IMG/VR virus record: IMGVR_UViG_3300023174_005338
Span: 124,001-188,000 of that record
Length of the DNA stretch: 64,000 nucleotides
Direction: 5' to 3' (one strand)
Positions 1-64,000 of this stretch are shown one piece after another; positions within the stretch are counted from its first letter, which is position 1, and every line of letters starts with the position of its first letter. Both the position numbers and the translations under genes were made by a program. The notes below the pieces were generated by a model. The model saw only the letters and a list, made by a program, of their open reading frames with translations, did not search any database and had not been told where the DNA came from.

Positions 1-75
1 CTGGATCAAGAAAGTTATCAAAGCGACCAACAGGCACAAAATGCACAACAAACACTCCAACAACCAGCTATTTGA
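1..75 (+). CDS. 3' end of an upstream gene (partial)
   Basis: Frame-1 open stretch LDQESYQSDQQAQNAQQTLQQPAI ending TGA 73-75. Confidence 0.35.
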   Translation: MDQESYQSDQQAQNAQQTLQQPAI

Positions 76-601
76 AAGCCTGAGCTTCAAGGACCTTGAT
101 GGCTTGCTCAAGCCCACCATCCACGTGGATGAATTTAGTAGTAAAATGGGCGATGACGATGACATCATAGTGATCAGTTTTTTTGTGCGTGATCAACAAG
201 CCGCCAAGGACCTCATGATGTGGTTTGAAAAAGGCTATGACTTTGTACTAGATGCCGATCGCAGTCCAGGAGAAATTCGACCCGGACGTTACTTGGTTTA
301 TGTGGAAATACGACGTAGAAGCACAGCTGGTGGCAATGTAGAACAGTTGCTCAACGATCTCAATACTTTGACTGAGTTTGAATCAGCCGATCAATGGCTC
401 ATGCATTACAAGGGCAAAGAAATCCCGTTTAGCCGCGACACATTTGACAGCACAGTGCCCTTGACTCCCAAGGCCTATCGCGACCGCTATGAAAAAGATC
501 TAAATGAAGTACGTGTGGCAGCCGGTATTCCTGTGATCACCAGCTACGACAAACGAGATCGCGCACTGCAAACCATACAAAGCGCTGCTGGAATTATCTA
601 A
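41..601 (+). CDS. Hypothetical phage protein (186 aa)
   Basis: Intact ORF; no recognisable catalytic motif. Confidence 0.7.
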   Translation: MHNKHSNNQLFESLSFKDLDGLLKPTIHVDEFSSKMGDDDDIIVISFFVRDQQAAKDLMMWFEKGYDFVLDADRSPGEIRPGRYLVYVEIRRRSTAGGNVEQLLNDLNTLTEFESADQWLMHYKGKEIPFSRDTFDSTVPLTPKAYRDRYEKDLNEVRVAAGIPVITSYDKRDRALQTIQSAAGII

Positions 602-634
602 AGCTCTATTCTAAAAGTAGGTATATATGTACCT

Positions 635-1315
635 ATGAAATTAAAAAGTTTTGGTTGCAGTTTTACCTACGGAAGCGATCTTGCTGACTGTACCGATCAA
701 CGTCACAGTTGTTTGACCTGGCCGGCCCTGATAGCACAAAAACTTGATCTAGCCTATGAATGTCATGCCTGGCCCGGCATAGGAAATTTACAAATCATGC
801 ACAGGGTACTGGAACAAATCTCAGACTCAGAACCCAATGTATTTGTTATAAATTGGACCTGGTTGGACAGGTTTGACTACATGCATCCGGTCAACGAATC
901 TTTTTTGACCCTACGGCCGGATGGAGATCTTGAGGAACATCAGTTGTATTACAAACACTTTTACAATCAGTATCATACTGTGTTGACCAATGCGGCCTGG
1001 ATTATGGCCGTGATTTTACTCTTAAAAGCAAGAAATGTTAAATTTCTAATGACCTGTATGGATCCGATACTGATGGAGATCATCAATCCCAATTGGCAAG
1101 ATCCTAGATCTGTCACACTGTTACAAAATCAGATTGGTCCGTATCTGAGCTGGTTTGATGATAAGTCATTTCTAGAGTGGAGTCGTAGCAAAGGATACCC
1201 AGAATCCGATGCCTGGCATCCATTGCAACAGGCACACGAAGCAGCAGCAGCTTATATGATCACAGTTTTTGATAAACAAAAAACAAGCGACCCAGCTCTG
1301 CAGGTTCGCGTTTGA
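635..1315 (+). CDS. SGNH/GDSL-hydrolase-like protein
   Basis: N-terminal FGCSFTYG (block I Ser) and C-terminal DAWHP (DxxH). Confidence 0.5.
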   Translation: MKLKSFGCSFTYGSDLADCTDQRHSCLTWPALIAQKLDLAYECHAWPGIGNLQIMHRVLEQISDSEPNVFVINWTWLDRFDYMHPVNESFLTLRPDGDLEEHQLYYKHFYNQYHTVLTNAAWIMAVILLLKARNVKFLMTCMDPILMEIINPNWQDPRSVTLLQNQIGPYLSWFDDKSFLEWSRSKGYPESDAWHPLQQAHEAAAAYMITVFDKQKTSDPALQVRV

Positions 1316-2000
1316 ATTCCAATAGTTTTAAATTGTAACGTTCAGCAAACTCATTTACTATTTCAAAGGTCCAAGGAAATATATCTACATAAGGACCAGC
1401 CTTGTGCGGAATACCTGGATTGGCACGCAGATAGAATCGACCACCTGGTGCCAACAAGTTTATGCAATGGGCAAATCTTTCTTCGATTTCATCCTGGCTG
1501 TTGAAATTGATTGATCCCAGGGCAATGATATGATCATGTGTACCTGCACGCACTCGGTAATCCAGGATGTCAACTTCGTAGTCTGCGCAATCGTTGTAAG
1601 GGTCAATTCCGATCAAGTTTGGAATACGACCTTTAAACGGATGATATCCGCAACCCACGTCTAATACATTTTGGGGATTTTGTTTGGCAATGGTTTCGGC
1701 CAAGGCCCAGCCCGAGTGATCATATTCACCAGTCCTGGGCTTCCATATTTCGGCAAAAAATCTATGGGTGTAACGCTCACTGAGATCATCTACGATATGT
1801 TTTAGGGTGCCACGGTATTCACAAGGCAAGCCCAGTTCAGCTTCCACAGCATCTTTGAACTTGCGATAGCGTGCCGGAGTCCAAGGCAGGTCCTCTACTA
1901 TGGTGTCAGTGCCAACATTGGCACGTACACTTTCGTATTTGGGCAAGGCAAAAGCTGTGTCCAAATTTTTCTTGATTAAGGCAAAAATTTTGGTATTCAT
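1260..2000 (-). CDS. Class I SAM-dependent methyltransferase with N-terminal helical (ACP-like?) domain
   Basis: VLDVGCG motif I; minus-strand TAAATA at 2077-2082 upstream. Confidence 0.75.
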   Translation of the reverse strand: MNTKIFALIKKNLDTAFALPKYESVRANVGTDTIVEDLPWTPARYRKFKDAVEAELGLPCEYRGTLKHIVDDLSERYTHRFFAEIWKPRTGEYDHSGWALAETIAKQNPQNVLDVGCGYHPFKGRIPNLIGIDPYNDCADYEVDILDYRVRAGTHDHIIALGSINFNSQDEIEERFAHCINLLAPGGRFYLRANPGIPHKAGPYVDIFPWTFEIVNEFAERYNLKLLEFKREPAELGRLFFVYQKL

Positions 2001-2048
2001 GTAGATTTTTTCTAGAGTTGGTAAATAATTTTTACAGAAAGTAAAAAA

Positions 2049-2082
2049 TTTACAATCTGTTGAATTTTTCTATAAGTATTTA
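2049..2082. promoter_or_regulatory. Overlapping divergent promoters
   Basis: + strand TTTACA(2049)-16 nt-TATAAG, with TATAAGTA 2071-2078; minus-strand TAAATA 2077-2082. Confidence 0.5.
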
Positions 2083-2121
2083 CACACTTTCAGTGTAGGG
2101 CGATTTTTTTAAAGGATCAAA

Positions 2122-3093
2122 ATGAAACGTATTATAGCCGTATTACTATTGGCTCCAGCTTTGGCCTGGGCACAATGGGCTCCCAACAAGCCTATAAACA
2201 CCACCATTGGATTTGCTCCCGGAAGTGGTAATGAAATCAGTTTCCGCAAGGCCAGCGAAATAGTTGCACGACAAAATCCCGGTGTCACCTTTACTGTTGA
2301 AACACGACCAGGTGCAGATGCCGCAGTGGCCAGCAATGCTTTTATGACAGCGTCCAGCGATGGCCTACATGTCATGGTACCTAGTCACATGAGCCTGTTT
2401 GTTACCAATGACATTTGGCAACGAGACATCAAACGTTTTGAATACAACAGTTTCAAACCAGTGGTGACCTTGGGCAAAAGTTCCTTGGTGTTAGTTGCTG
2501 CCAGCAAGAGTTCAGTAAACACCCCACAAGAGTTTGTGAAATACATCACCAATGGAAAGACTGTGAACATTGCTGTGGGCGGCGGCGCACACAGAATGGC
2601 CTATGAATATATAATGTCCAAGACCAAGGCTGATCCTAAACTGATACAGCACGTGGCTTTCACGGGTCCATTACCAGCTGTGACCAGTGTGGCTAGCTAC
2701 GATGGCAAGACTGGAACTGAATTTGGCATCATGCCCATAGCAGTAGCCCGACCCTTGATTGAAGCAGGTAAAGTCAAGCCCGTCGGTCTCACCGGTGGTC
2801 CTCGACTAAAAGTCTTGCCAAACGTGCCCTTGCTCAGTGACACCATTCCAGGACTCAAGGTCTATGCAGGCTGGATAGTTGTGTTGCCGCCACAGACTCC
2901 TAACACTATTGTGGACTGGTATGTGGACAAGTTCTCTAAAGCAATACTAAGCAAAGAATATCAAGACTGGGCCGAGCAGAACTATATAATTATTGACAAG
3001 GATGAACTCAACCCACGTGGTGTCATGGCCTATGCAGAAGAACTACGCACAGCCTTTGCTCCTATAGCACGAAACATCCGAGTAGAGAAATAA
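2122..3093 (+). CDS. Bug/TctC-family tripartite tricarboxylate transporter substrate-binding protein
   Basis: Signal peptide, W-PNKPI---IGFAPGSG motif, VETRPGADAAVA, C-terminal VPLLSDTIPG...W..VVLPPQTP. Confidence 0.85.
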   Translation: MKRIIAVLLLAPALAWAQWAPNKPINTTIGFAPGSGNEISFRKASEIVARQNPGVTFTVETRPGADAAVASNAFMTASSDGLHVMVPSHMSLFVTNDIWQRDIKRFEYNSFKPVVTLGKSSLVLVAASKSSVNTPQEFVKYITNGKTVNIAVGGGAHRMAYEYIMSKTKADPKLIQHVAFTGPLPAVTSVASYDGKTGTEFGIMPIAVARPLIEAGKVKPVGLTGGPRLKVLPNVPLLSDTIPGLKVYAGWIVVLPPQTPNTIVDWYVDKFSKAILSKEYQDWAEQNYIIIDKDELNPRGVMAYAEELRTAFAPIARNIRVEK

Positions 3094-3708
3094 TTGAAAT
3101 ATATTTTTGTAGCCGGAGCACCGGGTTCCAAATGGAGCTCGGTGGTCAAAAACATTTATTATAGTTCTGACATTGACAGATCTGATGATACTGCCCAAAG
3201 AAGTTATGCTCATTCAGCGGCCTATGCTGGCCAACCCATGCACTTAGGTAGTTATTTTGATCCTGGCATGGAATTTGGCTCGTGGTTTGATCGGCTAGAT
3301 CAACACAGTCGTGAAGAATGTGAACGTGAATTTGACCGACCTTTTGGTGGCACAGGTATTAGAATAATAAAAAGTCATGTGTTCATGCATCACATAGCGT
3401 TTTTAAAACATACCTGGCCAGATTCGCCAATTATTTTAGTTCATCGTGGTGATGATGCTTGTCTGGGTTGGTGGGTTCGTTGTGGAGGATTCGACATTGA
3501 TTATCCCAATTACAGACCCTATTACAAAGACATTGAACACATGTATCAACAAATAATCCGACAAAATCAGGACATGCGTCCTTTTTGGGATTTGTCCAGT
3601 TTTGTTTACACCAACACGGAATTATGTGATCGTTTGGGGATAAGGCAGCCGCCGGAACAATATCAACAAAACTACGCAGAGCACAAGGTCAGAGTCAAAG
3701 TTTACTAA
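3094..3708 (+). CDS. Sulfotransferase-like / P-loop-fold protein
   Basis: IFVAGAPGSKWS (like G-x-PRSG[TS] 5'-PSB loop), IIKSH, IILVHR; TTG start. Confidence 0.5.
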   Translation: MKYIFVAGAPGSKWSSVVKNIYYSSDIDRSDDTAQRSYAHSAAYAGQPMHLGSYFDPGMEFGSWFDRLDQHSREECEREFDRPFGGTGIRIIKSHVFMHHIAFLKHTWPDSPIILVHRGDDACLGWWVRCGGFDIDYPNYRPYYKDIEHMYQQIIRQNQDMRPFWDLSSFVYTNTELCDRLGIRQPPEQYQQNYAEHKVRVKVY

Positions 3709-3712
3709 CAAC

Positions 3713-3745
3713 TAAATATGGGTATATCATCAAGGAATACCCATG
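3713..3745 (+). promoter_or_regulatory. Late promoter plus start-codon-sequestering hairpin
   Basis: TAAATA 3713-3718; ATGGGTAT 3718-3725 pairs with ATACCCAT 3737-3744, enclosing SD AAGGA and covering the ATG. Confidence 0.7.
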
Positions 3746-4369
3746 GAAATCACCAGAGAACAACTAGCTCAAATCATACCCAAAAACCCCTACATTGATC
3801 AGTGGTGTACGGCCTTAAACAAGTTATTACCTGACTACGGCATAGACACGCCACAGCGTGTGGCTGCCTTTCTAGCACAATGCGCCCATGAGAGCGGTGG
3901 ATTTGTGTTCTTGAAAGAAAATCTCAACTATCGTGCCGCAAGTTTACGCAAGATATTCCCCAAGTATTTTCCCAACGACGCCTTGGCTGAACAATATGCC
4001 GCTTTACCCAACAAAGCCGAAGCCATAGCCAACAGGATCTATGCCAACAGGATGGGCAATGGCCCAGAAGAGAGTGGCGACGGATTCCGTTACTGCGGTC
4101 GCGGGCTTATCCAGTTAACTGGCAAAAGCAATTACTCAAACTTTGCTGACAGCATAGAAACACCAGTGGAAGAAACCAGTGCTTACTTGGAAACCTTTGA
4201 AGGTGCAGTACAAAGTGCCTGCTGGTTCTGGGAAACCAACAATCTAAATCAATACGCCGACAACAATGACATCCTGACCATGACCAAAAGAATAAATGGT
4301 GGCACCATCGGACTCGAGGACAGGATGAAACACTATGCTCATGCCCTGCATGTATTTGGCGGTCATTGA
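3743..4369 (+). CDS. Glycoside hydrolase family 19 endolysin
   Basis: AFLAQCAHESGG, YANRMGNGPEESGDG, GRGLIQLTGKSNY, TKRINGG. Confidence 0.9.
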   Translation: MEITREQLAQIIPKNPYIDQWCTALNKLLPDYGIDTPQRVAAFLAQCAHESGGFVFLKENLNYRAASLRKIFPKYFPNDALAEQYAALPNKAEAIANRIYANRMGNGPEESGDGFRYCGRGLIQLTGKSNYSNFADSIETPVEETSAYLETFEGAVQSACWFWETNNLNQYADNNDILTMTKRINGGTIGLEDRMKHYAHALHVFGGH

Positions 4370-4980
4370 TGTGGCAGATACAATGGCTCCTGCAACTGAT
4401 ACCTGATGGTATATTTGTGTGGTTGACTTATCTTTTGTTTGGGGCAGGTGTGTTGTTGTACGTGGCCAGCAAGCTGGTGTCGTGGATACCACTCATGGGT
4501 CAGTACCGTTTGCCCGCAGAGTTAGTGGGCATCGTAGCCTTGGTCATAGCCGCTTATTTTTATGGTGGCATCAGCTACAGAGAACAGATAGCTGAAATGA
4601 AGCAACGAATCCGGGTCGCAGAAGAGAAGTCACAGCAGGTCAACACTGTGATTGAAACCAAGATAATTGAGAAAGTAAAGGTGGTCAAAGAAAATGTATA
4701 TATCACAAGAGAAATCGTCCGTGACACAGCGGGCCGGCAGTTGGATGCTCAGTGCAGTTTGCCTCGTAGCACTGTCAGCCTGCACGACAGTGCCAGTGGC
4801 AATGAAATTCCCAACCGTGCCGCCGCAGTTGATGGAACCCCCAGTGGCATTGAAGCCAGTCGTCTCCTCGACCGAGTCATCGAAAACTACGGAGCCTGCC
4901 ACGAAAACGCAGAAAAACTAAAGGCCTGGCAGGAATGGTATCGTGAACAGAAAAAAATATTCGAAAGCATCAGCAAATAA
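4369..4980 (+). CDS. Rz-like i-spanin
   Basis: Follows endolysin (TGATG overlap); N-terminal hydrophobic segments then coiled coil; carries an embedded lipoprotein ORF. Confidence 0.75.
   Translation: MWQIQWLLQLIPDGIFVWLTYLLFGAGVLLYVASKLVSWIPLMGQYRLPAELVGIVALVIAAYFYGGISYREQIAEMKQRIRVAEEKSQQVNTVIETKIIEKVKVVKENVYITREIVRDTAGRQLDAQCSLPRSTVSLHDSASGNEIPNRAAAVDGTPSGIEASRLLDRVIENYGACHENAEKLKAWQEWYREQKKIFESISK
4745..4921 (+). CDS. Rz1-like o-spanin lipoprotein, embedded in +1 frame
   Basis: MLSAVCLVALSA|C lipobox, Pro-rich mature peptide, wholly inside the Rz-like gene. Confidence 0.75.
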   Translation: MLSAVCLVALSACTTVPVAMKFPTVPPQLMEPPVALKPVVSSTESSKTTEPATKTQKN

Positions 4981-5001
4981 TAACCATTGAAAGGAAGCAA
5001 A

Positions 5002-6282
5002 ATGTCGTTGAACAAAAAAGCACGAGCAACACACATCAGAAAAGAATGGGAAAGCAATCCACGCTGGGACCATATCAAGCGCAACTATACCGCAGAACAG
5101 GTGGTAGACTTGCAAGGAAGTAATCCTGTGGAATACAGCTTGGCCGAACGTGGTGCCAACAAGTTATGGATGAGCTTGTTGGAAGAAGATTATGTCAACA
5201 CCCTAGGCGCACTAACAGGCATGCAGGCCTTGCAACAGGTCAAGGCTGGGCTCAAAGGAATTTACCTAAGTGGCTGGCAAGTGGCCGCTGATGCCAACAC
5301 CAGCGGACAGATGTATCCGGACCAAAGTCTGTATGCAGTAAACTCGGTACCTGAAATGGTGCGCAAGATCAACAACACATTTGCACGAGCAGATCAGATA
5401 CAGTGGATGGAAGGTTCAGGAGATGTGGACTTTTTCCAACCCATAGTGGCCGATGCCGAATCAGGCTTTGGTGGTGTGCTCAATGCCTACGAACTCATGA
5501 AGGCCATGATCGAAGCCGGCGCCGCAGGTGTGCATTTTGAAGATCAGTTGGCGTCGGCCAAGAAGTGCGGTCACATGGGCGGCAAGGTCTTGATTCCCAC
5601 CCGCGAAGCTGTCAACAAACTCAATGCTGCACGCCTGGCTGCCGATGTGCTGGGTGTGCCCACAGTATTATTGGCACGCACAGATGCCGAAGCAGCCGCA
5701 TTGGTCACCAGTGACGTGGACGAAAACGACCGACCTTTCCTGACCGGTGAGCGCACAGTGGAGGGTTTCTATGAAACACGCAACGGCTTTGAGCAGGCAG
5801 TGAGTCGTGGCCTGGCCTATGCACCTTACGCAGATTTGATCTGGTGTGAGACAGGCACGCCAGATCTGGATTTTGCCAAGAAATTTGCCGATGCAATTCA
5901 TGACAAATTCCCTAACAAGATGTTGGCCTACAACTGCTCGCCATCTTTTAACTGGAAGAAAAATTTAGATGATACAACAATCAGCGTTTTCCAACGTGAA
6001 CTTGGAGCTATGGGTTACAAGTTTCAATTCATTACACTCGCTGGCTTTCATGCTCTTAATCACGGCATGTTTGATCTGGCTCATGGCTATGCTAGGAATG
6101 GCATGTCGGCATTTGTGGACCTACAGCAGAAAGAATTTGCCGATGGTGCGCGAGGCTTTGAAGCAGTCAAACACCAAAGAGAAGTAGGAACCAGCTATTT
6201 TGACCGTGTGACCACAACCATAGAAGCCACAGCGTCAACACAGGCACTCAAGGGCAGCACTGAAGAGGAACAGTTTCACTGA
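5002..6282 (+). CDS. aceA: Isocitrate lyase
   Basis: KKCGHM catalytic signature, [27 protein letters not shown]; SD AAGGAAG before ATG 5002. Confidence 0.95.
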
Positions 6283-6392
6283 TGCTTGATTTTATGTTCT
6301 ATGCGTTGGAAGTGTTGGGCTGGACTGTGGTGATGATAGCAGTGTCAGTGGCCGCGGCCGTGATATTCTGGCCTGACAAGGAACGACCATGA
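6282..6392 (+). CDS. Small single-pass membrane protein (36 aa; not in ORF track)
   Basis: [36 protein letters not shown]; TGATG and ATGA overlaps at both ends. Confidence 0.65.
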   Translation: MLDFMFYALEVLGWTVVMIAVSVAAAVIFWPDKERP

Positions 6393-6793
6393 AACGCATT
6401 GTTCTAGCCCTGACCTGTGTGTTGCTGAACAGTTGTGCCTTGTTGGATGCCTACTTGATGGCACCCTATGACGCCAACGAGTACCTGCAGATCACTGAGA
6501 TCCGAGTCATGGCCGGTCAGTATCGTCAGCAGTGTGACAATTTCCAGGCCAGTGCTGTCAACGCCCAAGACATCACACGCAGGACCATGATGTTCGAACG
6601 CTATTCAGAATATATTCCCCGAAACGAAAATGGATTCAAAGCGGCTCGAACACTCAATGAAATAGCACAAGGCTTGGGCACTGCCTACAGCAAGGGCATA
6701 GTCAGTGCCACATTCTGCAGATTGAAATACAACAACATAGAGCATGCAGCCGAACTCATACAGCGTGTCACAGCAGGCAGACCGCGTAAATAA
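6389..6793 (+). CDS. Lipoprotein, unknown function
   Basis: MKR + hydrophobic stretch + LNS|C lipobox. Confidence 0.7.
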   Translation: MKRIVLALTCVLLNSCALLDAYLMAPYDANEYLQITEIRVMAGQYRQQCDNFQASAVNAQDITRRTMMFERYSEYIPRNENGFKAARTLNEIAQGLGTAYSKGIVSATFCRLKYNNIEHAAELIQRVTAGRPRK

Positions 6794-6797
6794 TGTT

Positions 6798-7547
6798 ATG
6801 AGAGCCGAAGAATTCACCTCTACCAGAGTCATGGCCAAGATAGAAAAGACTGGCCAAATAGTGCAGATATTGAAGCATCAGGACGGTGACTTCTTGATCA
6901 ATACCAATCCAGACACAAAAAGCCACATGGGAGTCAAATGGATTCCGGACACCACTAGATTTGCCTGGGTTAGAAAGTTTGACACATTGAAAGAAGTCAA
7001 CTATCCCGATGAACTCTCAGTCAGCGATCAGATACAACAATATTTCTTCCAGCGTGGCTATGAACTGGCCGGTGAAGGACGTGATCAAATGGCGTTCGAA
7101 AGTCCAAGAGGCACCATCGTGAAAGTCTTGGGCATTGGCGAAGACGAACGTGAACAGATAGTAAAAAACTATGTGCAGTTCTTTGAACAAAATCAGCAGA
7201 ATCCTTTCTACCCCAGAATCTACAACTCGGGCAACTTCACAGTGGCGGGTGAAACTTACTTTGTATATGAAATGGAACGTGTGAACTATGTGGCCAACGA
7301 AGAAGCAACCTTGGATTATATAGAAGGTCTCATGCGTGCTGTGGACCGTGAACAAGGCGAAGCATTCTTAGAAAAAAATCCTGTGCCCGCAGAAATGAGC
7401 GAAGCAGAAATATTTGGACTGATCCAGGCCACCGAAGACATGATACAGGTGCTGGGTGGCCAGGCACCACTAGATTTGACAGCAGTGGAAAATCTTGGCC
7501 GCAGAAACAACGGCCACTTGGTCATAGTGGATCCCTACAGCCTATGA
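6798..7547 (+). CDS. Protein-kinase-like fold protein with CTS-like N-terminus
   Basis: MRAEEF start, TAAATA 6787-6792; GEGRDQMAF, IVKVL, YPRIY, YEMERV, DLTAVEN, IVDP. Confidence 0.6.
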   Translation: MRAEEFTSTRVMAKIEKTGQIVQILKHQDGDFLINTNPDTKSHMGVKWIPDTTRFAWVRKFDTLKEVNYPDELSVSDQIQQYFFQRGYELAGEGRDQMAFESPRGTIVKVLGIGEDEREQIVKNYVQFFEQNQQNPFYPRIYNSGNFTVAGETYFVYEMERVNYVANEEATLDYIEGLMRAVDREQGEAFLEKNPVPAEMSEAEIFGLIQATEDMIQVLGGQAPLDLTAVENLGRRNNGHLVIVDPYSL

Positions 7548-8377
7548 GAGCCCAAGAGTTCGTCCAAGATTTTGAAGGCATGACTATGTCTCTCGACGTT
7601 GAAAAAGACGATGCGTATGTGGATGACGACGACGCAGACAATCAAGTCATTGTTGTCCGAGCCACCAGCTATGGCCGAGAGCTAGGGCAGGTATTGTTCA
7701 CCATGAGTTATGATGGCCAGGGACTGATTCTCAATCCGCAGGACCTAGAAGTCAATGAGCGATATCGCGGTCAAGGCATTGCCCGAGCCATGTATGATTT
7801 TACCAAAAGCCGTGGATACAGAATCCGACGCAGTGGACAACAAACCGACGCTGGCGCAGCATTTTGGCAGAAACATAGACCCAATAGCAATGTTTGGGAA
7901 ACACAGCTCTTGGAACGTCAAGACGCCAGAACCGAGATAGAAAACATGGCAACCATCTTGCCCGGCTCGCCCGACGAATACTTTGTGAGATTCACCGACC
8001 AGGACAAGTTGGGATTCAGTGCCCGCCAGCATTTTGGTCGCACACCTGACATCGACGATCCTGGCTATGATCCCTTGGCCCTGCCCAGACCGTCAGGACG
8101 TCCAGCACTGTGGTTCTACCCTTTACGAACTTACCTACGCGGTGGCGATTTGTTTGCCAGCCAACATCCATACACCTGGTTGGTCAGACTGCGGCCAGAT
8201 GCTTGGTTACAACAAGTGGGCCAGGAAGAAAAAACCGATGCGCCCCAGGGCAAAACCCGTGTGGGCATGATCAGACAAGATCAAGGTGTGCCCATGGCCA
8301 TATTTTTCCGGCCAGGATTTGATGTTGTAGATCGCTGGTATGATTATGGCAAAATGCACCCAAGGAGAAAGCAATGA
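7544..8377 (+). CDS. GNAT acetyltransferase plus second unknown module, CTS-like N-terminus
   Basis: MRAQEF; LEVNERYRGQGIARAMY (R/QxxGxG/A), QTDAGAAFW. Confidence 0.7.
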   Translation: MRAQEFVQDFEGMTMSLDVEKDDAYVDDDDADNQVIVVRATSYGRELGQVLFTMSYDGQGLILNPQDLEVNERYRGQGIARAMYDFTKSRGYRIRRSGQQTDAGAAFWQKHRPNSNVWETQLLERQDARTEIENMATILPGSPDEYFVRFTDQDKLGFSARQHFGRTPDIDDPGYDPLALPRPSGRPALWFYPLRTYLRGGDLFASQHPYTWLVRLRPDAWLQQVGQEEKTDAPQGKTRVGMIRQDQGVPMAIFFRPGFDVVDRWYDYGKMHPRRKQ

Positions 8378-8634
8378 GTTGGCAACAATGGGAAACAGAA
8401 GTTCTACATATATTAAACAATCCTGATGATGAAAATACCAGAATGGTGGCGGTAGCCACCAATGCCTATGGTGAAGAACTGCGTGCAGGCAATATTCGAT
8501 CCAGCGAGTATGCAGAGTTATTGTTGGATCTACAACGCCAAATCACCATCACAGAAAACATGAGCCAGTTCGAAACCAAACAAAGGTTAAATACAGCCAT
8601 AACTGCTTTGATCACCATAGCCTCAGCAGTGTAA
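8374..8634 (+). CDS. Hypothetical protein (86 aa)
   Basis: ATGA-coupled ORF. Confidence 0.6.
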   Translation: MSWQQWETEVLHILNNPDDENTRMVAVATNAYGEELRAGNIRSSEYAELLLDLQRQITITENMSQFETKQRLNTAITALITIASAV

Positions 8635-8673
8635 TAGTAGCATATTATAATAATAAAAATAAAAGGAGCAGAC

Positions 8674-9132
8674 ATGCCTGCTGAAGAAGTCAAAAGCGAA
8701 AGTGCAAAGAAAAACGAAGATTGGATGAATTCAAAATGGCGTCCAGCCATGGGTTGGATGTACATGTTGGTGTGCATCGCGGACTTTGTACTATTTCCAG
8801 TTTTATGGAGCCTGGTCCAGGTTATAGCTGGCGGCGAAGTCAAAAGCCAATGGAGTCCAATCACACTACAAGGCGCAGGCCTGTTCCACATGGCCATGGG
8901 TGCCATACTAGGTATCGCGGCTTATGGTCGCACACAAGAAAAAATGGCTGGTGCCAACAACGGTGGAATAGCACCACCCACACCCACTCCAAGTTTCGGC
9001 GCACCTGCCGCACCCACACCAGCCTTTGGTGCAACACCCACACCGACTCCAAGTTTCGGCGCACCTGCGGCAAAAACAACACCAGCACCAGCGTTTGGAG
9101 CACCGGTACAACCGCCACACCCTGAAATTTAA
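8674..9132 (+). CDS. Holin-like membrane protein (3TM gene-transfer holin type) with Pro/FG-repeat tail
   Basis: KWRPAMGWMY motif, two to three hydrophobic segments, SD AAGGAG. Confidence 0.55.
   Translation: MPAEEVKSESAKKNEDWMNSKWRPAMGWMYMLVCIADFVLFPVLWSLVQVIAGGEVKSQWSPITLQGAGLFHMAMGAILGIAAYGRTQEKMAGANNGGIAPPTPTPSFGAPAAPTPAFGATPTPTPSFGAPAAKTTPAPAFGAPVQPPHPEI
8975..9105 (+). repeat. Coding tandem repeat (about 30-nt unit, 60-nt higher-order period)
   Basis: CACCCACACC(C/G)ACTCCAAGTTTCGGCGCACCTGC at about 8975 and 9035; four P[SA]FGA[PT] units. Confidence 0.85.
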
Positions 9133-9143
9133 GGAGACTCAAC

Positions 9144-9263
9144 ATGTTAGACACTATATTATGGATAGCACTAGGAGCATTCGTGGGCTGGAACTTTCCA
9201 CAGCCATTCTGGGCCAAGGCCATACAACAAAAAATAGTTTCAATGATAAAGGATAAAAAATGA
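9144..9263 (+). CDS. Small membrane protein (39 aa; not in ORF track)
   Basis: MLDTILWIALGAFVGWNFPQPFWAKAIQQKIVSMIKDKK; SD AAGGAG; ATGA overlap with next gene. Confidence 0.7.
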   Translation: MLDTILWIALGAFVGWNFPQPFWAKAIQQKIVSMIKDKK

Positions 9264-9451
9264 ACTCAATTATGAAAATCTGTTGGGCCACAGTCATTGC
9301 CGTGAGCTTGATCACCGTTGCCAATGCCGCTGGTGAAATCAAACGTGTTTGCAAAACCGACGATAAGACCAAGAAAGAAGTGTGCAAGGACATCAAAGTA
9401 CACAAGAAACTGGAAGGTACACCAGTACCTGACAAATCAGCCAAGAAGTAA
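9260..9451 (+). CDS. Small exported basic protein (63 aa, two Cys after the signal)
   Basis: Signal peptide ending ANA, Lys-rich mature part. Confidence 0.65.
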   Translation: MNSIMKICWATVIAVSLITVANAAGEIKRVCKTDDKTKKEVCKDIKVHKKLEGTPVPDKSAKK

Positions 9452-9480
9452 TTGACCTTGCACCCAATGGCCAGTATAAT
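9452..9480 (+). promoter_or_regulatory. sigma70-like promoter
   Basis: TTGACC-17 nt-TATAAT upstream of dnaJ-like gene. Confidence 0.7.
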
Positions 9481-9503
9481 TACTATGCTGGCCATTTTCT
9501 TTT

Positions 9504-10277
9504 ATGCAGAATCCTTATCAAACTCTAGGCGTTGATCGCAGCGCATCACCGGATGAAATAAAACGGGCCTATCGCCGCTTGGCCAGCCAGCATCATCCTG
9601 ACAAAGGCGGAGACAAGGCTCGCTTCCAGGAAATACAAGCAGCCTACGAGTCTATAACCAATCCCCGGCCAAACAATTTCCAAAACACACAAAATCCGTT
9701 TGGCCAGACCAACAATAGTTCATTTGATTTTGATCATATATTCAACATATTTGGTGCCAGATTCCAACAACCGCATCAACGCATGCAACAACAGGCACGC
9801 ATGAGTCTCTGGATCACACTCAAAGATGCGGCACAAGGCGGCCCTCGTAGCATCACTGTTGGCACTGCCCAAGGCACCCAGGTAGTAGAGATAGAGATAC
9901 CTCGGGGCATCAACGATGGTGATTCGGTACAGTATCCAGGCATTGGCCCTGGTGGCATGGACCTGATCATCAGCTTTAGAATACATCCTGATGCGCAGTG
10001 GACACGACAAGGTCTAGATCTGGTCACCGAACACACCTTGAACATTTGGGACCTGATTTTGGGCACTGAGTTGCCGGTACGTGATGTACTTGGCAACCAA
10101 CTCAATGTAAACATTGCCGCAGGCACTCAACCCGGTACCATGATGAGATTACGGGGCCGTGGAATCACTGCCAGATCTGGTCAAGCAGGAGATCTTTTGA
10201 TCAAGATCCAGACCCGTATACCCACAAATATACCCGAAGATCTGGTCGTGCAGATCCGAGACCGATGCCGAAAATAA
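9504..10277 (+). CDS. DnaJ/CbpA-like co-chaperone (no zinc finger)
   Basis: J-domain with HPD (HHPDKGGD), G/F-rich linker, C-terminal peptide-binding domain (GTQPG, GDLLI). Confidence 0.9.
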   Translation: MQNPYQTLGVDRSASPDEIKRAYRRLASQHHPDKGGDKARFQEIQAAYESITNPRPNNFQNTQNPFGQTNNSSFDFDHIFNIFGARFQQPHQRMQQQARMSLWITLKDAAQGGPRSITVGTAQGTQVVEIEIPRGINDGDSVQYPGIGPGGMDLIISFRIHPDAQWTRQGLDLVTEHTLNIWDLILGTELPVRDVLGNQLNVNIAAGTQPGTMMRLRGRGITARSGQAGDLLIKIQTRIPTNIPEDLVVQIRDRCRK

Positions 10278-10348
10278 ATACTCTAACAACTTGCAAAAAG
10301 TACCAAAGTGTTGTAAACTAGTCGTAAGTACCAACAACAAAGGCCCGC

Positions 10349-12625
10349 ATGCAAAACAATCCTGAAATTGAACAAATTGTCGATCTGGCTGTAAAATTGG
10401 CTCGAGATCGGCATCATGAATATGTAATGACCGAGCATGTGTTGTTGAGCCTTATTCGTCATGAACCATTCCGTCGTGTGCTAGAAAAGTTTGGCACTGA
10501 TGTGGTGCGACTGGATTCAGAACTTGATGCTTATTTGTCTGGCTTGGTCGCAGTGGTTACCGACAAAGACATCCAACCCAAAAAGACCAATGCCTTGGAA
10601 CGCTGTTTCAATCGCGCACTCACGCAGGTGTTGTTTACCGGTCGCAGGACCATCAGCACCGTGGATCTTTATCTGGCCATGATGAGCGAAACCAATAGCC
10701 ATGCACATTATTTCTTGCTCAAGTACGGAGTCAAAAAAGCTGAATTTGTAGATTTTTATCAGACCAACTACAAACAAAGTGATGTACGACTCACTGATCA
10801 ACAGGCCACAGAAATACTCACAGAACACTGTACCAACCTCACACGTCTGGCCCAGGAAGATAGACTGGAGCCCATGATTGGTCGCACCGCCGAGCTGGCA
10901 GAAATGATCACAGTGTTGGCCCGCAAGTTCAAGGCCAATGTGCTCATGGTTGGAGATCCTGGCGTGGGCAAGACTGCCATAGTGGAGGGCCTGGCCCAGG
11001 AAGTAAGTGCAGGTCGTGTGCCTGAGTTTCTCAAGGGTCACGAAGTCTGGAGTCTGGAAGTTGGTAGCCTGTTGGCCGGATCAAAGTATCGCGGTGAGTT
11101 TGAAGAAAAATTCAAGGCCGTGATCACTGCCCTGGAAACCAAGAAAAACTGCATCTTGTTCATTGACGAAGCACACACCATCAAGGGCGCTGGATCCAGC
11201 AGCCAAAGCACCTTGGACATGGCCAACATGCTTAAACCGGCCATAACCAAGGGCAACCTCAAAGTGGTAGCTTCAACCACCTGGGAAGAATACTACGAAA
11301 GCTTTGAAAAAGATCGTGCGCTCATGCGCAGATTCCATAGGGTCAGCATTGATGAACCCACGAGAGAAACCACGGAACAGATCCTGATTGGCCTGAGCCC
11401 TCGATTGGAAGTGTTCCATAATGTGCTGATCGACACCGAAGCCATTACTGCCGCTGTGGAAATGAGTGGTCGTTACATACACGATCGCAAAAATCCCGAC
11501 AAAAGCATTGACTTGCTGGACGGTGCCTGTGCTCAAGAACGTGTGAAAGATCTAGGAAATGTAACTGTGAACAAACAAATGATCATGGCTCAGCTGAGTC
11601 GTGTCACAGATGTGCCCTTGGATCGCCTGGAAAATGAACGCAGCACCAAGATAGTGGAATTGGAAAGCAATATCAAACAAAAACTGTATGGACAAGATGC
11701 CGCAGTGGATCGAGTGCTGGAACGTGTTTACATCAATTTTTCCGGCATTGGCAATACCAAAAGGCCCATTGCCAGTTTCTTGTTCCTGGGACCCACTGGC
11801 ACCGGCAAGACCGAACTGGCCAAACTGCTGGCAGAAAATCTTGACATGACGTTGCTAAAATATGACATGAGTGAATATCAGGAACGCCACACTGTGTCAG
11901 GACTCATAGGTGCGCCTCCGGGCTATGTGGGCTTTGAAGATGGCAATCTCGGCGGCGGCAAGCTGATCTCGGACGTGAACAAGCACCCGTTCAGCATTTT
12001 GTTGTTTGATGAGATAGAAAAGGCACATCCAGATGTCATAAACATCATGTTGCAGATGCTGGACGAAGCCAGAATTACCAGCAGTGCAGGCAAGACCGTG
12101 GATCTCAAAAACTGCATCATTATCATGACTTCGAATCTGGGTGCCCGAGACAACGAAAACAACAACATTGGTTTTGGACAGAGTCTGGAACGCACCGGCG
12201 AAGAAGACCGTGCCATGAAAGATTTTTTCAAACCAGAACTGCGAAATCGCATAGACTCAGTGTGCAAGTTCAACAAACTGGATACCTTGGCCATAAAGAA
12301 AGTGGTGATCAAGTTTGTGGATGAACTCAAAGACAGCCTGCTCAACAGAAACATCAAACTCAATCTAGCCGAGCCAGTGATCAACCTGTTGGCTGAACGT
12401 GGCTACGACAGTCGCATGGGTGCTAGGCCCTTAGGTCGCAAAATAGACGAACTGATACGTGTGCCGCTGAGCCGCCGCATCTTGTTTGACAGACTTGAAA
12501 ATTGCACAGTGAACACCACAGTGGTTGATGATCAAATTGAGTTTTCTGTTGACACACCACCGGCCACACCCATGGTCGACCAAGATGGATACATAGTCCT
12601 TGACCAACCCAACTCGTCCATTTAA
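10349..12625 (+). CDS. clpA: ClpA-like Hsp100 ATPase
   Basis: Clp N-domain, two Walker A (GDPGVGKT, GPTGTGKT), GAPPGYVG, IGF loop, no ClpB middle domain. Confidence 0.85.
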   Translation: MQNNPEIEQIVDLAVKLARDRHHEYVMTEHVLLSLIRHEPFRRVLEKFGTDVVRLDSELDAYLSGLVAVVTDKDIQPKKTNALERCFNRALTQVLFTGRRTISTVDLYLAMMSETNSHAHYFLLKYGVKKAEFVDFYQTNYKQSDVRLTDQQATEILTEHCTNLTRLAQEDRLEPMIGRTAELAEMITVLARKFKANVLMVGDPGVGKTAIVEGLAQEVSAGRVPEFLKGHEVWSLEVGSLLAGSKYRGEFEEKFKAVITALETKKNCILFIDEAHTIKGAGSSSQSTLDMANMLKPAITKGNLKVVASTTWEEYYESFEKDRALMRRFHRVSIDEPTRETTEQILIGLSPRLEVFHNVLIDTEAITAAVEMSGRYIHDRKNPDKSIDLLDGACAQERVKDLGNVTVNKQMIMAQLSRVTDVPLDRLENERSTKIVELESNIKQKLYGQDAAVDRVLERVYINFSGIGNTKRPIASFLFLGPTGTGKTELAKLLAENLDMTLLKYDMSEYQERHTVSGLIGAPPGYVGFEDGNLGGGKLISDVNKHPFSILLFDEIEKAHPDVINIMLQMLDEARITSSAGKTVDLKNCIIIMTSNLGARDNENNNIGFGQSLERTGEEDRAMKDFFKPELRNRIDSVCKFNKLDTLAIKKVVIKFVDELKDSLLNRNIKLNLAEPVINLLAERGYDSRMGARPLGRKIDELIRVPLSRRILFDRLENCTVNTTVVDDQIEFSVDTPPATPMVDQDGYIVLDQPNSSI

Positions 12626-13307
12626 GACCGTAGCCAAAGATCGCCTGTTTTACGATCAGTTTGAATACTGCATAGGTTTCTACCTGGATGAAGTCAGTGC
12701 TCTACGCGAACTGGATCATGTCCGCATTGATGATCTTATACAGCGTAGGAAAGCCTGGCGTGAAGTAGCCCAACAACGCTGGATCAATGGAAAACAAAAA
12801 CACGGCACCATAATTAGCCGAAGCTGGCGAGATATCACAGATCAGACCCAGGCAGATTTGCACACTCTGGCCGACGTGTTGCTGACCACAGCTACGTCAT
12901 ACAAATTGGTGGTCAGTGTCAATCAAGGCTATGTGTATACCAACCAACTGTCCTTGATTGATCAGCTGGATACTATGCCTGAACTGAGACACAAAACTTA
13001 TAGCCGGGCCCGGATTATCAGGCCCAAAAATACCATACAGTTAAATAATCCCCGGCATGAATACAGGACCTATTTCCGTACGATCAAATTATCTTGGCAG
13101 GAAAAACAAGTGTTGATAGATTTTTTGCACAATCAGCAGGAGCATACAAGAATGAGTCCAGGCTTGAAAAATTGGGTTGACGACCCATTCACACGCACAC
13201 AGGACTATTTCTTTGTGGATCACAACGGCTCCAGCTGGCTGAGCATGCTGAGCCTGGTACGCCCTGGTATAATAAGAAAAACACTTCAAATTATCCCGGC
13301 TAAATAA
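12600..13307 (+). CDS. Hypothetical protein (235 aa)
   Basis: Long ORF, TTG start uncertain. Confidence 0.6.
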   Translation: MTNPTRPFKTVAKDRLFYDQFEYCIGFYLDEVSALRELDHVRIDDLIQRRKAWREVAQQRWINGKQKHGTIISRSWRDITDQTQADLHTLADVLLTTATSYKLVVSVNQGYVYTNQLSLIDQLDTMPELRHKTYSRARIIRPKNTIQLNNPRHEYRTYFRTIKLSWQEKQVLIDFLHNQQEHTRMSPGLKNWVDDPFTRTQDYFFVDHNGSSWLSMLSLVRPGIIRKTLQIIPAK

Positions 13308-13313
13308 TACACT

Positions 13314-13478
13314 ATGGCAAAAATTAATGAACAAACCCTGGTAGTAACTGTGAGCCAATTGGTTCGAGACGATGTGCCCACTGCAGATCTATTAAGTGCT
13401 GAAGTTGTGGCCCAGTTGGAAGTGGTTGTGGCTGAACTGGCTGGTGCTGGCACCTTGGTCGAAATCAAACAGGCATGA
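13314..13478 (+). CDS. Small hypothetical protein (54 aa; not in ORF track)
   Basis: MAKINEQTLVVTVSQLVRDD...IKQA; TAAATA 13301-13306; ATGA overlap. Confidence 0.7.
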   Translation: MAKINEQTLVVTVSQLVRDDVPTADLLSAEVVAQLEVVVAELAGAGTLVEIKQA

Positions 13479-13843
13479 CAGCGTATACCACTCAATATCT
13501 GTTGCAAGATGTGATCTATGGTACAGCATCGGGTAATTATGACGGCTCCAGCCAAGACTTTGTGAGCAATGCTTTGCCTGCGGCCAATTACTATGGCGGC
13601 CAGGGCAGTTTACAAACCATCACATTTCGCCTGACAGGTTTTTCAGGTATCATCACCATTGAAGCTACACTCAACGACACACAAGATTCGGCCCCCTGGT
13701 TTGATGTGTATGAATATGACGCAGCTAGCTCGGCTGTGACCGATTATCATCCTGCTAATGTGATCGGCAACTTTGTTTGGTTGCGAGCCCGAGTACAAAA
13801 CTTTGACAGTGGTGAAATTAATTTTGTCACAGTGGCCTACTGA
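13475..13843 (+). CDS. Hypothetical beta-rich protein (122 aa)
   Basis: Coupled ORF. Confidence 0.65.
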   Translation: MTAYTTQYLLQDVIYGTASGNYDGSSQDFVSNALPAANYYGGQGSLQTITFRLTGFSGIITIEATLNDTQDSAPWFDVYEYDAASSAVTDYHPANVIGNFVWLRARVQNFDSGEINFVTVAY

Positions 13844-13844
13844 C

Positions 13845-14282
13845 ATGACCGATACAGTTACTATTTCCTGTGATTTAGATACCACTGACCCAGTGGCTAA
13901 GTTGGGTTTCGAAGCCTGGATTGATGACAAAAAATTCCATGACACAGATCATGTAGCACATTGTCAACGGATTTTTATAGAAATCCCAGATGACGATGCC
14001 GAACATGAACTGCGCCTGATCATGAAAAACAAAACCACGGAACATACTCAAGTAGATGAAGCAGGAAATATCATAGCTGATGCAAGACTCAAGATCACAG
14101 ATATAGCCTTTGATGAAGTACAGCTAGGGCATATGACCACAGAGCAGGCAATCTACGAACATAATTTCAACGGCACTCATGCCCTGTCTCAACACAAGTT
14201 TTACGGCGAGATGGGTTGCAATGGCACAGTGAGCCTGAAGTTTACCACACCCATTTATCTCTGGTTACTAGAGCACATGTAA
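13845..14282 (+). CDS. Hypothetical protein
   Basis: ATG 13845 right after upstream stop is the likelier start than 13773. Confidence 0.6.
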   Translation: MTDTVTISCDLDTTDPVAKLGFEAWIDDKKFHDTDHVAHCQRIFIEIPDDDAEHELRLIMKNKTTEHTQVDEAGNIIADARLKITDIAFDEVQLGHMTTEQAIYEHNFNGTHALSQHKFYGEMGCNGTVSLKFTTPIYLWLLEHM

Positions 14283-14298
14283 CCATAAATATATTACA

Positions 14299-15144
14299 AT
14301 GAACTATCTTGTAATATATCCCGGCAGATTCCATCCGTTCCACCTAGGTCACAAGGCCAGCTATGATTGGTTGACCAATGAATTTGGTGAAAACTCAGTG
14401 TTTATAGCCAGCAGTGAAAAACAGGATCCTGAAACCAGTCCATTCAAATATGGCGACAAAGTGACCATGATGACCAAATTGGGTGTGCCCGCTGGGCGCA
14501 TCAAGAAAGTTACAAATCCTTATCAGGCCACGGAAATCACCTCCGCCCTGTCCGATGAAGAAAAGGCCAACACAGTGTTGGTATTTGCTGTCAGCGACAA
14601 AGATGCCCAGCGTTTCGATTATCGACCCAGAGCCGACGGTTCTCCGTCCTACCTACAACCCCTGCCCGAGAAAGAAAAAGCTATCAAGCCCATGACCCAG
14701 CATGGATATGTTGTGGTGACTCCCACAGTGAATTTCCGAGTACAAGGAGCAGATGCCAACAGCGCCAGCCAGATACGCAAACTTTATACAGCGGGCAACG
14801 ACAATGATCGAGATCAGATCATTGTGGATTTGTATGGCGCCGCTGACCCAGAACTACGGGACGTATTTGACAAGGCCCTGGGAGTCAACGAACCCCAGGA
14901 AGGCATAATTTACGGGCAAGAAGCGGTATTTGCTGGTGATAATCCTGTCAACGTCATGCGTGAAGAACGCCTGGCATGCCTGCGTGAAAATATGGAATAT
15001 CTACAACAGCGCATACAAAAGTTAAGAGATGGCCTGGACTACATTGATGAAAAATGGAGTCGTAAATACAAACGCAGTATCAACTGTGCCAGGCCACGAG
15101 GATTCAGCCAAAAGGCACACTGCGCCGGTCGCAAGAAAAAATAA
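14299..15144 (+). CDS. HxGH (cytidylyltransferase-like) nucleotidyltransferase with C-terminal basic two-Cys module
   Basis: PGRFHPFHLGH, SASQIR; ends IDE-KWSRKYKRSINC...HCAGRKKK. Confidence 0.75.
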   Translation: MNYLVIYPGRFHPFHLGHKASYDWLTNEFGENSVFIASSEKQDPETSPFKYGDKVTMMTKLGVPAGRIKKVTNPYQATEITSALSDEEKANTVLVFAVSDKDAQRFDYRPRADGSPSYLQPLPEKEKAIKPMTQHGYVVVTPTVNFRVQGADANSASQIRKLYTAGNDNDRDQIIVDLYGAADPELRDVFDKALGVNEPQEGIIYGQEAVFAGDNPVNVMREERLACLRENMEYLQQRIQKLRDGLDYIDEKWSRKYKRSINCARPRGFSQKAHCAGRKKK

Positions 15145-15159
15145 CAGCCTGTATAATCA

Positions 15160-15189
15160 CTAGTAAATATCACACAATTTACTAGAGGA
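15160..15189 (+). promoter_or_regulatory. Late promoter inside a 9-bp hairpin abutting the SD
   Basis: CTAGTAAAT 15160-15168 / ATTTACTAG 15177-15185; TAAATA 15164-15169; SD GAGGA 15185-15189. Confidence 0.65.
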
Positions 15190-15193
15190 ACTC

Positions 15194-16096
15194 ATGGCTG
15201 AAAACAAAGACGCAGTACCTACCACCCAAACTCCACAGGCACCAGCAACACAGCCAGGACAACAACAAATACAAGTCAACATTGATTATTTGAAGACCAC
15301 CCGAGTGCATATCTGCATGCCTTGTTATGGTGGCATGCTCACAGAAAGCACATTCATGAGCTATATCAAATGGTCAAATACCTGCCGACAATTGGGCATT
15401 GATTGGACCATGGAAACCATGACCAATGAAAGTCTTATTTCACGAGCCAGAAACACACTCACAGCCAAGTTCCTGCACAACAAAGATTCTACACATTTAA
15501 TGTTTATCGACGCCGACATTGGTTGGGAACCCTGGCACCTGTTGGTCATGCTGAATCGTGACGTGGATGTGATCGGTGGCCTGTACCCCATGAAGAGCCT
15601 GCCGGTGAAATGGTGTGTCAACGGCTTTGACGGTGCTGAAGAAGGTCCTGATGGCCTACAAGAAGTATCGAAAACAGGCACTGGATTCATGCTGATCAAG
15701 CGCCATGTGTTCGAAAAATTAAATGCACATCCAGCTACCCGCCCATTCATAAATGACATCGGCCTGCCAGCAGAACTCAATCCCTACATGAAGACCTACT
15801 TTGACACAGCAGTGCGTGAAAATCGCTACTATAGTGAAGACTGGACTTTCTGTGAAAACTGGCGTGATATAGGCGGCCGAGTCTGGGTAGACAAACGCAT
15901 CTTGTTGAAACACACTGGAACCTATGTGTTTGATTTCCAGACCCAGGATCAGTTGTACAAGGATCTACATGCCTTGGCTCAAGCCAGCGGCCAGGCTGCA
16001 CCAGTAAATGCTGTGCCGGCTCCAGTGGCAGACAAGCCGGTGGTAGCAAAAACCATTGCAACTAGCAAAAAAGACAAGAAGAAAGCCAAAGCCTAA
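15194..16096 (+). CDS. GT-A fold glycosyltransferase-like protein
   Basis: ICMPCYGG, SLISRARN, LMFIDADIGW (DxD), YSEDWTFC. Confidence 0.7.
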   Translation: MAENKDAVPTTQTPQAPATQPGQQQIQVNIDYLKTTRVHICMPCYGGMLTESTFMSYIKWSNTCRQLGIDWTMETMTNESLISRARNTLTAKFLHNKDSTHLMFIDADIGWEPWHLLVMLNRDVDVIGGLYPMKSLPVKWCVNGFDGAEEGPDGLQEVSKTGTGFMLIKRHVFEKLNAHPATRPFINDIGLPAELNPYMKTYFDTAVRENRYYSEDWTFCENWRDIGGRVWVDKRILLKHTGTYVFDFQTQDQLYKDLHALAQASGQAAPVNAVPAPVADKPVVAKTIATSKKDKKKAKA

Positions 16097-16114
16097 CCAG
16101 CGGTAAATACACTC

Positions 16115-19100
16115 ATGAACATCCATGAGTTAGATTCCTACGATTTAGGCGATGCTGTCAAGTTCAATGATCAGTTAAATCCACGCCTCTGGGGCGCAGA
16201 CGAAAAAATGCGTCCCGAAGTGCGTGAACAACTATTAAAAATCGCTGATGATTTCCGTGAATTCCTGGGCATAGATGTCGAAGTCAAGGACATCACTGTT
16301 TCAGGCAGTAACGCAGCCTATACCTATACTCCACATTCAGACATAGATCTACATCTGGTAGTTGACCTTCCCAAGGCTGATGCAAGTGAAGTTTATCGCG
16401 AGCTGTTTGATGCCAAAAAGTATGCATATAATGACATGCATGACATCCAGATTGGTGGTTATGATGTGGAACTGTATGTGCAAGATGCCAACAAACAGCA
16501 TCACAGTCAAGGCATCTACAGCATAATGAACAATGATTGGGTTGCAGTGCCTCGACGTCGCAGACCCGATGTGGACGACATCAGTGTAAAAAGCAAGTTT
16601 GAAGATCTCGGCCATCGTATTGAAGCGGCGATCAAAACTGGTGACTACGACAAGATTTCAACCATGGCCGAAAAGGTCCGAGAATATCGTCAAGCCGGCC
16701 TGGATGCTCACGGTGAGTTTGGTCCTGAAAATTTAGCATTCAAGATACTAAGAACTCAAGGACTAATCAAACAATTATACGACGCTCGTAACGCGGCCAA
16801 AGACGAACTGCTGAGCCTGGATGAGCGCCGAAAGAAAAAGAAACGCAAATCAGTACGATACGGCTACGGTGCTTACTGGTATCCGGGCACGGCCTATGCA
16901 GGCCAAGATCATCCTGCTGGTACCGAAGGTGGCGATGGCGGTGGTGACGGAGGCGGCGAAAGCATTAGAGAGTCTGTGGAAACCGCTGACGAAGACATAC
17001 TTCGAGATTTTGTGGATTTTTGTATCAAAGAATTAAAGATCAAACACATGCCACAAGTCAAACTACGCCGTGATCCACAATGGCCTGCGGTACACCGAAC
17101 CTTTGGTCGCTACAATGATGAAAACAAAACACTAGAAGTGGCCTGGGGACAACGTCACATCATGGATGTGCTAAGAACCGTGGCGCATGAACTCACACAC
17201 AAGCATCAACACGAGCGTGAAGGTGATCGCATGGGCCCCGACGCTGGCGAAACCGGCAGCCCTTATGAAAATGAAGCCAATGCTCGAGCTGGTGTGCTCA
17301 TGCGTGACTATGGTCGACTACACCCCGAATACTTTACCGTGGGCCAAGCACAGGGTCTGTCTGGGGATTCTATGCAAGAAACAGCACCCATAGGATTTGT
17401 CATGCCCGGCATGACCACAGATCCTGTCAAGGCCTGGAAACGACAAGTGCGTGATTTGATCCTGCAATACCGCGAGGATCCTACCAGACTGGCCGCGTTG
17501 GCCAAAGAAAAAGGTCCTGGCAGTGCCGAAGCGGTGGCCTATGCCTATATCAGAAACCCCACGGCACGTATTCCTTTGCCACCGGGTGTTGAGGTCAAGG
17601 AAAGCGCTAGTGGTTATATTCCAACAAAAAAGCAGGCCAAGGACCCAAGATTTTCAATGGCACTCACAGTGGATATCAAACCCGGACAAGTGGGCAAAGA
17701 AGCCAACAAGTTGAAATTAAAAACAGATCGCCAAGGACATCCACAGATAGCCCGTGCCAATGGCTTGTTTGAGGATTTGATGTTGGAATATCAACAGTTC
17801 AAAGAAAAAAAACTGTTTGCACTGGCCGCCGAAGACTACAGTCCAGACAATCCACCGGGCCCAGAGTTCAAGCCAACCATGCCAGCCGGCACGCTACGAG
17901 TAGATGTAAGCGATGTGTATGACTGGTACAAATTGGGACAACATATCGCCAATATGAAAGGCCTAGGCCAGCACGACTTTGGCAAAGGACCACCCAGCAC
18001 CATAATCAGCTTTGGTGATGAAGATGAAGAACACAAATTTATTGGGGATCTGGAAGCTACAGGCCTGGATGTCACAGACATTGACCCTCGTGATCCTGTA
18101 AAACGTCCAGGCAAAACAATCAAGACCGATCCCACTTACAATGTAAATGAATTTGCTCCCACGCCAGATCGTGATGACAACGATTACGTTCCAGATCAGT
18201 TGTTGATTTTGGCCAATCGCTGGTGGAATGCCACAGACAAGCAACCACAGATTGAGCATGTGCTAAACAGCCTAGGCTGGAGTATAGCACAGGTAGAGTC
18301 CGAAGATGATGCTGTGCAACTACAGCACCGTGATGGCACTACATATTTTATCAGTGCCGATGAATTTGATCCTGACCTATATGAAGTCAGTGATCAACGC
18401 CTGCAACAATACTTGAGCCGCGCTGGCCAACAAGTGGATCGCCGGCAAGAACGCATGGCCCAGGCTCGCGAACGCTTGAACAAGGGTTATGAAATCTATG
18501 ACGCCGAAGATCCCACTCGCATAGTGCATAGATTTGAAGCTGACACTCCTCAAGAAGCTCGACGCTACTACGAACAGTACAATGACAACTATGATAGTGA
18601 CGTGGACTACAATCTAAGACTGCGCCGCGCCACAGGTTTGATGGAAAGTGAAGAAGAGCTAGACGAAGTAAAAATGAGTCCTGGAGCCTTGGAAAAGTTT
18701 GCTACGTCTAATGCCGCAAAAGGTATACGTGCTGGCTTTGAAGCCGAACTCATATTCCGCGACACACAGGGCAGCAGCGATGACTTAGATCCTGAACCCG
18801 ACTACGATGCTGATGAGCGTGCCTACAGCATACAGCAGGTCATAGATTTTTTCAGCAACGATGATTATGGTTATGGACTCAGCGATCGTGAGCAAATGCG
18901 ACTCACTGACAACCTAGACGAAACTTATATGACATGGCGCGACGAGCAGATGATCAGCGACTTCCGCAACGACGCCGAAGACTTGATCCGTGAAAAACTG
19001 CTTGATGAAACTCCCCTGAGCGAACGCATACACTTGTATCTCACTGACAGTGAACAAATGTCAGACAAAGAGGCCGACCGGATCATAGCCGCCGGCGTAG

Positions 19101-21670
19101 ACGCACCTAAATTTGACACCAGCAAAGACCAAGCGGCCTATGCGGCACAAAATCCCTACTATCAAGCATACCTGGACGCTGTTGATGCAGTCGAGCTAGA
19201 ACTGGATGAATCAGTGGAATACAGTGTGAGCCGTGAAGACGAATACTGGGACGAAGCCTTGGATGATTACCGCGACAACTATTCCGGCGATGATGACAGT
19301 TTCTTTAGTGATGTGGGCCTGCGCTGGATGAGCGACATTGCCAACGAGTTTGGCCTGGATTGGCCTGTTTGGAACATGGACAGCGACCGCAACAACGGTT
19401 CACGCAGTTGGGAAGACATTGGTAGCGAACTACAGGCAGTGGTAGACATGCCAGTTGTGGTCAGCGATAACTATCATTCAACCCGTCGTAGACCCGGTCA
19501 GTGGATCATAGAACCCGACGGCAGTTTACATCCCGACGATCAAAGCGAAGAAGCTGGCTTGGAAATAGTCAGCCCACCCATGCCCTTGCTCACAGCCATT
19601 GAAAAATTAAAACAAGTCACGGACTGGGCCAATGATCCCAACGGTGGCAACGCTTATACCAATGGTACCACTGGCTTGCACATGGGCGTGAGCCTGCCTC
19701 GGTTTACCTCCGAAGATGCTGATTCAGATGCTGGCATAGACTATGTGAAACTGATCCTGTTCATGGGCGACAAGTATGTGCAACAACAGTTTGGTCGCGA
19801 AGCCAACAACTTCTGTGCCAGTGCCTTGGGCAAACTGCAACAAAACATCAAGGGCAAGAAATCAGATCCCGCAGGTGTGATCGAACTTCTGCGTCATGGA
19901 CTCACAGAACTAGCCTATAAAGAACTGCAAAAAGGTGTGGGCACCAGCAAGTATACTTCAGCACACATACAGGATGGCTACATTGAATTTCGTAGTCCGG
20001 GTGGTGACTGGTTGGCCAAGAGTGACGAAGAGATAGGCATACTAGAAAACACTATGTTGCGTTTTGCTAGAGCCATGGCCATAGCCGGCGACCCCAGTGC
20101 TGATCGCAAAGAATATGCCAAGAAGCTGTACAAGTTGGTCACCCAAGACAATGAACAGTATGCGGACCAACTACGCTTGTTCTCGGAGTTTTCGGCCGGC
20201 ACCATCAACAAAGAACAGCTCAAAAAACAGTGGGCTGATAGTGTGCTACGCAAAGAAATACCCACCACTGGCCAAGAAGAATACGAAGTCTACGATGCAA
20301 ACAAGAGTCGTAGTCCCGAGGGTGTGATCGACACATTCTATGCTCGGGACTACAATGATGCCTATGAGCAGTACACTAAAAAATACGTCAACGACCCTCG
20401 CTGGACACAGACTGATATACGCCTAAAACAACCATGGTTTGATGTGCAAGATGCTACGGGCAAAAACATACTGACCATGCGTGCTCCTGACATTGACAAA
20501 GCCACGCAACGGGTCCAATACGAATATGGCGAGAAGTCCCAGGACTGGAAAGTATATCGCAGACCCGATGAGTCACCTGAGCCAGAAAAGAAACTGAGTC
20601 CACGTGCTCAAGTGGCCAAGCGTATCACAACCAAACCAAAAACTGCGACCCAATTCAACTATGACATAGTGGATCAACGCACTGTAGAGTTGCGGGTAGT
20701 TGACAGGTTCCGTGCCGAAACACCAGCAGAAGCAGAAAAGATTTACAGTCAATGGTTGCAGAGCAAAGACCTGCCCGATGACACTGCCAACTATGGCTAT
20801 CGTAAAAATGCGCAGGCCGCAGACAATCAAAGAGATTCAGCAGATATACAACGCAGACTGGGTGTGCAGGATGTGGACACGGATGTGGCACAGAATTTTG
20901 GTCAGTCACAAGATGCCACACAAAGATCGGGTTCCTGGAGCATATATGATGTTACCCTGGGGCGCGAAATCACTAGGATGGACAATGTTCCATGGCAACA
21001 GGCCAACGATCGTGCCAACGAACTGGAACAAAGCACTGGACATAACATGTCAGTAAGAGGGCTATCTGAATCCATTGATCCCGTCAGCGGTGCTGGTGCT
21101 GTGAGTCCGAGACAAGATCCAAAAAACACGGGCAAGAAAGCTGTTACTCCAGCAGAAAAGGTCTTTAAGAATCCGGTCAAGGGCCAGCCTTACCGCAATG
21201 CCATTGGACAAGCCATCACCCAAAAAGACTTGGAAAACATGACACAACAGATACAAGTGGCCAGGAAGTTAGGCGACAGTGTGATGGAGATGGAAGATAC
21301 TCCGCCCGAAGTGTTGCGAGCATTGGACCAGGCTGCACAAAAAAATGGCTACAAGAACTGGGCAGATGTCAAGGCCAATCCTCGCAGTAGCAGTGCTGTA
21401 ATGACCGTGGCCAAGCTGGCTAACACTATCATGAAGACCACAGGTCCACATCATGAAAAATTGTTTTACAAGAATAAGACAGATGTAGATGAAAACTTTG
21501 CTGACGGAAAAAACCCTGGACGTAAAGGATTGAGCCGCAGGGTAGGTATTCCTAAAAAAGCCACACTGGGACAACTAGAAAAAATAGCCAAAAGTTCTAC
21601 AGGCGAGCGTCGCAAAATGGCACAGTGGCAGTTGAACATGCGTCGTGGAAAGGCAAAGAAAAACAAATGA
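16115..21670 (+). CDS. Giant polyvalent protein (1851 aa): Pol-beta-type nucleotidyltransferase, HExxH metallopeptidase, amidoligase-like domain, repeats
   Basis: GSNA...SDIDL...DVELY; HELTH...ENEANARA; GFEAE...EPDGSL...LEIVSPP...GLHMG...IEFR; TAAATA 16104-16109. Confidence 0.75.
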   Translation: MNIHELDSYDLGDAVKFNDQLNPRLWGADEKMRPEVREQLLKIADDFREFLGIDVEVKDITVSGSNAAYTYTPHSDIDLHLVVDLPKADASEVYRELFDAKKYAYNDMHDIQIGGYDVELYVQDANKQHHSQGIYSIMNNDWVAVPRRRRPDVDDISVKSKFEDLGHRIEAAIKTGDYDKISTMAEKVREYRQAGLDAHGEFGPENLAFKILRTQGLIKQLYDARNAAKDELLSLDERRKKKKRKSVRYGYGAYWYPGTAYAGQDHPAGTEGGDGGGDGGGESIRESVETADEDILRDFVDFCIKELKIKHMPQVKLRRDPQWPAVHRTFGRYNDENKTLEVAWGQRHIMDVLRTVAHELTHKHQHEREGDRMGPDAGETGSPYENEANARAGVLMRDYGRLHPEYFTVGQAQGLSGDSMQETAPIGFVMPGMTTDPVKAWKRQVRDLILQYREDPTRLAALAKEKGPGSAEAVAYAYIRNPTARIPLPPGVEVKESASGYIPTKKQAKDPRFSMALTVDIKPGQVGKEANKLKLKTDRQGHPQIARANGLFEDLMLEYQQFKEKKLFALAAEDYSPDNPPGPEFKPTMPAGTLRVDVSDVYDWYKLGQHIANMKGLGQHDFGKGPPSTIISFGDEDEEHKFIGDLEATGLDVTDIDPRDPVKRPGKTIKTDPTYNVNEFAPTPDRDDNDYVPDQLLILANRWWNATDKQPQIEHVLNSLGWSIAQVESEDDAVQLQHRDGTTYFISADEFDPDLYEVSDQRLQQYLSRAGQQVDRRQERMAQARERLNKGYEIYDAEDPTRIVHRFEADTPQEARRYYEQYNDNYDSDVDYNLRLRRATGLMESEEELDEVKMSPGALEKFATSNAAKGIRAGFEAELIFRDTQGSSDDLDPEPDYDADERAYSIQQVIDFFSNDDYGYGLSDREQMRLTDNLDETYMTWRDEQMISDFRNDAEDLIREKLLDETPLSERIHLYLTDSEQMSDKEADRIIAAGVDAPKFDTSKDQAAYAAQNPYYQAYLDAVDAVELELDESVEYSVSREDEYWDEALDDYRDNYSGDDDSFFSDVGLRWMSDIANEFGLDWPVWNMDSDRNNGSRSWEDIGSELQAVVDMPVVVSDNYHSTRRRPGQWIIEPDGSLHPDDQSEEAGLEIVSPPMPLLTAIEKLKQVTDWANDPNGGNAYTNGTTGLHMGVSLPRFTSEDADSDAGIDYVKLILFMGDKYVQQQFGREANNFCASALGKLQQNIKGKKSDPAGVIELLRHGLTELAYKELQKGVGTSKYTSAHIQDGYIEFRSPGGDWLAKSDEEIGILENTMLRFARAMAIAGDPSADRKEYAKKLYKLVTQDNEQYADQLRLFSEFSAGTINKEQLKKQWADSVLRKEIPTTGQEEYEVYDANKSRSPEGVIDTFYARDYNDAYEQYTKKYVNDPRWTQTDIRLKQPWFDVQDATGKNILTMRAPDIDKATQRVQYEYGEKSQDWKVYRRPDESPEPEKKLSPRAQVAKRITTKPKTATQFNYDIVDQRTVELRVVDRFRAETPAEAEKIYSQWLQSKDLPDDTANYGYRKNAQAADNQRDSADIQRRLGVQDVDTDVAQNFGQSQDATQRSGSWSIYDVTLGREITRMDNVPWQQANDRANELEQSTGHNMSVRGLSESIDPVSGAGAVSPRQDPKNTGKKAVTPAEKVFKNPVKGQPYRNAIGQAITQKDLENMTQQIQVARKLGDSVMEMEDTPPEVLRALDQAAQKNGYKNWADVKANPRSSSAVMTVAKLANTIMKTTGPHHEKLFYKNKTDVDENFADGKNPGRKGLSRRVGIPKKATLGQLEKIAKSSTGERRKMAQWQLNMRRGKAKKNK

Positions 21671-22206
21671 TAATCAATGAAATAATCACCAAAAGTCCAA
21701 GCCGTTATGGTGGAGGAGCTCCTAGCATGTCGGCCCAGCGTATGACCGCTCCGAACACCACTACACCGCGTGGCTTTTCGGATCCAATTTTTGTCAAACG
21801 TGCCAAGCAAGAAAAATACAATCGAGAAAAACAGTTCAAAGCCCTGGCTACTGCCAAAGAGAAGTTTGATTTTTTATATGGCTTGGAAAAAGGAAAAAGC
21901 ACCAACCAGATCCGTATACAAGGACCTAGCAATTTGACATATCACATTCAGCAGTATAATCCAGTCACAGGAGATATAGTGTTGTTACTCAAAGGACTGC
22001 AGTCTGACGATACAATCAAGGGTAACACCAGCAATTTTGTTTACCAAGGGCGACAGGCATCTGGGGCCACTGGACCAAAAATCTATATTTTTATTCCACA
22101 AGATCTGACCACGATCTCGTCTGAGCCCAAGATCAAAAAAACCAACAGAGGCAGGCCCACCGGCCCTGTCAAGAAACAATACAAGTTTCCTCCTAATCCT
22201 TGGTGA
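21667..22206 (+). CDS. Hypothetical basic protein with CTS-like N-terminus
   Basis: MIINEII at ATGA overlap. Confidence 0.6.
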   Translation: MIINEIITKSPSRYGGGAPSMSAQRMTAPNTTTPRGFSDPIFVKRAKQEKYNREKQFKALATAKEKFDFLYGLEKGKSTNQIRIQGPSNLTYHIQQYNPVTGDIVLLLKGLQSDDTIKGNTSNFVYQGRQASGATGPKIYIFIPQDLTTISSEPKIKKTNRGRPTGPVKKQYKFPPNPW

Positions 22207-22211
22207 TATAA

Positions 22212-23396
22212 ATGAGAGCACAAGAGCTGGGATCCGGCAAGCTGGTCATATTTGACATTGATGACACCTTGGTCAACACCGACACTAGAGTCAATGTGGT
22301 GCAGGATGGCCGAGTCATCAAGCAGTTGAACAGCCACGATTTCACACACTACAAACTGGCACCCGGTGAAACATTTGACTTTGGAGCATTCAAGGATGCC
22401 AGAGAGTTCTTTACCAAGGCCCGACCTATTCCTGGCATGATCAAACAGCTAAAGCATGACATAGCCACAGGTAACAGAGTGATCATGCTCACAGCACGCA
22501 GTGACTTCAATGACCGTGATGTGTTCTTGGACACATTCCGCAGATTTGGCATAGACATGGACCGGGTCCACGTATATCGTGCTGGCAATCTTGCCATCAA
22601 AGCGGCCACCGAAGAAAAGAAAAAAATCATACTCAAGCATTTACTGGGCAAAGAGCACTTTGACAAGCTGATCATGTACGATGATTCAGTGCCCAACCTT
22701 AATGCTTTCTTGAGCTTGAAGCAGGATTATCCCTACAGCAAATTTTATGCCTGGCATGTGGACCCCAATGGACAAGCTAGTGAATATCATAGAACCGATG
22801 AAGGACAAGTCATGGAGATCGCACGTATACCTGTGGGAGATTTTGGGGACAAAGACAATCTCATACCCATGAGTGAACCACGCAGTTCACGACCTTTGCC
22901 CGGAGGATCAGGCCTGAGCTATCATGTCAAAAACATGCATAACAAAAAACAAATCACCATGTTTGACCAAGGGCAGTTGGTGGCCGAAATGGATCTCATA
23001 GACAGCATTTATCCGGCCAACACCTGGGAAGTCGAAGGCATAGTGGTAGATCCTGACTACCGAGGTCGTGCCTTGGGCTTGGCCTTGTACGGCATAGCAC
23101 TCAGTGAGCTCCGACTTACCTTGAAAGCGGGCCGCACACAGACCCGCCACGGCAGGGCCATGTGGCTCAAGCTGAATCAGATACCTGGAGTTGAAATACG
23201 TGGAGTAACTCGAGCACGACGCAACCAGTACAAGCCTAGACCCAGCAATGAAATCCTAGCACAAAATCAACAATATGTGTGGTACACTTTTGCTGTGGAA
23301 CCAGGTGCTCAAAGCATGCGCAGCGGTCAGCGCGGAGTGGCCTTGTACAGCTACGACACACCCAGTACCATGATAGCACAGTGGAGAGGCCAATGA
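22212..23396 (+). CDS. HAD-family phosphatase fused to GNAT-like domain, CTS-like N-terminus
   Basis: MRAQEL; IFDIDDTL, MLTARS, MYDDSVPNL; second domain VDPDYRGRALGLALY, QTRHGRAMW. Confidence 0.75.
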   Translation: MRAQELGSGKLVIFDIDDTLVNTDTRVNVVQDGRVIKQLNSHDFTHYKLAPGETFDFGAFKDAREFFTKARPIPGMIKQLKHDIATGNRVIMLTARSDFNDRDVFLDTFRRFGIDMDRVHVYRAGNLAIKAATEEKKKIILKHLLGKEHFDKLIMYDDSVPNLNAFLSLKQDYPYSKFYAWHVDPNGQASEYHRTDEGQVMEIARIPVGDFGDKDNLIPMSEPRSSRPLPGGSGLSYHVKNMHNKKQITMFDQGQLVAEMDLIDSIYPANTWEVEGIVVDPDYRGRALGLALYGIALSELRLTLKAGRTQTRHGRAMWLKLNQIPGVEIRGVTRARRNQYKPRPSNEILAQNQQYVWYTFAVEPGAQSMRSGQRGVALYSYDTPSTMIAQWRGQ

Positions 23397-23581
23397 AAGC
23401 CCGAGAAATATATCCCAAATACAAGTTGTGGACTGCCCCTGTGCGCATACAGCAACCCAACTACGTAGGCTACATTGATGTTACGGTCACAGCCGACAAT
23501 CAGCAGGATGCCCGCAGGCTCATGCGAGCCCAGTATGGGGTGGCCGACTGGCACATAGGTAGCGTAAAGGAAGTGCGATGA
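23393..23581 (+). CDS. Small protein (62 aa), CTS-like N-terminus
   Basis: MKAREI; ATGA overlaps. Confidence 0.65.
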   Translation: MKAREIYPKYKLWTAPVRIQQPNYVGYIDVTVTADNQQDARRLMRAQYGVADWHIGSVKEVR

Positions 23582-24315
23582 GCATCACAGTCACAGGCGG
23601 CACAGCCGTCATAAACGGTGACTACACTGTTCGCACCTTTGAATCATCGGGTACACTCACAGTCTCAGGAGGCACACTGGCCAATGTTCAATACTTGCTT
23701 GTAGCTGGTGGCGGTCAAGCTGCTTTCCCTACCAGCACCTATGTGGCCGGTGGTGGTGCAGGCGGAGCCATGACCGGTAATATCAATTTAAATTCAGGCA
23801 GTTATCCTGTGGTCATTGGTGCCATTGGAAACAACAGCACGTTCTTGAACATGACAGCCATTGGCGGCGGTCAGGGCGGATTTTACGGCAACGGCAGCAG
23901 TGGTGGATCTGGCGGTGGAGGTGGAACCCTGGGTACCACACATATAAATTTTGCAAGTTTTGTTGGCGGAAACGGCACACCCGGACAGGGTTACAACGGT
24001 GGAGCACCCTATGGCGGTGGATATCCACCATTTGGACCAGGTGGGGGCGGTGGCGCAGGCGGTCAAGGCGGCAAAGGCTCACCCGATGGAGTAGGTGGTG
24101 TAGGTGGGCTTGGTCTAGCCAGCAACATAACTGGCAATGTTGTCTATTATGCTGCAGGCGGCAGTGGAATAGGCCCCCAAGGAATTGGCAACAACAATCC
24201 TGGCTACAAGAACTATGGTGCTGGAGGTGGCTATGATATAGCCGATGGTCCCACCTACTATGATCGATTGCCCGCACAGCCCGGTGTGCTCATAATCAGA
24301 TACCCTACACCCTAG
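23578..24315 (+). CDS. Glycine-rich phage protein
   Basis: LLVAGGG...GGGAGG, GGSGGGGG, GVLIIRY pattern. Confidence 0.75.
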   Translation: MSITVTGGTAVINGDYTVRTFESSGTLTVSGGTLANVQYLLVAGGGQAAFPTSTYVAGGGAGGAMTGNINLNSGSYPVVIGAIGNNSTFLNMTAIGGGQGGFYGNGSSGGSGGGGGTLGTTHINFASFVGGNGTPGQGYNGGAPYGGGYPPFGPGGGGGAGGQGGKGSPDGVGGVGGLGLASNITGNVVYYAAGGSGIGPQGIGNNNPGYKNYGAGGGYDIADGPTYYDRLPAQPGVLIIRYPTP

Positions 24316-24339
24316 CAATCGGCACCAGCTAAATACCTT

Positions 24340-24627
24340 ATGAACCGGTATTTTGTACAAGTGCTAGCCGATGTAAACTGCGAATGGGAAGGACTGGATC
24401 CTGTGTATCGCGTGTATGTCAACGAAGAACTATTTGCTGAACGTAGCTGGCGCTGGACTGATGCATATCTGGAAGAAATGTTGCAGATCGAAGCAGAACC
24501 TGGAGAATACCGACTGCGCTGGGAACTGGTACAGCCTTGCCTGGCACGACTCACTGTCAGTAATGTGCGTGTGGATCAGGGTCCAGCAAGCGTAAAAAAC
24601 AATGAACTGCTAAGGATAACTGGATGA
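24340..24627 (+). CDS. Hypothetical protein (95 aa)
   Basis: TAAATA 24330-24335 upstream. Confidence 0.65.
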   Translation: MNRYFVQVLADVNCEWEGLDPVYRVYVNEELFAERSWRWTDAYLEEMLQIEAEPGEYRLRWELVQPCLARLTVSNVRVDQGPASVKNNELLRITG

Positions 24628-24812
24628 GAGCTAGTGAATTTATAGTAGAAACAACTGTAAGCGGCAGTATTGCTTCAGTGGCCATGCCCCTGGGCGGCAT
24701 GATCACAAGAAATGCTGGATCTTTCTTTTCTGGTAAATACTCTAATAGTGCGGATCCGTATCCTAATACACCTGCCTACATGAAAAAAGGAAAAAAGCCT
24801 CGTGCTCGCTGA
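24624..24812 (+). CDS. Small basic protein with CTS-like N-terminus (62 aa)
   Basis: MRASEFIVE then GSIASVAMPLG and a K/R-rich end. Confidence 0.65.
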   Translation: MRASEFIVETTVSGSIASVAMPLGGMITRNAGSFFSGKYSNSADPYPNTPAYMKKGKKPRAR

Positions 24813-25242
24813 TTTGTTAAAAGTTTATCTAGCTTCAACATTTGCTTATTATTTGAAAGCACACTATTTCCACTGGAACGTGGAAGGCCCAGATTTTGGC
24901 CAACTGCACAAGTTTTTCCAAAAAATCTACGAAGATGCGTTTGGAGCTGTAGATCCCATTGCCGAATACATAAGAACCACAGAAGAATATGCACCCGGAA
25001 GTTTTGAACGCTTCCAAGAACTCACACAGATACAGGGACAGACCAAGGTTCCCCGTGCCCGATTAATGTTAGAAGAATTGCTCGCAGACACACAGACCAT
25101 GAAGGACATGAGCAAGCAGTTGTTTGATGCTGCCACAGCCGAAGGTCGTGAAGATGTAGCCAATTTTGCTGCCGAGCGCCAAAGCGCACACGGCAAGTAC
25201 ATGTGGCAGATCCGGAGTTATCTGAAAGACGCAAGGGCATGA
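24802..25242 (+). CDS. dps: Dps/ferritin-like DNA-protection protein
   Basis: HYFHWNVEGPDF..LHKFF..IYE...D.IAEYIR; HGKYMW. Confidence 0.85.
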   Translation: MLADLLKVYLASTFAYYLKAHYFHWNVEGPDFGQLHKFFQKIYEDAFGAVDPIAEYIRTTEEYAPGSFERFQELTQIQGQTKVPRARLMLEELLADTQTMKDMSKQLFDAATAEGREDVANFAAERQSAHGKYMWQIRSYLKDARA

Positions 25243-25245
25243 ACC

Positions 25246-26037
25246 GTGGCACAAGACCATAACGACATCTATACCATTGTGGAAAAACTGGCCATCCTGG
25301 AAGGCCGTATCACTCCCACTGGTGTAAAAAAAGGTCTCAACCCACAACAGCGATCAGTGCCACAGATGCCGGCCCTGTTCAAGCCAAAGACACAAAAAAT
25401 ACTAGGCGGCAATCCCAATGCCAAGAATCCCATGTCAGGCTACATGGTAGGCAGTGATGAAAGTGTGGAACGTGAAGAGGCAGTGCTGGAAGCCGAAATG
25501 GCCGAAGATGTCCTTGAAAAAGTAAAAAAATCATTCAAAGATTTTATCCGACAAGCCGAAGAACAAATCAAAGACAGCGACATCAAAGAAAAGAAACAAG
25601 AAGACACAGATCTCAAAAGCCGAGATGCCAAGGATCGGGATCTCATAGTCAAGGTAGCCCCAGTCGCTGAAGATCCCACTGACAGTGAAGAAGACCAAGA
25701 AGAATGGTACGATGCCAATGGCCGTCCCGACGAATATGGTTGTTATGATGCCGGCGGCCACTATCATGCCGAACGTGAGTCAGACATGGATGCTGGATAC
25801 GATGCTTACAAAGAGCGCAATTGGACTGACGAATCAGCTCCAGTTAAAACTTTAACCAACGAGTGTGGCCTTTGGGAAATGCATGGCAACGAGCGTGATG
25901 GCTTTGAAATTCGTCGGGCTGGTCGTTGCTTACCTACCCGCTTTAAGAATTTAGACGAAGCCGAGATGGCTGTAGAAATGTTCGCACATCGCCGCAGAAT
26001 GGCCGACGAGTCACAAGATTACCTGGATGAAGAATAA
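25246..26037 (+). CDS. Acidic modular hypothetical protein
   Basis: GTG start; several hydrophobic-x-E junctions. Confidence 0.65.
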   Translation: MAQDHNDIYTIVEKLAILEGRITPTGVKKGLNPQQRSVPQMPALFKPKTQKILGGNPNAKNPMSGYMVGSDESVEREEAVLEAEMAEDVLEKVKKSFKDFIRQAEEQIKDSDIKEKKQEDTDLKSRDAKDRDLIVKVAPVAEDPTDSEEDQEEWYDANGRPDEYGCYDAGGHYHAERESDMDAGYDAYKERNWTDESAPVKTLTNECGLWEMHGNERDGFEIRRAGRCLPTRFKNLDEAEMAVEMFAHRRRMADESQDYLDEE

Positions 26038-29000
26038 TGTTAAGCCTAGATTTATTTAATTCACGATATGAGAAAAAATTGCACGAAGGTGCAGTAGATG
26101 ATGCAGAATATGCTCGCCTTAAAAAACTTGGCGAAAAGATTGATTACCTAAAACAAGCACGGGCCAAGACCACGGATGCCGAAATGCAACGTGCCATAGA
26201 TGGGCGTATCAAAGAATACAACGACGAACGCATGGAGATTCTCAGTGTGCGTGGCATGAAAGAAGCCGAACAACCCACACAACGTCCCAGCAAACAAGAT
26301 CCATTCGCTTATGTCAAGCCTGATCCCCAAGGAATTGGTGACACGCAAGATCCTAAACAAAAGATGGCGCAGTTGACACAACGGGCCAAGAAAGGTCACC
26401 TGGCCAATGTAGGTGCAGGCATCAAGGCTTTTATCAAAGGCGAACCCGAGCCCATGGACGAAGAACAACAAACAGTAAATCCTCGTGCTCTAGGTGTGGC
26501 CAATTTCCAACGCCTGGTCAAGGCCAACATGGGCAACATCCCCACTGTGAATTTGGAATTCATCCGACCCGAAGAAAACTTCAAATTAGATCAAAAAGGT
26601 CTAGATCTGATCAGTGATTATTACGATGGCCTGGAAAGTGACCAAGCCAAAAATTATTTCATCTATCGTGTGTTGCCCAGTGGTGACGAAACTAAAAAAA
26701 TCCTCAAACAACTAGGTTGGACCACACAACAAGTACAACCATCCTTGCCCGGCATACCCACACAGGGCGAACTGCCGTTGCAAGAAAAAAAAAAGTCTAA
26801 CAACGACGATCTAGAAGCCGGTGATGTCAAGGTAGCACGCGAATTACAAAAATTACGTGCGAGATATCCTGCTGTGCGTAGCGACATTGAAGCTGTGGCC
26901 AGTGCAGAAATAGACAGCACAGAACGCAGTCAACAACAACTGGCAGCCATACGTGGTGCCAATGACAAACAAGATGCCCTACTCAAACAGTTGGTTGATC
27001 TGGACAAACAACAAGGTCGCGAAATTGACGGCTTAGACAAAGAAAACAACAGTTTGGAACAACGCCTAGCACAGGTACAGGCCACCAATGATCGACTGCA
27101 ACAGACCATTGGTCAAATGACCGGCACCAAAAAAGCTGCCACTAAAACCAAAACAACTGCGCCACAAGGCTCTGCTGACGTGGCCCAGGGCGGCATAATT
27201 GATGTGGGTGCTCCAATGGCATCAATGCCCAATGCAACTACAGTGGCACCGGCGTCCAACACAACATCGACGACCAGCAATAAAGCTATGAAATACACGT
27301 CTCAACAAATACAAGGACTTGGTCAAGTAGCACCTGATATTAGAGGTAAAGCCGCTAATGATGGTGATCAACAAACAAAAAAAGTTTCAGGATCTGACAT
27401 CGAGGAACACGGTGGTGGCATAGGTCCCCGGCAACACTGGCAAGACCTCATGCAGGAAGGTCAACCACAAGAACTCATACATCGCTATCTGGCCATCAAC
27501 GCAGAAACCGATGTAGATGCTGTCAGAAAGGCCATACAGGCCATCAGTAGGGATCCTGCCTTGGGTGCAAACAGCAAAGCTCGACTACTGGGACAGATTG
27601 GCATGATAATCAAGCGGCATCGCTTGCCCATTGGTAGATCATACTATCAGTTCATGCAACAGTACATGGAAGAACAAAGTGTCACTGAAACAGTAGAAAA
27701 TGTTCGAGCAGGCATGGCTCGAATATATCGCCGCCTGGCACCTAAAATCGAACGCCATCGTGACAGCTTCCTTGCCGGCCAACTGTATGACGAGTTGGAA
27801 AACTATGCTGAACTGCATGGTGCCGAAGGCGAGTTCAAACGCATGATGGCCACGGCTAGGAATAGTGCGCACATGGAATATGACACCAATCCTGGTGGTT
27901 TCCAAAACTGGTTCTGGTTCCTGCCGTTTGAAGACAACGATGTGGATGAGGCTATCAGCAAAAAAGACTTGCTTGCTAAACTACAAAAGAATTTGCCAAA
28001 AGTCAATGATCCAAAAAACAAACACGCCAAACCAGTTAACTGGACCGGTGCTGGTAAAGATGATTATGGATACACAGGTTATCAAGGCCACGGTATGCCC
28101 ACTGATAAACAAGAACGAGCTCGTATCCGTGCTGATAAGAAAAAAGGTGTAGCGGAAGGTACCGATGATATCAAAAAGAAAATGTCCAAGTTGGAAGCAC
28201 TGGCTCTGGCGGCCAATCGTGCCGGTGATGATGCAAAATGCAAAATGTATCAGCAAAAGATCCAATCACTCAAACAAAAACTGTCGCAAAGCATGGCAGA
28301 AGGCTGGAGTGATCAGGGCAACCCCACCCCTTATTCAGTCTACATCGACGGACGTGAATGGCGTGCCTACAAGAGTGATGATCATGCCCGTGCTGTGGCA
28401 GAAAAAGTTCGGGCCAATTTAAAACGCCAAGGTCGCGATCAAACAGTTACCATAGCACCCAGCAAAACTAAAAAGGTACAGGAAGATTTTGGCATGCCTG
28501 GCACAACAATTCCACGCAAGAGTCTCATACAAGGCTACACAGTGTTTTGGAATCCTACTACACAAGTGGTCAGTGTCACACGTGGTGGCGACAGCGAAGA
28601 AGCGGCCATTGAACAAGCAAGAGTTGGCACACCTAGCATGAAGAATTTCCGCCAAGCGGCTGACAGATTGATTGACAGGATAGAAAGCGATTTAACAGAA
28701 AACTTAACCCGCGAACCGCGCACAGCTCGTGAACGTGATGAAATGATCGACAAGATACGCAGAATGATGACGCAGGATCGAAATCCGGCCAATCTACAGA
28801 TCATGAAGAAGGATATAGAAATCCTGCAGACCAGGTATCGTGATCTCAAGGAAGACAGCGACAGTGGTAAAGCAGTGGAAATGGCCATCATGCGCAGAAT
28901 GTTGGTGGCACACACTGATCTCATAGTAGAATTTGGTCTGGACAAGGTAGTCGATGCCATAGAAGAAGTGGCCTACAACGTGGGTGACACTGACGAGATT

Positions 29001-29162
29001 GGCAGCAGTGATGTGAGTGGTTGGGTCAATCAAGTCAAACAGATCCTGGGCGTGCCTGAAGATCTAGATGAGAAGTGGAGTGCCAAATACAAAAAGAGCA
29101 TTAATTGTAGTAACCCAAAAGGATTCTCACAAAAAGCTCATTGTGCGGGAAGGAAAAAATGA
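26037..29162 (+). CDS. Large modular protein (1041 aa) with coiled coil and C-terminal basic two-Cys module
   Basis: About 14 hydrophobic-x-E junctions; ends LDE-KWSAKYKKSINC...HCAGRKK. Confidence 0.7.
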   Translation: MLSLDLFNSRYEKKLHEGAVDDAEYARLKKLGEKIDYLKQARAKTTDAEMQRAIDGRIKEYNDERMEILSVRGMKEAEQPTQRPSKQDPFAYVKPDPQGIGDTQDPKQKMAQLTQRAKKGHLANVGAGIKAFIKGEPEPMDEEQQTVNPRALGVANFQRLVKANMGNIPTVNLEFIRPEENFKLDQKGLDLISDYYDGLESDQAKNYFIYRVLPSGDETKKILKQLGWTTQQVQPSLPGIPTQGELPLQEKKKSNNDDLEAGDVKVARELQKLRARYPAVRSDIEAVASAEIDSTERSQQQLAAIRGANDKQDALLKQLVDLDKQQGREIDGLDKENNSLEQRLAQVQATNDRLQQTIGQMTGTKKAATKTKTTAPQGSADVAQGGIIDVGAPMASMPNATTVAPASNTTSTTSNKAMKYTSQQIQGLGQVAPDIRGKAANDGDQQTKKVSGSDIEEHGGGIGPRQHWQDLMQEGQPQELIHRYLAINAETDVDAVRKAIQAISRDPALGANSKARLLGQIGMIIKRHRLPIGRSYYQFMQQYMEEQSVTETVENVRAGMARIYRRLAPKIERHRDSFLAGQLYDELENYAELHGAEGEFKRMMATARNSAHMEYDTNPGGFQNWFWFLPFEDNDVDEAISKKDLLAKLQKNLPKVNDPKNKHAKPVNWTGAGKDDYGYTGYQGHGMPTDKQERARIRADKKKGVAEGTDDIKKKMSKLEALALAANRAGDDAKCKMYQQKIQSLKQKLSQSMAEGWSDQGNPTPYSVYIDGREWRAYKSDDHARAVAEKVRANLKRQGRDQTVTIAPSKTKKVQEDFGMPGTTIPRKSLIQGYTVFWNPTTQVVSVTRGGDSEEAAIEQARVGTPSMKNFRQAADRLIDRIESDLTENLTREPRTARERDEMIDKIRRMMTQDRNPANLQIMKKDIEILQTRYRDLKEDSDSGKAVEMAIMRRMLVAHTDLIVEFGLDKVVDAIEEVAYNVGDTDEIGSSDVSGWVNQVKQILGVPEDLDEKWSAKYKKSINCSNPKGFSQKAHCAGRKK

Positions 29163-30229
29163 GATATCAAGAAATTCTTGAAGCCTGCTGGACAGGATAT
29201 CGGCAAGCCGGCATGAAGAAAAAGGGCGACCGTCAAGTGCCCAACTGTGTGCCCGTGGAAGAGGTCAAGATAGGTCCAGAGATCACTGGCAAGGACCTGT
29301 TGTTCAAGGCAGCTGCCATGGCCATGCGTGATGCGTCACACGAAGGCATCAGCTTGGACTATGAACAGGCCATCAAGCAAGCCAGCAAAATTTATGGCAT
29401 ACCTTACCAACCCAGTGAACTGCCCAAGTTACTGGCCCAGCGCCAAGAAATAGATCGTCAGTTGGCCCTGTTGAAACAAGGCAAACAAGTGGCCAAGGCT
29501 CGCAGACAAGAAAAACGAGCACCCACACCAGCCGGTGCCGACGAATACTGGAAGACACATGCTCTTCCTACCGATCGTATCAAGCCTGCAACCAAATCTC
29601 TTGAAGAAACAGAAGCAGAACTGGCCGAAGATTTGAAAAAGTGGTTCAAAGAAAAGTGGGTGCGTTTTGGCCCCGATGGTAAAATCCGTGGTGACTGTGC
29701 CCGAGGCAGCAGCAAAGAAGGCAAACCAAAATGCCTGCCACAAAGCAAGGCACATGCTCTAGGCAAGAAAGGCCGTGCGTCGGCCGCGGCCAAGAAGCGC
29801 AGAGAAGATCCCAATCCCGAACGCAGAGGCCCAGCAAAAAATGTGGCCACCAAAGTCAAAGAAAATCGCGGCGGCAACTATGAAGAACTTGGTCTTAGAA
29901 AATCATCGGCAGATAGGTTCGCTGTGTTAGACAGAACGCTGGATGCCGTTATAATGACCACTAACGATTTAAAAGCAGCCAAACAAGAAGCTATTGAGTG
30001 GGCTGACTATGACGATATCAGGACAGAAATCATTGATCAAGTCACAGGTAAAAAAATATTTGCTGTGGATGGCAATGCAGGTGCAATGAACTATCTTGAT
30101 GAAAAACAAGACGCCTGCTACCGCAAGGTAAAAAGTCGTTACAAGGTCTGGCCGTCAGCTTATGCAAGTGGAGCTTTGGTCCAGTGTCGTAAGAAAGGTG
30201 CCGCCAATTGGGGCAACAAGAAAAAATGA
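29159..30229 (+). CDS. Modular protein of basic two-Cys micro-domains, CTS-like N-terminus
   Basis: MRYQEILE-ACW..., LAE-DLKKWFKEKW..., LDE-KQDACY... Confidence 0.7.
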   Translation: MRYQEILEACWTGYRQAGMKKKGDRQVPNCVPVEEVKIGPEITGKDLLFKAAAMAMRDASHEGISLDYEQAIKQASKIYGIPYQPSELPKLLAQRQEIDRQLALLKQGKQVAKARRQEKRAPTPAGADEYWKTHALPTDRIKPATKSLEETEAELAEDLKKWFKEKWVRFGPDGKIRGDCARGSSKEGKPKCLPQSKAHALGKKGRASAAAKKRREDPNPERRGPAKNVATKVKENRGGNYEELGLRKSSADRFAVLDRTLDAVIMTTNDLKAAKQEAIEWADYDDIRTEIIDQVTGKKIFAVDGNAGAMNYLDEKQDACYRKVKSRYKVWPSAYASGALVQCRKKGAANWGNKKK

Positions 30230-30654
30230 GAGAGCTTATCACACTGGTAGAAGCAGCCGAGAAGAATTGTCCTAGAGCAACACACGACATAGCATTAAAT
30301 CTCAAGAACCGTCAGAAGGCCATTGAGCAATATCACTATGGACCTCCCAATCCTGGTGAAGCTGGCACCTACTGGAAAGATGCGGCTCGTCGTTGGCGGG
30401 TCACAGAAAAAACCATGAAGACCATGCGCTGTGGCAACTGCGCGGCCTTTGATGCCAGTGACAGTATGCGCAAGTGTATAGCCTCTGGCATAGAGTCCGG
30501 TGAGAAAAACATAGATGCAGCCGCCAGTATCAATTTGTCAGATCTCGGCTACTGCAACTTCCTGCATTTCAAATGTGCAGGAACTCGTTCTTGTTCGGCC
30601 TGGATCACAGGCGGTCCTATCACTGAAAAGGACAAAGGTCACAAGGCCAACTAA
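30226..30654 (+). CDS. Cys-rich protein, CTS-like N-terminus
   Basis: MRELITLVE; CGNC, GYC...FKC...RSC. Confidence 0.65.
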   Translation: MRELITLVEAAEKNCPRATHDIALNLKNRQKAIEQYHYGPPNPGEAGTYWKDAARRWRVTEKTMKTMRCGNCAAFDASDSMRKCIASGIESGEKNIDAAASINLSDLGYCNFLHFKCAGTRSCSAWITGGPITEKDKGHKAN

Positions 30655-31293
30655 ATGCGTATCAGTGATTTCCGTATAGAAAACCATGACAAGCTGGATC
30701 GCATATTAGTAGATCTGTGTGAAATGGTCATTGCGGGTCAACAACAAGATCCAGATCTCTATGGCATGGTAGCGGCAGCTGTGTTGGATCCTGACAACCG
30801 TCTAGTCATGGCACTAAATCATGCCCAAGGCCGCAAGGATGTGCATGGCGAGCGTGCAGCCATAGACAAGTATAGAAAGCAGTATGGTGAAATTCCTGAA
30901 GGCAGTATCATCGTCACTACCTGTAGTCCCTGCACTGAACCCATGCCCGAACGTATGGGCGCAAGTTGTAGAGATCTAATCAGTTCAACTCCGGTCCACA
31001 AGGTCTATGCTGGTTATAGAGATCCCAGCCAGGACACAGGCCCAGGCGATAAAACCTATCACTTACAAATAACACGCAACAAACGGATACAAGAATTGTG
31101 TCGACAATTTGCCAACACCTGGCTCAAAGATGAATTAAATGAACTCAGCTTCCTAGGCAGTCCATGCACCCGAGACTGCTCAGGACATAGAGCTGGTTAC
31201 TACTGGAGCCAGGCAAGAGGCGGAGCCAAGGTGCCCAACTCATGGAGCCAGAGTTTCAACAATGGTGCGGCATTGCACAAGGCAGGCAAATGA
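30655..31293 (+). CDS. Zinc-dependent (cytidine/dCMP-type) deaminase plus C-terminal Cys/His module
   Basis: HGE...TTCSPC (HxE / PCxxC variant); LNE-LSFLGSPCTRDCSGH. Confidence 0.7.
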   Translation: MRISDFRIENHDKLDRILVDLCEMVIAGQQQDPDLYGMVAAAVLDPDNRLVMALNHAQGRKDVHGERAAIDKYRKQYGEIPEGSIIVTTCSPCTEPMPERMGASCRDLISSTPVHKVYAGYRDPSQDTGPGDKTYHLQITRNKRIQELCRQFANTWLKDELNELSFLGSPCTRDCSGHRAGYYWSQARGGAKVPNSWSQSFNNGAALHKAGK

Positions 31294-31361
31294 ACCCTTA
31301 TCCAGTATATCCCGAGGACAACGGCAGTGATACTCCAAGACTTCGCTACGCACCAGTCTAA
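31290..31361 (+). CDS. Possible 23-aa peptide
   Basis: MNPYPVYPEDNGSDTPRLRYAPV, ATGA-coupled, overlaps next gene. Confidence 0.35.
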   Translation: MNPYPVYPEDNGSDTPRLRYAPV

Positions 31362-31917
31362 CTTGGACGAGAGCAGTGGTTACAGCCTAGCAGGCAGTTT
31401 CACACGTGACCTCACTGCCAGCAAGGTGTGGTTGTTGACGGAACTAGAACGCATACAAACAAATTATTCTACAATTTACATTTTGGGTTCCTGGTATGGC
31501 AACTTGGCCCTGTACATGACTTTGGAAGGTAGAATACAGGCTGACAAGATTGTGCTGGTAGAAAAAGACAAAAAGTTTTTGAGTACCAGCAAAAAGTTAT
31601 TGGACTTGGCCGGTGCCCGCAATGTAGAATACATGTTAGAGGATTCAAACAAATTGGACTACCGTCAACTAGGCGAATCAGGAGTTGTGATCAACACCAG
31701 CCTGACCGACATGCAGGGACGTAGTTGGTTTTTAAACATACCCAACGGCACACTTGTGGTCATGCAGGCACGTGATCATGATCCCAATCGCAGTTTTTCG
31801 AGCACACAAGATATTGTAGATCGTTTTCCTTTATCGCAAGTCTTGTATCATGGACGCATGCAACTGCGTGACCCTGAAACTGAATATACTAGATACATGG
31901 TTGTTGGTACTAAATAA
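31327..31917 (+). CDS. Class I SAM-dependent methyltransferase-like, CTS-like N-terminus
   Basis: ILGSWYG, VLVEKD, VINTS; GTG start with SD GAGG. Confidence 0.65.
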   Translation: MILQDFATHQSNLDESSGYSLAGSFTRDLTASKVWLLTELERIQTNYSTIYILGSWYGNLALYMTLEGRIQADKIVLVEKDKKFLSTSKKLLDLAGARNVEYMLEDSNKLDYRQLGESGVVINTSLTDMQGRSWFLNIPNGTLVVMQARDHDPNRSFSSTQDIVDRFPLSQVLYHGRMQLRDPETEYTRYMVVGTK

Positions 31918-31920
31918 CCC

Positions 31921-32823
31921 ATGCCAAAGATTCAGCAAACTAACTTGCCAATTTACATTGGGGCAAGATGCAACTACTCTTGTCAACATTGTGCATCTGG
32001 ATCTGATCTCAGAAAAAACTTAGACCCTGATCCTTCTTTAGAGGAAATCATCTCTGCTATTCCTATTTTGGCTGAAAAATTTGAAGTCAATGGATCGATA
32101 AGTTTGCTTGGCGGCGAACCTCTGTTGTATTGGGACGAAAAAATTGTTCCGTTGACTGCAAAATTACGTGAACATTTTCCTAACTCACGGATCAACATTT
32201 ATACCAATGGACACCTGATTGGAAAAAATATCTCACGGATCTTGGATATCATGATCAAACACAATATATCTTTGACCATAAGTCGACATCTCATGGGCGA
32301 TATAACGTCAGTGGTTGGTCGGCAATGGCAAAAAAGTATAGATCAATTGATTTCTCATCCGTCTATTGTTAAAATTCACAACGATCACTTTCATATCAAA
32401 GATAATATTCGAGCCAATGTATATTTTTATACAAATAAATTTTGGTCATCACACTATTATACGCTTCCAAATGGTCAAATTAAACCACACGCTACCAATG
32501 ATCCAGAAAATTCTATACTACATGGATGCATAGGCTCTACCTGTAGTTACCTTTACGGAACCAAGTTATACAAATGCGGCAGATTGGCCAACTTGCAATA
32601 TCTGTTGCAATCTGTTGATCAGGTGGGAGATCTAGACTGGAAAAAATATTTAGATTATCAACCTCTTGATTTGTTAAATTTAAAACAAACAGACTTTGAT
32701 CACTTTTTAAGCACATATGGAAAACCCATATCAGAATGCGACATGTGTCAGGCAACACCACCGGATCTGTTATGGAAAGATCGAACCTGGGATTTGGTCT
32801 TTCATCAAAAACACACACCTTAG
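31921..32823 (+). CDS. Radical SAM protein
   Basis: CNYSCQHC, LLGGEPLL, YTNG, C-terminal Cys cluster; TAAATA 31911-31916. Confidence 0.85.
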   Translation: MPKIQQTNLPIYIGARCNYSCQHCASGSDLRKNLDPDPSLEEIISAIPILAEKFEVNGSISLLGGEPLLYWDEKIVPLTAKLREHFPNSRINIYTNGHLIGKNISRILDIMIKHNISLTISRHLMGDITSVVGRQWQKSIDQLISHPSIVKIHNDHFHIKDNIRANVYFYTNKFWSSHYYTLPNGQIKPHATNDPENSILHGCIGSTCSYLYGTKLYKCGRLANLQYLLQSVDQVGDLDWKKYLDYQPLDLLNLKQTDFDHFLSTYGKPISECDMCQATPPDLLWKDRTWDLVFHQKHTP

Positions 32824-32905
32824 GACCCTTGAGGTTATGTGTAGGCGGCTGCTGCCTCACTATAAATAGATTCGCTACCTATTTCAGTGGAAGTGAGCTA
32901 GGTAA
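32821..32905 (+). ncRNA. Candidate structured RNA / cis element
   Basis: Stems AGGC/GCCT (32843-57) and CACT..AAATAG/CTATTT..AGTG (32858-89); contains TATAAATA 32861-32868. Confidence 0.35.
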
Positions 32906-32922
32906 TTACAATTTTCATCAAC

Positions 32923-34023
32923 ATGTCAAACTCGCCTGCTCCTAGTATACCGTTGACCGTCAAAGGTCCTGCCAAAGATCTAGTTTTGAATCAAGAAATT
33001 TTGTATTGGTATCCATGGCTAAAAGGCATAGCCGGCACGGATACCTATGTGCATCTTCATGCGCAATGGCAAGTCGACAAAAATTCTGATCAACCTTGGC
33101 CAGAATCACCGCCTACAGGTTACACAAACTATATCATCAGTGGCGACAGCCTGATGGTAGGCTGGGCAGAACTGTTGAGTCAACAACTCGATGCAAACAT
33201 AATACAACTATTTCAGAGCTACATACCTGACGATTTTACTAAAGAGAATACTTTACACTTTACCTATAACACCGCTCATCTCCGAGGTCGCCGTTTGGCC
33301 AATAGACTTGGTCCCATGTCAAATAAAAACATCCGTTACAAGGCCAGTGCGCTGACCCGACGAATTTCACAGAGTAAAATTATAATTTTTTCTGCCATGA
33401 AAGAAATATTAGGTGATCACGATGCTGTGTATAGTCTCCATAAAGTGTTAAGAGATGAAAAAAATATACACAGTTGGCAGACCACCGGCAATGCCACTTG
33501 CGATCATTACATGCATTTGTTTAGAACAAAATGGGCCAACTCAGAAATAAAACTTCCCTGGGATGATCATGTCATGTGGACCTACGATAATCCAGCTTAT
33601 GTAGAATCTGCCATCAATTTTACACAGGAAAGTTATCATTACAGTTACACTCACAATGCACAAGGTTGTTTTATTCAGCCAGGACCGTTTTTAACAGAAA
33701 AAACCTGGAAATGTATCCTGAGTGAAACAGCATTTATACCTGTTGGACAATATTTTTCGTATCACTGGTTGCAGAAACTGGGCTTTCAATTTGATTACGG
33801 AGCACTTGATTTGAGTTTTGATAACGATCCAGGCAATCTAACACGACTTGAAAAAATTGTTGATTTGATCAGGACCTTGGCTGATCATTCTGCACAAGAC
33901 CTATTTGACATGACACGAGACAGCACAGTTTACAACAAAAAACATTTGCTCAGTGACAATTTCATTGATGCTTGCCAACAGGATAACCAACCTTTTTATG
34001 ATTTTCTTAGCACACTAAAATAA
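32923..34023 (+). CDS. Hypothetical protein, possibly glycosyltransferase-like
   Basis: C-terminal PFLTEKTWK..F.P.GQ...L..LGF pattern. Confidence 0.55.
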   Translation: MSNSPAPSIPLTVKGPAKDLVLNQEILYWYPWLKGIAGTDTYVHLHAQWQVDKNSDQPWPESPPTGYTNYIISGDSLMVGWAELLSQQLDANIIQLFQSYIPDDFTKENTLHFTYNTAHLRGRRLANRLGPMSNKNIRYKASALTRRISQSKIIIFSAMKEILGDHDAVYSLHKVLRDEKNIHSWQTTGNATCDHYMHLFRTKWANSEIKLPWDDHVMWTYDNPAYVESAINFTQESYHYSYTHNAQGCFIQPGPFLTEKTWKCILSETAFIPVGQYFSYHWLQKLGFQFDYGALDLSFDNDPGNLTRLEKIVDLIRTLADHSAQDLFDMTRDSTVYNKKHLLSDNFIDACQQDNQPFYDFLSTLK

Positions 34024-34026
34024 ATC

Positions 34027-34620
34027 ATGATCATAGGCAACCAAAAACCCATACGAATCATTGGCTACAGTGAATCATCTATGACTCAAGAGTTTGTAAA
34101 TGAGATATCAAAAACACATGTTTGCACAGTGATATCACCAGAAGACTTTGTCACAGACATTGATACAGACTATCAATACATAGTATCAGTCACGGTCGAC
34201 TTGCAAGAACGTAAAAAAATATTGGAGCAGGTTGACCAGCTTGACTTGGATTTAGTCACTTATATCCACAACACTGCCATAGTAAATGGCAATGTTAATC
34301 CTGGATCTTTTGTGTTTCCTTTTTGTAACATTGGTTTACATGCTAGACTAGGTAGACATTGTATTATAAGTGCTTACAGTATGATTGGACATTTCAGTGT
34401 ACTAGGGTCAAACTGTATTCTAAGACCAGGAGTTATGGTCACTGACAAATCTAGAATTGGCAACCACTGTGTTTTAAACATACGGTCTACAGTAACTAAC
34501 AAGGCACACATGGTAGATTATGTGGAACTTAAAGCCTTCAGTAGTGTGACAAAAAATATTACCAAGCCAGGCATTTACATTGGCTCCCCGGCAAGATCAA
34601 TGATTATATCATCAACTTAA
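34027..34620 (+). CDS. Hexapeptide-repeat (NeuD/PglD-like) acyltransferase
   Basis: [IVL]G-x-x-[CS]-[IV] hexads, YIGSPAR end. Confidence 0.8.
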   Translation: MIIGNQKPIRIIGYSESSMTQEFVNEISKTHVCTVISPEDFVTDIDTDYQYIVSVTVDLQERKKILEQVDQLDLDLVTYIHNTAIVNGNVNPGSFVFPFCNIGLHARLGRHCIISAYSMIGHFSVLGSNCILRPGVMVTDKSRIGNHCVLNIRSTVTNKAHMVDYVELKAFSSVTKNITKPGIYIGSPARSMIISST

Positions 34621-35535
34621 TTGTTTGATTAGATTATCTATTATCTGTTGGCAAGTTAATAATTCCGTGACATGATCTATACCATGTCCAAGATAAACGT
34701 GTCCATCTTTCTTGCCATGTATTCCACGTACTAATCCCATGGTGCCATTGGCATCATCGGGGCCATGATATGGCTGAAACTGCAAGGCACTTTGTTTGCG
34801 CTCTACGCCGCCCACTTGATGCACAAATTTTGTCAAATCGGCACTTTGTTTTTGTATGGCTGACAATTTGATTTCTGTGTTCAATGGACTTTCTACACTC
34901 AGGGCTAACACCGTGCCCACAGCAACCATTTCTGCACCCAGGTCGATGTAATCTTTGACCTGCTCGGCTGTGCCCACACCTCCATAAGGTATTAACATGG
35001 CTCCAGGAGTCAATTCACGTTGTGTTAAAAATAATTCTCGTATCGCATGAGATCCGGTAAATCCAGCACTTTCGGTACCTTTAATACAAAACCCGTCAAG
35101 TAAATGTAGATTCACGGTGGCTTGATCCACTGGGTCATATATGCGTTTAAAAACCTTGGTTCCTAAAGCCTTGATTGGGTCCAACAATGCAATCAGATCG
35201 GCGGTCAATTCTTGTTCGGTGGCTGTGAAATTAAAAGTATTTTTAGCACCGTAAATAATTTCCATAGTAGGAATACGATGAGATCTTACAATTTCCTGTA
35301 CGGCCACCGATTCGTATTCATACAATTCAAAACTTAGGTGTATGCAATTACTGCCAGTGCTTTGAACAAATTTATCTAGATCTTGTTGCATGCGGGTAGG
35401 ATTACCGTTGTACGTCCACGAACATAGACTAGGATACCCTCCAGCCTTGTGAACAGCCATGGCTAGTTCCACAGTTGAACCTTTGTTCATACAGGCTTCT
35501 AAAATGGGATATCGAGATTGAAATACAGCGGACAT
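34612..35535 (-). CDS. Nitronate monooxygenase / FabK-like flavoenzyme
   Basis: YPILEACM, ELAMAVHKAGG, KGTESAG, YGGVGT, VAVGTVL; minus-strand TAAATA 35540-35545. Confidence 0.7.
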   Translation of the reverse strand: MSAVFQSRYPILEACMNKGSTVELAMAVHKAGGYPSLCSWTYNGNPTRMQQDLDKFVQSTGSNCIHLSFELYEYESVAVQEIVRSHRIPTMEIIYGAKNTFNFTATEQELTADLIALLDPIKALGTKVFKRIYDPVDQATVNLHLLDGFCIKGTESAGFTGSHAIRELFLTQRELTPGAMLIPYGGVGTAEQVKDYIDLGAEMVAVGTVLALSVESPLNTEIKLSAIQKQSADLTKFVHQVGGVERKQSALQFQPYHGPDDANGTMGLVRGIHGKKDGHVYLGHGIDHVTELLTCQQIIDNLIKQLS

Positions 35536-35538
35536 AAA

Positions 35539-36630
35539 CTATTTACAATCAAAATGTTTGATCAACGATTTTCTTGACAGTTTTCCGGAATCTGATCGAG
35601 GTATGCTTTCTAATTGATTAATCCAAGAAGGATAACAAACAGAGTGTATAAGTTGCAAGCCCCGCACGACTCGTGACACGTCCACTGCACCAACATAGAC
35701 ACAATTCACTGTTGTTGTGCCAAAAATCACGATTTCTTGTAGTTCTGGAATGTCTTGCCGCATTTGTTGCTCTATACTGACCGGATCAATTTTGTAACCA
35801 CGAATATTGATACGATCAACACTGCGACCCAGTATTCGATAATAACCATGATCATCCTGCTCGGCCAAGTCACCGGTATCAAACCAATCCTGGGTATATG
35901 CTTGTTGGCTTCTGATCCACAAATTACCATCTCTTATGTCAGCCTCTACACCAGTGGTGGGCAGGCCCACGGTGCCAGGTCGTTGAGACCCAGACAAAGG
36001 ATTGCACAAAACATGACTCATGGCTTCAGTCATGCCAAAATATTCTATTACCGGCACCTGAAATTTGTGTTGTAGTGCCTGATACAGTTCCGGGCTCAGT
36101 GGAGCACTACCACTGCGGATCAATCTCAATGCAGTCAATGGCAGTTCGTTTATCACAGACAATATGTCAGGTATGGCCGACACAAATGTGGGTTGGTAAT
36201 CGACCATCTGTCGCACCTGGCGCACCGACAAAAAATGTGTTTCACATCCTGCGTCTCGTGTGGCCCAGTAAAGAGATTGCCCATGTGCATGCCAAAGGCT
36301 CATTACTCCCACATACCTATCGTTGGCAGTGATTTCCAAATCTTGCTGTATTGATCTTACAAGGTTATCAAGTTGTTGTTGTGTAAAGCTATAGAATTTG
36401 CTGTCGCCCACAGTGCCTGAAGTATACCACAGCAGTCGTTCGTTGCTGTAGTCGCCACCTGATCTTTGTTGTTGGTGATTGGGTTCAATCAGAAGGCTCC
36501 AATCAGATTGATCCAAAAGATATTTTTTCCTCGCAGGAGTATAATCTGGATTCACGATCATGATGCTGTAATCATCCAATTGATCTATGTAGTCTTGAGG
36601 ATTAGGGACACACAACACTGCTCTTTTCAT
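35539..36630 (-). CDS. AMP-binding acyl-CoA synthetase (adenylate-forming enzyme)
   Basis: YTSGTVG, YFGMTEA, FDTGDL, GRSVDRINIRGYKI; minus-strand TATAAATA 36664-36671. Confidence 0.85.
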   Translation of the reverse strand: MKRAVLCVPNPQDYIDQLDDYSIMIVNPDYTPARKKYLLDQSDWSLLIEPNHQQQRSGGDYSNERLLWYTSGTVGDSKFYSFTQQQLDNLVRSIQQDLEITANDRYVGVMSLWHAHGQSLYWATRDAGCETHFLSVRQVRQMVDYQPTFVSAIPDILSVINELPLTALRLIRSGSAPLSPELYQALQHKFQVPVIEYFGMTEAMSHVLCNPLSGSQRPGTVGLPTTGVEADIRDGNLWIRSQQAYTQDWFDTGDLAEQDDHGYYRILGRSVDRINIRGYKIDPVSIEQQMRQDIPELQEIVIFGTTTVNCVYVGAVDVSRVVRGLQLIHSVCYPSWINQLESIPRSDSGKLSRKSLIKHFDCK

Positions 36631-36671
36631 TGACCTACCTGGGAAATTTAATATATAATGAGTTATTTATA
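36630..36671. promoter_or_regulatory. Overlapping divergent promoters
   Basis: + TTGACC(36630)-18 nt-TATAAT(36654); minus-strand TATAAATA 36664-36671. Confidence 0.55.
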
Positions 36672-36688
36672 AAAGGAAAAAACTCCAA

Positions 36689-37606
36689 ATGAAAATGCTG
36701 TTGTTAACGCTGGGCATGATCTGGATTTCGGCGGTTCAAGCTCAGGAAGTCATACGCATACAAACTCCTTACGCGGCCAGCCACAGTGGTACTCCGGCCA
36801 TGTTGCGTATCATCGAAACATCCAATAACATTCAAAAAGACTATGTCTTTGTGCTGGAATTCCGTCCTGGCGGTAATCAAGTCATAGCGGTCAAACAAAT
36901 GGATCAAGATCCACAGCGCAATTTGGCCATTATAGCAGCATCGTTTGTAGAAAATACCGAACAGAAAATTTTATCGGCCGCAGACTATATTCCTGTTTGG
37001 AGTTTGGGTGATGCCTGCTGGATGGTCATATCTACTGTAGCTCGTAGTTCATCAATTTTTGGACTCAGAGATTCCCAAGAGCTCACAGTGGGCACTGTGG
37101 GATTTGGCAATGCCACCCATCTCACTGCCTTGCAGATTGGAAAGAAATACAATTTAAAAATACGTTTGGTACCATTCAAGTCCAACTATGATGCAGTAAT
37201 AAACATGGCCGGCGACAACGGAGTGACTTTTGGCATCGATACTCCAATTACATTTGAAAATCTACGTTCAAAAAACCCACGCCTGAAGAATTTGGCCGTG
37301 AGTTGTACAAAACGTTTGCCGGAGTATCCAGATGTGCCTACACTGCGTGAGCAAGGTATAGTGGCGCCGTCGGTGATCAACATTGTGGTGGCCAACCAGG
37401 TTATGTCCGCAGATCGTCGACAACAGTTGGGTAAAATTCTTGAACAAGCTACCAATCAAATTGGTGAAACTGAAATAGTTAGAACAAGCGGATTCGTGCC
37501 GCCACAGTTTGATCGAATCAGCGCACAGGAACATTTTACCAAAAATATAGAGTTGATCAGGCGACTGAGAGGTCAATTTGAAAGAGAAATCAAGCAATCA
37601 CAGTAA
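36689..37606 (+). CDS. Second Bug/TctC-family substrate-binding protein (divergent)
   Basis: Signal peptide; EFRPGGNQVIA, VGTVGFGNATHL, LVPFKS, YPDVPTLREQG. Confidence 0.8.
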   Translation: MKMLLLTLGMIWISAVQAQEVIRIQTPYAASHSGTPAMLRIIETSNNIQKDYVFVLEFRPGGNQVIAVKQMDQDPQRNLAIIAASFVENTEQKILSAADYIPVWSLGDACWMVISTVARSSSIFGLRDSQELTVGTVGFGNATHLTALQIGKKYNLKIRLVPFKSNYDAVINMAGDNGVTFGIDTPITFENLRSKNPRLKNLAVSCTKRLPEYPDVPTLREQGIVAPSVINIVVANQVMSADRRQQLGKILEQATNQIGETEIVRTSGFVPPQFDRISAQEHFTKNIELIRRLRGQFEREIKQSQ

Positions 37607-37609
37607 CCA

Positions 37610-37638
37610 TTGACAAGCTGTAAAATATACTGTATAGT
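37610..37638 (+). promoter_or_regulatory. sigma70-like promoter
   Basis: TTGACA-17 nt-TATAGT; SD AAGGAG downstream. Confidence 0.7.
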
Positions 37639-37659
37639 AAACAAATTAAGGAGAAACTT

Positions 37660-37920
37660 ATGTCAACCAAAAACTTCACAGCAGAACAAACCAAAAAACT
37701 AAATCAAGTCATCAATGAAGGCATGCAGGTCATGCACGAGATCGAGACCTTGACAGGCGGACTCAATGACACTGTTAAAGCCATCGCCGAAGAACTAGAA
37801 ATCAAACCCAATGTGCTAAAAAAAGCCATACGCCTGGCACATAAAAGCGAGTTTGGTCGTGAGCAACAGGACCATGAACTCCTGGAACAGATCTTGACCA
37901 CTGTAGGCAAGACGCTATAA
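37660..37920 (+). CDS. T4 DsbA-like dsDNA-binding protein
   Basis: 86-aa helical protein, VKAIAEELEIKPNVLKKAIRLAHK, directly upstream of polymerase. Confidence 0.65.
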   Translation: MSTKNFTAEQTKKLNQVINEGMQVMHEIETLTGGLNDTVKAIAEELEIKPNVLKKAIRLAHKSEFGREQQDHELLEQILTTVGKTL

Positions 37921-37993
37921 ATATCTCGCAGGAGACGAGTCGTTGCCGTAAGCAACATGAATCATGGCAGACCAGCCATAACTGGAGAAATCA
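37916..37993 (+). promoter_or_regulatory. Structured leader of DNA polymerase gene
   Basis: TATAAATA 37916-23; hairpins 37924-35, 37942-56, 37964-79; SD GGAG 37984-87; TTG start. Confidence 0.5.
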
Positions 37994-40651
37994 TTGAGTT
38001 ACATTGACGCACTATTTGATCGTGAACACGATCGCATACATGTGGTTGAACGGCGTGATGGCAAACGATGCTATCAGGAATACGCACCCAACTACATATT
38101 CTACTATGATGATCCCCGTGGCAAGTTCACCAGTATCTATGGCACGCCGGTCAGCCGCTTCAGCACTAGAAACAACAAAGAGTTTCGCAAAGAAATCCGC
38201 ATACAGAGTGGCAAGCAACTGTATGAAAGTGATATCAATCCCATATTCCGTTGCCTGGAAGAAAACTACAAAGGACAAGATGCACCACGCCTGAACGTAG
38301 CGTTTTTCGACATTGAGGTAGACTTTGATCCCGAACGTGGCTTCTCGCCAACAACAGATCCATTCAATGCTATCACTGCTATCTCAGTTTATCTGCAATG
38401 GTTAGAGCAAATGGTCACCTTGGTTGTTCCTCCTCGGCACATGAGCCGTGCGACCGCGGATGAAATCGCCGGCGAGTTTGAAAACTGCATTGTGTTTGAT
38501 CGCGAAGAAGAAATGTTAAAAACGTTCTTGGATCTAATCGAAGACGCAGATGCACTTTCAGGTTGGAACAGTGAGGGTTATGATATACCCTACACGATAA
38601 ATCGTGTGACTCGGGTCCTAAGCAAAGACGACACACGTAGATTTTGTTTATGGAATCAATACCCCAAGAAGCGTATGTTTGAACGCTTTGGTGCCGAGAA
38701 CGAAACCTATGACTTGATTGGTCGTGTACACATGGACTATATGCAACTGTATCGCAAGTATACATATGAAGAACGTCACAGTTATAGCCTGGATGCCATT
38801 GCTGAATATGAACTGCAAGAAACCAAGACAGTATTTGAAGGCACACTAGATCAACTGTACAATCAAAACTTCAAAAAGTTCATTGAATACAACCGTCAAG
38901 ACACAATGATTCTAGGCAAGTTGGACAAGAAATTAAAGTTCTTGGATCTGGCCAATACCTTGGCACATGAAAATACTGTTTTGTTACAGACCACAATGGG
39001 TGCTGTGGCTGTGACAGAACAGGCCATTATCAATGAAGCACACGAGCGTGGCATGGTTGTTCCCAATCGCAAGGAACGCTACAGTGATGAAGACACACAG
39101 GCCGCTGGTGCCTATGTTGCATTTCCAAAAAAAGGCATACACGAATATGTAGGTAGCATAGACATCAACAGTTTGTATCCCAGTGCCATTCGTGCGCTTA
39201 ACATGGGCCCAGAAACCATCGTTGGGCAGTTGCGTCCTGTAATGACCGAACGATATATCAGCGAAAAGATGCGCAGTGGGTCCAGCTTTGCTGCGGCATG
39301 GGAAGGCCTGTTTGGTAGTTTGGAATACACGGCTGTGATGAATACCGAAGTCGGCACAGAAATTACCATTGATTGGAAAGATGGTGAAGCGTCAGTTCAC
39401 AGTGCCGCTGACGTATGGAAGATAATCTTTGATAGCAACCGCCCTTGGATGATCACGGCCAATGGCACTATCTTTACCTACGAGAAGGAAGCAGTCATTC
39501 CTGGCTTGTTAAAACGCTGGTATGCCGAACGCAAAGAAATGCAGGCCCGACTAAAGGAATGTAAAAATGCAGAAGATGAAGAATATTGGGACAAAAGACA
39601 ACTTGTTAAAAAGATTAACCTCAACAGTCTGTATGGTGCTATTCTTAATCCAGGTTGTAGATTCTTTGACAAGCGTATTGGCCAATCCACAACTCTTACT
39701 GGTCGTGCCATTGCCCGGCACATGGATGCTTATGTAAATGAATGTATCACTGGCGAATATGATCATGTGGGTGACGCAATCATCTATGGTGACACAGATT
39801 CATGTTATTTCTCAGCGTATCCAGTGTTACAAAAAGAAATAGAAGCCGGCAACATGACCTGGAACAGAGAAATCGCTGTTCAACTGTACAACAGCATTGC
39901 TGATCAAGTCAACGATAGCTTTCCTGGTTTTATGGAACAAGCATTCCATGTGCCGCGTGAGATGGGCGATGTGATCCGAGGTGGTCGCGAAATTGTTGCC
40001 AGCAAAGGTTTGTTTATTACCAAAAAGCGTTATGCTGTCATGTATTACGACAAAGAAAACAAGCGTGTGGACACACACGGTAGTCCTGGCCGAGTAAAAG
40101 CCATGGGTCTTGATCTCAAGCGCAGTGACACGCCCAAGGTCATCCAGGAGTTTTTAAGCGAAATTCTCGATGAGGTGCTGATTGGTACAAGTCGTGAGCA
40201 GATCATTGAAAAGATTCGCGAATTCAAATACAAGTTCAAAGAGCGTCCAGGTTGGGAGAAGGGCAGTCCCAAGCGTGTGAACAACTTGACCCGGTATGCC
40301 AAGGAAGAAGAACGCCTGGGCAAGGCCAACATGCCAGGTCATGTGCGTGCTGCTATCAATTGGAATAACTTACGTAGAATGAATTCGGACAAATACAGCA
40401 TGCAGATTGTTGATGGCATGAAGACCATTGTGTGCAAGTTGAAATCTAATCCCTTGGGCTGGACCAGCATAGGGTATCCCACAGACGAGATCCATTTGCC
40501 ATCTTGGTTTAAAGAACTACCCTTCGACGATGCAGAAATGGAAGCCACAGTAGTGGATCAAAAATTAGATAATCTGTTAGGTGTGTTAGACTGGGATTTG
40601 GCCAGTGCCACCAACACAGAAAACACTTTCCAAACTTTATTTGAGTGGTGA
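37994..40651 (+). CDS. Family B DNA polymerase with 3'-5' exonuclease
   Basis: FFDIEVD, GWNSEGYD, YNRQD, DINSLYPS, KKINLNSLYG, YGDTDS, KKRYA. Confidence 0.95.
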   Translation: MSYIDALFDREHDRIHVVERRDGKRCYQEYAPNYIFYYDDPRGKFTSIYGTPVSRFSTRNNKEFRKEIRIQSGKQLYESDINPIFRCLEENYKGQDAPRLNVAFFDIEVDFDPERGFSPTTDPFNAITAISVYLQWLEQMVTLVVPPRHMSRATADEIAGEFENCIVFDREEEMLKTFLDLIEDADALSGWNSEGYDIPYTINRVTRVLSKDDTRRFCLWNQYPKKRMFERFGAENETYDLIGRVHMDYMQLYRKYTYEERHSYSLDAIAEYELQETKTVFEGTLDQLYNQNFKKFIEYNRQDTMILGKLDKKLKFLDLANTLAHENTVLLQTTMGAVAVTEQAIINEAHERGMVVPNRKERYSDEDTQAAGAYVAFPKKGIHEYVGSIDINSLYPSAIRALNMGPETIVGQLRPVMTERYISEKMRSGSSFAAAWEGLFGSLEYTAVMNTEVGTEITIDWKDGEASVHSAADVWKIIFDSNRPWMITANGTIFTYEKEAVIPGLLKRWYAERKEMQARLKECKNAEDEEYWDKRQLVKKINLNSLYGAILNPGCRFFDKRIGQSTTLTGRAIARHMDAYVNECITGEYDHVGDAIIYGDTDSCYFSAYPVLQKEIEAGNMTWNREIAVQLYNSIADQVNDSFPGFMEQAFHVPREMGDVIRGGREIVASKGLFITKKRYAVMYYDKENKRVDTHGSPGRVKAMGLDLKRSDTPKVIQEFLSEILDEVLIGTSREQIIEKIREFKYKFKERPGWEKGSPKRVNNLTRYAKEEERLGKANMPGHVRAAINWNNLRRMNSDKYSMQIVDGMKTIVCKLKSNPLGWTSIGYPTDEIHLPSWFKELPFDDAEMEATVVDQKLDNLLGVLDWDLASATNTENTFQTLFEW

Positions 40652-40652
40652 T

Positions 40653-41609
40653 ATGAAACTCAGTGATCTAGTCAACTACAAAAACATCCTTGATGAAATG
40701 TCGGTGATGACCTTGGAAAAAAATACACAGATTGAAATTTCAAAAATCACTAACATTGTTCAGACACAATCCATACAGATAGAAGACTCTGCACAACTGC
40801 TTAAAAAACGACAACAACAAGTATCAGAATCTTTCTTGTCATTCGAACAGGAACTACAGGCATTGAAACATCAACTCAAACAACAGATAGAAATTGCGGA
40901 AAAACCCTGGTTTGCGGAAAGTTATAGACTGTATGATCAAGAAATGAATCATGAAACATTGGCCGATATAAAATTCCGTAGACCCAATATTGCACAAAAA
41001 ACAGAATTTTTTTATCGTGCAAGGATCATGCGATATACCGGTTGGCAAAACACAGCCATGATAGTGCGACCTGGATTTGAAAACTATGTCAATGACATGG
41101 TCAGTTGTGATCCACTTTACCTAGTGGATGTCAATTATGAATTTTTTCAACCCTGTTTAGCCACATTTAATGAATCTTATCAAAATCGGATTAGAACCTA
41201 CATGGTCAGCGAACGTGAAAATGAAAAAATTCTCAAGCGCCTGCCCGACACACAGTTTGGTCTAATCTTGGCCTATAACTTTTTTAATTTCCGACCGATG
41301 GAAGTGATCAAACAATGGTTGTTGGAATTTTACGAAAAACTCAGACCCGGAGGCATGTTGTTGATGACCGTGAATGATTGCGATCGGGCCAAAGGAGTCA
41401 TGCTGGTTGAACAGCATTTTTGTTGCTACACACCCGGTGGTATGATCCGTGATTTGGCTCAAAGCATTGGGTTCGAAACTGAGTTTGTTTGGCACGATCG
41501 GGGACCCAGTACCTGGATGGAATTTAGAAAACCAGGAACTTGGTCATCCACCCGCGGCGGTCAGGCCCTGGCAAAAATACTACCCAAATCTGTTGCAGAA
41601 TCTAAATAA
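40653..41609 (+). CDS. Coiled coil plus methyltransferase-fold protein
   Basis: YLVD, LILAYNFF, LRPGG post-motifs; motif I degenerate. Confidence 0.55.
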   Translation: MKLSDLVNYKNILDEMSVMTLEKNTQIEISKITNIVQTQSIQIEDSAQLLKKRQQQVSESFLSFEQELQALKHQLKQQIEIAEKPWFAESYRLYDQEMNHETLADIKFRRPNIAQKTEFFYRARIMRYTGWQNTAMIVRPGFENYVNDMVSCDPLYLVDVNYEFFQPCLATFNESYQNRIRTYMVSERENEKILKRLPDTQFGLILAYNFFNFRPMEVIKQWLLEFYEKLRPGGMLLMTVNDCDRAKGVMLVEQHFCCYTPGGMIRDLAQSIGFETEFVWHDRGPSTWMEFRKPGTWSSTRGGQALAKILPKSVAESK

Positions 41610-41621
41610 ACCCCGTATAAT
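41593..41621 (+). promoter_or_regulatory. Dual promoter (sigma70-like with TAAATA in spacer)
   Basis: TTGCAG-17 nt-TATAAT; TAAATA 41603-41608. Confidence 0.6.
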
Positions 41622-41642
41622 CAAACACAAGGAGAAATATCA

Positions 41643-42365
41643 ATGAGAGACCATTTATTAGACTTAGTAGAACACACACATGACCTGGGCGTTATCGACC
41701 TGGTCAAAATCACCGGTGATGACAAAAGCACCGTGATCAACGGCCTAGCAGAAGATCGCAGCGTGGTAGTGGAAGGCACATTTGCAGGTCCACATGCAGA
41801 TTTCATTGGCAACTTTGGCATGCCAAACTTGAGCAAGTTAAAGATTCTTTTGAACTTGCAAGAGTATCGAGAAAATGCTCAATTAAGTTTAACAAGGAAA
41901 GATACTGGCGCACCCGACGGCATCAACTTTGTGAATGCCACCGGAGACTTTAAAAACAACTACAGATTCATGGCCAGTGAAATTGTGAATGAAAAGCTAA
42001 AAACTGTCAAGTTCAAAGGAGTGAACTGGCACATTGAGTTTACTCCTACTGTGGCCAGCATCCAGCGACTAAAAATGCAGGCACAGGCCAATGCTGAAGA
42101 AGTCAACTTCCAGGCCAAGACTGAAAACGGCGATCTAAAGTTTTTCTTTGGTGATCATAGTACCCATGCAGGAAACTTTGTGTTTCATCCCGGTGTGACC
42201 GGCACACTCAAGCGTACCTGGTCCTGGCCAATCAAAACAGTGATTGGTATTCTTGATCTAACCGGTGACAAGACATTTAAGATCAGCGATGATGGTGCGG
42301 CCATGATCACTGTGGATTCGGGCTTGGCTGTTTACAACTACATTCTTCCAGCACAGAGCAAGTGA
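41643..42365 (+). CDS. Probable sliding clamp (gp45-like)
   Basis: 240 aa, alternating beta/alpha pattern, near polymerase; size and context only. Confidence 0.5.
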   Translation: MRDHLLDLVEHTHDLGVIDLVKITGDDKSTVINGLAEDRSVVVEGTFAGPHADFIGNFGMPNLSKLKILLNLQEYRENAQLSLTRKDTGAPDGINFVNATGDFKNNYRFMASEIVNEKLKTVKFKGVNWHIEFTPTVASIQRLKMQAQANAEEVNFQAKTENGDLKFFFGDHSTHAGNFVFHPGVTGTLKRTWSWPIKTVIGILDLTGDKTFKISDDGAAMITVDSGLAVYNYILPAQSK

Positions 42366-43936
42366 GCCAAGACAATCTAACTGCCAAGCAGAATGATTAT
42401 GCTGTGTTCTTGCCGGCCATCTCGGGTTTCTATGCCACATTTGTAGGCAAGCAACGTGATCCGGTCAACGGCCCCTATGTAGATCCTGCCCGTATGCCCG
42501 CAGGCATTCAAGACATGGAGATGATGAACTGGCTCAATGATCAGAAGGGGCTGTTTCCTTACAAGTGGTCCTTGTACTCGGGCGGTCATGCCAACTTGGA
42601 TCTCAACAAGCAAGACTGGTCAGAAGACATGGTTCGTAATCGTGACCCTAATACCTTGATGCTGGGCGATTCAGGTGGATTCCAGATTGCCAAAGGATTG
42701 TGGGAAGGTGACTGGAAGGCCAACTCAGGTTGCGCCAAGGCACAAAAGAAACGTGAGTCAGTGTTAAAGTGGCTGGACAGTATTGCTGACTATGGCATGA
42801 TCCTAGATATACCAACCTGGGTCATACATGACAAGAAAGCGTCAGCGGCCTGCCAGATTACCACCTTGGAAGAAGCAGTAGATGCCACCAAGTTCAACAA
42901 CGACTACTTCATGAAACACCGTCGAGGTGTCAAGAATGGCGGTGCCCGGTTCTTGAATGTGTTGCAGGGTGCCAATCATGCCGACGCAGATCGTTGGTAT
43001 GACATCATGAAGCACTATTGTGATCCCAAGGTATATCCCGACACTCACTTTGATGGTTGGAGTATGGGTGGGCAGAACATGTGTGATGTACATCTAGTGT
43101 TAAAGCGCCTGGTGGCCTTGCGTCATGACAATCTCCTACAAGAAGGCATACATGATTGGATGCACTTCTTGGGCACAAGTAAGCTAGAGTGGGCAGTGTT
43201 GTTGACTGATATCCAACGTGCTGTTCGCAAGTATGTGAATCCAAGTTTTACCATCAGTTTTGACTGTGCAAGTCCGTTCCTGGCCACAGCCAATGGACAA
43301 GTATATCATCACATTGATTTGCCACACAACGACAAGTGGTGCTATAGAATGAGCCCTATCGTGGATGACAAAAAGTATGCCACAGATACACGTCAGTTTG
43401 GTCCGGCTGTGATTGCTGACGGGTTGATCAATCACTTTGATGAAAGTCCTATCAGCCAACAGTTGCAAATGAAGGACATTTGTATCTACAAGCCCGGTGA
43501 TCTCAACAAGATTGGCAAGGAAGGCAAAACGTCTTGGGACAGTTTCAGCTATGCATTGTTGATGGGCCATAATGTGTGGATGCATATCGAAGCCGTGCAA
43601 CGTGCCAATCGCGAGTATGACGCAGGTTCATGGCCAGCCATGATGTGGAATCAAAATGGTGACCATGCCCGATTCAAAGACATTGTGGATGCCATATTTG
43701 CCACTCCAGATCGAGCCGAAGCTGAGTCCATAATCGAACACTATGACCGTTATTGGATGGACATCGTAGGCACACGTGGATTCAAAGGCAAAAAAGCCAA
43801 AAACGCACACAGTCAGTTCAATGCATTGTTCGAAACTGTTGACGAAGACGAATCAGATAGTGTACAATTAGAAGAAGAATTTAGCCCGGACCAACAGGCC
43901 CGATTAGATCAACTCGAACATGATCAAGCACAATGA
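42362..43936 (+). CDS. TGT-fold transglycosylase (DpdA-like 7-deazaguanine DNA insertase)
   Basis: GDSGGFQI, NVLQG, HFLG, SFDCASP, GHN; FolE/QueD/DpdL-like genes nearby. Confidence 0.7.
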   Translation: MSQDNLTAKQNDYAVFLPAISGFYATFVGKQRDPVNGPYVDPARMPAGIQDMEMMNWLNDQKGLFPYKWSLYSGGHANLDLNKQDWSEDMVRNRDPNTLMLGDSGGFQIAKGLWEGDWKANSGCAKAQKKRESVLKWLDSIADYGMILDIPTWVIHDKKASAACQITTLEEAVDATKFNNDYFMKHRRGVKNGGARFLNVLQGANHADADRWYDIMKHYCDPKVYPDTHFDGWSMGGQNMCDVHLVLKRLVALRHDNLLQEGIHDWMHFLGTSKLEWAVLLTDIQRAVRKYVNPSFTISFDCASPFLATANGQVYHHIDLPHNDKWCYRMSPIVDDKKYATDTRQFGPAVIADGLINHFDESPISQQLQMKDICIYKPGDLNKIGKEGKTSWDSFSYALLMGHNVWMHIEAVQRANREYDAGSWPAMMWNQNGDHARFKDIVDAIFATPDRAEAESIIEHYDRYWMDIVGTRGFKGKKAKNAHSQFNALFETVDEDESDSVQLEEEFSPDQQARLDQLEHDQAQ

Positions 43937-44451
43937 ACCGAGACGGACACGAAGCAGTTAGCTTCTTTGTAGGAACCGAAGTAGAGCACACTCCAGCATT
44001 TGGACAACGTACCTTGTTTGTAGTGGGCATACAAGATCCACAGATCGTTCTACAACAGTTCAACAACAATGATTGTGAACACATTTATTTTGGTGCCAAT
44101 CAAAGTTTTCCAGCGTTAGATAAAAACGATGCCGAGGGCTGGCGCGATTGGGAATGGATGATCCGTACTTGTCTGGAACAGATTCCCAACTACTGTACCT
44201 TGGACCTGGATGTGGCACAGGCCGAGGGCTTGCTGGAAAGCAGTCTGGTAGAATTTGATAATTTCGTTCCCATGATTTCGGTCAAACTACCTTACATACG
44301 TCAATTTGGCTACAATGCCACACTCAAACTGGATGATCGAGACTTTCGTGCTACCAACCCCGGAGTGTGGTGTCACAGCCTACATAGTTTACAAAAAAGA
44401 TCAGTGTTTACTGACTGGTCTAAATATACTCAAGATGAGGTGCTAAAATGA
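43933..44451 (+). CDS. Hypothetical protein coupled to DpdA-like gene
   Basis: ATGA overlap; HIYFGANQS, GVWCH. Confidence 0.7.
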   Translation: MNRDGHEAVSFFVGTEVEHTPAFGQRTLFVVGIQDPQIVLQQFNNNDCEHIYFGANQSFPALDKNDAEGWRDWEWMIRTCLEQIPNYCTLDLDVAQAEGLLESSLVEFDNFVPMISVKLPYIRQFGYNATLKLDDRDFRATNPGVWCHSLHSLQKRSVFTDWSKYTQDEVLK

Positions 44452-44675
44452 ATGATGTAAAACAACAAGCAGAAGAACTGATTTATCGCGCCATGAACTT
44501 GCAAGAGTTCACAGTGTTGCGTGATGAGAATGACATGATCCTGGATGGTGTCATACGCTATGATATCCGCCACCGACCCGGCACGCCATACCGTATCACT
44601 GTGCCGGCCATGAGCCAGAAGGAAGCAGAGACACGTGTAGACGAGTGGATTCGTGAAATGAGGAACGCAGGATGA
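44448..44675 (+). CDS. Hypothetical protein (75 aa)
   Basis: Coupled ORF. Confidence 0.6.
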   Translation: MNDVKQQAEELIYRAMNLQEFTVLRDENDMILDGVIRYDIRHRPGTPYRITVPAMSQKEAETRVDEWIREMRNAG

Positions 44676-45115
44676 TACAAAGCGAAAGAAAAACTATAGA
44701 ACGCATCAAGGAACATGCAGAACGCAAGATCTGGGTCACGTTCAGGCGCGAAGGCATACATCGCTACCCAGCTGCTGCCACAGATTCCAAACTATGTACT
44801 GCTGGTGAGTATGATGTCAGTTTCTTGGCCAATGCGCATAGACACATATTCTGGTTCAGAGTTTGGATAGATGTGTGGCATAACGATCGTGATATTGAGT
44901 TTATACAGATGAAACGCTGGTTAGAAAGTCTTTACAGCAAAGATGTATTGGAACTGGATTTCAAATCGTGCGAGATGATCGCAGACGACCTATATACACA
45001 GATAGCCGCACGTTATCCAGAACGTGCTGTATGGATTGAGGTAGCCGAGGATGGTGAGAACGGTTGCCTTATCAAGTATGAACTTTCTCGCCCTAACTTA
45101 TTAATCAAATATTAA
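44672..45115 (+). CDS. QueD-paralog T-fold protein (DpdL-like)
   Basis: LANAHRHIF = LxxxHRHxF; DIEFI, SCEMIA, EVAEDGENG. Confidence 0.65.
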   Translation: MIQSERKTIERIKEHAERKIWVTFRREGIHRYPAAATDSKLCTAGEYDVSFLANAHRHIFWFRVWIDVWHNDRDIEFIQMKRWLESLYSKDVLELDFKSCEMIADDLYTQIAARYPERAVWIEVAEDGENGCLIKYELSRPNLLIKY

Positions 45116-45126
45116 AAGGAAATACA

Positions 45127-45348
45127 ATGGGCAAGCGTGAATATCGTCCCAATCCACGTGCATTACAAACACTAGAAGAGTTGAGCAACTTCCTGGAGTT
45201 CTGTCGAGACTATGGCTACAGATTCCGCGAGGAGGATCTTTACAACTTTAAAGCCTATGCCTGGCAACAGTACAACAAGTTCAGCCAAGGCAAAAACGCC
45301 AAGAACATGTGGGTGGAAGATGCCCGCAGACTGGGACGCAACATATGA
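45127..45348 (+). CDS. Hypothetical protein (73 aa)
   Basis: SD AAGGA, coupled to next gene. Confidence 0.65.
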   Translation: MGKREYRPNPRALQTLEELSNFLEFCRDYGYRFREEDLYNFKAYAWQQYNKFSQGKNAKNMWVEDARRLGRNI

Positions 45349-46550
45349 GACGACTGTTCTACATGGGCCTAGAGAGCTATGAAGCTCGTTACACCCTACA
45401 ACTCACAGAATGGAATCGTCGTGTGTTCGACCGCCGTGGACTCGATGTTGTATATGTTCCTGGGTCGACCATTGACAACACACAGAGCATCAGCGTGGGT
45501 CAGGTTCTAGATGCACACGGCCGCAGTTATTTTTCAATGAGCCAGATGATGAATCTGGTTCAAATGATGCGCAATGGAGAAGTCACCAATGAAGATGTGG
45601 TCTACTTTGAAGACATGTTTCAGCCCGGTATCGAGAGCTTACCTTATATTCTCGATCAAGTGGATCCTAGCCAGCGTCCTCGTATTTTTGTTCGCTGTCT
45701 TGCTCAAGCCATTGATCCTGATGATTTCGTTCATGTGTGGGGCATGGCGGAGTGGATGTCAACGTATGAAAAAATGGTTAACCAATTCGTAACAGGTGTC
45801 CTGGCCACCAATGAAGAAATGGTTGCTCATATGCGTATCGCAGGATGGACTGCTCCTATCTACAATATTTCAGGATTGGCCTTTGGCAAACAGGAAGTTC
45901 TAGAGCGCATAGGCGGTGTACAGAATATAAAACCCTTTGACCAAAGAAAAATGCGTGTGGGCTTTGCTGCAAGATTTGATCAAGAGAAACAGCCAGACTT
46001 CTACATGGACTTGATTGAAATGTATCTAGCACAAGGACGTCACAAGGACATTGAGTTTGCCGTGTTTCAGGGTGGCCCACTGCGTAGCAACAATGCGAGA
46101 TATATTCTGCGAGCCAGAGAGTTGGAAAATCAAGGTCGACTCAAAATCTATGAAAACTTGAAGAAAAATGATTATTACGCTCTTGTCAACGATTCTCGTG
46201 TGTTGTTTAATTGTGCTTTGCAAGACTGGGTATCTAACACAGTATCAGAAGCCGATACTCTTGGTTGCAACGTGTTGTATCCTGCTTATCGCAGTTTCCC
46301 AGAAACCTTTGCTGACGATCCTAATCGCCTGTATGTGCCTTGGAGCATTGATGATGCCTTCCACAAGTTAGAAAACTTGTTGGATCAAGCACATCACAAC
46401 CAGGGCTTGATTTCAGATTGGACCGACGGCACTGTGGATCGTATCGTGGACATACTCGAAGGCACTGGTGAACAGTGGAACCGTGCAGGCAACCGTTATC
46501 GTGACCATGTCAGCCAAGCCAAATATCCGGTAAGGAAAATTGAAAAATGA
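45345..46550 (+). CDS. GT-B fold glycosyltransferase
   Basis: VGFAARFDQEKQ, EADTLGCNVL..AYRSFPE (group-1 ExxxxG pattern). Confidence 0.75.
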   Translation: MRRLFYMGLESYEARYTLQLTEWNRRVFDRRGLDVVYVPGSTIDNTQSISVGQVLDAHGRSYFSMSQMMNLVQMMRNGEVTNEDVVYFEDMFQPGIESLPYILDQVDPSQRPRIFVRCLAQAIDPDDFVHVWGMAEWMSTYEKMVNQFVTGVLATNEEMVAHMRIAGWTAPIYNISGLAFGKQEVLERIGGVQNIKPFDQRKMRVGFAARFDQEKQPDFYMDLIEMYLAQGRHKDIEFAVFQGGPLRSNNARYILRARELENQGRLKIYENLKKNDYYALVNDSRVLFNCALQDWVSNTVSEADTLGCNVLYPAYRSFPETFADDPNRLYVPWSIDDAFHKLENLLDQAHHNQGLISDWTDGTVDRIVDILEGTGEQWNRAGNRYRDHVSQAKYPVRKIEK

Positions 46551-47494
46551 GAGTAGTAGTCACCGGCGGAGCCGGATACATCGGTGGGCAAACCGTACTC
46601 AAACTGTTGGATGCTGGTCACAGTGTGTTTGCCATTGATCGTGTATGGGCTCCAGATCATCTTGAACATTCGGGTGCCAAGTGGTTGATTGGCGATTTTG
46701 CTGGCGAGGTGGCATTGCAAGCCATTGAAACCTTCCAACCCGATGCAATCATACACTGTGCTGGTACCAGCCTGGTAGGACCCAGCATGACCAATCCTGC
46801 GGAATACTATGACAACAACTTTGTTCGTACAAAAATTCTTTGCGATTGGTTGGTCCAAAAAAAAATAAAAACTAGACTGATCTTCTCCAGCAGTGCCGCA
46901 ACCTATGGCAATCCCATAATGACACCAGTGCAAGAAGTAGATCCCACCGAGCCTATCAGTCCATATGGTCAAAGCAAGCTCATGGTAGATTGGTTGTTGG
47001 CCAGCTACAAACATGCATACGACCTTGATTACGTGAGTTTTAGATATTTCAACGCCTGCGGCGCAGACAGTCAAGCTCGCCACGGACAAGCAGTTGGGGC
47101 CACTCATATCATTGCTCGTGTGCTAGAAGCGGTAAAAAACAAACAAGACTTTACCTTGTACGGCACTGACTATGCCACCGATGATGGCACATGTGTAAGA
47201 GATTACATCCACGTGGAGGATTTGGCCACTGCGCATGTCATGGCCATTGATCCTTCTATACCCAGCGACATTTATAATCTTGGAACCAACCGGGGCACAA
47301 GCAATCTTGAAGTAATTCAGGCCGCGGCAAAAATCACCCAACAAGATGTGGGCGTGTTGCACGGTCCCAAGCGTGCAGGCGATCCTGCTGTATTGACCGC
47401 AGACTGCGGCAAATTCATTGCAGTCAGTGCCTGGCAACCAAAATTTGATCTCAACGACATGATAGCTCATGCCTGGGCCTGGTACACCAGATGA
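46547..47494 (+). CDS. galE: UDP-glucose 4-epimerase
   Basis: GGAGYIG, FSSSAATYG, YGQSK, RYFNACG, DGTCVRDYIHV. Confidence 0.9.
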   Translation: MRVVVTGGAGYIGGQTVLKLLDAGHSVFAIDRVWAPDHLEHSGAKWLIGDFAGEVALQAIETFQPDAIIHCAGTSLVGPSMTNPAEYYDNNFVRTKILCDWLVQKKIKTRLIFSSSAATYGNPIMTPVQEVDPTEPISPYGQSKLMVDWLLASYKHAYDLDYVSFRYFNACGADSQARHGQAVGATHIIARVLEAVKNKQDFTLYGTDYATDDGTCVRDYIHVEDLATAHVMAIDPSIPSDIYNLGTNRGTSNLEVIQAAAKITQQDVGVLHGPKRAGDPAVLTADCGKFIAVSAWQPKFDLNDMIAHAWAWYTR

Positions 47495-48126
47495 AAACCC
47501 TTAATGACTATACTGATGCATTTTTAGCAATCAAAGATTTTGAATCTGCGTTGGCTGATTTTACTGGAGCTCCATTTGCCATCACCACTGATTGTTGCAC
47601 GCATGCCATTGAAATTGCTTTTAGATTAGCACATGATAGTTCTGCAGTATCCTTTCCTGCCCGAACCTATCTCAGTGTGCCCATGACCATGCATAAACTA
47701 GGTATTAATTATGTTTTTGAAGATATCAAATGGAGAGAATGTTATCAATTCAAAGGATCACAAATATGGGATTGTGCAAGACTGTTCAAAGAAAACATGT
47801 ATCAAGCCGGAACCATACAGTGTTTGAGTTTTGGAAGAACCAAACCGTTACAAATTAGTCGTGGAGGTTGCATATTGACCAATGATCCAGAACTTTATCA
47901 ACGAGCAAGCCGTATGCGTTATGATGGGCGTGATATTTTTCAATTCAGCCTCGGAACCGAGCATAGTTGGGACGTGCAAAAAGATTTTGAAGTCGGATAT
48001 CATTATTATTTGAGGCCCGAAGATTGTGTAACAGGGTTAAATCTTTTAGAACAAAGAAATTTTGTTGAACAGGTTGAAAAACACTACAACTATCCAGATT
48101 GTAGAACTATAAACATTCGAAATTAA
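47491..48126 (+). CDS. Short DegT/DnrJ-family PLP aminotransferase
   Basis: DCCTHAI, WDCA, LSFGRTKPL...RGGCIL; lacks usual C-terminal domain. Confidence 0.65.
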   Translation: MKTLNDYTDAFLAIKDFESALADFTGAPFAITTDCCTHAIEIAFRLAHDSSAVSFPARTYLSVPMTMHKLGINYVFEDIKWRECYQFKGSQIWDCARLFKENMYQAGTIQCLSFGRTKPLQISRGGCILTNDPELYQRASRMRYDGRDIFQFSLGTEHSWDVQKDFEVGYHYYLRPEDCVTGLNLLEQRNFVEQVEKHYNYPDCRTINIRN

Positions 48127-48138
48127 ATCCATTTGATC

Positions 48139-48166
48139 TTGCAAAAATCTAAATATCGTGTATAAT
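48139..48166 (+). promoter_or_regulatory. Dual promoter (sigma70-like with TAAATA in spacer)
   Basis: TTGCAA-16 nt-TATAAT; TAAATA 48150-48155. Confidence 0.6.
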
Positions 48167-48177
48167 AAAAGGAAACC

Positions 48178-49017
48178 ATGACAACATTTACCAGTGAAGA
48201 CAGAGAGAACGCAGTGAAAAATAATGCCAGCCAAAAAACATTTGATGCCTTGCAACAAAGCCGTATTGTTGCCGAAGCACCATATCATCCAGGCTATGAA
48301 GATGCTGTAGTAGATCCCGACGAAGGCCGCCCACTGAGCGTGGTTATACGTGACAGCATGCGAGCTTCAGGTAAAAGATTCTGGGCTGGCGACAACATTA
48401 GTGAGTTTATCGAATCAGAGCGAGAACGCGAACAGCTGATTGACGAAGCCACACAAGCATTTGAAACTGTCTTGGACACCTTGTTGATTGATCGTGCGAC
48501 AGATCCCAACAGCCAAGGCACAGCAAGACGCTTGGCAAAAATGTATTTCAATGAAATCATGGCCGGCCGGTATGAACCCAGACCCGATGCCACAGCATTT
48601 CCCAACGATAGCGAGGACAGATATGAAGGAATGTTGGTTGTTAGAAGTGAATTGCGTAGTATGTGTAGTCATCACCATCAGCCTGTATCTGGGGTGGCTT
48701 ACATTGGTATCATTGCTGCCAACAAACTTATTGGCCTTAGCAAGTATACTCGTATTGCTCAGTGGTGCGCTAGGCGTGGTACTCTCCAGGAAGAGCTAGC
48801 CAACGACATTGCCAGAGAGATTGCCCGAGCCACTGACAGCGAAAACATTGGCGTTTATATCCAAGCCACACACGGTTGCTGTGAAAATCGTGGCATCATG
48901 GCACACAGTTCGTTGACTCAGACCACGGTGCTCAAAGGTGCGTTCAAAACTGATCCTGGCACCAAGAAAGAGTTCATGGATAATATCAAACTGCAACAAG
49001 AGTTTGCACCAAGATGA
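48178..49017 (+). CDS. folE: GTP cyclohydrolase I (N-terminally extended)
   Basis: SMCSHHHQP, GLSKYTRI, RRGTLQE, HGCCENRG. Confidence 0.92.
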   Translation: MTTFTSEDRENAVKNNASQKTFDALQQSRIVAEAPYHPGYEDAVVDPDEGRPLSVVIRDSMRASGKRFWAGDNISEFIESEREREQLIDEATQAFETVLDTLLIDRATDPNSQGTARRLAKMYFNEIMAGRYEPRPDATAFPNDSEDRYEGMLVVRSELRSMCSHHHQPVSGVAYIGIIAANKLIGLSKYTRIAQWCARRGTLQEELANDIAREIARATDSENIGVYIQATHGCCENRGIMAHSSLTQTTVLKGAFKTDPGTKKEFMDNIKLQQEFAPR

Positions 49018-49442
49018 TCCAGCCCTTGAGAGATGATCTCATGGTGCAACAACAGTTGCCCAACGGTTTAGAAGGTCGGGTGGCCGCTTGGCAACACATG
49101 GTGGCTGTAATCATGTTGAACCAGACTGGTCGTAAGCCTGTAAAAACTGTATTTCCCATCTTCATGCATTATTGGCCTAGTCCCAGCAAGTTTGTACGAG
49201 CAACAGAACAACAAGTTCGAGATGTGATATGGAGTCTAGGCATGGTCAATGTGCGGTATAAAAGATTGGTTGAAATGACCTACGACTTCATGCGCTGGGA
49301 TCTAGGTGATGCCACCAAGTTATATGGTATTGGCAAATACGGTTCGGACAGTTACGAAATGTTTTTCAAGAACAATTACCGAGTAGAACCCACAGACAAA
49401 GAGCTGATTCGCTATTTAGAACAAGAAGTTAGTGTATACTAA
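49014..49442 (+). CDS. MBD4-like HhH DNA glycosylase
   Basis: IMLNQT, LGMVNVR, LYGIGKYGSDSY (HhH plus catalytic Asp). Confidence 0.8.
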   Translation: MIQPLRDDLMVQQQLPNGLEGRVAAWQHMVAVIMLNQTGRKPVKTVFPIFMHYWPSPSKFVRATEQQVRDVIWSLGMVNVRYKRLVEMTYDFMRWDLGDATKLYGIGKYGSDSYEMFFKNNYRVEPTDKELIRYLEQEVSVY

Positions 49443-49448
49443 CCTGAG

Positions 49449-49477
49449 TTGACACAAAATACCCGTTTTGCTATAAT
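49449..49477 (+). promoter_or_regulatory. Consensus sigma70 promoter
   Basis: TTGACA-17 nt-TATAAT. Confidence 0.85.
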
Positions 49478-49507
49478 AGCAATATTATAAACTCTAATGG
49501 GTGTCAT

Positions 49508-51949
49508 ATGCGTCGCAAACTGCTGTGGACTTGTCTTTTTGGTACAGTTATTGTCGTCACTGGGTGTGGTGGAGGAGGTGGTGGAGGTGGTGGCTCTCCA
49601 TACAACAGTCCTAACCCTATACTTAGACAAGTTCCGTATTCCACTCCTGTACGAGTTGGATCAGTCACTCCCATAAACAGCACCGCACGAGAATATGACT
49701 CCAGTGCCATGTTTGCTGAAAATCTCAGTGGTACCGGTGAAGAATTAATCACAGCCGGCAGATCTAGTACCAGTAATCAAGGTTCCTATCCCACATCTAA
49801 TCTCAATGTGTTTGGTTGGAGCAACGGCACTTTGGTCAATCGAACCAGTCAGTGGTTCGCCGGCACAGACAACGTGATCTTAGGCACAGAACCCAGTGTT
49901 AAATTTGCTGACTTTGACGGTGATGGTCGCAAAGACATGTATGTGGCACCCAATACTGATGCCAGCTCAACCGGATCCGGGTGGGTATTTTTCAACAACG
50001 GTACCAGGTTTACCCGAGTAGATTTAAATCTCGGCATACATGGCCACGACAGTGCAGTTTATGATATCAACGGAGATGGTCGCAGTGATATTTTTACCAC
50101 TGGTAGTCGTGTGAGCTTTGGCAATGCTGATCGAACTTTCACCACACACGCAGTTTCAGGCGCAAATTATGGCGGCACCGCAGGATCAGTGGCCATAGCA
50201 GACTTCATGGGCACTGGTGGCAGCAGCATCATACTTACTGATCAAAATGCCTGGCAGACAGGAAATAATCGCTTGTATAGTTGGAGCATGGTCGACGGTG
50301 GTAGATCTACACTGGATTTTCGACTGACCATGATCAGTGCCCTGCCGGATTCGAGATTTCTCCTGCCCAAGTGGAGTGGGCATGGATTTGCTGGCAGCCA
50401 CGACTATAGAGCCCTGGCATTTGACTTTGACAATTCAGGTCTGCCCAGTGCTGTGATATTCAGTCGACCCCTTAAAGCCAACGGCACCGGCGGATACACC
50501 TGGCCCGACTACAGTGAAATACAGTTCTTGAAAAACCGCGGTGGTGGCACTTTTGTAGATGTCACTGACTCGACCTTGGTTGGGTATAACACAAACACAT
50601 CTTCACAACACTACAATCCCAAACTCATGGACGTGAACAACGATGGTCTTATTGACATTGTGTTGGGCGGAACCAGTTGGACCAGTGCCACTGGAGCCCA
50701 GGTCTTGATACACACCAAAGAACACAAATACGTGGCCAGTTATAGCACAGTGCTCGACGCTTTTCTTGGTCAGTCGTTGAACTTGGAAAAAGCCATAAAT
50801 GCCAGTGCAGAAACAGGCGCCAATGGCGTTGTTTTTGTGCGTGGGCCAGATGGCAACATGTATCTGGCCACCGCGGTCAGTTATGTCAGTGGCGGTGTGC
50901 AACAAAAAGCCATTTATCTCAGCAAGCTGGGCTCCACGGTTACCAATGCCCAGGCCACTGCCGCGGCAATCAAACAGGCTTGGCCCTGGATGAGTGACGG
51001 CCAGATCAACACAGTGCTGGCACAGAGCTCGACCACATGGTTTGGCATGAATGTGTTGGACCCAGAAAAAGCATTTCAACCAATCGGCAACTTGGGCATA
51101 CCGCTTGCCACCGGTGGCATAGCACCCATACGTGGTTACATCACAGGCCTGAACATTGGTGACGGGTCAGCTGTGGTCACTGACAGCTTGGGTCGTGCAT
51201 TCTCTACCAACATTAAACCCATGAATATCACTGCCATGAATGCGTTTGGATACAATACCGAACACAATGATCAGTATGAACTGACCAGCCATGCCGAATA
51301 TCTAGTCAATGGTACCTTGACCACTGTGGGCAATCTACGCTTTGGCAGTGATTTTGCCGGTAGAGACAACACCGGCCAGGGTCTTAACCGACCTCGACAA
51401 TACACCGTGGGTGTGCCAAGATGGTACAGCAAGGGAAACTGGAGTGCAGGCACACAATATACCTATCTAAATTCCAACCCGTGGATGGCTTTTGGTGGTG
51501 CCTGGGGTGAGATCACCGGAAGTGGCGTCATGGACAATGTGATCACATATCGCCGCGATGGATTCTCAGCACAGGCCAGTGCCATGCATGTGACAACCAA
51601 CATAACTCCGGGTCTGATCACTCGAGTCAACAACATGTGGGGTGCCTGGGCAGAATCCGGATATAGATTTGGTGATGCCAAAAGGTCCGGTGACATGGGC
51701 ATATATGCTGGCATCAAACCTGTGGTATTATCAGGATCAGTTGAAGCCCGAATACCCACAGCCGTTGACATGTCAGGTAATGTAGTATATACTAACAAGA
51801 AGTTAATGGTGCAAAATCAAACCACTGGTTATTTACGAACACTATATACTAATCAATTGGACCGTCGAACTCAGTTGAGACTGAGTGCTGTGAGCACTAC
51901 CGCAGGACAGTATCGGGCCATGACCGAACTTAAATTTTGGATAGACTAA
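49508..51949 (+). CDS. Lipoprotein with FG-GAP/VCBS repeats and probable C-terminal beta-barrel
   Basis: VTG|C lipobox, Gly9 linker, ADFDGDGRKD, DINGDGRSD, DVNNDGLID; amphipathic strands, ends ELKFWID. Confidence 0.7.
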   Translation: MRRKLLWTCLFGTVIVVTGCGGGGGGGGGSPYNSPNPILRQVPYSTPVRVGSVTPINSTAREYDSSAMFAENLSGTGEELITAGRSSTSNQGSYPTSNLNVFGWSNGTLVNRTSQWFAGTDNVILGTEPSVKFADFDGDGRKDMYVAPNTDASSTGSGWVFFNNGTRFTRVDLNLGIHGHDSAVYDINGDGRSDIFTTGSRVSFGNADRTFTTHAVSGANYGGTAGSVAIADFMGTGGSSIILTDQNAWQTGNNRLYSWSMVDGGRSTLDFRLTMISALPDSRFLLPKWSGHGFAGSHDYRALAFDFDNSGLPSAVIFSRPLKANGTGGYTWPDYSEIQFLKNRGGGTFVDVTDSTLVGYNTNTSSQHYNPKLMDVNNDGLIDIVLGGTSWTSATGAQVLIHTKEHKYVASYSTVLDAFLGQSLNLEKAINASAETGANGVVFVRGPDGNMYLATAVSYVSGGVQQKAIYLSKLGSTVTNAQATAAAIKQAWPWMSDGQINTVLAQSSTTWFGMNVLDPEKAFQPIGNLGIPLATGGIAPIRGYITGLNIGDGSAVVTDSLGRAFSTNIKPMNITAMNAFGYNTEHNDQYELTSHAEYLVNGTLTTVGNLRFGSDFAGRDNTGQGLNRPRQYTVGVPRWYSKGNWSAGTQYTYLNSNPWMAFGGAWGEITGSGVMDNVITYRRDGFSAQASAMHVTTNITPGLITRVNNMWGAWAESGYRFGDAKRSGDMGIYAGIKPVVLSGSVEARIPTAVDMSGNVVYTNKKLMVQNQTTGYLRTLYTNQLDRRTQLRLSAVSTTAGQYRAMTELKFWID

Positions 51950-51950
51950 C

Positions 51951-52319
51951 ATGACACTTGTAGAAGCTCAACAAGCTGGAATAGCACCATGGGACAATGA
52001 AATAGACAACCGTAATCGAGTGGTTGTTTACCTAGACCGGTATCCCTGCACGCCCGGACATAGATTGTATGTGCCCAAAGACAATGACAATCCCAACTGG
52101 GTAGTAAGAGCCTTTGAGGAGGCCCTGGCCGATGGTACCCACATGGTAGCATCTGGTGAGTGCGATGGGTTTAACATTGGTTACAACAGCGGCGAGGCAG
52201 CCGGACAAACTGTCATGTATCCACACATACATCTTATTCCACGTCGAGTCGGAGATGTAGCAGATCCAGTGGGCGGTGTGCGTAACACCATACCCGGCAA
52301 AGGAAATTATCGCAAATGA
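51951..52319 (+). CDS. HIT-family nucleotide hydrolase
   Basis: YPCTPGHRLYVP, NSGEAAGQTVMYPHIHLIPR. Confidence 0.85.
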   Translation: MTLVEAQQAGIAPWDNEIDNRNRVVVYLDRYPCTPGHRLYVPKDNDNPNWVVRAFEEALADGTHMVASGECDGFNIGYNSGEAAGQTVMYPHIHLIPRRVGDVADPVGGVRNTIPGKGNYRK

Positions 52320-52332
52320 AAGAAAACAGTCA

Positions 52333-53259
52333 ATGACTCTCCCACTACAACCAAATTTGCTGGGGTTACCTCTGGCTCCTGCTCAGTGTGTGATAGATCC
52401 GGCTCTCAAACAACAAGTGTATTCAATCATTGACAGCTCCAGTGATTATCTGGACAGTGATAGTGTGCTGTCTGATTTTCTGAGCACGTATATTCACTGG
52501 ATCAAACAAAGTCAGTTGAATTGTATCACCGGCATTGATAGTTTTGATCAAGTTGATTATTCTCAAGGTACAACAGAATCATTTGATCACTTTTATATTA
52601 AAAATTCTCAAAGAAGATTTCGTTGTTTTCGCGGAGAATATCTGTATCATCAATTGGTTTGGAAGAGCAGTTTTCCAAACTGGAAATTCATAGAAGACGA
52701 GCCGTTGATGTCAAACGATGCTGTAGTTTTAAGTGTGCCGTTTGCTGATACTGGAAACGTGCATGCTGGCATAGACAAAACCTTTCTGGACCAGTGTGCC
52801 TACTTGAAAATTCCAGTGCTGGTAGACATGGCTTTTTTTGGTATCTGTGGAAACATCGATTTTGATTTGGCACACCCGGCAATTTCAGATGTTTGTTTTA
52901 GTTTGAGCAAAACATTTCCTGTTAGCCTTTTACGAATTGGAATGAGACTGTCCCGAGGTAATCAGCAGGACGGGCTTGCTGTTTACAATCAAACACAATA
53001 TGTGAATCGTGCGGGAGCAGGCATAGGATTAAAATTGTTAAAAATACTTTCTGCTGATTGCACTTACTTGCGTTACAGAGACAAGCAAGAGTCATGGTGT
53101 CAACAACATGAACTAGCAACCAGTGACACAGTGATTTTTGGATTGGATTTTGCTCACAAATATGACCGGTACAACCGAGGCAGTGCAGACAGCAATAGAA
53201 TTTGTTTTGCCAGTATGTATCAATATGATTCTTGGCCACAGGCAGTCAAGATTGATTAA
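52333..53259 (+). CDS. Fold-type I PLP-dependent enzyme
   Basis: VLVDMAF, FSLSKTF..LRIG. Confidence 0.65.
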   Translation: MTLPLQPNLLGLPLAPAQCVIDPALKQQVYSIIDSSSDYLDSDSVLSDFLSTYIHWIKQSQLNCITGIDSFDQVDYSQGTTESFDHFYIKNSQRRFRCFRGEYLYHQLVWKSSFPNWKFIEDEPLMSNDAVVLSVPFADTGNVHAGIDKTFLDQCAYLKIPVLVDMAFFGICGNIDFDLAHPAISDVCFSLSKTFPVSLLRIGMRLSRGNQQDGLAVYNQTQYVNRAGAGIGLKLLKILSADCTYLRYRDKQESWCQQHELATSDTVIFGLDFAHKYDRYNRGSADSNRICFASMYQYDSWPQAVKID

Positions 53260-54076
53260 GGCCGGACACGACGACTGGCTTGGTCTCACATTGGATCCTG
53301 GTCAATTTTGTGTGGAAATACTCAAACCTGCTACCGTGGTCAAGTCAAATTTTCATCATGAAGCTGATCGCGCGATTAGATATCTGGCAGATAGATACTG
53401 TGATCGTCCTTTGTATTTGGCACTCAGTGGTGGCATCGACAGTGAGTTTGTTGCCAATCTCTTGCTGAAAAATTCCATACCTTTTAGACCAATCATCTTA
53501 AAAATTGATTCATTCAACAGCCCGGAATCATGGTATGCCGAGTATTGGTGCAAGCAACATGATATTGATCCCATAAGACTGAGTCTCACAACTGATCAAT
53601 ACATCCAGGAAATGAAAAAATACTATCCGTACTTGCTAAAATTACAGAATGCACTTCAAACACCAATGATGTATTTGTATGATTATGTAAATCAGCTCAA
53701 TGGTTATTGTATCTATTCTGCCGGAGACATCAATCTAGATTTAGAAGAAAAAAAATTTTATTGTTACAGTTTGGATTTTATCAGCGATTTACTGAACAAT
53801 GGACACCCCACCAGCTTTTTTATGTACACTCCGGAATTGGCATTGAGCTACGTCTCTGAATTTGATGTTAACATTACGGAACAAGAAAACAAATTAAATT
53901 TTTATAATGTATCGCCTAGACCAAAAATTGATTACATATCTTCTTTACATAGTTGTTCCACGGTGGCAGAGGTTATTGATAAGTTTTGTTACATCTCAAA
54001 ACAACAAATAGCGCCTTACCCGTATTGGTATGGAAAAAAAGAAGAATTGATAAAAAAACTTGTTGGGTCAAACTAA
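53225..54076 (+). CDS. PP-loop (adenine nucleotide alpha hydrolase-like) protein
   Basis: LALSGGIDSE; start uncertain. Confidence 0.6.
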   Translation: MILGHRQSRLIKAGHDDWLGLTLDPGQFCVEILKPATVVKSNFHHEADRAIRYLADRYCDRPLYLALSGGIDSEFVANLLLKNSIPFRPIILKIDSFNSPESWYAEYWCKQHDIDPIRLSLTTDQYIQEMKKYYPYLLKLQNALQTPMMYLYDYVNQLNGYCIYSAGDINLDLEEKKFYCYSLDFISDLLNNGHPTSFFMYTPELALSYVSEFDVNITEQENKLNFYNVSPRPKIDYISSLHSCSTVAEVIDKFCYISKQQIAPYPYWYGKKEELIKKLVGSN

Positions 54077-54082
54077 TGTCAA

Positions 54083-54167
54083 TAAGTATTATCCACAGCG
54101 GTCTTGGCGTCACTCCCGCTTTACAAACTCTGCCGCCTATGCTATAATCTAACATAGGAGAACTACA
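54083..54167 (+). ncRNA. Candidate riboswitch-like pseudoknot / SD-sequestering leader of queD
   Basis: P1 AGCGG/CCGCT, loop GGCG vs CGCC, A-rich linker, CCTATG/CATAGG over the SD. Confidence 0.4.
54120..54148 (+). promoter_or_regulatory. sigma70-like promoter
   Basis: TTTACA-17 nt-TATAAT. Confidence 0.6.
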
Positions 54168-54617
54168 ATGGCAAAGTATCTTTCAACCAAGCACTACGGA
54201 CACAACATTGGGTTGAGTGCTGTATTCCGTCAACCCAATGCTGACCACAGTCACTGTCACTTGCTACATGGTTACAGCCTGGCATTCACATTCACTTTTG
54301 GTTGCGATCAGTTAGATGATAAAAACTGGGCAGTGGACTTTGGTGGACTCAAAGAACTAAAAGCCTGGCTAGAAGATCATTTTGATCACAAGCTGGCCCT
54401 GGATCGTGCAGATCCGCACTTGGACAAGTTTCAAGAACTAGAAACATTGGGTTTAGCTGAGATCAGAATGTTTGATGGGGTAGGCGCTGAAAAGTTTGCC
54501 GAACATGCATTCAATTTTGCAGATCTCTTAATCCGCGAAAAGACCAATGGTCGTTGCTTTTGCGTCAGGGTAGAATGTGCTGAACACGGTGCCAACAGTG
54601 CCATCTACGAAGGATAA
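54168..54617 (+). CDS. queD: 6-carboxy-5,6,7,8-tetrahydropterin synthase
   Basis: HCHLLHGY (CxxxHG), VDFGGLK, FDHKL, EKFA, VECAE. Confidence 0.85.
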   Translation: MAKYLSTKHYGHNIGLSAVFRQPNADHSHCHLLHGYSLAFTFTFGCDQLDDKNWAVDFGGLKELKAWLEDHFDHKLALDRADPHLDKFQELETLGLAEIRMFDGVGAEKFAEHAFNFADLLIREKTNGRCFCVRVECAEHGANSAIYEG

Positions 54618-54659
54618 GATTTGTTGGCACCGTAAACGGCGTATATAAATATTCGCACT

Positions 54660-55481
54660 ATGGCAAACGACTATAAAATAGCAATATTACTTCCCACACG
54701 AGGCCGCACCGACGCCTTGACACGCAGTCTAATTGGCCTGTTAGAAAAAGCCACAGATCTAGATTCCATACAAGTGTTGTTGGGCTTGGACACAGATGAC
54801 ACTGTAGGCATCCAGCACTTCCAAGAAGAACTACAACCTAAATTAGACGACATGGGTGTGGATTATACTGCCATGTCTTTTGAGCCCATAGGCTACAGCC
54901 AATTGCATGATTATGTAAACACCCTGGCGCGAGCCAGTTCGGCAGATTGGATGTTTTTCTGGAACGACGATGCTGTCATGGACAGTGAAGCCTGGGATAC
55001 GGAAATTTGCAAGTACACTGGTGAATTTAAATTACTAGCAGTTCATACTCACAATGACCATCCCTACAGTATATTTCCCATAGTGCCCAGAGCCTGGCTG
55101 GATGTGATTGGACATCTCAGTTTGCACAGCATGAACGATGCCTGGCTGAGTCAAAATGCTTACTGTGTGGACATATTTGAGCGAATCAATGTGCATGTCA
55201 CGCATGATCGAGCTGACCTTACTGGCAATAATTTAGATGCCACTTACAAACAACGCGAACTCTTGGAAGGTAATCCCAGCAACCCCAAAGACTTTCATCA
55301 TCCAGAACAGACCTCAAAACGCATGCGTGAGTGTGACAAATTGAATGATTATTTGAAAACCATAGGGCAGAATCCTACCTGGTGGGATGCCGTCAAAACT
55401 CAACAGCAAGATCCCTGGCAACGGCTGAGAGAAAACGACGTCAATAATCAAATGCGTCAATTCCAAATAAAAATGAAATGA
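54660..55481 (+). CDS. GT2-like glycosyltransferase
   Basis: ILLPTRGR, LDTDD, FFWNDD; TATAAATA 54644-54651. Confidence 0.75.
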   Translation: MANDYKIAILLPTRGRTDALTRSLIGLLEKATDLDSIQVLLGLDTDDTVGIQHFQEELQPKLDDMGVDYTAMSFEPIGYSQLHDYVNTLARASSADWMFFWNDDAVMDSEAWDTEICKYTGEFKLLAVHTHNDHPYSIFPIVPRAWLDVIGHLSLHSMNDAWLSQNAYCVDIFERINVHVTHDRADLTGNNLDATYKQRELLEGNPSNPKDFHHPEQTSKRMRECDKLNDYLKTIGQNPTWWDAVKTQQQDPWQRLRENDVNNQMRQFQIKMK

Positions 55482-56428
55482 AAAAAATTGTATATGTCAC
55501 AGGTTGTTTGGGATTCATAGGAGTACACGTCACACGACAATGTCTGGCACGTGGATGGCATGTGATTGGTGTGGACAAAGGTACCTATGCCAGCAATTTT
55601 GATTTCTTAGATGAATTTCAAAAATACGATACATTTAAATTCATACACCGAGATATCAATGACCTTGACCGGTTGTATGATTGCGATTATATCATAAACA
55701 CGGCTGCTGAAACTCATGTAGACAACTCAATCATGAGTTCCGAGATATTCCTGCACAGCAACATCAACGGTGTACACCGTCTGTTAGAACTGATCCGCCA
55801 ACAACCTGTTCAAAAGCAACCAATATTGTTGCATTTTTCAACCGACGAGGTCTATGGAGATATTGATTCGGGCGCACATACCGAAACCGATCTGTTAAAA
55901 CCCAGCAATCCTTATTCAGCATCAAAGGCAGCTGCCGACATGTTGATCCTGGCCTGGGCAAGAACATATGGCATCCGATATGTGATCGTGCGTCCTACCA
56001 ACAATTATGGCATTGGTCAATATGTTGAAAAATTAATTCCCAAGTCGATCAAATATCTCAAAATAGGCAGGAAAATTGACCTGCATGATCGTGGTGAGCC
56101 GCGGAGGACTTGGTTGCATGTCGAAGACACTGCTCGTGCGGCCATGACCGTGATTGATCACGGCAAAGTCAACGAAATCTACAACATTTCAGGCAATGCG
56201 GAAATGCCCAACAAGGAAGTTATCAAGAAGATTTTGCAACACTATCCCGGCAGCGGTGCTGAAGATCGTTGGGAAGATTATATAATTGGCAGTCATCGAC
56301 AAGGCCAAGATGTGCGTTATGCAATCGATGACTCCAAACTCAAAGCCCTGGGATGGCGACCCGTGGCCAACTTTGATCAAGAATTACAAAGAGTTATAGA
56401 GTACTATATGTTAAATTTTATTTGGTGA
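55478..56428 (+). CDS. rmlB: NDP-glucose 4,6-dehydratase (RmlB/RfbB-like)
   Basis: AAETHVDNSI, STDEVYG, NPYSASKA, NNYG, LIPK, RxGQDVRYAID. Confidence 0.85.
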   Translation: MKKIVYVTGCLGFIGVHVTRQCLARGWHVIGVDKGTYASNFDFLDEFQKYDTFKFIHRDINDLDRLYDCDYIINTAAETHVDNSIMSSEIFLHSNINGVHRLLELIRQQPVQKQPILLHFSTDEVYGDIDSGAHTETDLLKPSNPYSASKAAADMLILAWARTYGIRYVIVRPTNNYGIGQYVEKLIPKSIKYLKIGRKIDLHDRGEPRRTWLHVEDTARAAMTVIDHGKVNEIYNISGNAEMPNKEVIKKILQHYPGSGAEDRWEDYIIGSHRQGQDVRYAIDDSKLKALGWRPVANFDQELQRVIEYYMLNFIW

Positions 56429-56431
56429 TCC

Positions 56432-57130
56432 ATGGGAACATATTATAAAGCAGTAGCACAATTTATGGATGCAGTTGATCCCTCTGGTGCCTGGGTTGAG
56501 ATCGGAGTTGACCGTGGCGAAGGCAGCACCAAATTCTTTGCTGACATAGCAAAAACAAAAGGCATTAAGTTTTATGGTGTTGATGCCGATGAAAATCAAA
56601 TTGCTCGAGCTAGAACAGTGTTATCAGCACAAGGACAAGCAATATTAGGAGCCGACGGTCAATTTCGATTGGCCGAAGGACCTTTGCCGGATCACATAGA
56701 ATTAGTGCATGCCTTTGGTGAAAATTTTCTAGAGCAATTCACACGCGACAATCCAGGAAAGAAATTTTCGTTGGTGTACCTTGACAACTTTGACTGGGAC
56801 TACTGGGTTGGCGGTCAAGAAGAATCTTTTGTCCCAGCACAAAAGCAACACTATAGAGATTACATGGGCACCGAAATGACCAACATCAACAGCCAAAAAA
56901 CTCATCTGTTGCAGGCCATGCGACTAATGCCATTGATGACTGAAAACAGTATCATAGTATGTGATGACACCTGGTATCATCCCAACGAAGGAGTGTTCAT
57001 TGGCAAGTGTTCCGCAGTAATTCCTTACTTGTTGTTACAAGGATATGAAGTATTAAACAGCCAAGGCTACAGACAAAACAGTGGTGCTATTTTGGGCAGA
57101 TTTACTAAACGCACAGATTCAGAGAGTTGA
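56432..57130 (+). CDS. SAM-dependent methyltransferase (paralog 1)
   Basis: VEIGVDRGEGS, YLDNFDWD, CDDTW. Confidence 0.7.
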   Translation: MGTYYKAVAQFMDAVDPSGAWVEIGVDRGEGSTKFFADIAKTKGIKFYGVDADENQIARARTVLSAQGQAILGADGQFRLAEGPLPDHIELVHAFGENFLEQFTRDNPGKKFSLVYLDNFDWDYWVGGQEESFVPAQKQHYRDYMGTEMTNINSQKTHLLQAMRLMPLMTENSIIVCDDTWYHPNEGVFIGKCSAVIPYLLLQGYEVLNSQGYRQNSGAILGRFTKRTDSES

Positions 57131-57133
57131 TCA

Positions 57134-57754
57134 ATGGGCACATACTATCGAAATGTAGAAAAATTTATACCTCAAATTGATCCAGGTGTGTGGATTGAAA
57201 TTGGTGTTGATCGCGGCGAGGGCAGTACCAAGTTCTTTGCTGATCTAGCAAAAATACATGCCACAAGATTTTATGCTGTAGACTATGATCAAGATCAAAT
57301 CACCGGGCTCAAAGAAAGATTTGTAGAATTACCCGAGCATGTTCGAGCCATACAAGCCAAGGGCGAAGACTTCTTGGACAACTTTAGAAACCTGGAACCC
57401 ACTGCTCAAGTGAGTTTGGTGTACTTAGACAACTTTGACTGGGACTACTGGGTCAACCGAAAAGCCAAACCTTTTGTGCCAGCTCAAAAAGAACGCTACC
57501 TACAAAAAATGGGAACCGAAATGACCAATCTAAATAGTCAACAAGCTCATTTGAAACAGGCTATCCGGTTAATGCCATTGATGTGCAATAATAGCATTAT
57601 TGTGTGTGACGATACTTGGTACGAACCCGATGAAGGAGTGTTCATTGGCAAGTGTTCCGCGGCTATTCCTTATTTGTTATCCGAAGGTTATCGGCTGTTA
57701 CATAGTGAAGGGCATCGTCACAACAGCGGTGCTATATTAGGCAGATCGAAATGA
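57134..57754 (+). CDS. SAM-dependent methyltransferase (paralog 2)
   Basis: Same motifs as upstream gene. Confidence 0.7.
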   Translation: MGTYYRNVEKFIPQIDPGVWIEIGVDRGEGSTKFFADLAKIHATRFYAVDYDQDQITGLKERFVELPEHVRAIQAKGEDFLDNFRNLEPTAQVSLVYLDNFDWDYWVNRKAKPFVPAQKERYLQKMGTEMTNLNSQQAHLKQAIRLMPLMCNNSIIVCDDTWYEPDEGVFIGKCSAAIPYLLSEGYRLLHSEGHRHNSGAILGRSK

Positions 57755-58485
57755 CAGTTAAAAATTATCTAGTATCAGCTGTGCGGCCAATTCGCAACGG
57801 CTGGCACCTGGAAAACAATCAAGACCTGTACAAGGCCTACGGAGAAATGTACCAAATGAGATTGGCATCATTCCGTAAATTTTGTCAAGAACCATTTGAA
57901 GCTGTGTTATGGACTGAACCTACCAACGACAGTGATACCTATACCGTAGACAACTGGAAAGAAATCAAAACGTTGTGGCACAAAGAACCCTGCAACGTTT
58001 TCTGGGCCGGAGCTGACACATTCATGATTCGACCTACCAGTTTGTTCGGCGATCGCTACCAAGAATACAGATTGTTCAACTACACTGAGCCCAGAAACCA
58101 TAGAGAATTTCGACATCATTTCAATGATGATGTACAATACTATCCGCATACCATGTCACGAGAAATATGGGAGTTAGGCGAGAAATACTGGGCGCAAAGA
58201 GAAACACATCCAGATCGCTTGTGGGGATTTGATCAACTAAGACACAACGCAATGTTTTGGACTCAAGATATTCCTGAGGATGATCGATTACATCCAGAAA
58301 TGAATTACATGTGTCATAACTTAAGAAGCGACAGCCCAGCTGAACTAGAATCTACTAGACTCTGGAATTCTGGAGTGCCATTCGCTGACGCAAACATTTT
58401 GCATTTTTGTGCCAGCCGAGGCAGCCGTCAAGTGGTCAATATGATGAAAGTATTATGTCAAGAACTTGGAGTCACCTATGAATGA
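57751..58485 (+). CDS. Probable nucleotide-diphospho-sugar transferase
   Basis: FWAGADTF (DxD variant), ILHF; sugar-gene context. Confidence 0.45.
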   Translation: MTVKNYLVSAVRPIRNGWHLENNQDLYKAYGEMYQMRLASFRKFCQEPFEAVLWTEPTNDSDTYTVDNWKEIKTLWHKEPCNVFWAGADTFMIRPTSLFGDRYQEYRLFNYTEPRNHREFRHHFNDDVQYYPHTMSREIWELGEKYWAQRETHPDRLWGFDQLRHNAMFWTQDIPEDDRLHPEMNYMCHNLRSDSPAELESTRLWNSGVPFADANILHFCASRGSRQVVNMMKVLCQELGVTYE

Positions 58486-59797
58486 AATTTTAACATTGAT
58501 CAAACAGTATATTGAACAAAAACAATCTGCCAAGACCTGGGTAGCCGGCAAGGACTTTGTCAACTATGCAGGTCCGCATTTCAACTCCGACGAGTACGTG
58601 GCAGCCGCAGAAGCCTTGCTGAATGGCTGGCTGGTCATGGGCAACAAGAGCCTGCGCTTTGAACAAAAGTTTCCCAAGGAATTTGGCAAGACACGCGGAG
58701 TGTTGACCAACAGTGGTAGTTCAGCCAACTTGCTGATGATGACAGCAATGAAGAGCAAGCGCGGACACAACTTTCCACCTGGCACCAAAGTATTGATGCC
58801 CATTGCTGGATTCCCAACCACACTTAATCCAACCTTGCAAAATCAATTTACACCAGTGTTCTGCGACATTGAAATTGATACCTTGAACATTGATCTAGAT
58901 CACGCAGAACAGATACTTGCCGGTGATCCAGACATTAAAATTATAACCTTTGCACATGTGTTGGGTAACCCGCCCAACATGGACCGTGTGATGGAATTAG
59001 TTAATAAACACAATCTAATCCTGTTAGAAGATTGTTGCGATGGATTGGGAACAACTTACGATGGCAAGCCTTTGGGAAGTTTTGGTGAGATGGCATCATG
59101 CAGTTTTTATCCAGCACACCACATGACCATGGGCGAAGGCGGCTTTGTGGCCATGAATGATCCACAGCAAGAAATCATCGTGCGTAGCCTACGTGAATGG
59201 GGACGTGGATGTTATTGTGTAGGGCCCGAGGCCAACAAATTAAAATGTGGCACCTGTGGCAAGCGATTCAATGAGTGGATTCCTGAAATGCCAGATCAGA
59301 TTTTTGATCACAAGTATGTGTATGATGAAATTGGGTATAACTTAAAACCTATTGAACTACAAGCAGCCATGGGCCTTGAACAACTTAAAAAATTGCCAGA
59401 AATCCATGAGCTACGTCAACGCAACTACAATCTGTTGTTTGCTATCTATGAAAAATATGAACAATTCTTCCACTTGCCACGTGCTAGAGACAAAGCCGAT
59501 GTCAGTTGGTTTGCGTTCCCATTGACTATTCGTGCAGATGCTCCGTTCTCACGCATGGATATCGTTGACTATCTTGAAGAAAACTTGATACAGACCCGTC
59601 CATACTTTGCTGGCAACATCATGTTGCAACCTGCGTATAGTCACTTGATGGATCCTGTGGCAGCACGTGACAATTATCCTGTGGCCACATTTACCATGAA
59701 GAATACTTACTTCCATGGATGTAGTCCGGTTATTACACCCGAGCAGATTGCTTACATTGGAGAGAAGGTCGATGGATTTATGAGTTTATACCTATGA
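58478..59797 (+). CDS. rfbH: CDP-4-keto-6-deoxyglucose 3-dehydrase (RfbH/DdhC, E1)
   Basis: SFYPAHHMTMGEGG (His replaces Schiff-base Lys), GRGCYC...CGTC Fe-S Cys, DHKYVYDEIGYNLKP. Confidence 0.9.
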   Translation: MNEILTLIKQYIEQKQSAKTWVAGKDFVNYAGPHFNSDEYVAAAEALLNGWLVMGNKSLRFEQKFPKEFGKTRGVLTNSGSSANLLMMTAMKSKRGHNFPPGTKVLMPIAGFPTTLNPTLQNQFTPVFCDIEIDTLNIDLDHAEQILAGDPDIKIITFAHVLGNPPNMDRVMELVNKHNLILLEDCCDGLGTTYDGKPLGSFGEMASCSFYPAHHMTMGEGGFVAMNDPQQEIIVRSLREWGRGCYCVGPEANKLKCGTCGKRFNEWIPEMPDQIFDHKYVYDEIGYNLKPIELQAAMGLEQLKKLPEIHELRQRNYNLLFAIYEKYEQFFHLPRARDKADVSWFAFPLTIRADAPFSRMDIVDYLEENLIQTRPYFAGNIMLQPAYSHLMDPVAARDNYPVATFTMKNTYFHGCSPVITPEQIAYIGEKVDGFMSLYL

Positions 59798-60960
59798 AAA
59801 GTTTAAGCCAAGTAACCTCCAAAATTGATGGTCAGCCAATGTTCAAGTACCTGGACATGGCCAAGTCTTTGGAGGCCCGAGGCCAACATCTTATTCACAT
59901 GGAGATAGGTGAGCCAGACTTTGACACACCCAAAAATGTCACTTGGGCCGCTGTGCAATCTTTGTCCAACGGAGAAACACACTACGGTAGTAGTTTTGGC
60001 CTACAAGAATTTAGAGAAGCTGTGCAGTTTGCCACAGAACGCAGCCGAGGATTTCGTCCAGATCTAGATCAAGTGTTGATCACTCCGGGTGCCAACATTG
60101 CCATCTACTATGCTGTGTTCTGTTTGGTTGATCCCGGTTTTGAAGTCATTGTTCCAGACCCTGGATTCAGCACATATTACAGCAACATCAAAATGTGTGG
60201 TGCTGTTCCTGTTCGAGTGCCACTCAAAGAAGAAAACGAATTCCGTATGAGCCCGGATGATATCGAAGCGGCCATCACAGACAAGACACGTTTGATCATT
60301 ATCAACAGTCCGCAAAATCCCACAGGCAGTGTGCTTACCACTGACGAAGTCAAACGCATTTATGAAATTGCCAAGAAGCATGACATATACATTTACAGTG
60401 ATGAGATTTATGCACGCATGAACTATGAGCCAATCGGCTTTGCAAGTCCCAGCATTTACGATCATTGCAAAGAACATGTTATCCTCAGCAATGGTTTCAG
60501 TAAAGCATTTGCCATGACAGGCTGGAGATTGGGCACACTGATCGGACCGGCCAATGTCATTGAACGCATGGCGGCATTGTTACAAACCACGTCAAGTTGT
60601 GTCAGTGCGTTTGTTCAGCGTGCCGGCATTGAAGCAATTCGCGGCAGCCAAGAAACAGTCACAAACATGATGGCAGAATATCAGGCACGCAGAGACCTGC
60701 TGGTCGACGGACTCAATCGTGTCAAGGGTTTTAAATGTCTCCGGCCAGGCGGTGCATTTTATGTGTTTCCTAATATCACAGAAACAGGGTTATCAAGTGA
60801 CCAAGTTGTTGAAAAGTTAATGTCTGCTGGAGTAGTAACATTGCCTGGACATTGTTTTGGAAAACATGGTGAGGGCTATATTAGATTGTGTTATGCAACC
60901 AGTCGTGAAAACATTCAAGAAGGTCTGAATAGAATTTACAAAGCATTGGGAACAAAATGA
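59794..60960 (+). CDS. Class I/II PLP aminotransferase (AspAT-like)
   Basis: IGEPDF, NSPQNPTG, SDEIY, GFSKAFAMTGWRLG. Confidence 0.9.
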   Translation: MKSLSQVTSKIDGQPMFKYLDMAKSLEARGQHLIHMEIGEPDFDTPKNVTWAAVQSLSNGETHYGSSFGLQEFREAVQFATERSRGFRPDLDQVLITPGANIAIYYAVFCLVDPGFEVIVPDPGFSTYYSNIKMCGAVPVRVPLKEENEFRMSPDDIEAAITDKTRLIIINSPQNPTGSVLTTDEVKRIYEIAKKHDIYIYSDEIYARMNYEPIGFASPSIYDHCKEHVILSNGFSKAFAMTGWRLGTLIGPANVIERMAALLQTTSSCVSAFVQRAGIEAIRGSQETVTNMMAEYQARRDLLVDGLNRVKGFKCLRPGGAFYVFPNITETGLSSDQVVEKLMSAGVVTLPGHCFGKHGEGYIRLCYATSRENIQEGLNRIYKALGTK

Positions 60961-61964
60961 GAGTATGTGATTGGATCGCCGATTATCTAAAATCAATCGG
61001 AGTTGAACGTGTACACGGCCTAATGGGCGGTGGTGCCAGTGGACTCAATGACGGATTTATCAAACAAGGCATGCCCTACATCTGCTATCATCACGAACAA
61101 GGTGCAGGACATTCTGCCATTGGCGAAAGCAAGTTCACTGGCAAACTGGCCGTAGTAAATCCCACAACAGGCTGTGCAGGTACCAACTGTGCAACATCAG
61201 TTTTAAATGCATGGCAAGACAGTGTACCTGTTTTGTTCTTGTCGGGTAACGTTAGATTGGCAACCTGTAGCGGACACATCAACAAAAAAAACAACATTAA
61301 CATCCGTAAGTATGGTATCCAAGAACATCATGTGGTTGACACCTACAAGACCATGACCAAGTTGAGTTGCTTTGTTGACAATGTACAAGACGTAGCCTAC
61401 ACAATCCAATATGCGGTACACTTGGCAACCGCTGGTCGTCCAGGGCCTGTGTGGATTGACATTCCTGGAGATATTCAAACAGCACAGATGCCCGAGAACT
61501 ATAGAGAGTATGTTGCTACCGCCTTGGTCGACACAGTGTCAGATTATGGTCGTGTAAAACAAGCCATTGCCCGAGCCAAACGTCCCATCGTGTTGGCCGG
61601 CTACGGTATCCGTCAAAGCAACACCGTTGACGACTTTGTCAAATTCATTGAGCATTATCAGATTCCTTATGTCAGTACCTACGGAGCAAGAGATTACACA
61701 GCCAATGATCACAAGTTAAGCATTGGCGCTGTTGGCATCAAAGGAAGCCGTGCAGGCAATTTTGCCATGCAGAATGCAGATCTGTTGCTTGTGCTAGGTA
61801 GCAGTCTTGGATCAAGTGTGATTGGATACGATCCTGCACAGTTTAGTACTGCAAGTTATAAAATTATTGTAGACTTAGACATCAACGAACTAAAAAAAGA
61901 TATTGTCAACATTGATGAAAAATACAATGTCAACTTGGAACAATTTTTCAGGAGCATGCTATGA
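60957..61964 (+). CDS. TPP-dependent enzyme, N-terminal and middle domains (ALS/YerE-like)
   Basis: HHEQGAGH, PTTGCAGTN, GRPGPVWIDIPGDIQ, RAGNFAMQNADL. Confidence 0.85.
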   Translation: MRVCDWIADYLKSIGVERVHGLMGGGASGLNDGFIKQGMPYICYHHEQGAGHSAIGESKFTGKLAVVNPTTGCAGTNCATSVLNAWQDSVPVLFLSGNVRLATCSGHINKKNNINIRKYGIQEHHVVDTYKTMTKLSCFVDNVQDVAYTIQYAVHLATAGRPGPVWIDIPGDIQTAQMPENYREYVATALVDTVSDYGRVKQAIARAKRPIVLAGYGIRQSNTVDDFVKFIEHYQIPYVSTYGARDYTANDHKLSIGAVGIKGSRAGNFAMQNADLLLVLGSSLGSSVIGYDPAQFSTASYKIIVDLDINELKKDIVNIDEKYNVNLEQFFRSML

Positions 61965-62701
61965 ACCGCCAAGCCTGGATAGACAAATGCAATCACTGGA
62001 AAGATATCTGGCCTGTAATGCAGGATCAGTACCGGGCCAACGACAATGATCACTCATTGAATATCTATGCTGTGCTAGATGCTATCAACAAGCACAGTCG
62101 TCCTGAAGAGATTCTCATGGGTGATGCTGGCAGTATCAGCTACGCAGGTCCTGTTGCGCTGAATGCCAAGCCGGGTCAACGTTTTATTTTCAGTCCAGCA
62201 CAGGCAGACATGGGCTGGGCACTGCCTGCCGCAATTGGTGCCAGCATGGCCAGCAGTCAACCTATCATCAGCATCATAGGTGATGGCAGTTTTATGAGCA
62301 ATATCCAAGAACTTGCCACAGTCAAGCAACACGAACTCAATATCAAATTTGTCATACTCAACAACGCAGGTTATTTGAGTATCAAAAATACACAAACAAA
62401 ATATTTCAACGGTCGTGTGCATGGTACCAGCTCAGAAACTGGTCTGTGGTTTCCTGATTTTATGAACGTTGCTTCTGCATTTGGTATGAGCTATGTTGAC
62501 ATGAGGTCGGCATCCGACCTGGACCGGTTTCCAGAAATCCTTGCCATGACAGGGCCTTGCATCATTGATTGCCGTTGCCACACGGATCAAGAAATTCTGC
62601 CAGCCCAGGCATTAAAGGATGGCAAGCAAGCAGGCCTGCACGACATGACTCCATTCATTAGTGACCAAGAACTGGCTCGAGAAATGATTGTTAAAATTTA
62701 A
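61961..62701 (+). CDS. TPP-dependent enzyme, C-terminal TPP-binding domain
   Basis: MGWALPAAIG, GDGSF...NNAGY. Confidence 0.85.
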   Translation: MNRQAWIDKCNHWKDIWPVMQDQYRANDNDHSLNIYAVLDAINKHSRPEEILMGDAGSISYAGPVALNAKPGQRFIFSPAQADMGWALPAAIGASMASSQPIISIIGDGSFMSNIQELATVKQHELNIKFVILNNAGYLSIKNTQTKYFNGRVHGTSSETGLWFPDFMNVASAFGMSYVDMRSASDLDRFPEILAMTGPCIIDCRCHTDQEILPAQALKDGKQAGLHDMTPFISDQELAREMIVKI

Positions 62702-62707
62702 AACACC

Positions 62708-63382
62708 ATGTCATACCAAAAGATTCCTGGATTAGAAAACTTGGTTGAATTAAGAGACAGTTCACGGTACCCAGAATTAAAAAATCTGTGGTGGCCTCAA
62801 TATGATCAGAGCATGTGGAGTTATATGCACAAGCACCGTATCGCGCCAGAATTTTTTGATCAGCTGATGACGCATGTCACTGGCACTGGTGTCGTGGTAC
62901 AAGCTGGTGGCAACTGTGGACAGTATGTACGACAGTTTAGTCAACGATTTGACACTGTGTATACATTTGAACCAGATCCAACAAATTTTTTGTGTTTGAC
63001 TTTGAACTGCGGCGACAATGTGATAAAAACACAGGCCTGTGTAGGCAATGAAAGAAAATTTGTAAACACGAGCAAAGGCCATGATTCGGGCGCAATTCAC
63101 GTAAGCGGCCCAGGTAACTTATACACAGTGATCATTGATGACATGGATCTGCCGGCCTGTGATCTCATACAGTTGGACATTGAAGGTTACGAATATTTTG
63201 CCTTGTTGGGAGCTCGACGTACCATTGAACGATATCATCCTTTGCTCATGTTAGAATGGTGTGCGCCTTGGGCCAAGAGATATGGCGTGAGTTTTGAACA
63301 ATTTGAGAAATTGTTGGGCGATCTCGGCTACCGCCAAATTTTGACCAACATGACTGATTGCATTTACAAATACCAACCATGA
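62708..63382 (+). CDS. FkbM-family methyltransferase
   Basis: QAGGNCG, YTFEP, LDIEGYE..AL.GA. Confidence 0.8.
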   Translation: MSYQKIPGLENLVELRDSSRYPELKNLWWPQYDQSMWSYMHKHRIAPEFFDQLMTHVTGTGVVVQAGGNCGQYVRQFSQRFDTVYTFEPDPTNFLCLTLNCGDNVIKTQACVGNERKFVNTSKGHDSGAIHVSGPGNLYTVIIDDMDLPACDLIQLDIEGYEYFALLGARRTIERYHPLLMLEWCAPWAKRYGVSFEQFEKLLGDLGYRQILTNMTDCIYKYQP

Positions 63383-64000
63383 AAACAGCATTGATTACCG
63401 GAGCCAATGGATTCATTGGTCACTACTTAGTAGAAGAATTCGCCAAAGATCACAGTGTGATCTGCGTGGTACGACCAGGCTCCACCAATATGGAACGGAT
63501 CAATCACTTGCAGGATCGTGTCACTGTGATTGAGCACGACATCAAAAATCCTTGTAGACACTTGCCAGCGGCGGATATTATATTGCATGCTGGTGCCAAC
63601 CCCAGTTCGGCCGACAGCCTAAGTGATCCCACAGCATCTGTCATGGACAATGTGCTGGGTACGTTGAACCTGTTGGAACATGCACGTCATACCGGAGTTG
63701 AAAGATTTGTTTATTATAGCAGTGCCGAAGTGTTTGGTCCCATATCCATTGGACACGACAGTCAACCAACTGATGCCTACAACAGCAACAGTCCTTATGC
63801 GGCTGGCAAAGCCGCCGGAGAAGAACTGTGCCTGGCCTATGCCAATTCGTTCAATGTCCCTGCCAGCATCATACACATCAACAATACCTTTGGGCCACGT
63901 TGCCAAAGCAATCGCTTGCCGGTGATCATTGTACGCAAATTACTCAACAATGAAACCTTGGACATACACGTGGGTCCCAGCCAATTGATTGGTGGCCGCC
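63379..64000 (+). CDS. NAD-dependent epimerase/dehydratase (runs off window end; not in ORF track)
   Basis: MKTALITGANGFIG, NVLGT, YSSAEVFG, YAAGK, NTFGP. Confidence 0.85.
   Translation, partial: MKTALITGANGFIGHYLVEEFAKDHSVICVVRPGSTNMERINHLQDRVTVIEHDIKNPCRHLPAADIILHAGANPSSADSLSDPTASVMDNVLGTLNLLEHARHTGVERFVYYSSAEVFGPISIGHDSQPTDAYNSNSPYAAGKAAGEELCLAYANSFNVPASIIHINNTFGPRCQSNRLPVIIVRKLLNNETLDIHVGPSQLIGGR

What the first reader, a model, noticed from the sequence alone, without database searches (positions are those of the whole stretch)
6798..31917. A shared capsid-targeting-like N-terminal motif marks at least 11 unrelated enzymes and peptides
Starts read MRAEEF (6798), MRAQEF (7544), MNIHEL (16115), MIINEI (21667), MRAQEL (22212), MKAREI (23393), MRASEFIVE (24624), MRYQEILE (29159), MRELITLVE (30226), MRISDFRIE (30655), MILQDF...LDE (31327). 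The consensus M-[RKIN]-x-x-[ED]-[FLI] resembles the T4 internal-protein CTS MKTYQEFIAE and the Alt start MELITELFDE, removed by gp21 after Glu. The cargo behind the tag is a kinase-like protein, two GNATs, a HAD phosphatase, a nucleotidyltransferase, a peptidase, a deaminase and a methyltransferase. Inference: a swappable address label that loads an enzyme arsenal into the head for injection with the DNA.
Basis: partly seen in the sequence, partly recalled or inferred. Interest (0 to 1): 0.8.

Follow-up and report, generated by a model that had tools for sequence, protein, structure and literature searches.

The report
Capsid-address-like tag on phage enzymes
A giant uncultured freshwater phage puts the same nine-residue label (consensus MRAxEFIxE), almost the same as phage T4's capsid-targeting sequence, on the front of many unrelated proteins; this probably marks them for loading into the virus head, but that has not been shown.

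Summary
The motif sits at 9 of 73 called gene starts against 4 of 508 internal Met, and all 9 lie between 6.8 and 32 kb.

The window is part of a 337-kb IMG/VR contig of a T4-superfamily jumbo phage. Its nearest isolates are Phosso and Atu_ph07.

In relatives the label sharpens to M-R-A-x-E-F-[ILV]-x-E, with up to six consecutive genes carrying it. A DNA pattern scan of IMG/VR found 146 copies, 145 at the head of ORFs. Across the loci, 318 of 2159 genes in at least 62 body families carry the motif.

Synonymous codons vary freely, so selection acts on the peptide. The label precedes the catalytic folds and attaches to different modules, so it is portable. Its EFIxE core matches T4 IPII/IPIII (MKTYQEFIAE), and one family mirrors T4 Alt.

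Related head modules encode a gp21-type protease, and their core proteins start the same way.

Packaging, cleavage and injection are inferred. No isolate carries the label, this genome's own protease was not retrieved, and about half of the 11 lack the [LI]-x-E cleavage site. Verdict: a probable, greatly expanded variant of the T4 capsid-targeting sequence.

The parts
6798..7547 (+). Tagged gene, 249 aa, starts MRAEEFTST. Weak similarity to the T7 gp0.7-type protein kinase.
   Evidence: Start 5 nt after the upstream stop. phrog_15752, E 1.2e-5. Its family member in L018 starts MRSQEFISE, the full label.
7544..8377 (+). Tagged gene, 277 aa, starts MRAQEFVQD. GNAT-like. Asp stands where the cleavage Glu would be.
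   Evidence: ATGA overlap with the upstream stop. PF13508, E 1.2e-4, below the gathering score.
16115..21670 (+). 1851-aa multidomain protein, starts MNIHELDSY. Matches the half-motif only, so it is an uncertain member.
   Evidence: Amidoligase_2 E 2e-6 and NTP_transf_2 E 1e-3. Orthologues keep MNI[LN]ELDS. The internal Met at 20477 (MRAPDI) heads a 432-codon ORF in L022 that has a stop 38 codons upstream.
21667..22206 (+). 179-aa gene, starts MIINEIITK. Half-motif only; function unknown.
   Evidence: ATGA overlap with the upstream stop. No Pfam, PHROG or Atlas lead.
22212..23396 (+). Tagged HAD phosphatase with a GNAT domain, 394 aa, starts MRAQELGSG. HAD motif I (DIDDT) is at residues 15-19, so the label is a 9-residue N-terminal extension.
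   Evidence: The N-terminus is invariant in at least 9 relatives. In L018 it reads MRAQEFANS.
23393..23581 (+). 62-aa gene, starts MKAREIYPK. Half-motif only.
   Evidence: ATGA overlap with the stop of 22212. Conserved 60-69 aa family in 9 loci.
24624..24812 (+). 62-aa protein with a basic tail carrying the full label MRASEFIVE|T. It is the best T4 IP-like candidate in the window.
   Evidence: Orthologues start MRA[SQN]EFI[AVTK]E.
26037..29162 (+). 1041-aa conserved protein, starts MLSLDLFNS.
   Evidence: The start in the L018 relative is MNLFNLIEN. Alternative in-frame starts in L009 and L026 read MRMLDLL and MKMDDLV. It clusters with the 29159 family through relatives in other loci.
29159..30229 (+). 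356-aa basic protein built of Cys modules, with the label MRYQEILE|A directly ahead of a CW.GY module.
   Evidence: phrog_727 E 5e-42 and DUF5872. Modules are shared with cyanophage S-RIM2 AON97828. Internal CW.GY copies are not preceded by label-like sequence.
30226..30654 (+). 142-aa gene with the Alt-type label MRELITLVE|A. Function unknown.
   Evidence: T4 Alt starts MELITELFDE. Relatives start MR[DN][LY]INL[VLI]E.
30655..31293 (+). Tagged cytidine/dCMP deaminase-fold protein, 212 aa, starts MRISDFRIE. It has a C-terminal Cys module.
   Evidence: PF00383 E 3.6e-9, with the domain starting near residue 14. In a low-confidence AF2 model, residues 1-9 are unstructured and the first helix starts at residue 11. 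Orthologue alignment A2.
31327..31917 (+). 196-aa class I SAM methyltransferase-fold protein with a GTG start. Starts MILQDF and has NLDE|S at residues 12-15.
   Evidence: GTG start and MILQDF are kept in all 16 orthologues. In a near relative the methyltransferase fold aligns from residue ~15 onwards.
40653..41609 (+). Gene after PolB, starts MKLSDLVNY. A doubtful match, probably not a label.
   Evidence: Six-frame scan. The orthologue in L018 reads MKLSRL, so the acidic position is not conserved.
9504..12625 (+). Context: a DnaJ and ClpA-like AAA+ gene pair at the left of the tagged array. It is syntenic with Atu_ph07 gp293/gp292 and with Phosso.
   Evidence: Pfam; PMC6102473.
37994..40651 (+). 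Context: family B DNA polymerase, which places the phage in the T4 superfamily.
   Evidence: Pfam. tblastn gives Phosso 50%, Atu_ph07 46% and the Rak2/121Q group 42%.

Best explanation
The label is this clade's version of the T4 capsid-targeting sequence (CTS).

Proposed mechanism: a roughly 9-residue N-terminal propeptide (consensus M-R-A-x-E-F-[ILV]-x-E, plus an Alt-like form M-R-x-L-I-x-L-[VLI]-E) binds the scaffolding core while the prohead assembles, so the protein behind it is enclosed in the head. Where the label ends in [LIV]-x-E, the gp21-type prohead protease then cuts after the Glu at position 8-9 and frees the cargo. Labels without that site would be targeted but stay uncut, as happens for a T4 CTS with Asp at position 10. 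The cargo would leave with the DNA at infection. The cargo comprises small basic proteins, Cys-module proteins, an HAD/GNAT enzyme, a deaminase, a methyltransferase, a kinase-like protein and giant multidomain proteins.

Shown here: the label exists; it is far beyond chance; it is conserved at the peptide level; it is separable from the domains behind it; it is swapped among at least 62 protein families; and it matches the T4 CTS.

Inferred: binding to the core, cleavage, packaging and injection.
For: 1. Match to T4. IPII and IPIII start MKTYQEFIAE|A, Alt MELITELFDE|D, gp24 MAKINELLRE|S and gp22 MLKEQLIAE|A. The clade has MRVAEFIAE, MRAQEFIAE and MRASEFIVE, which share the EFIAE core at the same distance from Met1, give or take one residue. 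It also has MRELITLVE / MRDLINLVE, which mirror Alt. In T4 the first 10 residues suffice for packaging. Residue 7 (Phe, with residue 4) matters for targeting and residues 8 and 10 (Ile, Glu) for processing, and gp21 cuts after L/I-x-E (PMC9026906). The residues equivalent to T4's 7, 8 and 10 are the conserved ones here: F6 in 35 of 62 families, I/L/V7 in 37, E9 in 24.

3. The label is portable.
- It precedes HAD motif I by 9 residues.
- It precedes the deaminase fold and the methyltransferase fold.
- It is fused directly to different Cys modules in different genes.
- The tagged gene set differs between relatives, while the untagged genes around it are conserved.

4. Selection acts on the peptide. 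Ala, Glu, Phe and Ile codons in 145 distinct label copies follow genome-wide usage.

5. The label is specific to gene starts and to phage sequence. In IMG/VR, 128/146 pattern matches sit at ORF-start-like positions, against 24/120 in cellular genomes.

6. There are links to head assembly.
- The phage is in the T4 superfamily.
- Atu_ph07 gp204 is a gp21 homologue.
- Related IMG/VR head modules carry a Peptidase_S77 protease.
- Their core proteins start with the same kind of sequence: the small protein after the portal starts MIL.E[LF][YF] (MKLTELF in Atu_ph07 gp199), the next starts MNKFEQLIE|Y, and the capsid protein starts MSQELLES.
- A tandem pair of tagged ~124 and ~128 aa genes lies beside sheath, tube and gp4-like head-completion genes.
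- In Atu_ph07 the syntenic region around ClpA/DnaJ (CDS 284-329) is one of three clusters that encode most virion proteins (PMC6102473).
Against: - There is no proteomic or genetic evidence, because no cultured phage carries the label.
- The protease and scaffold of this contig itself were not retrieved. Within 10 kb of the capsid gene in 78 related loci, only 5 of 973 genes have label-like starts, so a label and a head module were never seen together on one fetched stretch.
- About half of the window's 11 labels, and roughly 60% of families, lack the [LIV]-x-E site.
- The label marks about 14% of genes in the window and 21% in the related loci found through the 1041-aa protein. That would mean a very large packaged repertoire.
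- No T4-type late promoter (TATAAATA) lies within 6-32 kb. The best promoter-like site there is sigma-70-like, at 9452-9480, so late expression is not supported.
- The Arg codon at position 2 is AGA in 79% of labels against 26% genome-wide, so some nucleotide-level pressure also acts on the start.
Confidence: 0.6

Rival explanations
1. The label is a recognition signal for the phage's own chaperone or unfoldase system. The ClpA-like AAA+ protein and DnaJ are encoded in the same gene array. The signal would serve timed degradation, remodelling or delivery of these proteins, not capsid targeting as such.
For: ClpA-like (758 aa: Clp_N, two AAA+ domains, D2-small) and DnaJ genes sit at 9.5-12.6 kb, inside the tagged region. 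From my own recollection, not tested here: ClpA recognises short N-terminal signals such as the first ~15 residues of P1 RepA.
Against: The ClpA/DnaJ pair is conserved in Atu_ph07 and Phosso, which have no label in the regions examined around that pair, so the two features do not co-occur. This rival does not explain the fixed Glu at position 9 or the identity to the T4 CTS core.
Confidence: 0.1
2. The shared start is a translation-initiation optimum, that is, a favoured 5' coding sequence. Under this reading the peptide itself has no function.
For: AGA at codon 2 is strongly over-used, 79% against 26%. Many tagged genes lack a clear Shine-Dalgarno sequence and are start-stop coupled.
Against: Codons 3, 5, 6, 7 and 9 vary synonymously at genome-wide frequencies while the amino acids stay fixed. 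Only 8 nt (ATGAGAGC) are shared at the DNA level. Shine-Dalgarno use does not differ clearly between tagged and untagged genes. Most genes of the same operons lack the label.
Confidence: 0.05
3. The label addresses proteins to another destination or partner, and its resemblance to the T4 CTS is convergent. Possible destinations are a different virion compartment (tail or baseplate lumen), a phage-made intracellular structure, or a shared docking protein.
For: The most widespread tagged genes, the 124/128-aa pair, lie next to tail genes and not next to head genes. Head-module neighbourhoods are nearly free of labels.
Against: T4 IP and alt genes are likewise not in the head gene cluster. Head-core proteins of related modules start with the same pattern. 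No marker of a nucleus-forming phage was seen in the window.
Confidence: 0.15
4. The weaker members (MNIHEL, MIINEI, MKAREI, MILQDF, MKLSDL) are ordinary conserved N-terminal helices that fit a permissive pattern by chance. On this reading only the MR[ASVFY]xE[FIL] group is a label.
For: About 0.4-2.6 chance matches are expected in 73 genes, depending on the null used. These five lack R/K-A at positions 2-3 or a [LIV]-x-E site, and their whole proteins are highly conserved, so N-terminal conservation says little. The MKLSDL orthologue in L018 loses the acidic residue.
Against: The small head-core protein next to the portal starts MIL.E[LF][YF], which is the same sub-type as MILQDF and MIINEI. 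All the weak members (apart from MKLSDL, at 40653) lie inside the same 25-kb array.
Confidence: 0.5

Closest known systems
Capsid-targeting sequence of phage T4 internal proteins IPI/IPII/IPIII (MKTYQEFIAE), and the related propeptides of Alt, gp24 and gp22
   Same: It is a short N-terminal peptide shared by unrelated proteins. The EFIxE core is identical and ends in the [LI]-x-E site of the gp21 protease. An Alt-like second variant exists. The cargo is diverse and fast-changing, while only the label is conserved (PMC3012670).
   Different: The label is 9 residues, not 10, and starts MRA, not MKTYQ. It marks dozens of families (at least 62 seen), including recognisable enzymes and giant multidomain proteins; T4 has only a handful. 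Many copies lack the cleavage Glu. It occurs in an uncultured jumbo-phage clade whose nearest isolates lack it in the regions examined. Its function is untested.
Long N-terminal propeptides of head and ejection proteins in phiKZ, 201phi2-1 and SPN3US, cut at S/A-x-E by a diverged gp21 homologue
   Same: Jumbo phages load many proteins into the head, and these are processed after Glu. Paralogues can share identical N-termini (SPN3US gp53/gp54) (PMC5694885).
   Different: Those propeptides are mostly 100 or more residues long, differ between proteins and use a small residue at P3. Here the label is short, uniform and has an aliphatic residue at P3, as in T4.
Polyvalent proteins and MuF-linked effectors predicted to be packaged and injected (Iyer et al. 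2017, PMC5512222)
   Same: An arsenal of enzyme domains (nucleotidyltransferase, ligase-like, acetyltransferase, methylase and others) is predicted to enter the host with the DNA. The 1851-aa and 1041-aa proteins fit that picture.
   Different: In that system delivery is inferred from fusion to MuF or portal-associated domains within one polypeptide. Here most cargo are separate genes, each with its own short address label.
Cyanophage Cys-module proteins (phrog_727 / DUF5872, e.g. S-RIM2 AON97828)
   Same: The protein at 29159 shares their CW.GY and NWG modules.
   Different: The cyanophage protein has no N-terminal label. A label-like stretch (LSFQQFQE) lies internally before its CW.GY module. 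That stretch may be a fused former start or an internal cleavage site; this was not resolved.

Membership tests
T4-type capsid-targeting sequence (CTS) | A short (~10 residue) N-terminal peptide shared by otherwise unrelated proteins of one phage | tested here: met
   The 11 window proteins show no pairwise BLAST similarity. At least 62 body families carry the label across loci. The label lies outside the catalytic folds.
T4-type capsid-targeting sequence (CTS) | Sequence resemblance to the T4 CTS at the residues that matter (Phe7 for targeting; Ile8 and Glu10 for processing) | tested here: met
   The EFI.E core is shared. F6, I/L/V7 and E9 are the conserved positions. The roles of the T4 residues are taken from PMC9026906.
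T4-type capsid-targeting sequence (CTS) | The peptide ends in an L/I-x-E site for the gp21 prohead protease | tested here: inconclusive
   The site is present in 24624, 29159 and 30226 (and at residue 15 in 31327), and E9 is seen in 24 of 62 families. It is absent from 6798, 7544 (Asp), 16115, 21667, 22212 and 23393.
T4-type capsid-targeting sequence (CTS) | The same genome encodes a gp21-type (Peptidase_S77) prohead protease and a scaffolding core | not tested
   The head genes are outside the window and this contig's copy could not be fetched. The feature is met in relatives: Atu_ph07 gp204, 80 IMG/VR loci, and L198 from the same sample with PF03420. The capsid protein of those modules and the window's PolB share the same nearest isolate, Phosso.
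T4-type capsid-targeting sequence (CTS) | The peptide is necessary and sufficient for incorporation into proheads, and is removed in mature virions | not testable with these tools
   This needs a packaging assay or virion proteomics. No isolate carries the label.
phiKZ-type processed head proteins | Long propeptides cut at S/A/G-x-E | tested here: not met
   The label is 9 residues long with an aliphatic P3. MRA.E would give A-x-E at residues 3-5, but that site is not what is conserved further downstream.
ClpA/ClpS N-terminal degron | Co-occurrence of the signal with the cognate unfoldase, and an exposed destabilising N-terminal residue | tested here: not met
   ClpA/DnaJ are present in Atu_ph07 and Phosso without labels in the regions examined around them. 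The labels start Met-Arg. From general knowledge, Met is not removed before Arg.

The most novel reading that the evidence does not exclude
An abundant, uncultured clade of freshwater jumbo phages uses one standard nine-residue address label (MRAxEFIxE). The label shares its core with T4's capsid-targeting sequence, and the clade uses it to load a cassette-like, rapidly exchanged set of dozens of enzymes and small proteins into the head. If so, the injected proteome of such a phage can be read from the sequence alone, and the address code is old and possibly cross-compatible across the T4 superfamily.
Probability: 0.35. Interest if true: 0.8.

Novelty: new variant of a known kind. Interest (0 to 1): 0.62.

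Why it matters
**Reading the cargo from sequence.** Which proteins a phage injects with its DNA is normally known only from virion proteomics of cultured phages. If this label works like the T4 CTS, the packaged cargo of a whole uncultured clade could be listed from sequence. The commonest tagged family alone has 2,825 metagenomic homologues.

**What the cargo would imply.** It would be far richer in enzymes than T4's, with an acetyltransferase/phosphatase, a deaminase, a methyltransferase, a kinase-like protein and giant multidomain proteins. That would point to first-minute host takeover or counter-defence activities.

**Scope of the T4 code.** The T4 address code would reach well beyond T4-like coliphages.

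**A possible tool.** The label is a natural candidate for loading foreign proteins into T4-type heads.

Tried and rejected
1. **Chance or composition.** Rejected by the start-versus-internal-Met counts, the column shuffles and the cellular-genome control.
2. **DNA-level repeat or recombination site.** Rejected: only ATGAGAGC is shared, and synonymous sites vary freely.
3. **Label as an inherent part of the CW.GY module**, suggested by the internal LSFQQFQE in cyanophage S-RIM2. Rejected for this clade: nine internal CW.GY copies have unrelated upstream sequence.
4. **Testing against a virion proteome.** Atu_ph07 has one (PMC6102473), but the 100 kb of it examined, including the region syntenic with the window, has no MRAxEF label. 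Only gp199 starts MKLTELF. The supplement held as text did not contain the per-protein table entries I searched for.
5. **Phosso**, 50 kb around its DnaJ-ClpA-PolB region: no label array.
6. **Isolates carrying the tagged 124/128-aa families.** None was found by tblastn. A protein search gave only 'hypothetical protein'.
7. **Fetching this contig's own head module.**
   - An exact-protein look-up of the same-sample protease found only its own 4.3-kb contig.
   - Local tblastn with T4 head proteins on the 146 clade loci held at that point found none.
8. **Late promoters.** TATAAATA is absent from 6-32 kb, so expression timing is unresolved.
9. **Solved-structure searches.** They added little for the deaminase and nothing for the HAD protein.
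10. **AF2 model of the deaminase.** Low confidence (pLDDT 57), so it is used only as a weak indication.
11. **The 'moraphage' lineage paper (PMC12619734).** It describes a different group.

Full report
**What the window is**

The 64-kb window is positions 124,001-188,000 of IMGVR_UViG_3300023174_005338, a 337-kb viral contig. Genes are tightly packed, almost all on the + strand, and many are start-stop coupled.

The window encodes a family B DNA polymerase. Its nearest isolates are the jumbo phages Sinorhizobium phage Phosso (50% identity) and Agrobacterium phage Atu_ph07 (46%), followed by the Rak2/121Q group (42%). More than 2,600 T4-superfamily records match it. No isolate is close at the DNA level.

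The gene order DnaJ, ClpA-like, then PolB is shared with Atu_ph07 (gp293, gp292, gp277/276) and with Phosso.

**Checking the observation**

I called gene starts with a rule that ignores the motif: the first start codon that does not overlap the upstream gene by more than 12 nt. That rule recovers ten of them. The eleventh, at 23393, overlaps the stop of 22212 by ATGA and is a conserved 60-69 aa family in relatives.

Ten of the eleven fit M-[RKIN]-x-x-[ED]-[FLI].

- In all six frames the ATG-initiated pattern occurs 14 times, always on the + strand. Nine are the claimed starts; the tenth fitting start, 31327, begins with GTG.
- It is at 9 of 73 called starts against 4 of 508 internal Met (p = 2e-6).
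- It is at 9 of 29 starts between 6 and 32 kb against 0 of 44 elsewhere (p = 1e-4).
- Start-position residue frequencies from genes outside the region predict 0.35 matches for 29 genes. A shuffle that keeps the signal in the columns still reaches 9 in only 2 of 20,000 trials.

The eleven proteins have no pairwise BLAST similarity.

**What relatives show**

Using the untagged 1041-aa protein as bait, I fetched 25 related IMG/VR loci.

- Orthologues keep their labels.
- Some relatives have many more. L026 has six consecutive genes whose starts fit the motif, four of them MR[ASF]xEF[ILV]xE; L018 also has six, three of them with that full form.
- The tagged gene set differs from genome to genome, while the neighbouring untagged genes are conserved. 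Those neighbours are a 95-aa protein, a ferritin/Dps-like protein, a 263-aa protein and the 1041-aa protein.
- The label is joined directly to different modules. For example, MRSDEFISEN in L026 is followed by the module that lies in the middle of the window's 29159 protein.

- These stretches hold 146 matches. Of these, 145 are followed by at least 45 codons and 128 also have an in-frame stop within 30 codons upstream.
- The same pattern in 596 Gb of cellular genomes also filled 120 rows, but only 24 matches look like ORF starts. Several of those are evidently phage contigs binned into MAGs.
- Many of the viral stretches belong to the window's clade: PolB is 75-83% identical in 22 of them, and ClpA, DnaJ and other genes are shared.

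Their bodies fall into at least 62 families by a conservative single-linkage clustering.

Per family, the label reads:

| Position | Residue and count (of 62 families) |
|---|---|
| 1 | M |
| 2 | R 41, K 12 |
| 3 | A 26 |
| 4 | variable |
| 5 | E 53, D 9 |
| 6 | F 35, L 15, I 12 |
| 7 | I/L/V 37 |
| 8 | variable |
| 9 | E 24 |

In the loci that were not found through the label, [LIVMF]-x-E at positions 7-9 occurs in 12 of 57 distinct tagged N-termini against 13 of 294 untagged ones. A second register, MR[YF]xEI[LQ]E, puts I-x-E at positions 6-8.

**Peptide or nucleotide?**

In 145 distinct label copies, the codons for Ala3, Glu5, Phe6, Ile7 and Glu9 are used in about the genome-wide proportions. 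Arg2 is the exception: it is AGA in 79% of copies against 26% genome-wide. In the window only ATGAGAGC is shared at the DNA level.

Selection therefore acts on the peptide, with an extra preference for an A-rich second codon. A shared translation signal or a recombination site does not explain the conservation.

**The label is an add-on**

- In the HAD enzyme, motif I (DIDDT) starts at residue 15.
- The deaminase Pfam domain projects to a start near residue 14. A low-confidence model leaves residues 1-9 unstructured ahead of the first helix.
- The methyltransferase fold of a near relative of 31327 aligns from about residue 15.
- Internal copies of the CW.GY module are not preceded by label-like sequence.

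**Comparison with T4**

N-termini read from the T4 record:

| T4 protein | N-terminus (\| marks the cleavage site) |
|---|---|
| IPII, IPIII | MKTYQEFIAE\|A |
| Alt | MELITELFDE\|D |
| gp24 | MAKINELLRE\|S |
| gp22 | MLKEQLIAE\|A |

According to the review of Black's work (PMC9026906):

- The first ten residues of IPIII suffice for packaging.
- Residues 4 and 7 matter for targeting, and residues 8 and 10 for processing.
- Asp at position 10 blocks processing but not targeting.
- gp21 cuts after L/I-x-E.

The clade's MRVAEFIAE, MRAQEFIAE and MRASEFIVE share the EFI.E core one residue closer to the Met. The 30226 family (MRELITLVE, MRDLINLVE) parallels Alt. The window's MRAQEFVQD has Asp where Glu is expected.

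**Link to head assembly**

Atu_ph07 gp204 is a gp21 homologue (32% identity, E 5e-18). A scan with a gp204/gp21 alignment returned 80 IMG/VR head modules with proteases 52-58% identical to gp204. One of them, L198, comes from the same sample as the window, has the same G+C content, and its protease carries PF03420 Peptidase_S77.

The capsid protein of these modules has the same nearest isolate as the window's PolB, namely Phosso at 68%. One module (L182) shares a gene with the label-bearing tail loci.

The gene order and N-termini in these modules are:

1. portal;
2. a 72-86 aa protein starting MIL.E[LF][YF] (MKLTELF in Atu_ph07 gp199);
3. a ~290-aa acidic protein starting MNKFEQLIE|Y;
4. the protease;
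5. the scaffold;
6. the capsid protein, starting MSQELLES.

So the head-core proteins of this lineage begin with the same kind of sequence as the labels.

Separately, a tandem pair of tagged ~124 and ~128 aa genes lies beside T4-like sheath, tube and gp4-like head-completion genes. The 128-aa family has 2,825 metagenomic homologues, all unnamed.

In Atu_ph07, one of three clusters that encode most virion proteins is CDS 284-329. This cluster brackets ClpA and DnaJ (PMC6102473).

**What is missing**

- I could not fetch this contig's own head module.
- The 10 kb around the capsid gene in 78 related loci is almost free of labels: 5 of 973 genes.
- Atu_ph07 (100 kb examined) and Phosso (50 kb examined) have no label array in those regions. 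The two commonest tagged families have no match among 50,697 phage records. No existing proteome can therefore test the idea.
- There is no T4-type late promoter motif within 6-32 kb. The best promoter-like site is sigma-70-like and lies before DnaJ.
Four of them (16115, 21667, 23393, 31327) fit only the permissive half-motif.
- No peptidase was found among the cargo.

**Conclusion**

The best explanation is a T4-type capsid-targeting propeptide, expanded in an abundant uncultured jumbo-phage clade to dozens of cargo families. It would be cleaved by a gp21-type protease where it ends in [LIV]-x-E. I put this at about 0.6.

The rivals cannot be excluded without experiments. They are a signal for the phage's ClpA/DnaJ system, another destination in the virion or the cell, and a translation optimum. 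The ClpA link is weakened because ClpA occurs without labels in the examined regions of Atu_ph07 and Phosso. The translation idea is weakened by the free synonymous variation.

I found no description of this label in the literature searched. The concept itself, a conserved CTS on diverse internal proteins, is established for T4 (PMC3012670). I therefore class it as a new variant of a known kind.

Noticed in passing
window 4987-6282 (+): A full-length isocitrate lyase gene (PF00463, E 6e-106) sits in a phage genome. Nearby, at 2122-3093, is a TctC-like tricarboxylate-binding lipoprotein. These may be auxiliary metabolic genes.
   Followed up: no
window 4000-32000: This stretch has higher G+C (0.46-0.50, against 0.39-0.46 in most of the rest of the window) and a strong A-over-T excess on the coding strand (AT skew up to 0.30). 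It coincides with the tagged gene array.
   Followed up: no
window 24802-25242 (+): An untagged ferritin/Dps-like protein (PF00210, E 6e-21) is conserved in all relatives, directly after the small fully tagged 62-67 aa protein.
   Followed up: partly
window 29159-30229 and 30655-31293; L001 5854-6921: Short Cys-containing modules (CW.GY...VPNCVP; ACY.KVKSRY.VWPSAYASGALV.CRK; SPCT.DCSGHRAGY.W) are shuffled among clade proteins and shared with T4-like cyanophage proteins (phrog_727, DUF5872). In S-RIM2 a label-like LSFQQFQE lies internally before the CW.GY module.
   Followed up: partly
L099 6901-7658; also L066, L074, L061, L098: A tandem pair of fully tagged ~124 and ~128 aa genes lies next to sheath, tube and gp4-like head-completion genes in many contigs of 300-520 kb. 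The 128-aa family has 2,825 metagenomic homologues and no name.
   Followed up: partly
window 20477 (inside ORF 16115-21670); L022 116: The internal MRAPDI of the 1851-aa protein heads a separate 432-codon ORF in relative L022. The giant gene therefore looks like a fusion, or the L022 form like a split.
   Followed up: no
window 48178-49017, 54168-54617, 31921-32823: GTP cyclohydrolase I, a 6-pyruvoyl-tetrahydropterin synthase (QueD-like) and a radical SAM enzyme are present. This set is reminiscent of 7-deazaguanine or pterin synthesis.
   Followed up: no
window 45345-47494 and 54660-63382: This is a sugar-modification gene set: a glycosyltransferase, two NAD-dependent epimerase/dehydratase-like genes, a DegT aminotransferase, a class I/II aminotransferase, a TPP enzyme, and duplicated genes at 56432 and 57134.
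   Followed up: no
window 49508-51949 (+): An 813-aa predicted lipoprotein with FG-GAP repeats gives a weak, sub-threshold match to the TcdB middle/N-terminal region (E 4.5e-4). The ORF is uninterrupted.
   Followed up: no
window 32861, 37916, 54644 (+) and 36664 (-): The T4 late-promoter octamer TATAAATA occurs four times (1.2 expected), each just upstream of a gene start. None lies within the tagged array.
   Followed up: partly
window 34612-36630 (-): The only sizeable minus-strand block comprises a nitronate-monooxygenase-like gene and an AMP-binding enzyme gene. It is also present in L011.
   Followed up: no
L428, L327, L346, L385 (genome contigs): Some MAGs of cellular organisms contain contigs with clade-type tagged genes. 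For example, L428 carries the 128-aa family. These are probably phage contigs binned with bacteria and might hint at hosts.
   Followed up: no

What the first reader, a model, noticed from the sequence alone, without database searches (positions are those of the whole stretch)
15046..29162. The same ~31-aa basic two-Cys module ends two unrelated proteins 14 kb apart
DE-KWSRKYKRSINCARPRGFSQKAHCAGRKKK (15046-15144, on an HxGH nucleotidyltransferase) and DE-KWSAKYKKSINCSNPKGFSQKAHCAGRKK (29067-29162, on the 1041-aa protein). Both follow a hydrophobic-D-E junction. This is direct evidence that modules move between genes. It may be a released DNA-condensing peptide or a C-terminal packaging tag.
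Basis: seen in the sequence. Interest (0 to 1): 0.6.

Follow-up and report, generated by a model that had tools for sequence, protein, structure and literature searches.

The report
Mobile basic peptide module, T4-like phages
A 30-residue, strongly basic, two-cysteine mini-domain that ends two unrelated proteins of this 337-kb T4-like jumbo phage is a free-standing building block found in thousands of different aquatic phage proteins, and its flanks suggest that the head protease cuts it out as a small peptide inside the capsid.

Summary
The same roughly 30-aa module (KWS…GFSQKAHC…GRKK) ends a 281-aa HxGH nucleotidyltransferase and a 1041-aa orphan protein. It is the only similarity between them (26/32 identical, E 4e-16). 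Synonymous sites are saturated, so the copies are old and held by selection.

The module is not tied to one family. A profile finds it in 2,772 protein clusters (cut-off 50% identity). It occurs N-terminal, internal, C-terminal, or as stand-alone 40-aa ORFs. Partner domains include Cu/Zn SOD, deaminase, NT5C, ParB_N, lysozyme and nucleotidyltransferases. Among cultured phages it occurs in nine T4-like cyanophage species, and apart from nine contigs binned into bacterial MAGs, every carrier was viral.

Two flank features point to a mechanism:
- The module is almost always preceded by hydrophobic-x-Glu, the T4 gp21 cleavage motif. Four unrelated neighbouring modules share this junction.
- Most carriers start with a 9–10-aa leader like the T4 capsid-targeting sequence.

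This genome encodes T4-type portal, S77 protease and gp23.

Best reading, inferred and not shown: the module is cargo of capsid-targeted internal proteins and is released by the prohead protease as a +9 peptide in the head. Pfam, PHROGs, NCBIfam, the PDB and the searchable literature do not describe it.

The parts
14299..15144 (+). Carrier 1: 281-aa HxGH (cytidylyltransferase/NMNAT-like) nucleotidyltransferase with no N-terminal leader. The enzyme core is residues 1 to about 195, followed by a low-confidence linker and helix, then the module.
   Evidence: Pfam PF01467, 31.6 bits. phrog_395. NCBIfam NMNAT models match below cut-off. AF2 model has a confident core up to about residue 195 and low confidence for 198-261. 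Homologue L027 keeps the fusion (37% identity, E 1e-50). Homologues in LR756508 and Microcystis phage Mel-JY01 match only the body.
15043..15141 (+). Module A, copy 1: junction I-D-E, then K-W-S … C … H-C … G-R-K-K-K, then stop.
26037..29162 (+). Carrier 2: 1041-aa orphan protein. The leader MLSLDLFNSRYE is of the same type as leaders that directly precede module A in other phages (for example MLTIDLFE|KWS in L022). The module is at the C-terminus.
   Evidence: No Pfam, PHROG or NCBIfam hit. Homologues L010 (1260 aa) and L011 (987 aa) keep the leader and the terminal module.
29064..29159 (+). Module A, copy 2: junction L-D-E, then the module, then stop.
29159..30229 (+). Next gene, of the phrog_727 / T4-GC119 type. 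Its ATG overlaps the stop of carrier 2 (…AAAAAATGA…). It has the leader MRYQEILE|A and then three other two-Cys basic modules, each preceded by L/I-x-E.
   Evidence: phrog_727 E 1e-42. Translation. Sequence of the overlap. The same 4-nt overlap between a module-A ORF and a phrog_727 gene occurs in S-SM2, Bellamy and SynMITS9220M01. T4-GC119 was detected in S-SM1 virions.
21494..21667 (+). A different basic terminal module (NFADGK type, Cys-less variant), placed after V-D-E at the end of the 1851-aa NTP_transf_2 + Amidoligase_2 protein (16115-21670).
24624..24812 (+). 62-aa basic protein with the CTS-like leader MRASEFIVE. It is part of the local cluster of leader-bearing genes.
30655..31293 (+). 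dCMP/cytidine deaminase with the CTS-like leader MRISDFRIE. The same enzyme family is fused to module A in L059 and L028.

Best explanation
Module A is an autonomous mini-domain of about 30 residues: helix, loop, helix, two Cys and one His, net charge +9. It belongs to a kit of small basic Cys-pair modules that T4-like aquatic phages shuffle among their capsid-targeted 'internal' proteins. Carriers are proposed to enter the prohead through a 9-10-residue N-terminal leader of the T4 capsid-targeting (CTS) type. The T4-type S77 prohead protease, which cuts after L/I-x-Glu, would then cut at the hydrophobic-x-Glu junction just before the module, and at a Glu site just after it when it is internal. 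This would release a free basic peptide that stays with the packaged DNA, where it probably neutralises or condenses DNA and leaves the head with it.

Shown: the module's existence, its autonomy, its huge spread, its near-restriction to viral sequence, one copy per genome in most phages, purifying selection, the flank motifs, the leaders, and the T4-type head genes.

Inferred: capsid targeting, cleavage, and residence in the head.

Guessed from charge only: DNA binding.

The leaderless nucleotidyltransferase (carrier 1) is the least well explained case.
For: 1. Autonomy and spread.
- The module occurs in 79 distinct ORFs of 39-1314 aa, at every position. These include about ten 40-aa ORFs that are only leader plus module.
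- A profile search finds 2,772 representative clusters. Of the top 150, 55 are N-terminal, 61 C-terminal and 33 internal.
- The partner domains are unrelated to each other.

2. Junctions.
- Glu is at -2 in 78/79 and L/I/V/M/F at -4 in 77/79.
- After internal copies, the first Glu lies 7-9 residues past the second Cys in 114/127. A Phi-x-E occurs within 15 residues in 72/127, against 24.8 +/- 4.3 in shuffles.
- Four unrelated modules carry the same upstream junction: NFADGK 28/28 with Glu, DLRxWF 6/6, CWxGY 12/18, PSAYA 9/14.
- S-SRM01 starts directly at M-G-W-S, so the junction is not needed for the module itself.

3. Leaders.
- T4 ipII and ipIII start MKTYQEFIAE|A and ipI starts MKTFKEF.
- Stand-alone module ORFs start MKTFKQFQE|G and MKSFKQFQE|S. 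Metagenomic carriers start MRAKEFITE|K, MKIKEILSE|K and the like.
- 61% of carriers have such a leader, against 6% of ORFs in this genome.
- gp21 specificity (L/I-X-E), the 10-residue CTS, and processing of Alt at both ends are documented in PMC9026906.

4. Machinery.
- This genome has Peptidase_S77 (90.6 bits), Portal_T4 and Gp23, plus a gp23 propeptide rich in Phi-x-E.
- S77 is present in 4 of 8 long carrier contigs, including the only complete one.
- All cultured carriers are T4-like Kyanoviridae.

5. Virion link.
- T4-GC119, the phrog_727 family that contains or directly follows the module in cyanophages and in this window, was detected in S-SM1 virions. So was the cytidylyltransferase T4-GC190 (PMC3037559 Table S8).
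- S-SM2 GC190 starts MKSFFQFLSE|A.

6. One copy per genome in nine cyanophages and four long contigs, each time in a different carrier. This suggests the peptide itself, not the carrier, is the selected product.

7. Purifying selection: pN/pS 0.16 over 74 distinct module DNAs.
Against: - No direct evidence that any module-A carrier is in a virion or is cleaved.
- The Phi-x-E before the module could simply be the conserved start of its first helix. The AF2 model starts helix 1 at that Glu.
- P1' is mostly Lys, whereas T4 sites recalled from the literature usually have a small residue there.
- The first Glu after the module (K-N-E) has no hydrophobic residue at P3.
- Carrier 1 and its homologue L027 have no leader, so their route into a prohead is unexplained.
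- The carriers in this genome lie among replication and nucleotide-metabolism genes, not in the head block. T4 ip genes are also scattered.
- No T4-type late promoter was seen before them.
- The leader motif used for counting is loose: 32% of neighbouring ORFs in carrier loci also match it. That may mean clustering of targeted genes, or low specificity of the motif.
Confidence: 0.55

Rival explanations
1. The module is an uncleaved nucleic-acid-binding tail. It tethers enzymes of nucleotide or DNA metabolism to phage or host DNA or RNA in the infected cell, and it is never in the virion.
For: Charge of +9 in 29 residues. Many partners act on nucleotides or DNA: nucleotidyltransferase, NT5C, dCMP deaminase, ParB_N, and a KxDG ligase-like DUF6267. 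Carrier 1 has no leader and sits among replication-type genes.
Against: Stand-alone 40-aa ORFs consist only of a CTS-like leader plus the module. Other partners, such as Cu/Zn SOD, lysozyme and an HExxH peptidase-like domain, have no reason to sit on DNA. There is usually one copy per genome rather than one per DNA enzyme. The junction motif is shared with unrelated modules.
Confidence: 0.2
2. The module is itself a packaging or targeting element, for example a C-terminal counterpart of the CTS, or an adaptor that pairs with another copy through its Cys/His residues. It would carry leaderless proteins such as the nucleotidyltransferase into the prohead and would then be clipped off.
For: Carrier 1 and L027 lack a leader but keep the module after I-D-E / I-E-E. 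In cyanophages a related enzyme family (GC190) is a virion protein and uses an N-terminal CTS-like leader instead. T4 Alt and gp21 have C-terminal propeptides. In the related NFADGK module the two Cys covary perfectly, so they act as a pair.
Against: A leader plus module with no cargo would be a tag on a tag. Most carriers already have a leader. The module sits anywhere in the chain, including between two enzymes (L028, L051).
Confidence: 0.13
3. The module is an inert spacer between domains of polyproteins, or a chance-conserved low-complexity tail with no function of its own.
For: It lies between enzyme domains in L028 (nucleotidyltransferase, module, deaminase) and L051 (NT5C, module, ParB_N).
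Against: 16 of 32 columns are invariant and mean identity is 88% across 62 distinct copies, with saturated synonymous sites. It exists as stand-alone ORFs. The sequence is not low-complexity, and the predicted helix-loop-helix has pLDDT 75.
Confidence: 0.04
4. The two window copies are remnants of a whole-gene duplication, or a recent intragenomic recombination.
For: None beyond the shared tail.
Against: The two proteins share nothing else. Synonymous sites between the copies are saturated. Each carrier has homologues elsewhere that keep its own body plus the module (L027; L010 and L011).
Confidence: 0.01

Closest known systems
T4 internal proteins IPI, IPII, IPIII and Alt, with their capsid-targeting sequence (CTS) and gp21 processing
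   Same: Both have a short N-terminal leader ending in L/I-x-Glu. Compare T4 MKTYQEFIAE|A and MKTFKEF with MKTFKQFQE|G, MRAKEFITE|K and MRYQEILE|A here. Both occur in phages that encode the S77 protease, gp20 and gp23. The cargo is basic, the genes are variable and scattered, and enzymes can be cargo (Alt in T4). Processing at both ends is known for Alt.
   Different: There is no sequence similarity beyond the leader. Here the cargo is built from shuffled modules of about 30-60 aa with Cys pairs, separated by further Glu sites, so one precursor could yield several peptides and enzymes. None of this has been shown experimentally. Carrier 1 lacks the leader.
T4-GC119 / phrog_727 / phrog_3477 'structural protein' of T4-like cyanophages, with Pfam DUF5872 overlapping parts of it
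   Same: The gene after carrier 2 belongs to this family (phrog_727, E 1e-42). In five cyanophages module A lies inside such proteins, and in three it ends a small ORF that overlaps their start by 4 nt, as in this window. GC119 was detected in S-SM1 virions.
   Different: The PHROG and Pfam models do not cover module A itself: there is no hit on the isolated module. Module A also occurs on many proteins outside this family. A profile comparison with the PKCLPQSKAH stretch of the neighbouring protein is not significant (E 0.29).
phiKZ/201phi2-1/SPN3US inner-body and ejection proteins processed by a gp21-like protease
   Same: Jumbo-phage heads loaded with many proteins that are cut after Glu at short motifs, with redundant sites (PMC9026906).
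   Different: The motif there is S/A-x-E and the protein families are different. This phage has a canonical T4-type head gene set.
Adenovirus core peptide mu (from precursor pX) and protein VII. This comparison is from my own knowledge and was not checked with a tool.
   Same: A small, very basic peptide released from a precursor by the virion protease, which stays with and condenses the packaged genome.
   Different: An unrelated virus, protease and sequence. This is an analogy of mechanism only.

Membership tests
T4-type capsid-targeted internal head proteins | N-terminal leader of about 10 residues ending in L/I-x-Glu (CTS) | tested here: met
   Met for carrier 2 (MLSLDLFNSRYE|K), for the neighbouring gene (MRYQEILE|A) and for 38 of 62 complete carriers. 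T4 leaders were read from NC_000866. NOT met for carrier 1, whose enzyme fold starts at residue 4.
T4-type capsid-targeted internal head proteins | The phage encodes a gp21-type (Peptidase_S77) prohead protease with T4-type portal, scaffold and major capsid protein | tested here: met
   PF03420 90.6 bits, PF07230 351 bits and PF07068 325 bits, all in one block at genome positions 286.8-292.8 kb.
T4-type capsid-targeted internal head proteins | Cleavage after Glu at L/I-x-E by the prohead protease | not testable with these tools
   The motif is present, but cleavage itself needs mass spectrometry or an enzyme assay. A complex prediction of protease with the junction peptide gave no answer.
T4-type capsid-targeted internal head proteins | Physical presence in the mature head | not testable with these tools
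   Indirect evidence only: T4-GC119 and the cytidylyltransferase T4-GC190 were detected in S-SM1 virions. The S-SCSM2R virion list was not available. The module yields only tryptic peptides of 8 residues or fewer, so standard shotgun proteomics would tend to miss it (inference).
Cytidylyltransferase-like nucleotidyltransferases (PF01467) - carrier 1 only | Rossmann-like fold with an HxGH motif near the N-terminus and a second S-x-S/T-x-I-R type motif | tested here: met
   PF01467 scores 31.6 bits against a cut-off of 21. H-L-G-H lies at residues 15-18 and S-A-S-Q-I-R near residue 157. Both are conserved in L027 and L028. The AF2 core is alpha/beta. The substrate is unknown: NMNAT models match only below cut-off.
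DUF5872 / phrog_727 modules | Match of the isolated module to the family model | tested here: not met
   No Pfam or PHROG hit for either isolated copy at E up to 10 (Pfam) or 1 (PHROGs). hhalign against the neighbouring phrog_727 protein gives E 0.29.
Zinc knuckle / zinc ribbon | Four metal ligands (Cys/His) in one unit | tested here: not met
   Only C15, H26 and C27 are invariant. A site shared between two chains, or a disulfide, remains possible. Cys-pair covariation was seen in the related NFADGK module.

The most novel reading that the evidence does not exclude
Aquatic T4-like phages, including this 337-kb jumbo phage, may use a combinatorial capsid-cargo kit with three parts: a CTS-type leader, protease-site junctions, and a set of Cys-pair basic mini-modules. 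The kit would load polyproteins into the prohead, and the prohead protease would then cut them into free DNA-binding peptides and free enzymes (Cu/Zn SOD, dCMP deaminase, 5'-nucleotidase, NMNAT-like transferase, ParB-type nuclease, lysozyme). These would be injected with the genome. If so, a large unrecognised arsenal of virion-delivered enzymes exists, and it could be read directly from sequence by its leaders and junctions.
Probability: 0.35. Interest if true: 0.8.

Novelty: new variant of a known kind. Interest (0 to 1): 0.62.

Why it matters
If the reading holds, a simple sequence grammar (leader, Phi-x-E junction, mini-module) would allow prediction of which proteins T4-like marine and freshwater phages carry inside their heads and inject into hosts such as Synechococcus and Prochlorococcus. 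Tryptic virion proteomics is largely blind to these lysine-rich peptides. It would also give one of the most widespread unnamed phage modules (more than 2,000 clusters at 50% identity) a testable role. The module would be a natural example of domain shuffling at protease-site boundaries. It could also yield a compact DNA-binding peptide and new targeting leaders for T4-type capsid engineering.

Tried and rejected
- Pfam, PHROGs and NCBIfam on the isolated module: no hit.
- PDB sequence search with the profile: only a chance match to PvuII, E 0.69.
- Foldseek of the 32-residue model against the PDB: nothing.
- ESM Atlas: only unnamed viral clusters.
- hhalign of the module against the neighbouring protein's PKCLPQSKAH stretch: E 0.29, so no kinship can be claimed.
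- Complex prediction of the S77 protease with the 45-residue junction peptide: no answer. This is not evidence for or against binding.
- Megablast of 16.5 kb of the window against cultured phages: no match.
- T4 late-promoter consensus TATAAATA: four hits in the window (1.17 expected by chance), none before either carrier. Timing of expression is therefore unknown.
- S-SCSM2R virion proteome: the main text does not name ORF176 and no supplement is held. The S-SRM01 paper has no proteomics.
- Literature search for the motifs themselves and for DUF5872: nothing relevant.
- Whole-gene duplication: rejected.
- AF2 of the whole nucleotidyltransferase with four sequences: mean pLDDT only 58.5. It was used only to show that the tail is separated from the core by a low-confidence stretch.
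- Not used: the search for homologous proteins, read laying, the look-up of sequencing runs, and any non-standard genetic code.


Full report

Yes. The carriers are two ORFs:
- ORF 14299-15144, 281 aa. Pfam CTP_transf_like at 31.6 bits, with HLGH at residues 15-18 and SASQIR near residue 157.
- ORF 26037-29162, 1041 aa, with no family hit.

BLASTP between the two proteins finds only the module: 26/32 identical, E 4e-16. Everything else has E > 0.5. The two DNA copies are about 74% identical. Synonymous sites are saturated (pS about 1.0) while pN is 0.18. The copies are therefore ancient and are kept alike by selection on the peptide, not by recent recombination. The whole genome is an IMG/VR virus record of 337,119 bp with direct terminal repeats, rated 100% complete, and the window is positions 124,001-188,000. 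It holds exactly these two copies.

**2. Where else is the module?**

Cultured phages:
- tblastn finds the module in 17 records, which represent nine species. All are T4-like cyanophages (Kyanoviridae or close), with one copy per genome.
- In SynMITS9220M01 and Bellamy it is a stand-alone ORF of 39 or 51 aa. In S-SM2 it ends a 142-aa protein.
- In S-SRM01 it begins a 609-aa protein, directly as M-G-W-S. In S-CAM9, S-PRM1, DSL-LC02, S-SCSM2R and P-TIM68 it is internal.

Metagenomic viruses and protein clusters:
- In IMG/VR more than 555 stretches encode the module. The 80 loci fetched, together with the cyanophages and the window, give 79 distinct carrier ORFs of 39-1314 aa.
- A profile of 62 copies searched against 1.84 billion representative proteins finds 2,772 clusters at E <= 1e-3 and 2,045 at E <= 1e-10. 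Of the 150 best, 55 carry it just after the start, 61 at the very end and 33 inside.

Partner domains:
- Sod_Cu, dCMP_cyt_deam_1, ParB_N, NT5C, CTP_transf_like, Phage_lysozyme, DUF6267, DUF3008, DUF7230, DUF5872, and an HExxH peptidase-like domain seen by eye.
- Several carriers look like polyproteins: nucleotidyltransferase-module-deaminase, nucleotidyltransferase-NT5C-module, and DUF3008-NT5C-module-ParB_N.

Cellular genomes:
- Among one genome for each of 185,579 prokaryote species, only nine contigs carry it. All nine are in metagenome-assembled genomes from aquatic samples and none is from an isolate, so these are probably phage contigs binned with bacteria.

Each window carrier has homologues that keep its own body plus the module: L027 for the transferase (37% identity), and L010 and L011 for the 1041-aa protein. 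Other homologues of the transferase lack the module. The module is a mobile, self-contained unit.

**3. Anatomy**

Sixteen of 32 columns are invariant: E3, W5, K8, Y9, K10, I13, C15, P18, G20, F21, S22, Q23, K24, A25, H26 and C27. The scan pattern GFSQKAH inflates part of this, but the independent cyanophage and profile hits agree. AF2 with this alignment predicts helix (3-11), loop (12-20, holding C15), helix (21-31, holding H26 and C27), at pLDDT 75.5. From the residue after the junction Glu to the last Lys, the peptide has nine Lys/Arg and no acidic residue in 29 positions. In the full transferase model, the tail is separated from the enzyme core by a low-confidence stretch (residues 198-261).

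**4. The flanks carry the main clue**

Upstream:
- Glu is at -2 from the Trp in 78/79 carriers and L/I/V/M/F is at -4 in 77/79, while -3 varies.

Downstream of internal copies:
- The first Glu lies 7-9 residues after the second Cys in 114/127 flanks.
- A full hydrophobic-x-Glu falls within 15 residues in 72/127, against 24.8 +/- 4.3 in shuffled flanks, with a peak at +11.

The same upstream junction precedes four unrelated modules in these loci:
- NFADGK: Glu in 28/28.
- DLRxWF: 6/6.
- CWxGY…PNC: 12/18.
- The PSAYA module: 9/14.

In the gene after carrier 2, all three modules follow I-L-E, L-A-E and L-D-E.

Hydrophobic-x-Glu is the published cleavage motif of the T4 prohead protease gp21 (L/I-X-E, cut after Glu; PMC9026906). 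A junction shared by unrelated modules is easier to explain as a processing signal than as part of each fold. S-SRM01, whose protein starts at M-G-W-S, shows that the module does not need the junction.

**5. The carriers look capsid-targeted**

T4 leaders, read from NC_000866:
- ipII and ipIII begin MKTYQEFIAE|A, and ipI begins MKTFKEF.
- The first ten residues are the capsid-targeting sequence.

Leaders on module carriers and related proteins:
- The stand-alone cyanophage module ORFs begin MKTFKQFQE|G and MKSFKQFQE|S. S-SM2's 142-aa carrier begins MKTLKQFLKE.
- Metagenomic carriers begin MRAFEFLTE|K, MKIKEIVAE|K, MRAKEFITE|K and similar.
- Carrier 2 begins MLSLDLFNSRYE|K. That leader type directly precedes module A in L022 (MLTIDLFE|KWS).
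- The next gene begins MRYQEILE|A.

By a loose pattern, 61% of carriers have such a leader, against 32% of neighbouring ORFs in carrier loci and 6% of ORFs in this genome. In the window, further leader-bearing genes surround the carriers: 24624 (62 aa), 30226, and 30655 (a deaminase). The genome has a second cluster at 321-326 kb, including a gene beginning MKNFQEYLAE|S.

**6. The machinery is present**

The genome encodes, in one block, the following:
- A T4-type portal (286,839-288,662).
- An acidic core-like protein.
- Peptidase_S77 (289,865-290,503).
- A coiled-coil scaffold-like protein rich in Phi-x-E.
- gp23 (291,643-292,839), with an N-terminal stretch holding four Phi-x-E sites before the Pfam Gp23 match starts.

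Four of eight long carrier contigs also have S77, including the only complete one. The other four are 23-73% complete.

**7. Link to virions (indirect)**

In five cyanophages the module lies inside proteins of the phrog_727/3477 family. In three it ends a small ORF that overlaps the start of such a gene by 4 nt. The window shows the same arrangement: the stop of carrier 2 and the ATG of the phrog_727-type gene overlap in …AAAAAATGA….

That family is T4-GC119, since S-SM2 SSM2_109 is annotated so. Sullivan et al. 2010 list GC119 as detected in purified S-SM1 virions (13 counts). They also list the cyanophage core 'cytidylyltransferase' T4-GC190 as detected (25 counts) (PMC3037559, Table S8). 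S-SM2 GC190 begins MKSFFQFLSE|A and is weakly similar to carrier 1 in the transferase domain (E 0.002). A transferase of this superfamily is therefore a documented virion protein in T4-like cyanophages.

**8. Most likely mechanism**

Carriers would enter the prohead core through the leader. The S77 protease would cut at the Glu junctions. Module A would be freed as a +9 peptide that remains with the DNA. One copy per genome in most phages, each time in a different vehicle, fits the idea that the peptide is the selected product. DNA binding is a guess from charge.

The Cys pair may form a disulfide in the extracellular virion or share a metal. In the related NFADGK module the two Cys are either both present (20 copies) or both replaced (9 copies), never one alone.

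Carrier 1 has no leader. Either it is not packaged, and the tail acts in the cell (rival 1), or the tail helps it into the head (rival 2).

**9. Comparison with known systems, and novelty**

The system works like T4 internal proteins, the CTS and gp21 processing, and like the processed inner-body proteins of phiKZ-type phages. The adenovirus mu peptide is a functional analogy from my own knowledge. Membership in 'T4-type internal proteins' is met for leader and machinery, and is untestable here for cleavage and virion residence.

Module A itself matches no Pfam, PHROG or NCBIfam model and no PDB entry. The Atlas holds only unnamed viral clusters. No paper in the library holds the motif. I rate it a new variant of a known kind.

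Noticed in passing
window 16115-21670 (module at 21494-21667): An 1851-aa protein with NTP_transf_2 and Amidoligase_2 domains and net charge -77. It ends, after V-D-E, with a different basic terminal module (NFADGK type, Cys-less variant). It is a third protein inside the finding's span with a shuffled basic tail.
   Followed up: partly
loci L012-L080 and window 21494-21667: In the NFADGK module the two cysteines covary perfectly over 29 distinct copies: both present in 20, and both replaced (second position Gln) in 9. They therefore act as a pair, either a disulfide or a shared metal site.
   Followed up: partly
window 29154-29162: The stop of the 1041-aa gene and the ATG of the next gene overlap in AAAAAATGA. 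This fits translational coupling. The A6 run would also allow a -1 slip that fuses the two proteins, which would mimic cyanophages where module A lies inside phrog_727 proteins. The same 4-nt overlap is seen in S-SM2, Bellamy and SynMITS9220M01.
   Followed up: no
window 29159-30229: A 356-aa protein (phrog_727, net charge +23) built of three other two-Cys basic modules (CWTGY…PNCVP; DLKKWF…C…KCLP; DACY…WPSAYASG…C). Each is preceded by L/I-x-E. Pfam DUF5872 matches below its cut-off.
   Followed up: partly
window 24624-24812, 30226-30654, 30655-31293: Further genes with CTS-like leaders (MRASEFIVE, MRELITLVE, MRISDFRIE). The last is a dCMP/cytidine deaminase, a domain fused to module A in other phages. 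The span from 14 to 31 kb may be a block of capsid-targeted proteins.
   Followed up: partly
genome G000:C1 321129-326150 (outside the window): Four adjacent genes have T4-like leaders (MKNFQEYLAE, MKSLKDYITE, MRAREFLAE, MRAREFITE). The one at 323667-324413 ends with …HNCDNPG…KARYWSC…, a Cys-pair motif reminiscent of module A that the profile does not detect.
   Followed up: no
window 24802-25242; 31921-32823; 10349-12625; 37994-40651: A ferritin/Dps-like protein (PF00210, E 6e-21), a radical-SAM protein, a Lon-like ATP-dependent protease (phrog_4871, 779 bits) and a T4-type DNA polymerase (phrog_262).
   Followed up: no
loci L028, L035, L051, L074, L086: Metagenomic carriers that look like polyproteins: nucleotidyltransferase-module-deaminase; nucleotidyltransferase-NT5C-module; DUF3008-NT5C-module-ParB_N; leader-DUF7230-Cu/Zn SOD-module; module-lysozyme.
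   Followed up: partly
loci L093-L101: Nine contigs filed under bacterial MAGs carry the module (Pelagibacter TMED166, Rickettsiales MED657, Haliscomenobacter, Dojkabacteria, Acidimicrobiaceae and others). They are probably phage contigs binned into MAGs. At best they hint at hosts.
   Followed up: no
locus L006 (Synechococcus phage S-SCSM2R): An annotated NMNAT gene lies directly upstream of that phage's 815-aa module-A carrier. This echoes the NMNAT-like transferase that carries the module in this window.
   Followed up: no

Follow-up and report, generated by a model that had tools for sequence, protein, structure and literature searches.

A predicted fusion of a nucleotidyltransferase, a minimal zincin and a split amidoligase in a polyvalent-type protein of uncultured freshwater jumbo phages

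The closest described systems are the polyvalent proteins, very large chains in which unrelated enzymes are combined with a zincin-like metallopeptidase acting as hub domain, and which are delivered with the DNA (Iyer et al. 2017, PMC5512222). In that survey, Pol-beta nucleotidyltransferases (NTases) were found in the conjugative-element type only, and the term amidoligase has 0 occurrences in the text. The classical amidoligases of phages measure ~300–450 aa and are paired with a glutamine amidotransferase (PMC10580990).

We report here on a phage gene in which an NTase, a minimal zincin and a glutamine synthetase (GS)-like ligase interrupted by an insert are joined, a combination which is absent from the 2017 polyvalent catalogue (PMC5512222). 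The gene occupies positions 16115..21670 (+) of the window, that is, of the whole 64-kb stretch of DNA that was analysed. It is a single ORF with an ATG start and no internal stop, coding for 1851 aa plus the stop codon, and it lies within a dense block of + strand genes, the next ATG (21667) overlapping its stop codon. The phage genome carrying it measures 337 kb and has terminal repeats; the identical 1851-aa protein was found on 5 contigs from separate assemblies.

Organisation of the protein

Features of the protein are collected in Table 1. An earlier note on this DNA had read the chain as an NTase followed by a Gly-rich linker, an HExxH peptidase, an amidoligase, repeats and a basic tail. 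This is the order that we find, with all motif coordinates matching, and the identification of the three enzymes as nucleotidyltransferase, zinc peptidase and amidoligase-like domain proved correct by Pfam, predicted folds and invariant motifs. The label of polyvalent protein, also given in the earlier note, is equally apt as far as architecture is concerned: unrelated enzymes are placed around a metallopeptidase in one very large phage chain, variable regions separate the conserved cores, and the domain architecture varies among relatives. Proteins of the 2017 class travel with the DNA; such delivery would be hypothetical for the present one, whose annotated neighbours serve chaperone, metabolic and replication functions and not the virion. 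At the level of the whole 1851-aa protein, no solved structure was matched by sequence and no NCBIfam match was obtained; regions 480–900 and 1400–1851 gave nothing usable from Pfam.

Table 1. Coordinates of the features along the 1851-residue chain and of its main motifs (nucleotide positions refer to the window).
Feature	Nucleotides	Residues	Strand	Remarks
Pol-beta-superfamily nucleotidyltransferase module	16115..16819	1-235	+	NTase core and conserved helical C-terminal half; GS at residue 64, DxD at 76-78
Conserved linker	16820..16969	236-285	+	Lys/Arg run, aromatic YGxxYWYPG motif, Gly/Asp-rich stretch to GGGES; predicted disordered
Minimal zincin metallopeptidase	16970..17344	286-410	+	Predicted fold, invariant motifs; HELTH at residue 358 (nt 17186)
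Variable insert	17345..17602	411-496	+	Missing or replaced in many relatives; three confident helices predicted at ~437-480
Strongly conserved segment, low predicted order	17603..17794	497-560	+	SGYIPT...DPRF...ALTVDI...GHPQ
Conserved domain without assigned function	17807..18199	565-695	+	EDYSPDNPPGPEF...
Variable region	18200..18649	696-845	+	Includes repeat copy 1 (residues 792-830, nt 18488-18604)
Amidoligase module start	18650..18766	846-884	+	Leader helix, then GFEAELIF as first catalytic strand (GFEAE at residue 874, nt 18734); invariant E876, E878
Acidic helical insert inside amidoligase	18767..19369	885-1085	+	
Glutamine-synthetase-like amidoligase core	19370..20119	1086-1335	+	Pfam, fold, invariants; YIEFR at residue 1289 (nt 19979)
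Conserved post-ligase region	20120..20914	1336-1600	+	Helices to ~1345, then repeats
Repeat copy	20282-20398	1390-1428		
Repeat copy	20657-20779	1515-1555		
Variable basic C-terminal region	20915..21667	1601-1851	+	pI 10.1

The three enzyme modules and the regions between them

The NTase module, when residues 1–240 were scanned alone, matched NTP_transf_2 (PF01909) with 23.9 bits for a cut-off of 21; in the whole-protein scan the score was 19.7 bits, slightly below this cut-off. The same family was matched in 42 relatives out of 42, and across them G64-S65, D76, D78 and E119 are invariant. An hG[GS] motif, a DxD standing 10 residues after the GS, within the usual spacing of 9–13, and a third carboxylate are all present, as in NTases. 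The search of solved structures with the NTase profile gave no match. PHROG 36119 matched the module with an E value of 1e-40. Solo viral NTP_transf_2 proteins of this PHROG, such as Synechococcus phage S-CRM01 g125 and that of Maribacter phage Molly, share 34–37% identity over the full 235-aa module, helical C-terminal half included. The PHROG 36119 proteins, of the same Pfam family, are free-standing and ~240 aa long (232–247 aa for the viral solo homologues), whereas here the NTase forms the N-terminus of a giant chain.

For the peptidase, the predicted model comprises, at pLDDT >90 and in model numbering, a helix (50–72), three strands (79–83, 96–99 and 104–108) and two further helices (114–137 and 148–167), namely the zincin topology of an N-terminal helix, a three-stranded sheet and two C-terminal helices. 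H358, E359 and H362 are carried by helix 114–137, E385 and E387 of an ENEAN motif by helix 148–167; in 106 relatives the first four of these residues never vary, and at least 90% of them have E387. In an exhaustive structure search against 48,161 chains, the top 50 were all of zincin fold. Re-alignment of the Foldseek matches likewise placed zincins alone at the top. Z values were 9.0 for Wss1 (rmsd 3.1, 101 aa aligned), 8.2 for SPRTN, 7.7/7.6 for PprI/IrrE, 7.6 for selecase and 5.4 for ArdC; Z values of 8–10 are middling by the search tool's own notes, and this assignment, like that of the ligase below, rests on the uniformity of the matches together with the motifs. YbeY RNases score equally (Z 8.9), but their metal motif differs. 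The topology of a helix, three strands, the HExxH helix and the Glu helix is common to the minimal zincins, i.e. Wss1/SPRTN, the M78 peptidases IrrE/PprI/ImmA, the minigluzincins selecase and abylysin, and ArdC, and as these families differ by no more than ~1.5 in Z, no subfamily is singled out.

In sequence-based searches, no Pfam peptidase family was reached by the domain, and its profile found no match among solved structures. The score for M78 (PF06114) was 13–14 bits for a cut-off of 22, the best relative reaching E 5.5e-4, and sub-threshold M78 matches were obtained in 57 of 68 relatives, none of them attaining the cut-off. As it remains below the cut-off, we file the peptidase as M78-like, not as M78; in our reading, the ENEAN following HExxH resembles the E..AN signature of that family.

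The ligase module was recognised by Amidoligase_2 (PF12224) with 28.1, 31.6 and 31.9 bits in separate scans (cut-off 22), and viral amidoligases match it with E values from 3.6e-39 to 2e-10. The best 50 solved structures found for its model were all glutamine synthetases or GmaS (Z 10.4–8.9), with ~195 aa aligned to the GS catalytic domain over model residues 10–486, insert spanned; the Foldseek probability to GS was up to 0.94, with weak E values. In 108 relatives, eight residues show no variation, namely E876, E878, E1133, D1135, E1150, H1189, E1291 and R1293, those of the core lying in the motifs EPDGS (1133–1137), GLEIVSPP (1148–1155), GLHMGVS (H1189) and YIEFRSPGGD (E1291, R1293). Judging from the order of these motifs and from what is known of GS, we take them to correspond to its metal- and ATP-binding residues (GxExE strand, Glu/Asp, His, ExR).

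In its Pfam family, GS-like fold and catalytic motifs, the module is the same as phage Amidoligase_2 proteins of the phiEco32, Marvin and OM43-phage type. Its layout differs from that of the classical phage amidoligases, as ~200 residues with 28% Asp+Glu and a pI of 4.05 separate the first catalytic strand from the core, an arrangement otherwise seen only in metagenomic phages and in the solo proteins (~500 aa) from RsoM2USA and Atu_ph07. All relatives have kept this insert, and Ralstonia phage RsoM2USA gp26 has a shorter version of it. The prediction is that of a confident helical domain rather than of a disordered spacer, with pLDDT above 90 over most of the length and lower at both ends. 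Downstream of the core, the post-ligase helices are common to solo phage amidoligases up to ~1345.

The remaining regions are less readily classified. The linker contains 26% Gly, and in solo relatives this element stands after the peptidase. The SGYIPT segment travels with the peptidase among relatives, and domain 565–695, present in about two thirds of them, was found with 50% identity in a distant relative, where it is placed before the SGYIPT segment; no Pfam, PDB or Atlas match was obtained for this domain. A repeat of ~40 aa has three clear copies (from residues 792, 1390 and 1515) and a further two, less clear, near 1441 and 1608. The C-terminal 67 residues contain 30% Lys+Arg and have a pI of 10.9, and the last ~60 (ENFADGKNPGRKG...) also terminate small solo peptidase proteins. 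Outside the ORF, no further copies of the Gly-rich linker, the basic tail or the small repeat were found in the same genome. A tblastn search of phages with residues 236–860 matched the peptidase only, and with 1335–1851 gave no match.

With about half of the chain lacking a recognisable enzymatic function, one might ask whether the protein is a structural or scaffold component in which the enzyme-like domains are inactive relics. This is hardly credible: the catalytic residues examined are invariant or nearly so in 42–108 relatives, down to ~45–55% domain identity, in proteins whose inter-domain regions are freely replaced.

Relatives and genomic surroundings

A total of 1405 relatives was found, mostly on freshwater contigs of 300–370 kb. 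Among 119 relatives listed, all three cores are kept in 115–118. Variation is concentrated in regions 411–496, 576–845 and 1600–1851, where sigma-70 region 4, GNAT or deaminase domains are occasionally present. A nucleotide search of 50,697 phage records gave no match to the gene, and the search of phage records did not reveal the fused gene in any cultured phage.

Each of the three enzymes also occurs solo in other large phages: the NTase in cyanophages and Maribacter phages, the peptidase in metagenomic phages as well as Synechococcus phages S-SRM01, B3 and B23, the split amidoligase in RsoM2USA and Atu_ph07. Elsewhere among viral protein clusters, the peptidase fold is fused to an NTase, a cytidylyltransferase, a 5'-nucleotidase or a superoxide dismutase. 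Such varied partners would fit a processing or hub role, by analogy with the one proposed for polyvalent proteins (PMC5512222).

A syntenic relative is informative as to the link between the enzymes. There, the NTase is a separate gene of 240 aa, with 14 nt between it and the peptidase-ligase gene (1155 aa) that follows, and the module order is permuted. This means that the enzymes are functionally linked and that their covalent joining is not required. A partnership of NTase and ligase has a precedent in GlnE, the adenylyltransferase that regulates glutamine synthetase, which is a Pol-beta-superfamily NTase. The NTase module could likewise adenylylate the amidoligase module and switch it on and off. 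The N-terminal domain belongs to the superfamily of GlnE, its partner has a GS-like fold, and the two remain fused or adjacent across relatives. The NTase is nevertheless of the small NTP_transf_2 type, not of the GlnE type, and it occurs solo in many phages showing no match to the ligase region, which makes such self-regulation highly improbable.

Named neighbours of the gene are a DnaJ, a ClpB-like ATPase, a cytidylyltransferase-like protein, an HAD+GNAT protein, a ferritin, a dCMP deaminase and a DNA polymerase; many neighbouring ORFs have no annotation. The earlier note had presented the protein as an injected chain. In such a scheme it would be loaded into the capsid, enter with the DNA and disable the defences of the host during the first minutes of infection, and the architecture does fit the class described in PMC5512222 (very large size, unrelated enzymes, zincin hub, variable cargo). 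The tail of pI 10.9 could bind DNA or serve packaging, and unannotated neighbours leave room for virion genes. The surroundings do not bear this out, as the named neighbours are of chaperone, metabolic or replication function and no structural gene was recognised within the 64-kb window. The protein itself contains no detected portal, MuF or capsid-targeting domain, its NTase is a separate gene in one relative, and Pol-beta NTases belonged to the conjugative-element type alone in the 2017 survey. Solo homologues also argue against packaging, as they adjoin primase/helicase, RNR or PrkA-SpoVR genes; of three whose surroundings were checked, two lie among replication or metabolic genes and the third, that of Atu_ph07, has a portal gene nearby, encoded on the other strand. 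Altogether, we regard injection as unlikely. A conserved partnership of the split amidoligase with PrkA-DUF444-SpoVR, as seen in RsoM2USA, was also considered and rejected, SpoVR being absent from the genome and the context in Atu_ph07 being different.

The nucleotide-metabolism neighbours (cytidylyltransferase-like protein, dCMP deaminase and HAD phosphatase) would agree with a biosynthetic complex, in which NTase and amidoligase act sequentially, their substrate being either a small molecule or the bases of phage DNA, and the peptidase trims a precursor. Nucleotide activation followed by an amide-linked decoration, giving a hypermodified base or a nucleotide-amino acid conjugate, would be examples. 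Amidoligase genes do occur together with those for thymidine hypermodification on viral contigs (PMC8989533), and a pathway common to NTase and ligase is suggested by their conserved fusion or adjacency. We consider this reading quite improbable, since the surroundings yielded no recognisable 5-hmdU kinase, hydroxymethylase or glutamine amidotransferase, the contexts of solo amidoligases are not conserved, and a simple pathway enzyme would be expected to contain neither a zincin nor ~900 residues in non-enzymatic modules. For the glutamine amidotransferase the absence extends to the whole 337-kb genome, in which no PF13522 or PF13230 match was found, controls being positive. This result also bears on the modifier-ligase-protease set that the earlier note had envisaged: the amidotransferase partner is missing and no modifier protein was found.

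A possible role in takeover of the host

On balance, we favour the view that the protein is a catalytically intact multi-enzyme fusion of polyvalent type, belonging to uncultured freshwater jumbo phages and serving as a zincin-processed modifier in host takeover or counter-defence. It would be made inside the infected cell, from the gene block that also contains DnaJ and the ClpB-like ATPase. The zincin might then cut the chain, in cis or in trans, at the conserved and poorly ordered junctions, and free the modules. The NTase would place an NMP on a hydroxyl of a protein, a small molecule or an RNA end; the ligase would activate a carboxylate via ATP as an acyl-phosphate and couple an amine to it, in the manner of glutamine synthetase. 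Jointly, the enzymes could modify host or phage components covalently and so contribute to takeover or counter-defence. That the fusion protein takes part in RNA repair, which had also been suggested, is pure conjecture.

Self-cleavage is the step which we infer by analogy for the zincin domain. The dipeptide ES, found at 282, 496 and 844, was examined as a recurrent cleavage motif of the junctions and rejected, its conservation being 112/120, 67/120 and 4/120, respectively. In the peptidase model, the conserved SGYIPT segment was not docked into the active site. RNA runs were searched for the sequence, and none contains it.

A variant of this scheme is a protein-tagging device, in which the zincin would release a peptide from its own chain, and the ligase would couple this peptide to host proteins through an amide bond, with the NTase activating or marking the target. 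PafA, the enzyme of pupylation, is a GS-like carboxylate-amine ligase, and tagging of this kind would be the phage counterpart of pupylation. The SGYIPT...DPRF segment and the basic C-terminal tail are candidates for the released peptide. We hold such a device to be very unlikely.

The 1405 relatives form a family without a cultured member. As its three enzymes are joined in one chain or, in some relatives, encoded side by side, a common process is very likely, and a single target, once found, would provide annotation for thousands of phage genes. The family would also offer a tractable test of the self-processing by zincins that has been proposed for giant phage proteins. Attachment of a peptide or an amino acid to proteins of the host by the ligase, if it takes place, would be a protein modification of a new kind, driven by phages.

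The reading frame, its genome and its relatives

The open reading frame at 16115-21670 (+ strand) runs for 1851 codons without interruption, and five contigs from different assemblies encode the identical 1851-aa protein, which rules out an assembly artefact. The motifs named in the earlier note were all in place: HELTH at nt 17186, GFEAE at nt 18734 and YIEFR at nt 19979. As the virus record in which the window occupies bases 124001-188000 measures 337,119 bp and has direct terminal repeats, it corresponds to a jumbo phage. At least 13 freshwater and lake metagenome studies contain the sequence, and a search for RNA runs with it found none. Ahead of the giant gene's start codon (window 16097-16114) there is no purine run of Shine-Dalgarno type, and none ahead of its split counterpart in L012, a locus of a related viral genome (9724-9737). 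This may indicate a host with weak Shine-Dalgarno usage.

A full-length word search gave 1405 relatives. Among the 120 listed, most are 1300-2660 aa long, many come from contigs that measure 300-370 kb, and additional domains (sigma-70 region 4, GNAT or deaminase) are present in a few. Mapping 119 listed relatives onto the giant protein delimited conserved cores (residues 1-420, 497-570 and 850-1600) and replaceable regions (420-497, 576-850 and 1600-1851). The surroundings of all presumed active sites are near-invariant in the 120-sequence alignment.

Nucleotidyltransferase, peptidase and amidoligase domains

When the whole protein was scanned against Pfam, NTP_transf_2 scored 19.7 bits, slightly below its cut-off of 21; the isolated domain (residues 1-235) scored 23.9 bits, above it, and the family was matched by all 42 relatives tested. 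PHROG 36119 matched residues 15-233 (E 1e-40). The domain follows the Pol-beta pattern (hG[GS], DxD 10 residues on, third carboxylate), and its invariant residues are G64-S65, D76, D78 and E119. The entire module, helical C-terminal half included, is also encoded on its own, as 232-247-aa proteins with 34-37% identity, by T4-like cyanophages, by Maribacter phages and by very large phages that are uncultured; 1277 short relatives were found by word search.

The NTase is followed by a linker that is predicted to be disordered (Gly 26%, pI 9.4), then by the peptidase, for which sequence evidence taken alone was weak. Peptidase_M78 reached 13-14 bits, below the cut-off of 22; sub-threshold M78 matches were nevertheless obtained in 57 of 68 relatives, and others matched Tox-MPTase3, DUF6782 and SprT-like. 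An AlphaFold2 model built with 106 relatives as input gave a pLDDT above 90 for the domain and reproduces the zincin topology exactly: an N-terminal helix and three strands, then the HExxH helix and a further helix with the invariant ENEAN. Foldseek E-values were weak (0.016 or higher), with M78-like regulators, minigluzincins, IrrE, Wss1, SPRTN, CapP and lethal factor as leading matches. Re-alignment gave Z scores of 9.0 for Wss1 (rmsd 3.1 over 101 aa), 8.2 for SPRTN, 7.7 for PprI, and 7.6 for IrrE and selecase. In an exhaustive alignment against 48,161 representative chains, the top 50 were all of zincin fold, among them the peptidase domain of ArdC, the archetype of polyvalent-protein metallopeptidases. 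Given this model and these zincin-only top matches, we accept residues 286-410 as a predicted zincin metallopeptidase, and file it in neither M78 nor any other named family.

Solo peptidases of 122-252 aa were found in Synechococcus phages S-SRM01, B3 and B23 and on other large phage contigs, and viral clusters of the ESM Atlas fuse the fold to NTase, cytidylyltransferase, 5'-nucleotidase or superoxide dismutase. Three solo proteins of ~250 aa (P0129, P0131 and P0132) consist, in this order, of a zincin, a Lys/Arg-aromatic-Gly linker and a basic ENFADGKNPGRKG... tail. All three elements are the same as those at the two ends of the non-NTase part of the giant protein, and the proteins have the appearance of a compact unit of peptidase and tail, meaning that linker and tail travel with the peptidase.

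The third enzyme, at residues 846-1335, scored above the Amidoligase_2 cut-off at residues 1100-1234 (profile positions 17-160). That its first catalytic strand (GFEAE, residue 874) lies ~200 residues upstream of this core, as the earlier note proposed, was borne out by the model and its structural matches, strand 28-37 of the model sitting in the catalytic sheet, by the invariant E876 and E878, and by gp26 of Ralstonia phage RsoM2USA, a solo protein of 523 aa with the same layout of GFEAE leader, insert and core (32% identity). Invariant residues are E876, E878, E1133, D1135, E1150, H1189, E1291 and R1293. The 50 best solved matches of the model were all glutamine synthetases or GmaS (Z 10.4-8.9, ~195 aa aligned), the alignment to glutamine synthetase spanning model residues 10 to 486; strong BFVD matches were viral 'amidoligase enzyme' entries and an Atu_ph07 protein. 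The insert is very acidic (Asp+Glu 28%, pI 4.05), is kept in all relatives mapped, and is confidently predicted to be a helical domain rather than a mere spacer. Whereas classical phage amidoligases come with a partner glutamine amidotransferase (PMC10580990), neither such a partner nor a second amidoligase was found in the whole genome.

In RsoM2USA (locus L005, 15247-25936), the solo split amidoligase gene gp26 lies directly downstream of DUF444 (YeaH-like) and SpoVR-like genes. PrkA, DUF444 and SpoVR form a stress-module trio in bacteria; SpoVR was not found in the genome of the window.

Other modules, split genes and neighbours

Residues 497-560 are almost invariant, yet of low order in the model. 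Residues 565-695 form a conserved domain without match in Pfam, solved structures or the ESM Atlas. A ~40-aa unit occurs three times (residues 792, 1390 and 1515) and, in weaker form, at 1441 and 1608; the last 67 residues are basic (pI 10.9).

The gene is split in relatives that have the upstream gene order in common (DnaJ, ClpB-like ATPase, several small genes, two ~300-aa genes). L012, a more distant relative, has a separate 240-aa NTase gene that stops at the domain boundary, 14 nt upstream of a 1155-aa gene; compared with the window, the SGYIPT...DPRF segment and the EDYSPDNPPGPEF domain have exchanged places there, indicating module permutation within the family. In L013, another viral locus, two genes of 302 and 1491 aa overlap within the Gly-rich region, which could be a frameshift.

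Location of the domains and genes discussed
Feature	Location	Strand	Remarks
Linker	residues 236-285		Lys/Arg run, conserved aromatic YGxxYWYPG motif, Gly/Asp-rich stretch with GGGES end
Peptidase	residues 286-410		zincin fold predicted; HExxH and ENEAN
Isocitrate-lyase/PEP-mutase family gene	window 4987-6282		
DnaJ-like gene, then ClpB/ClpA-like double-AAA ATPase	window 9504-12625	+	DnaJ + DnaJ_C; ATPase of 758 aa
HAD+GNAT protein	window 22212-23396	+	394 aa; two genes downstream of giant ORF
Glycine-rich protein	window 23578-24315	+	245 aa; PHROG 2295; weak Pfam Gly_rich_2
Ferritin-like gene	window 24802-25242		
P0155, basic protein	window 29141-30229	+	362 aa
dCMP deaminase gene	window 30655-31293		
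T4-type family-B DNA polymerase	window 37994-40651		PHROG 262, E 6e-195
Aminotransferase gene	window 58466-59797		
Solo peptidase + linker + tail (P0129, P0131, P0132)	L008 (viral locus) 6001-6756		
1155-aa gene	L012 9738-13205		linker, peptidase, 565-695-type domain, SGYIPT segment, amidoligase

Within 10 kb of the giant ORF lie the ICL/PEP-mutase, DnaJ, ClpB-like ATPase, HAD+GNAT, ferritin and dCMP deaminase genes and one for a cytidylyltransferase-like protein; the DNA polymerase and aminotransferase are farther away. The chaperone pair is syntenic in the window, L012 and L013; the ATPase matches PHROG 4871 (E 8.5e-234). Among cultured phages, the closest homologues (39% identity) belong to Pseudomonas jumbo phages from the PA5oct group. 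The best sigma-70-like promoter match of the region (11/12, window 9452-9496, +) lies directly upstream of the DnaJ gene and overlaps a terminator-like hairpin with a 13-bp stem; it may start a co-directional block containing the giant ORF.

The HAD+GNAT protein, which has a counterpart in L013, is HAD-phosphatase/polynucleotide-kinase-like at its N-terminus (PHROG 415; several HAD Pfam families, all sub-threshold) and GNAT-like at its C-terminus (20.6 bits, slightly below cut-off). The glycine-rich protein aligns to the middle of the 1183-position PHROG 2295 profile, and several more Gly-rich stretches precede the start of the window by ~9-10 kb (genome coordinates 113.9-115.1 kb). DUF5872 was matched below its threshold by the last ~35 residues of P0155 (23.7 bits, cut-off 27.5); by eye only, part of this protein's interior is similar to the small strand-strand-helix repeat of the giant protein.

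A polyvalent architecture

Polyvalent proteins are defined as large proteins of phages and conjugative elements that have many domains and are delivered along with the DNA; zincin metallopeptidases are their hub domain and proposed agents of self-processing, and Pol-beta NTases were found only in the conjugative-element type (PMC5512222). Amidoligases are nowhere in the text of that paper, and the 2021 jumbo-phage survey has them in its reference list alone. Full-text searching found no description of the present architecture. The polyvalent reading put forward in the earlier note holds for the domains and the architectural class. Its further proposals, a 'modifier' and RNA repair, found no support, nor did injection, as no structural gene was recognised around the ORF, where many ORFs match nothing.

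The modules being adjacent in some genomes and fused in others argues that NTase, peptidase and ligase work in one process, for which covalent linkage is not essential. The best explanation would be a catalytically intact three-enzyme polyprotein made inside the infected cell; its own zincin domain probably cleaves it, and its NTase and ligase would covalently modify host or phage targets.
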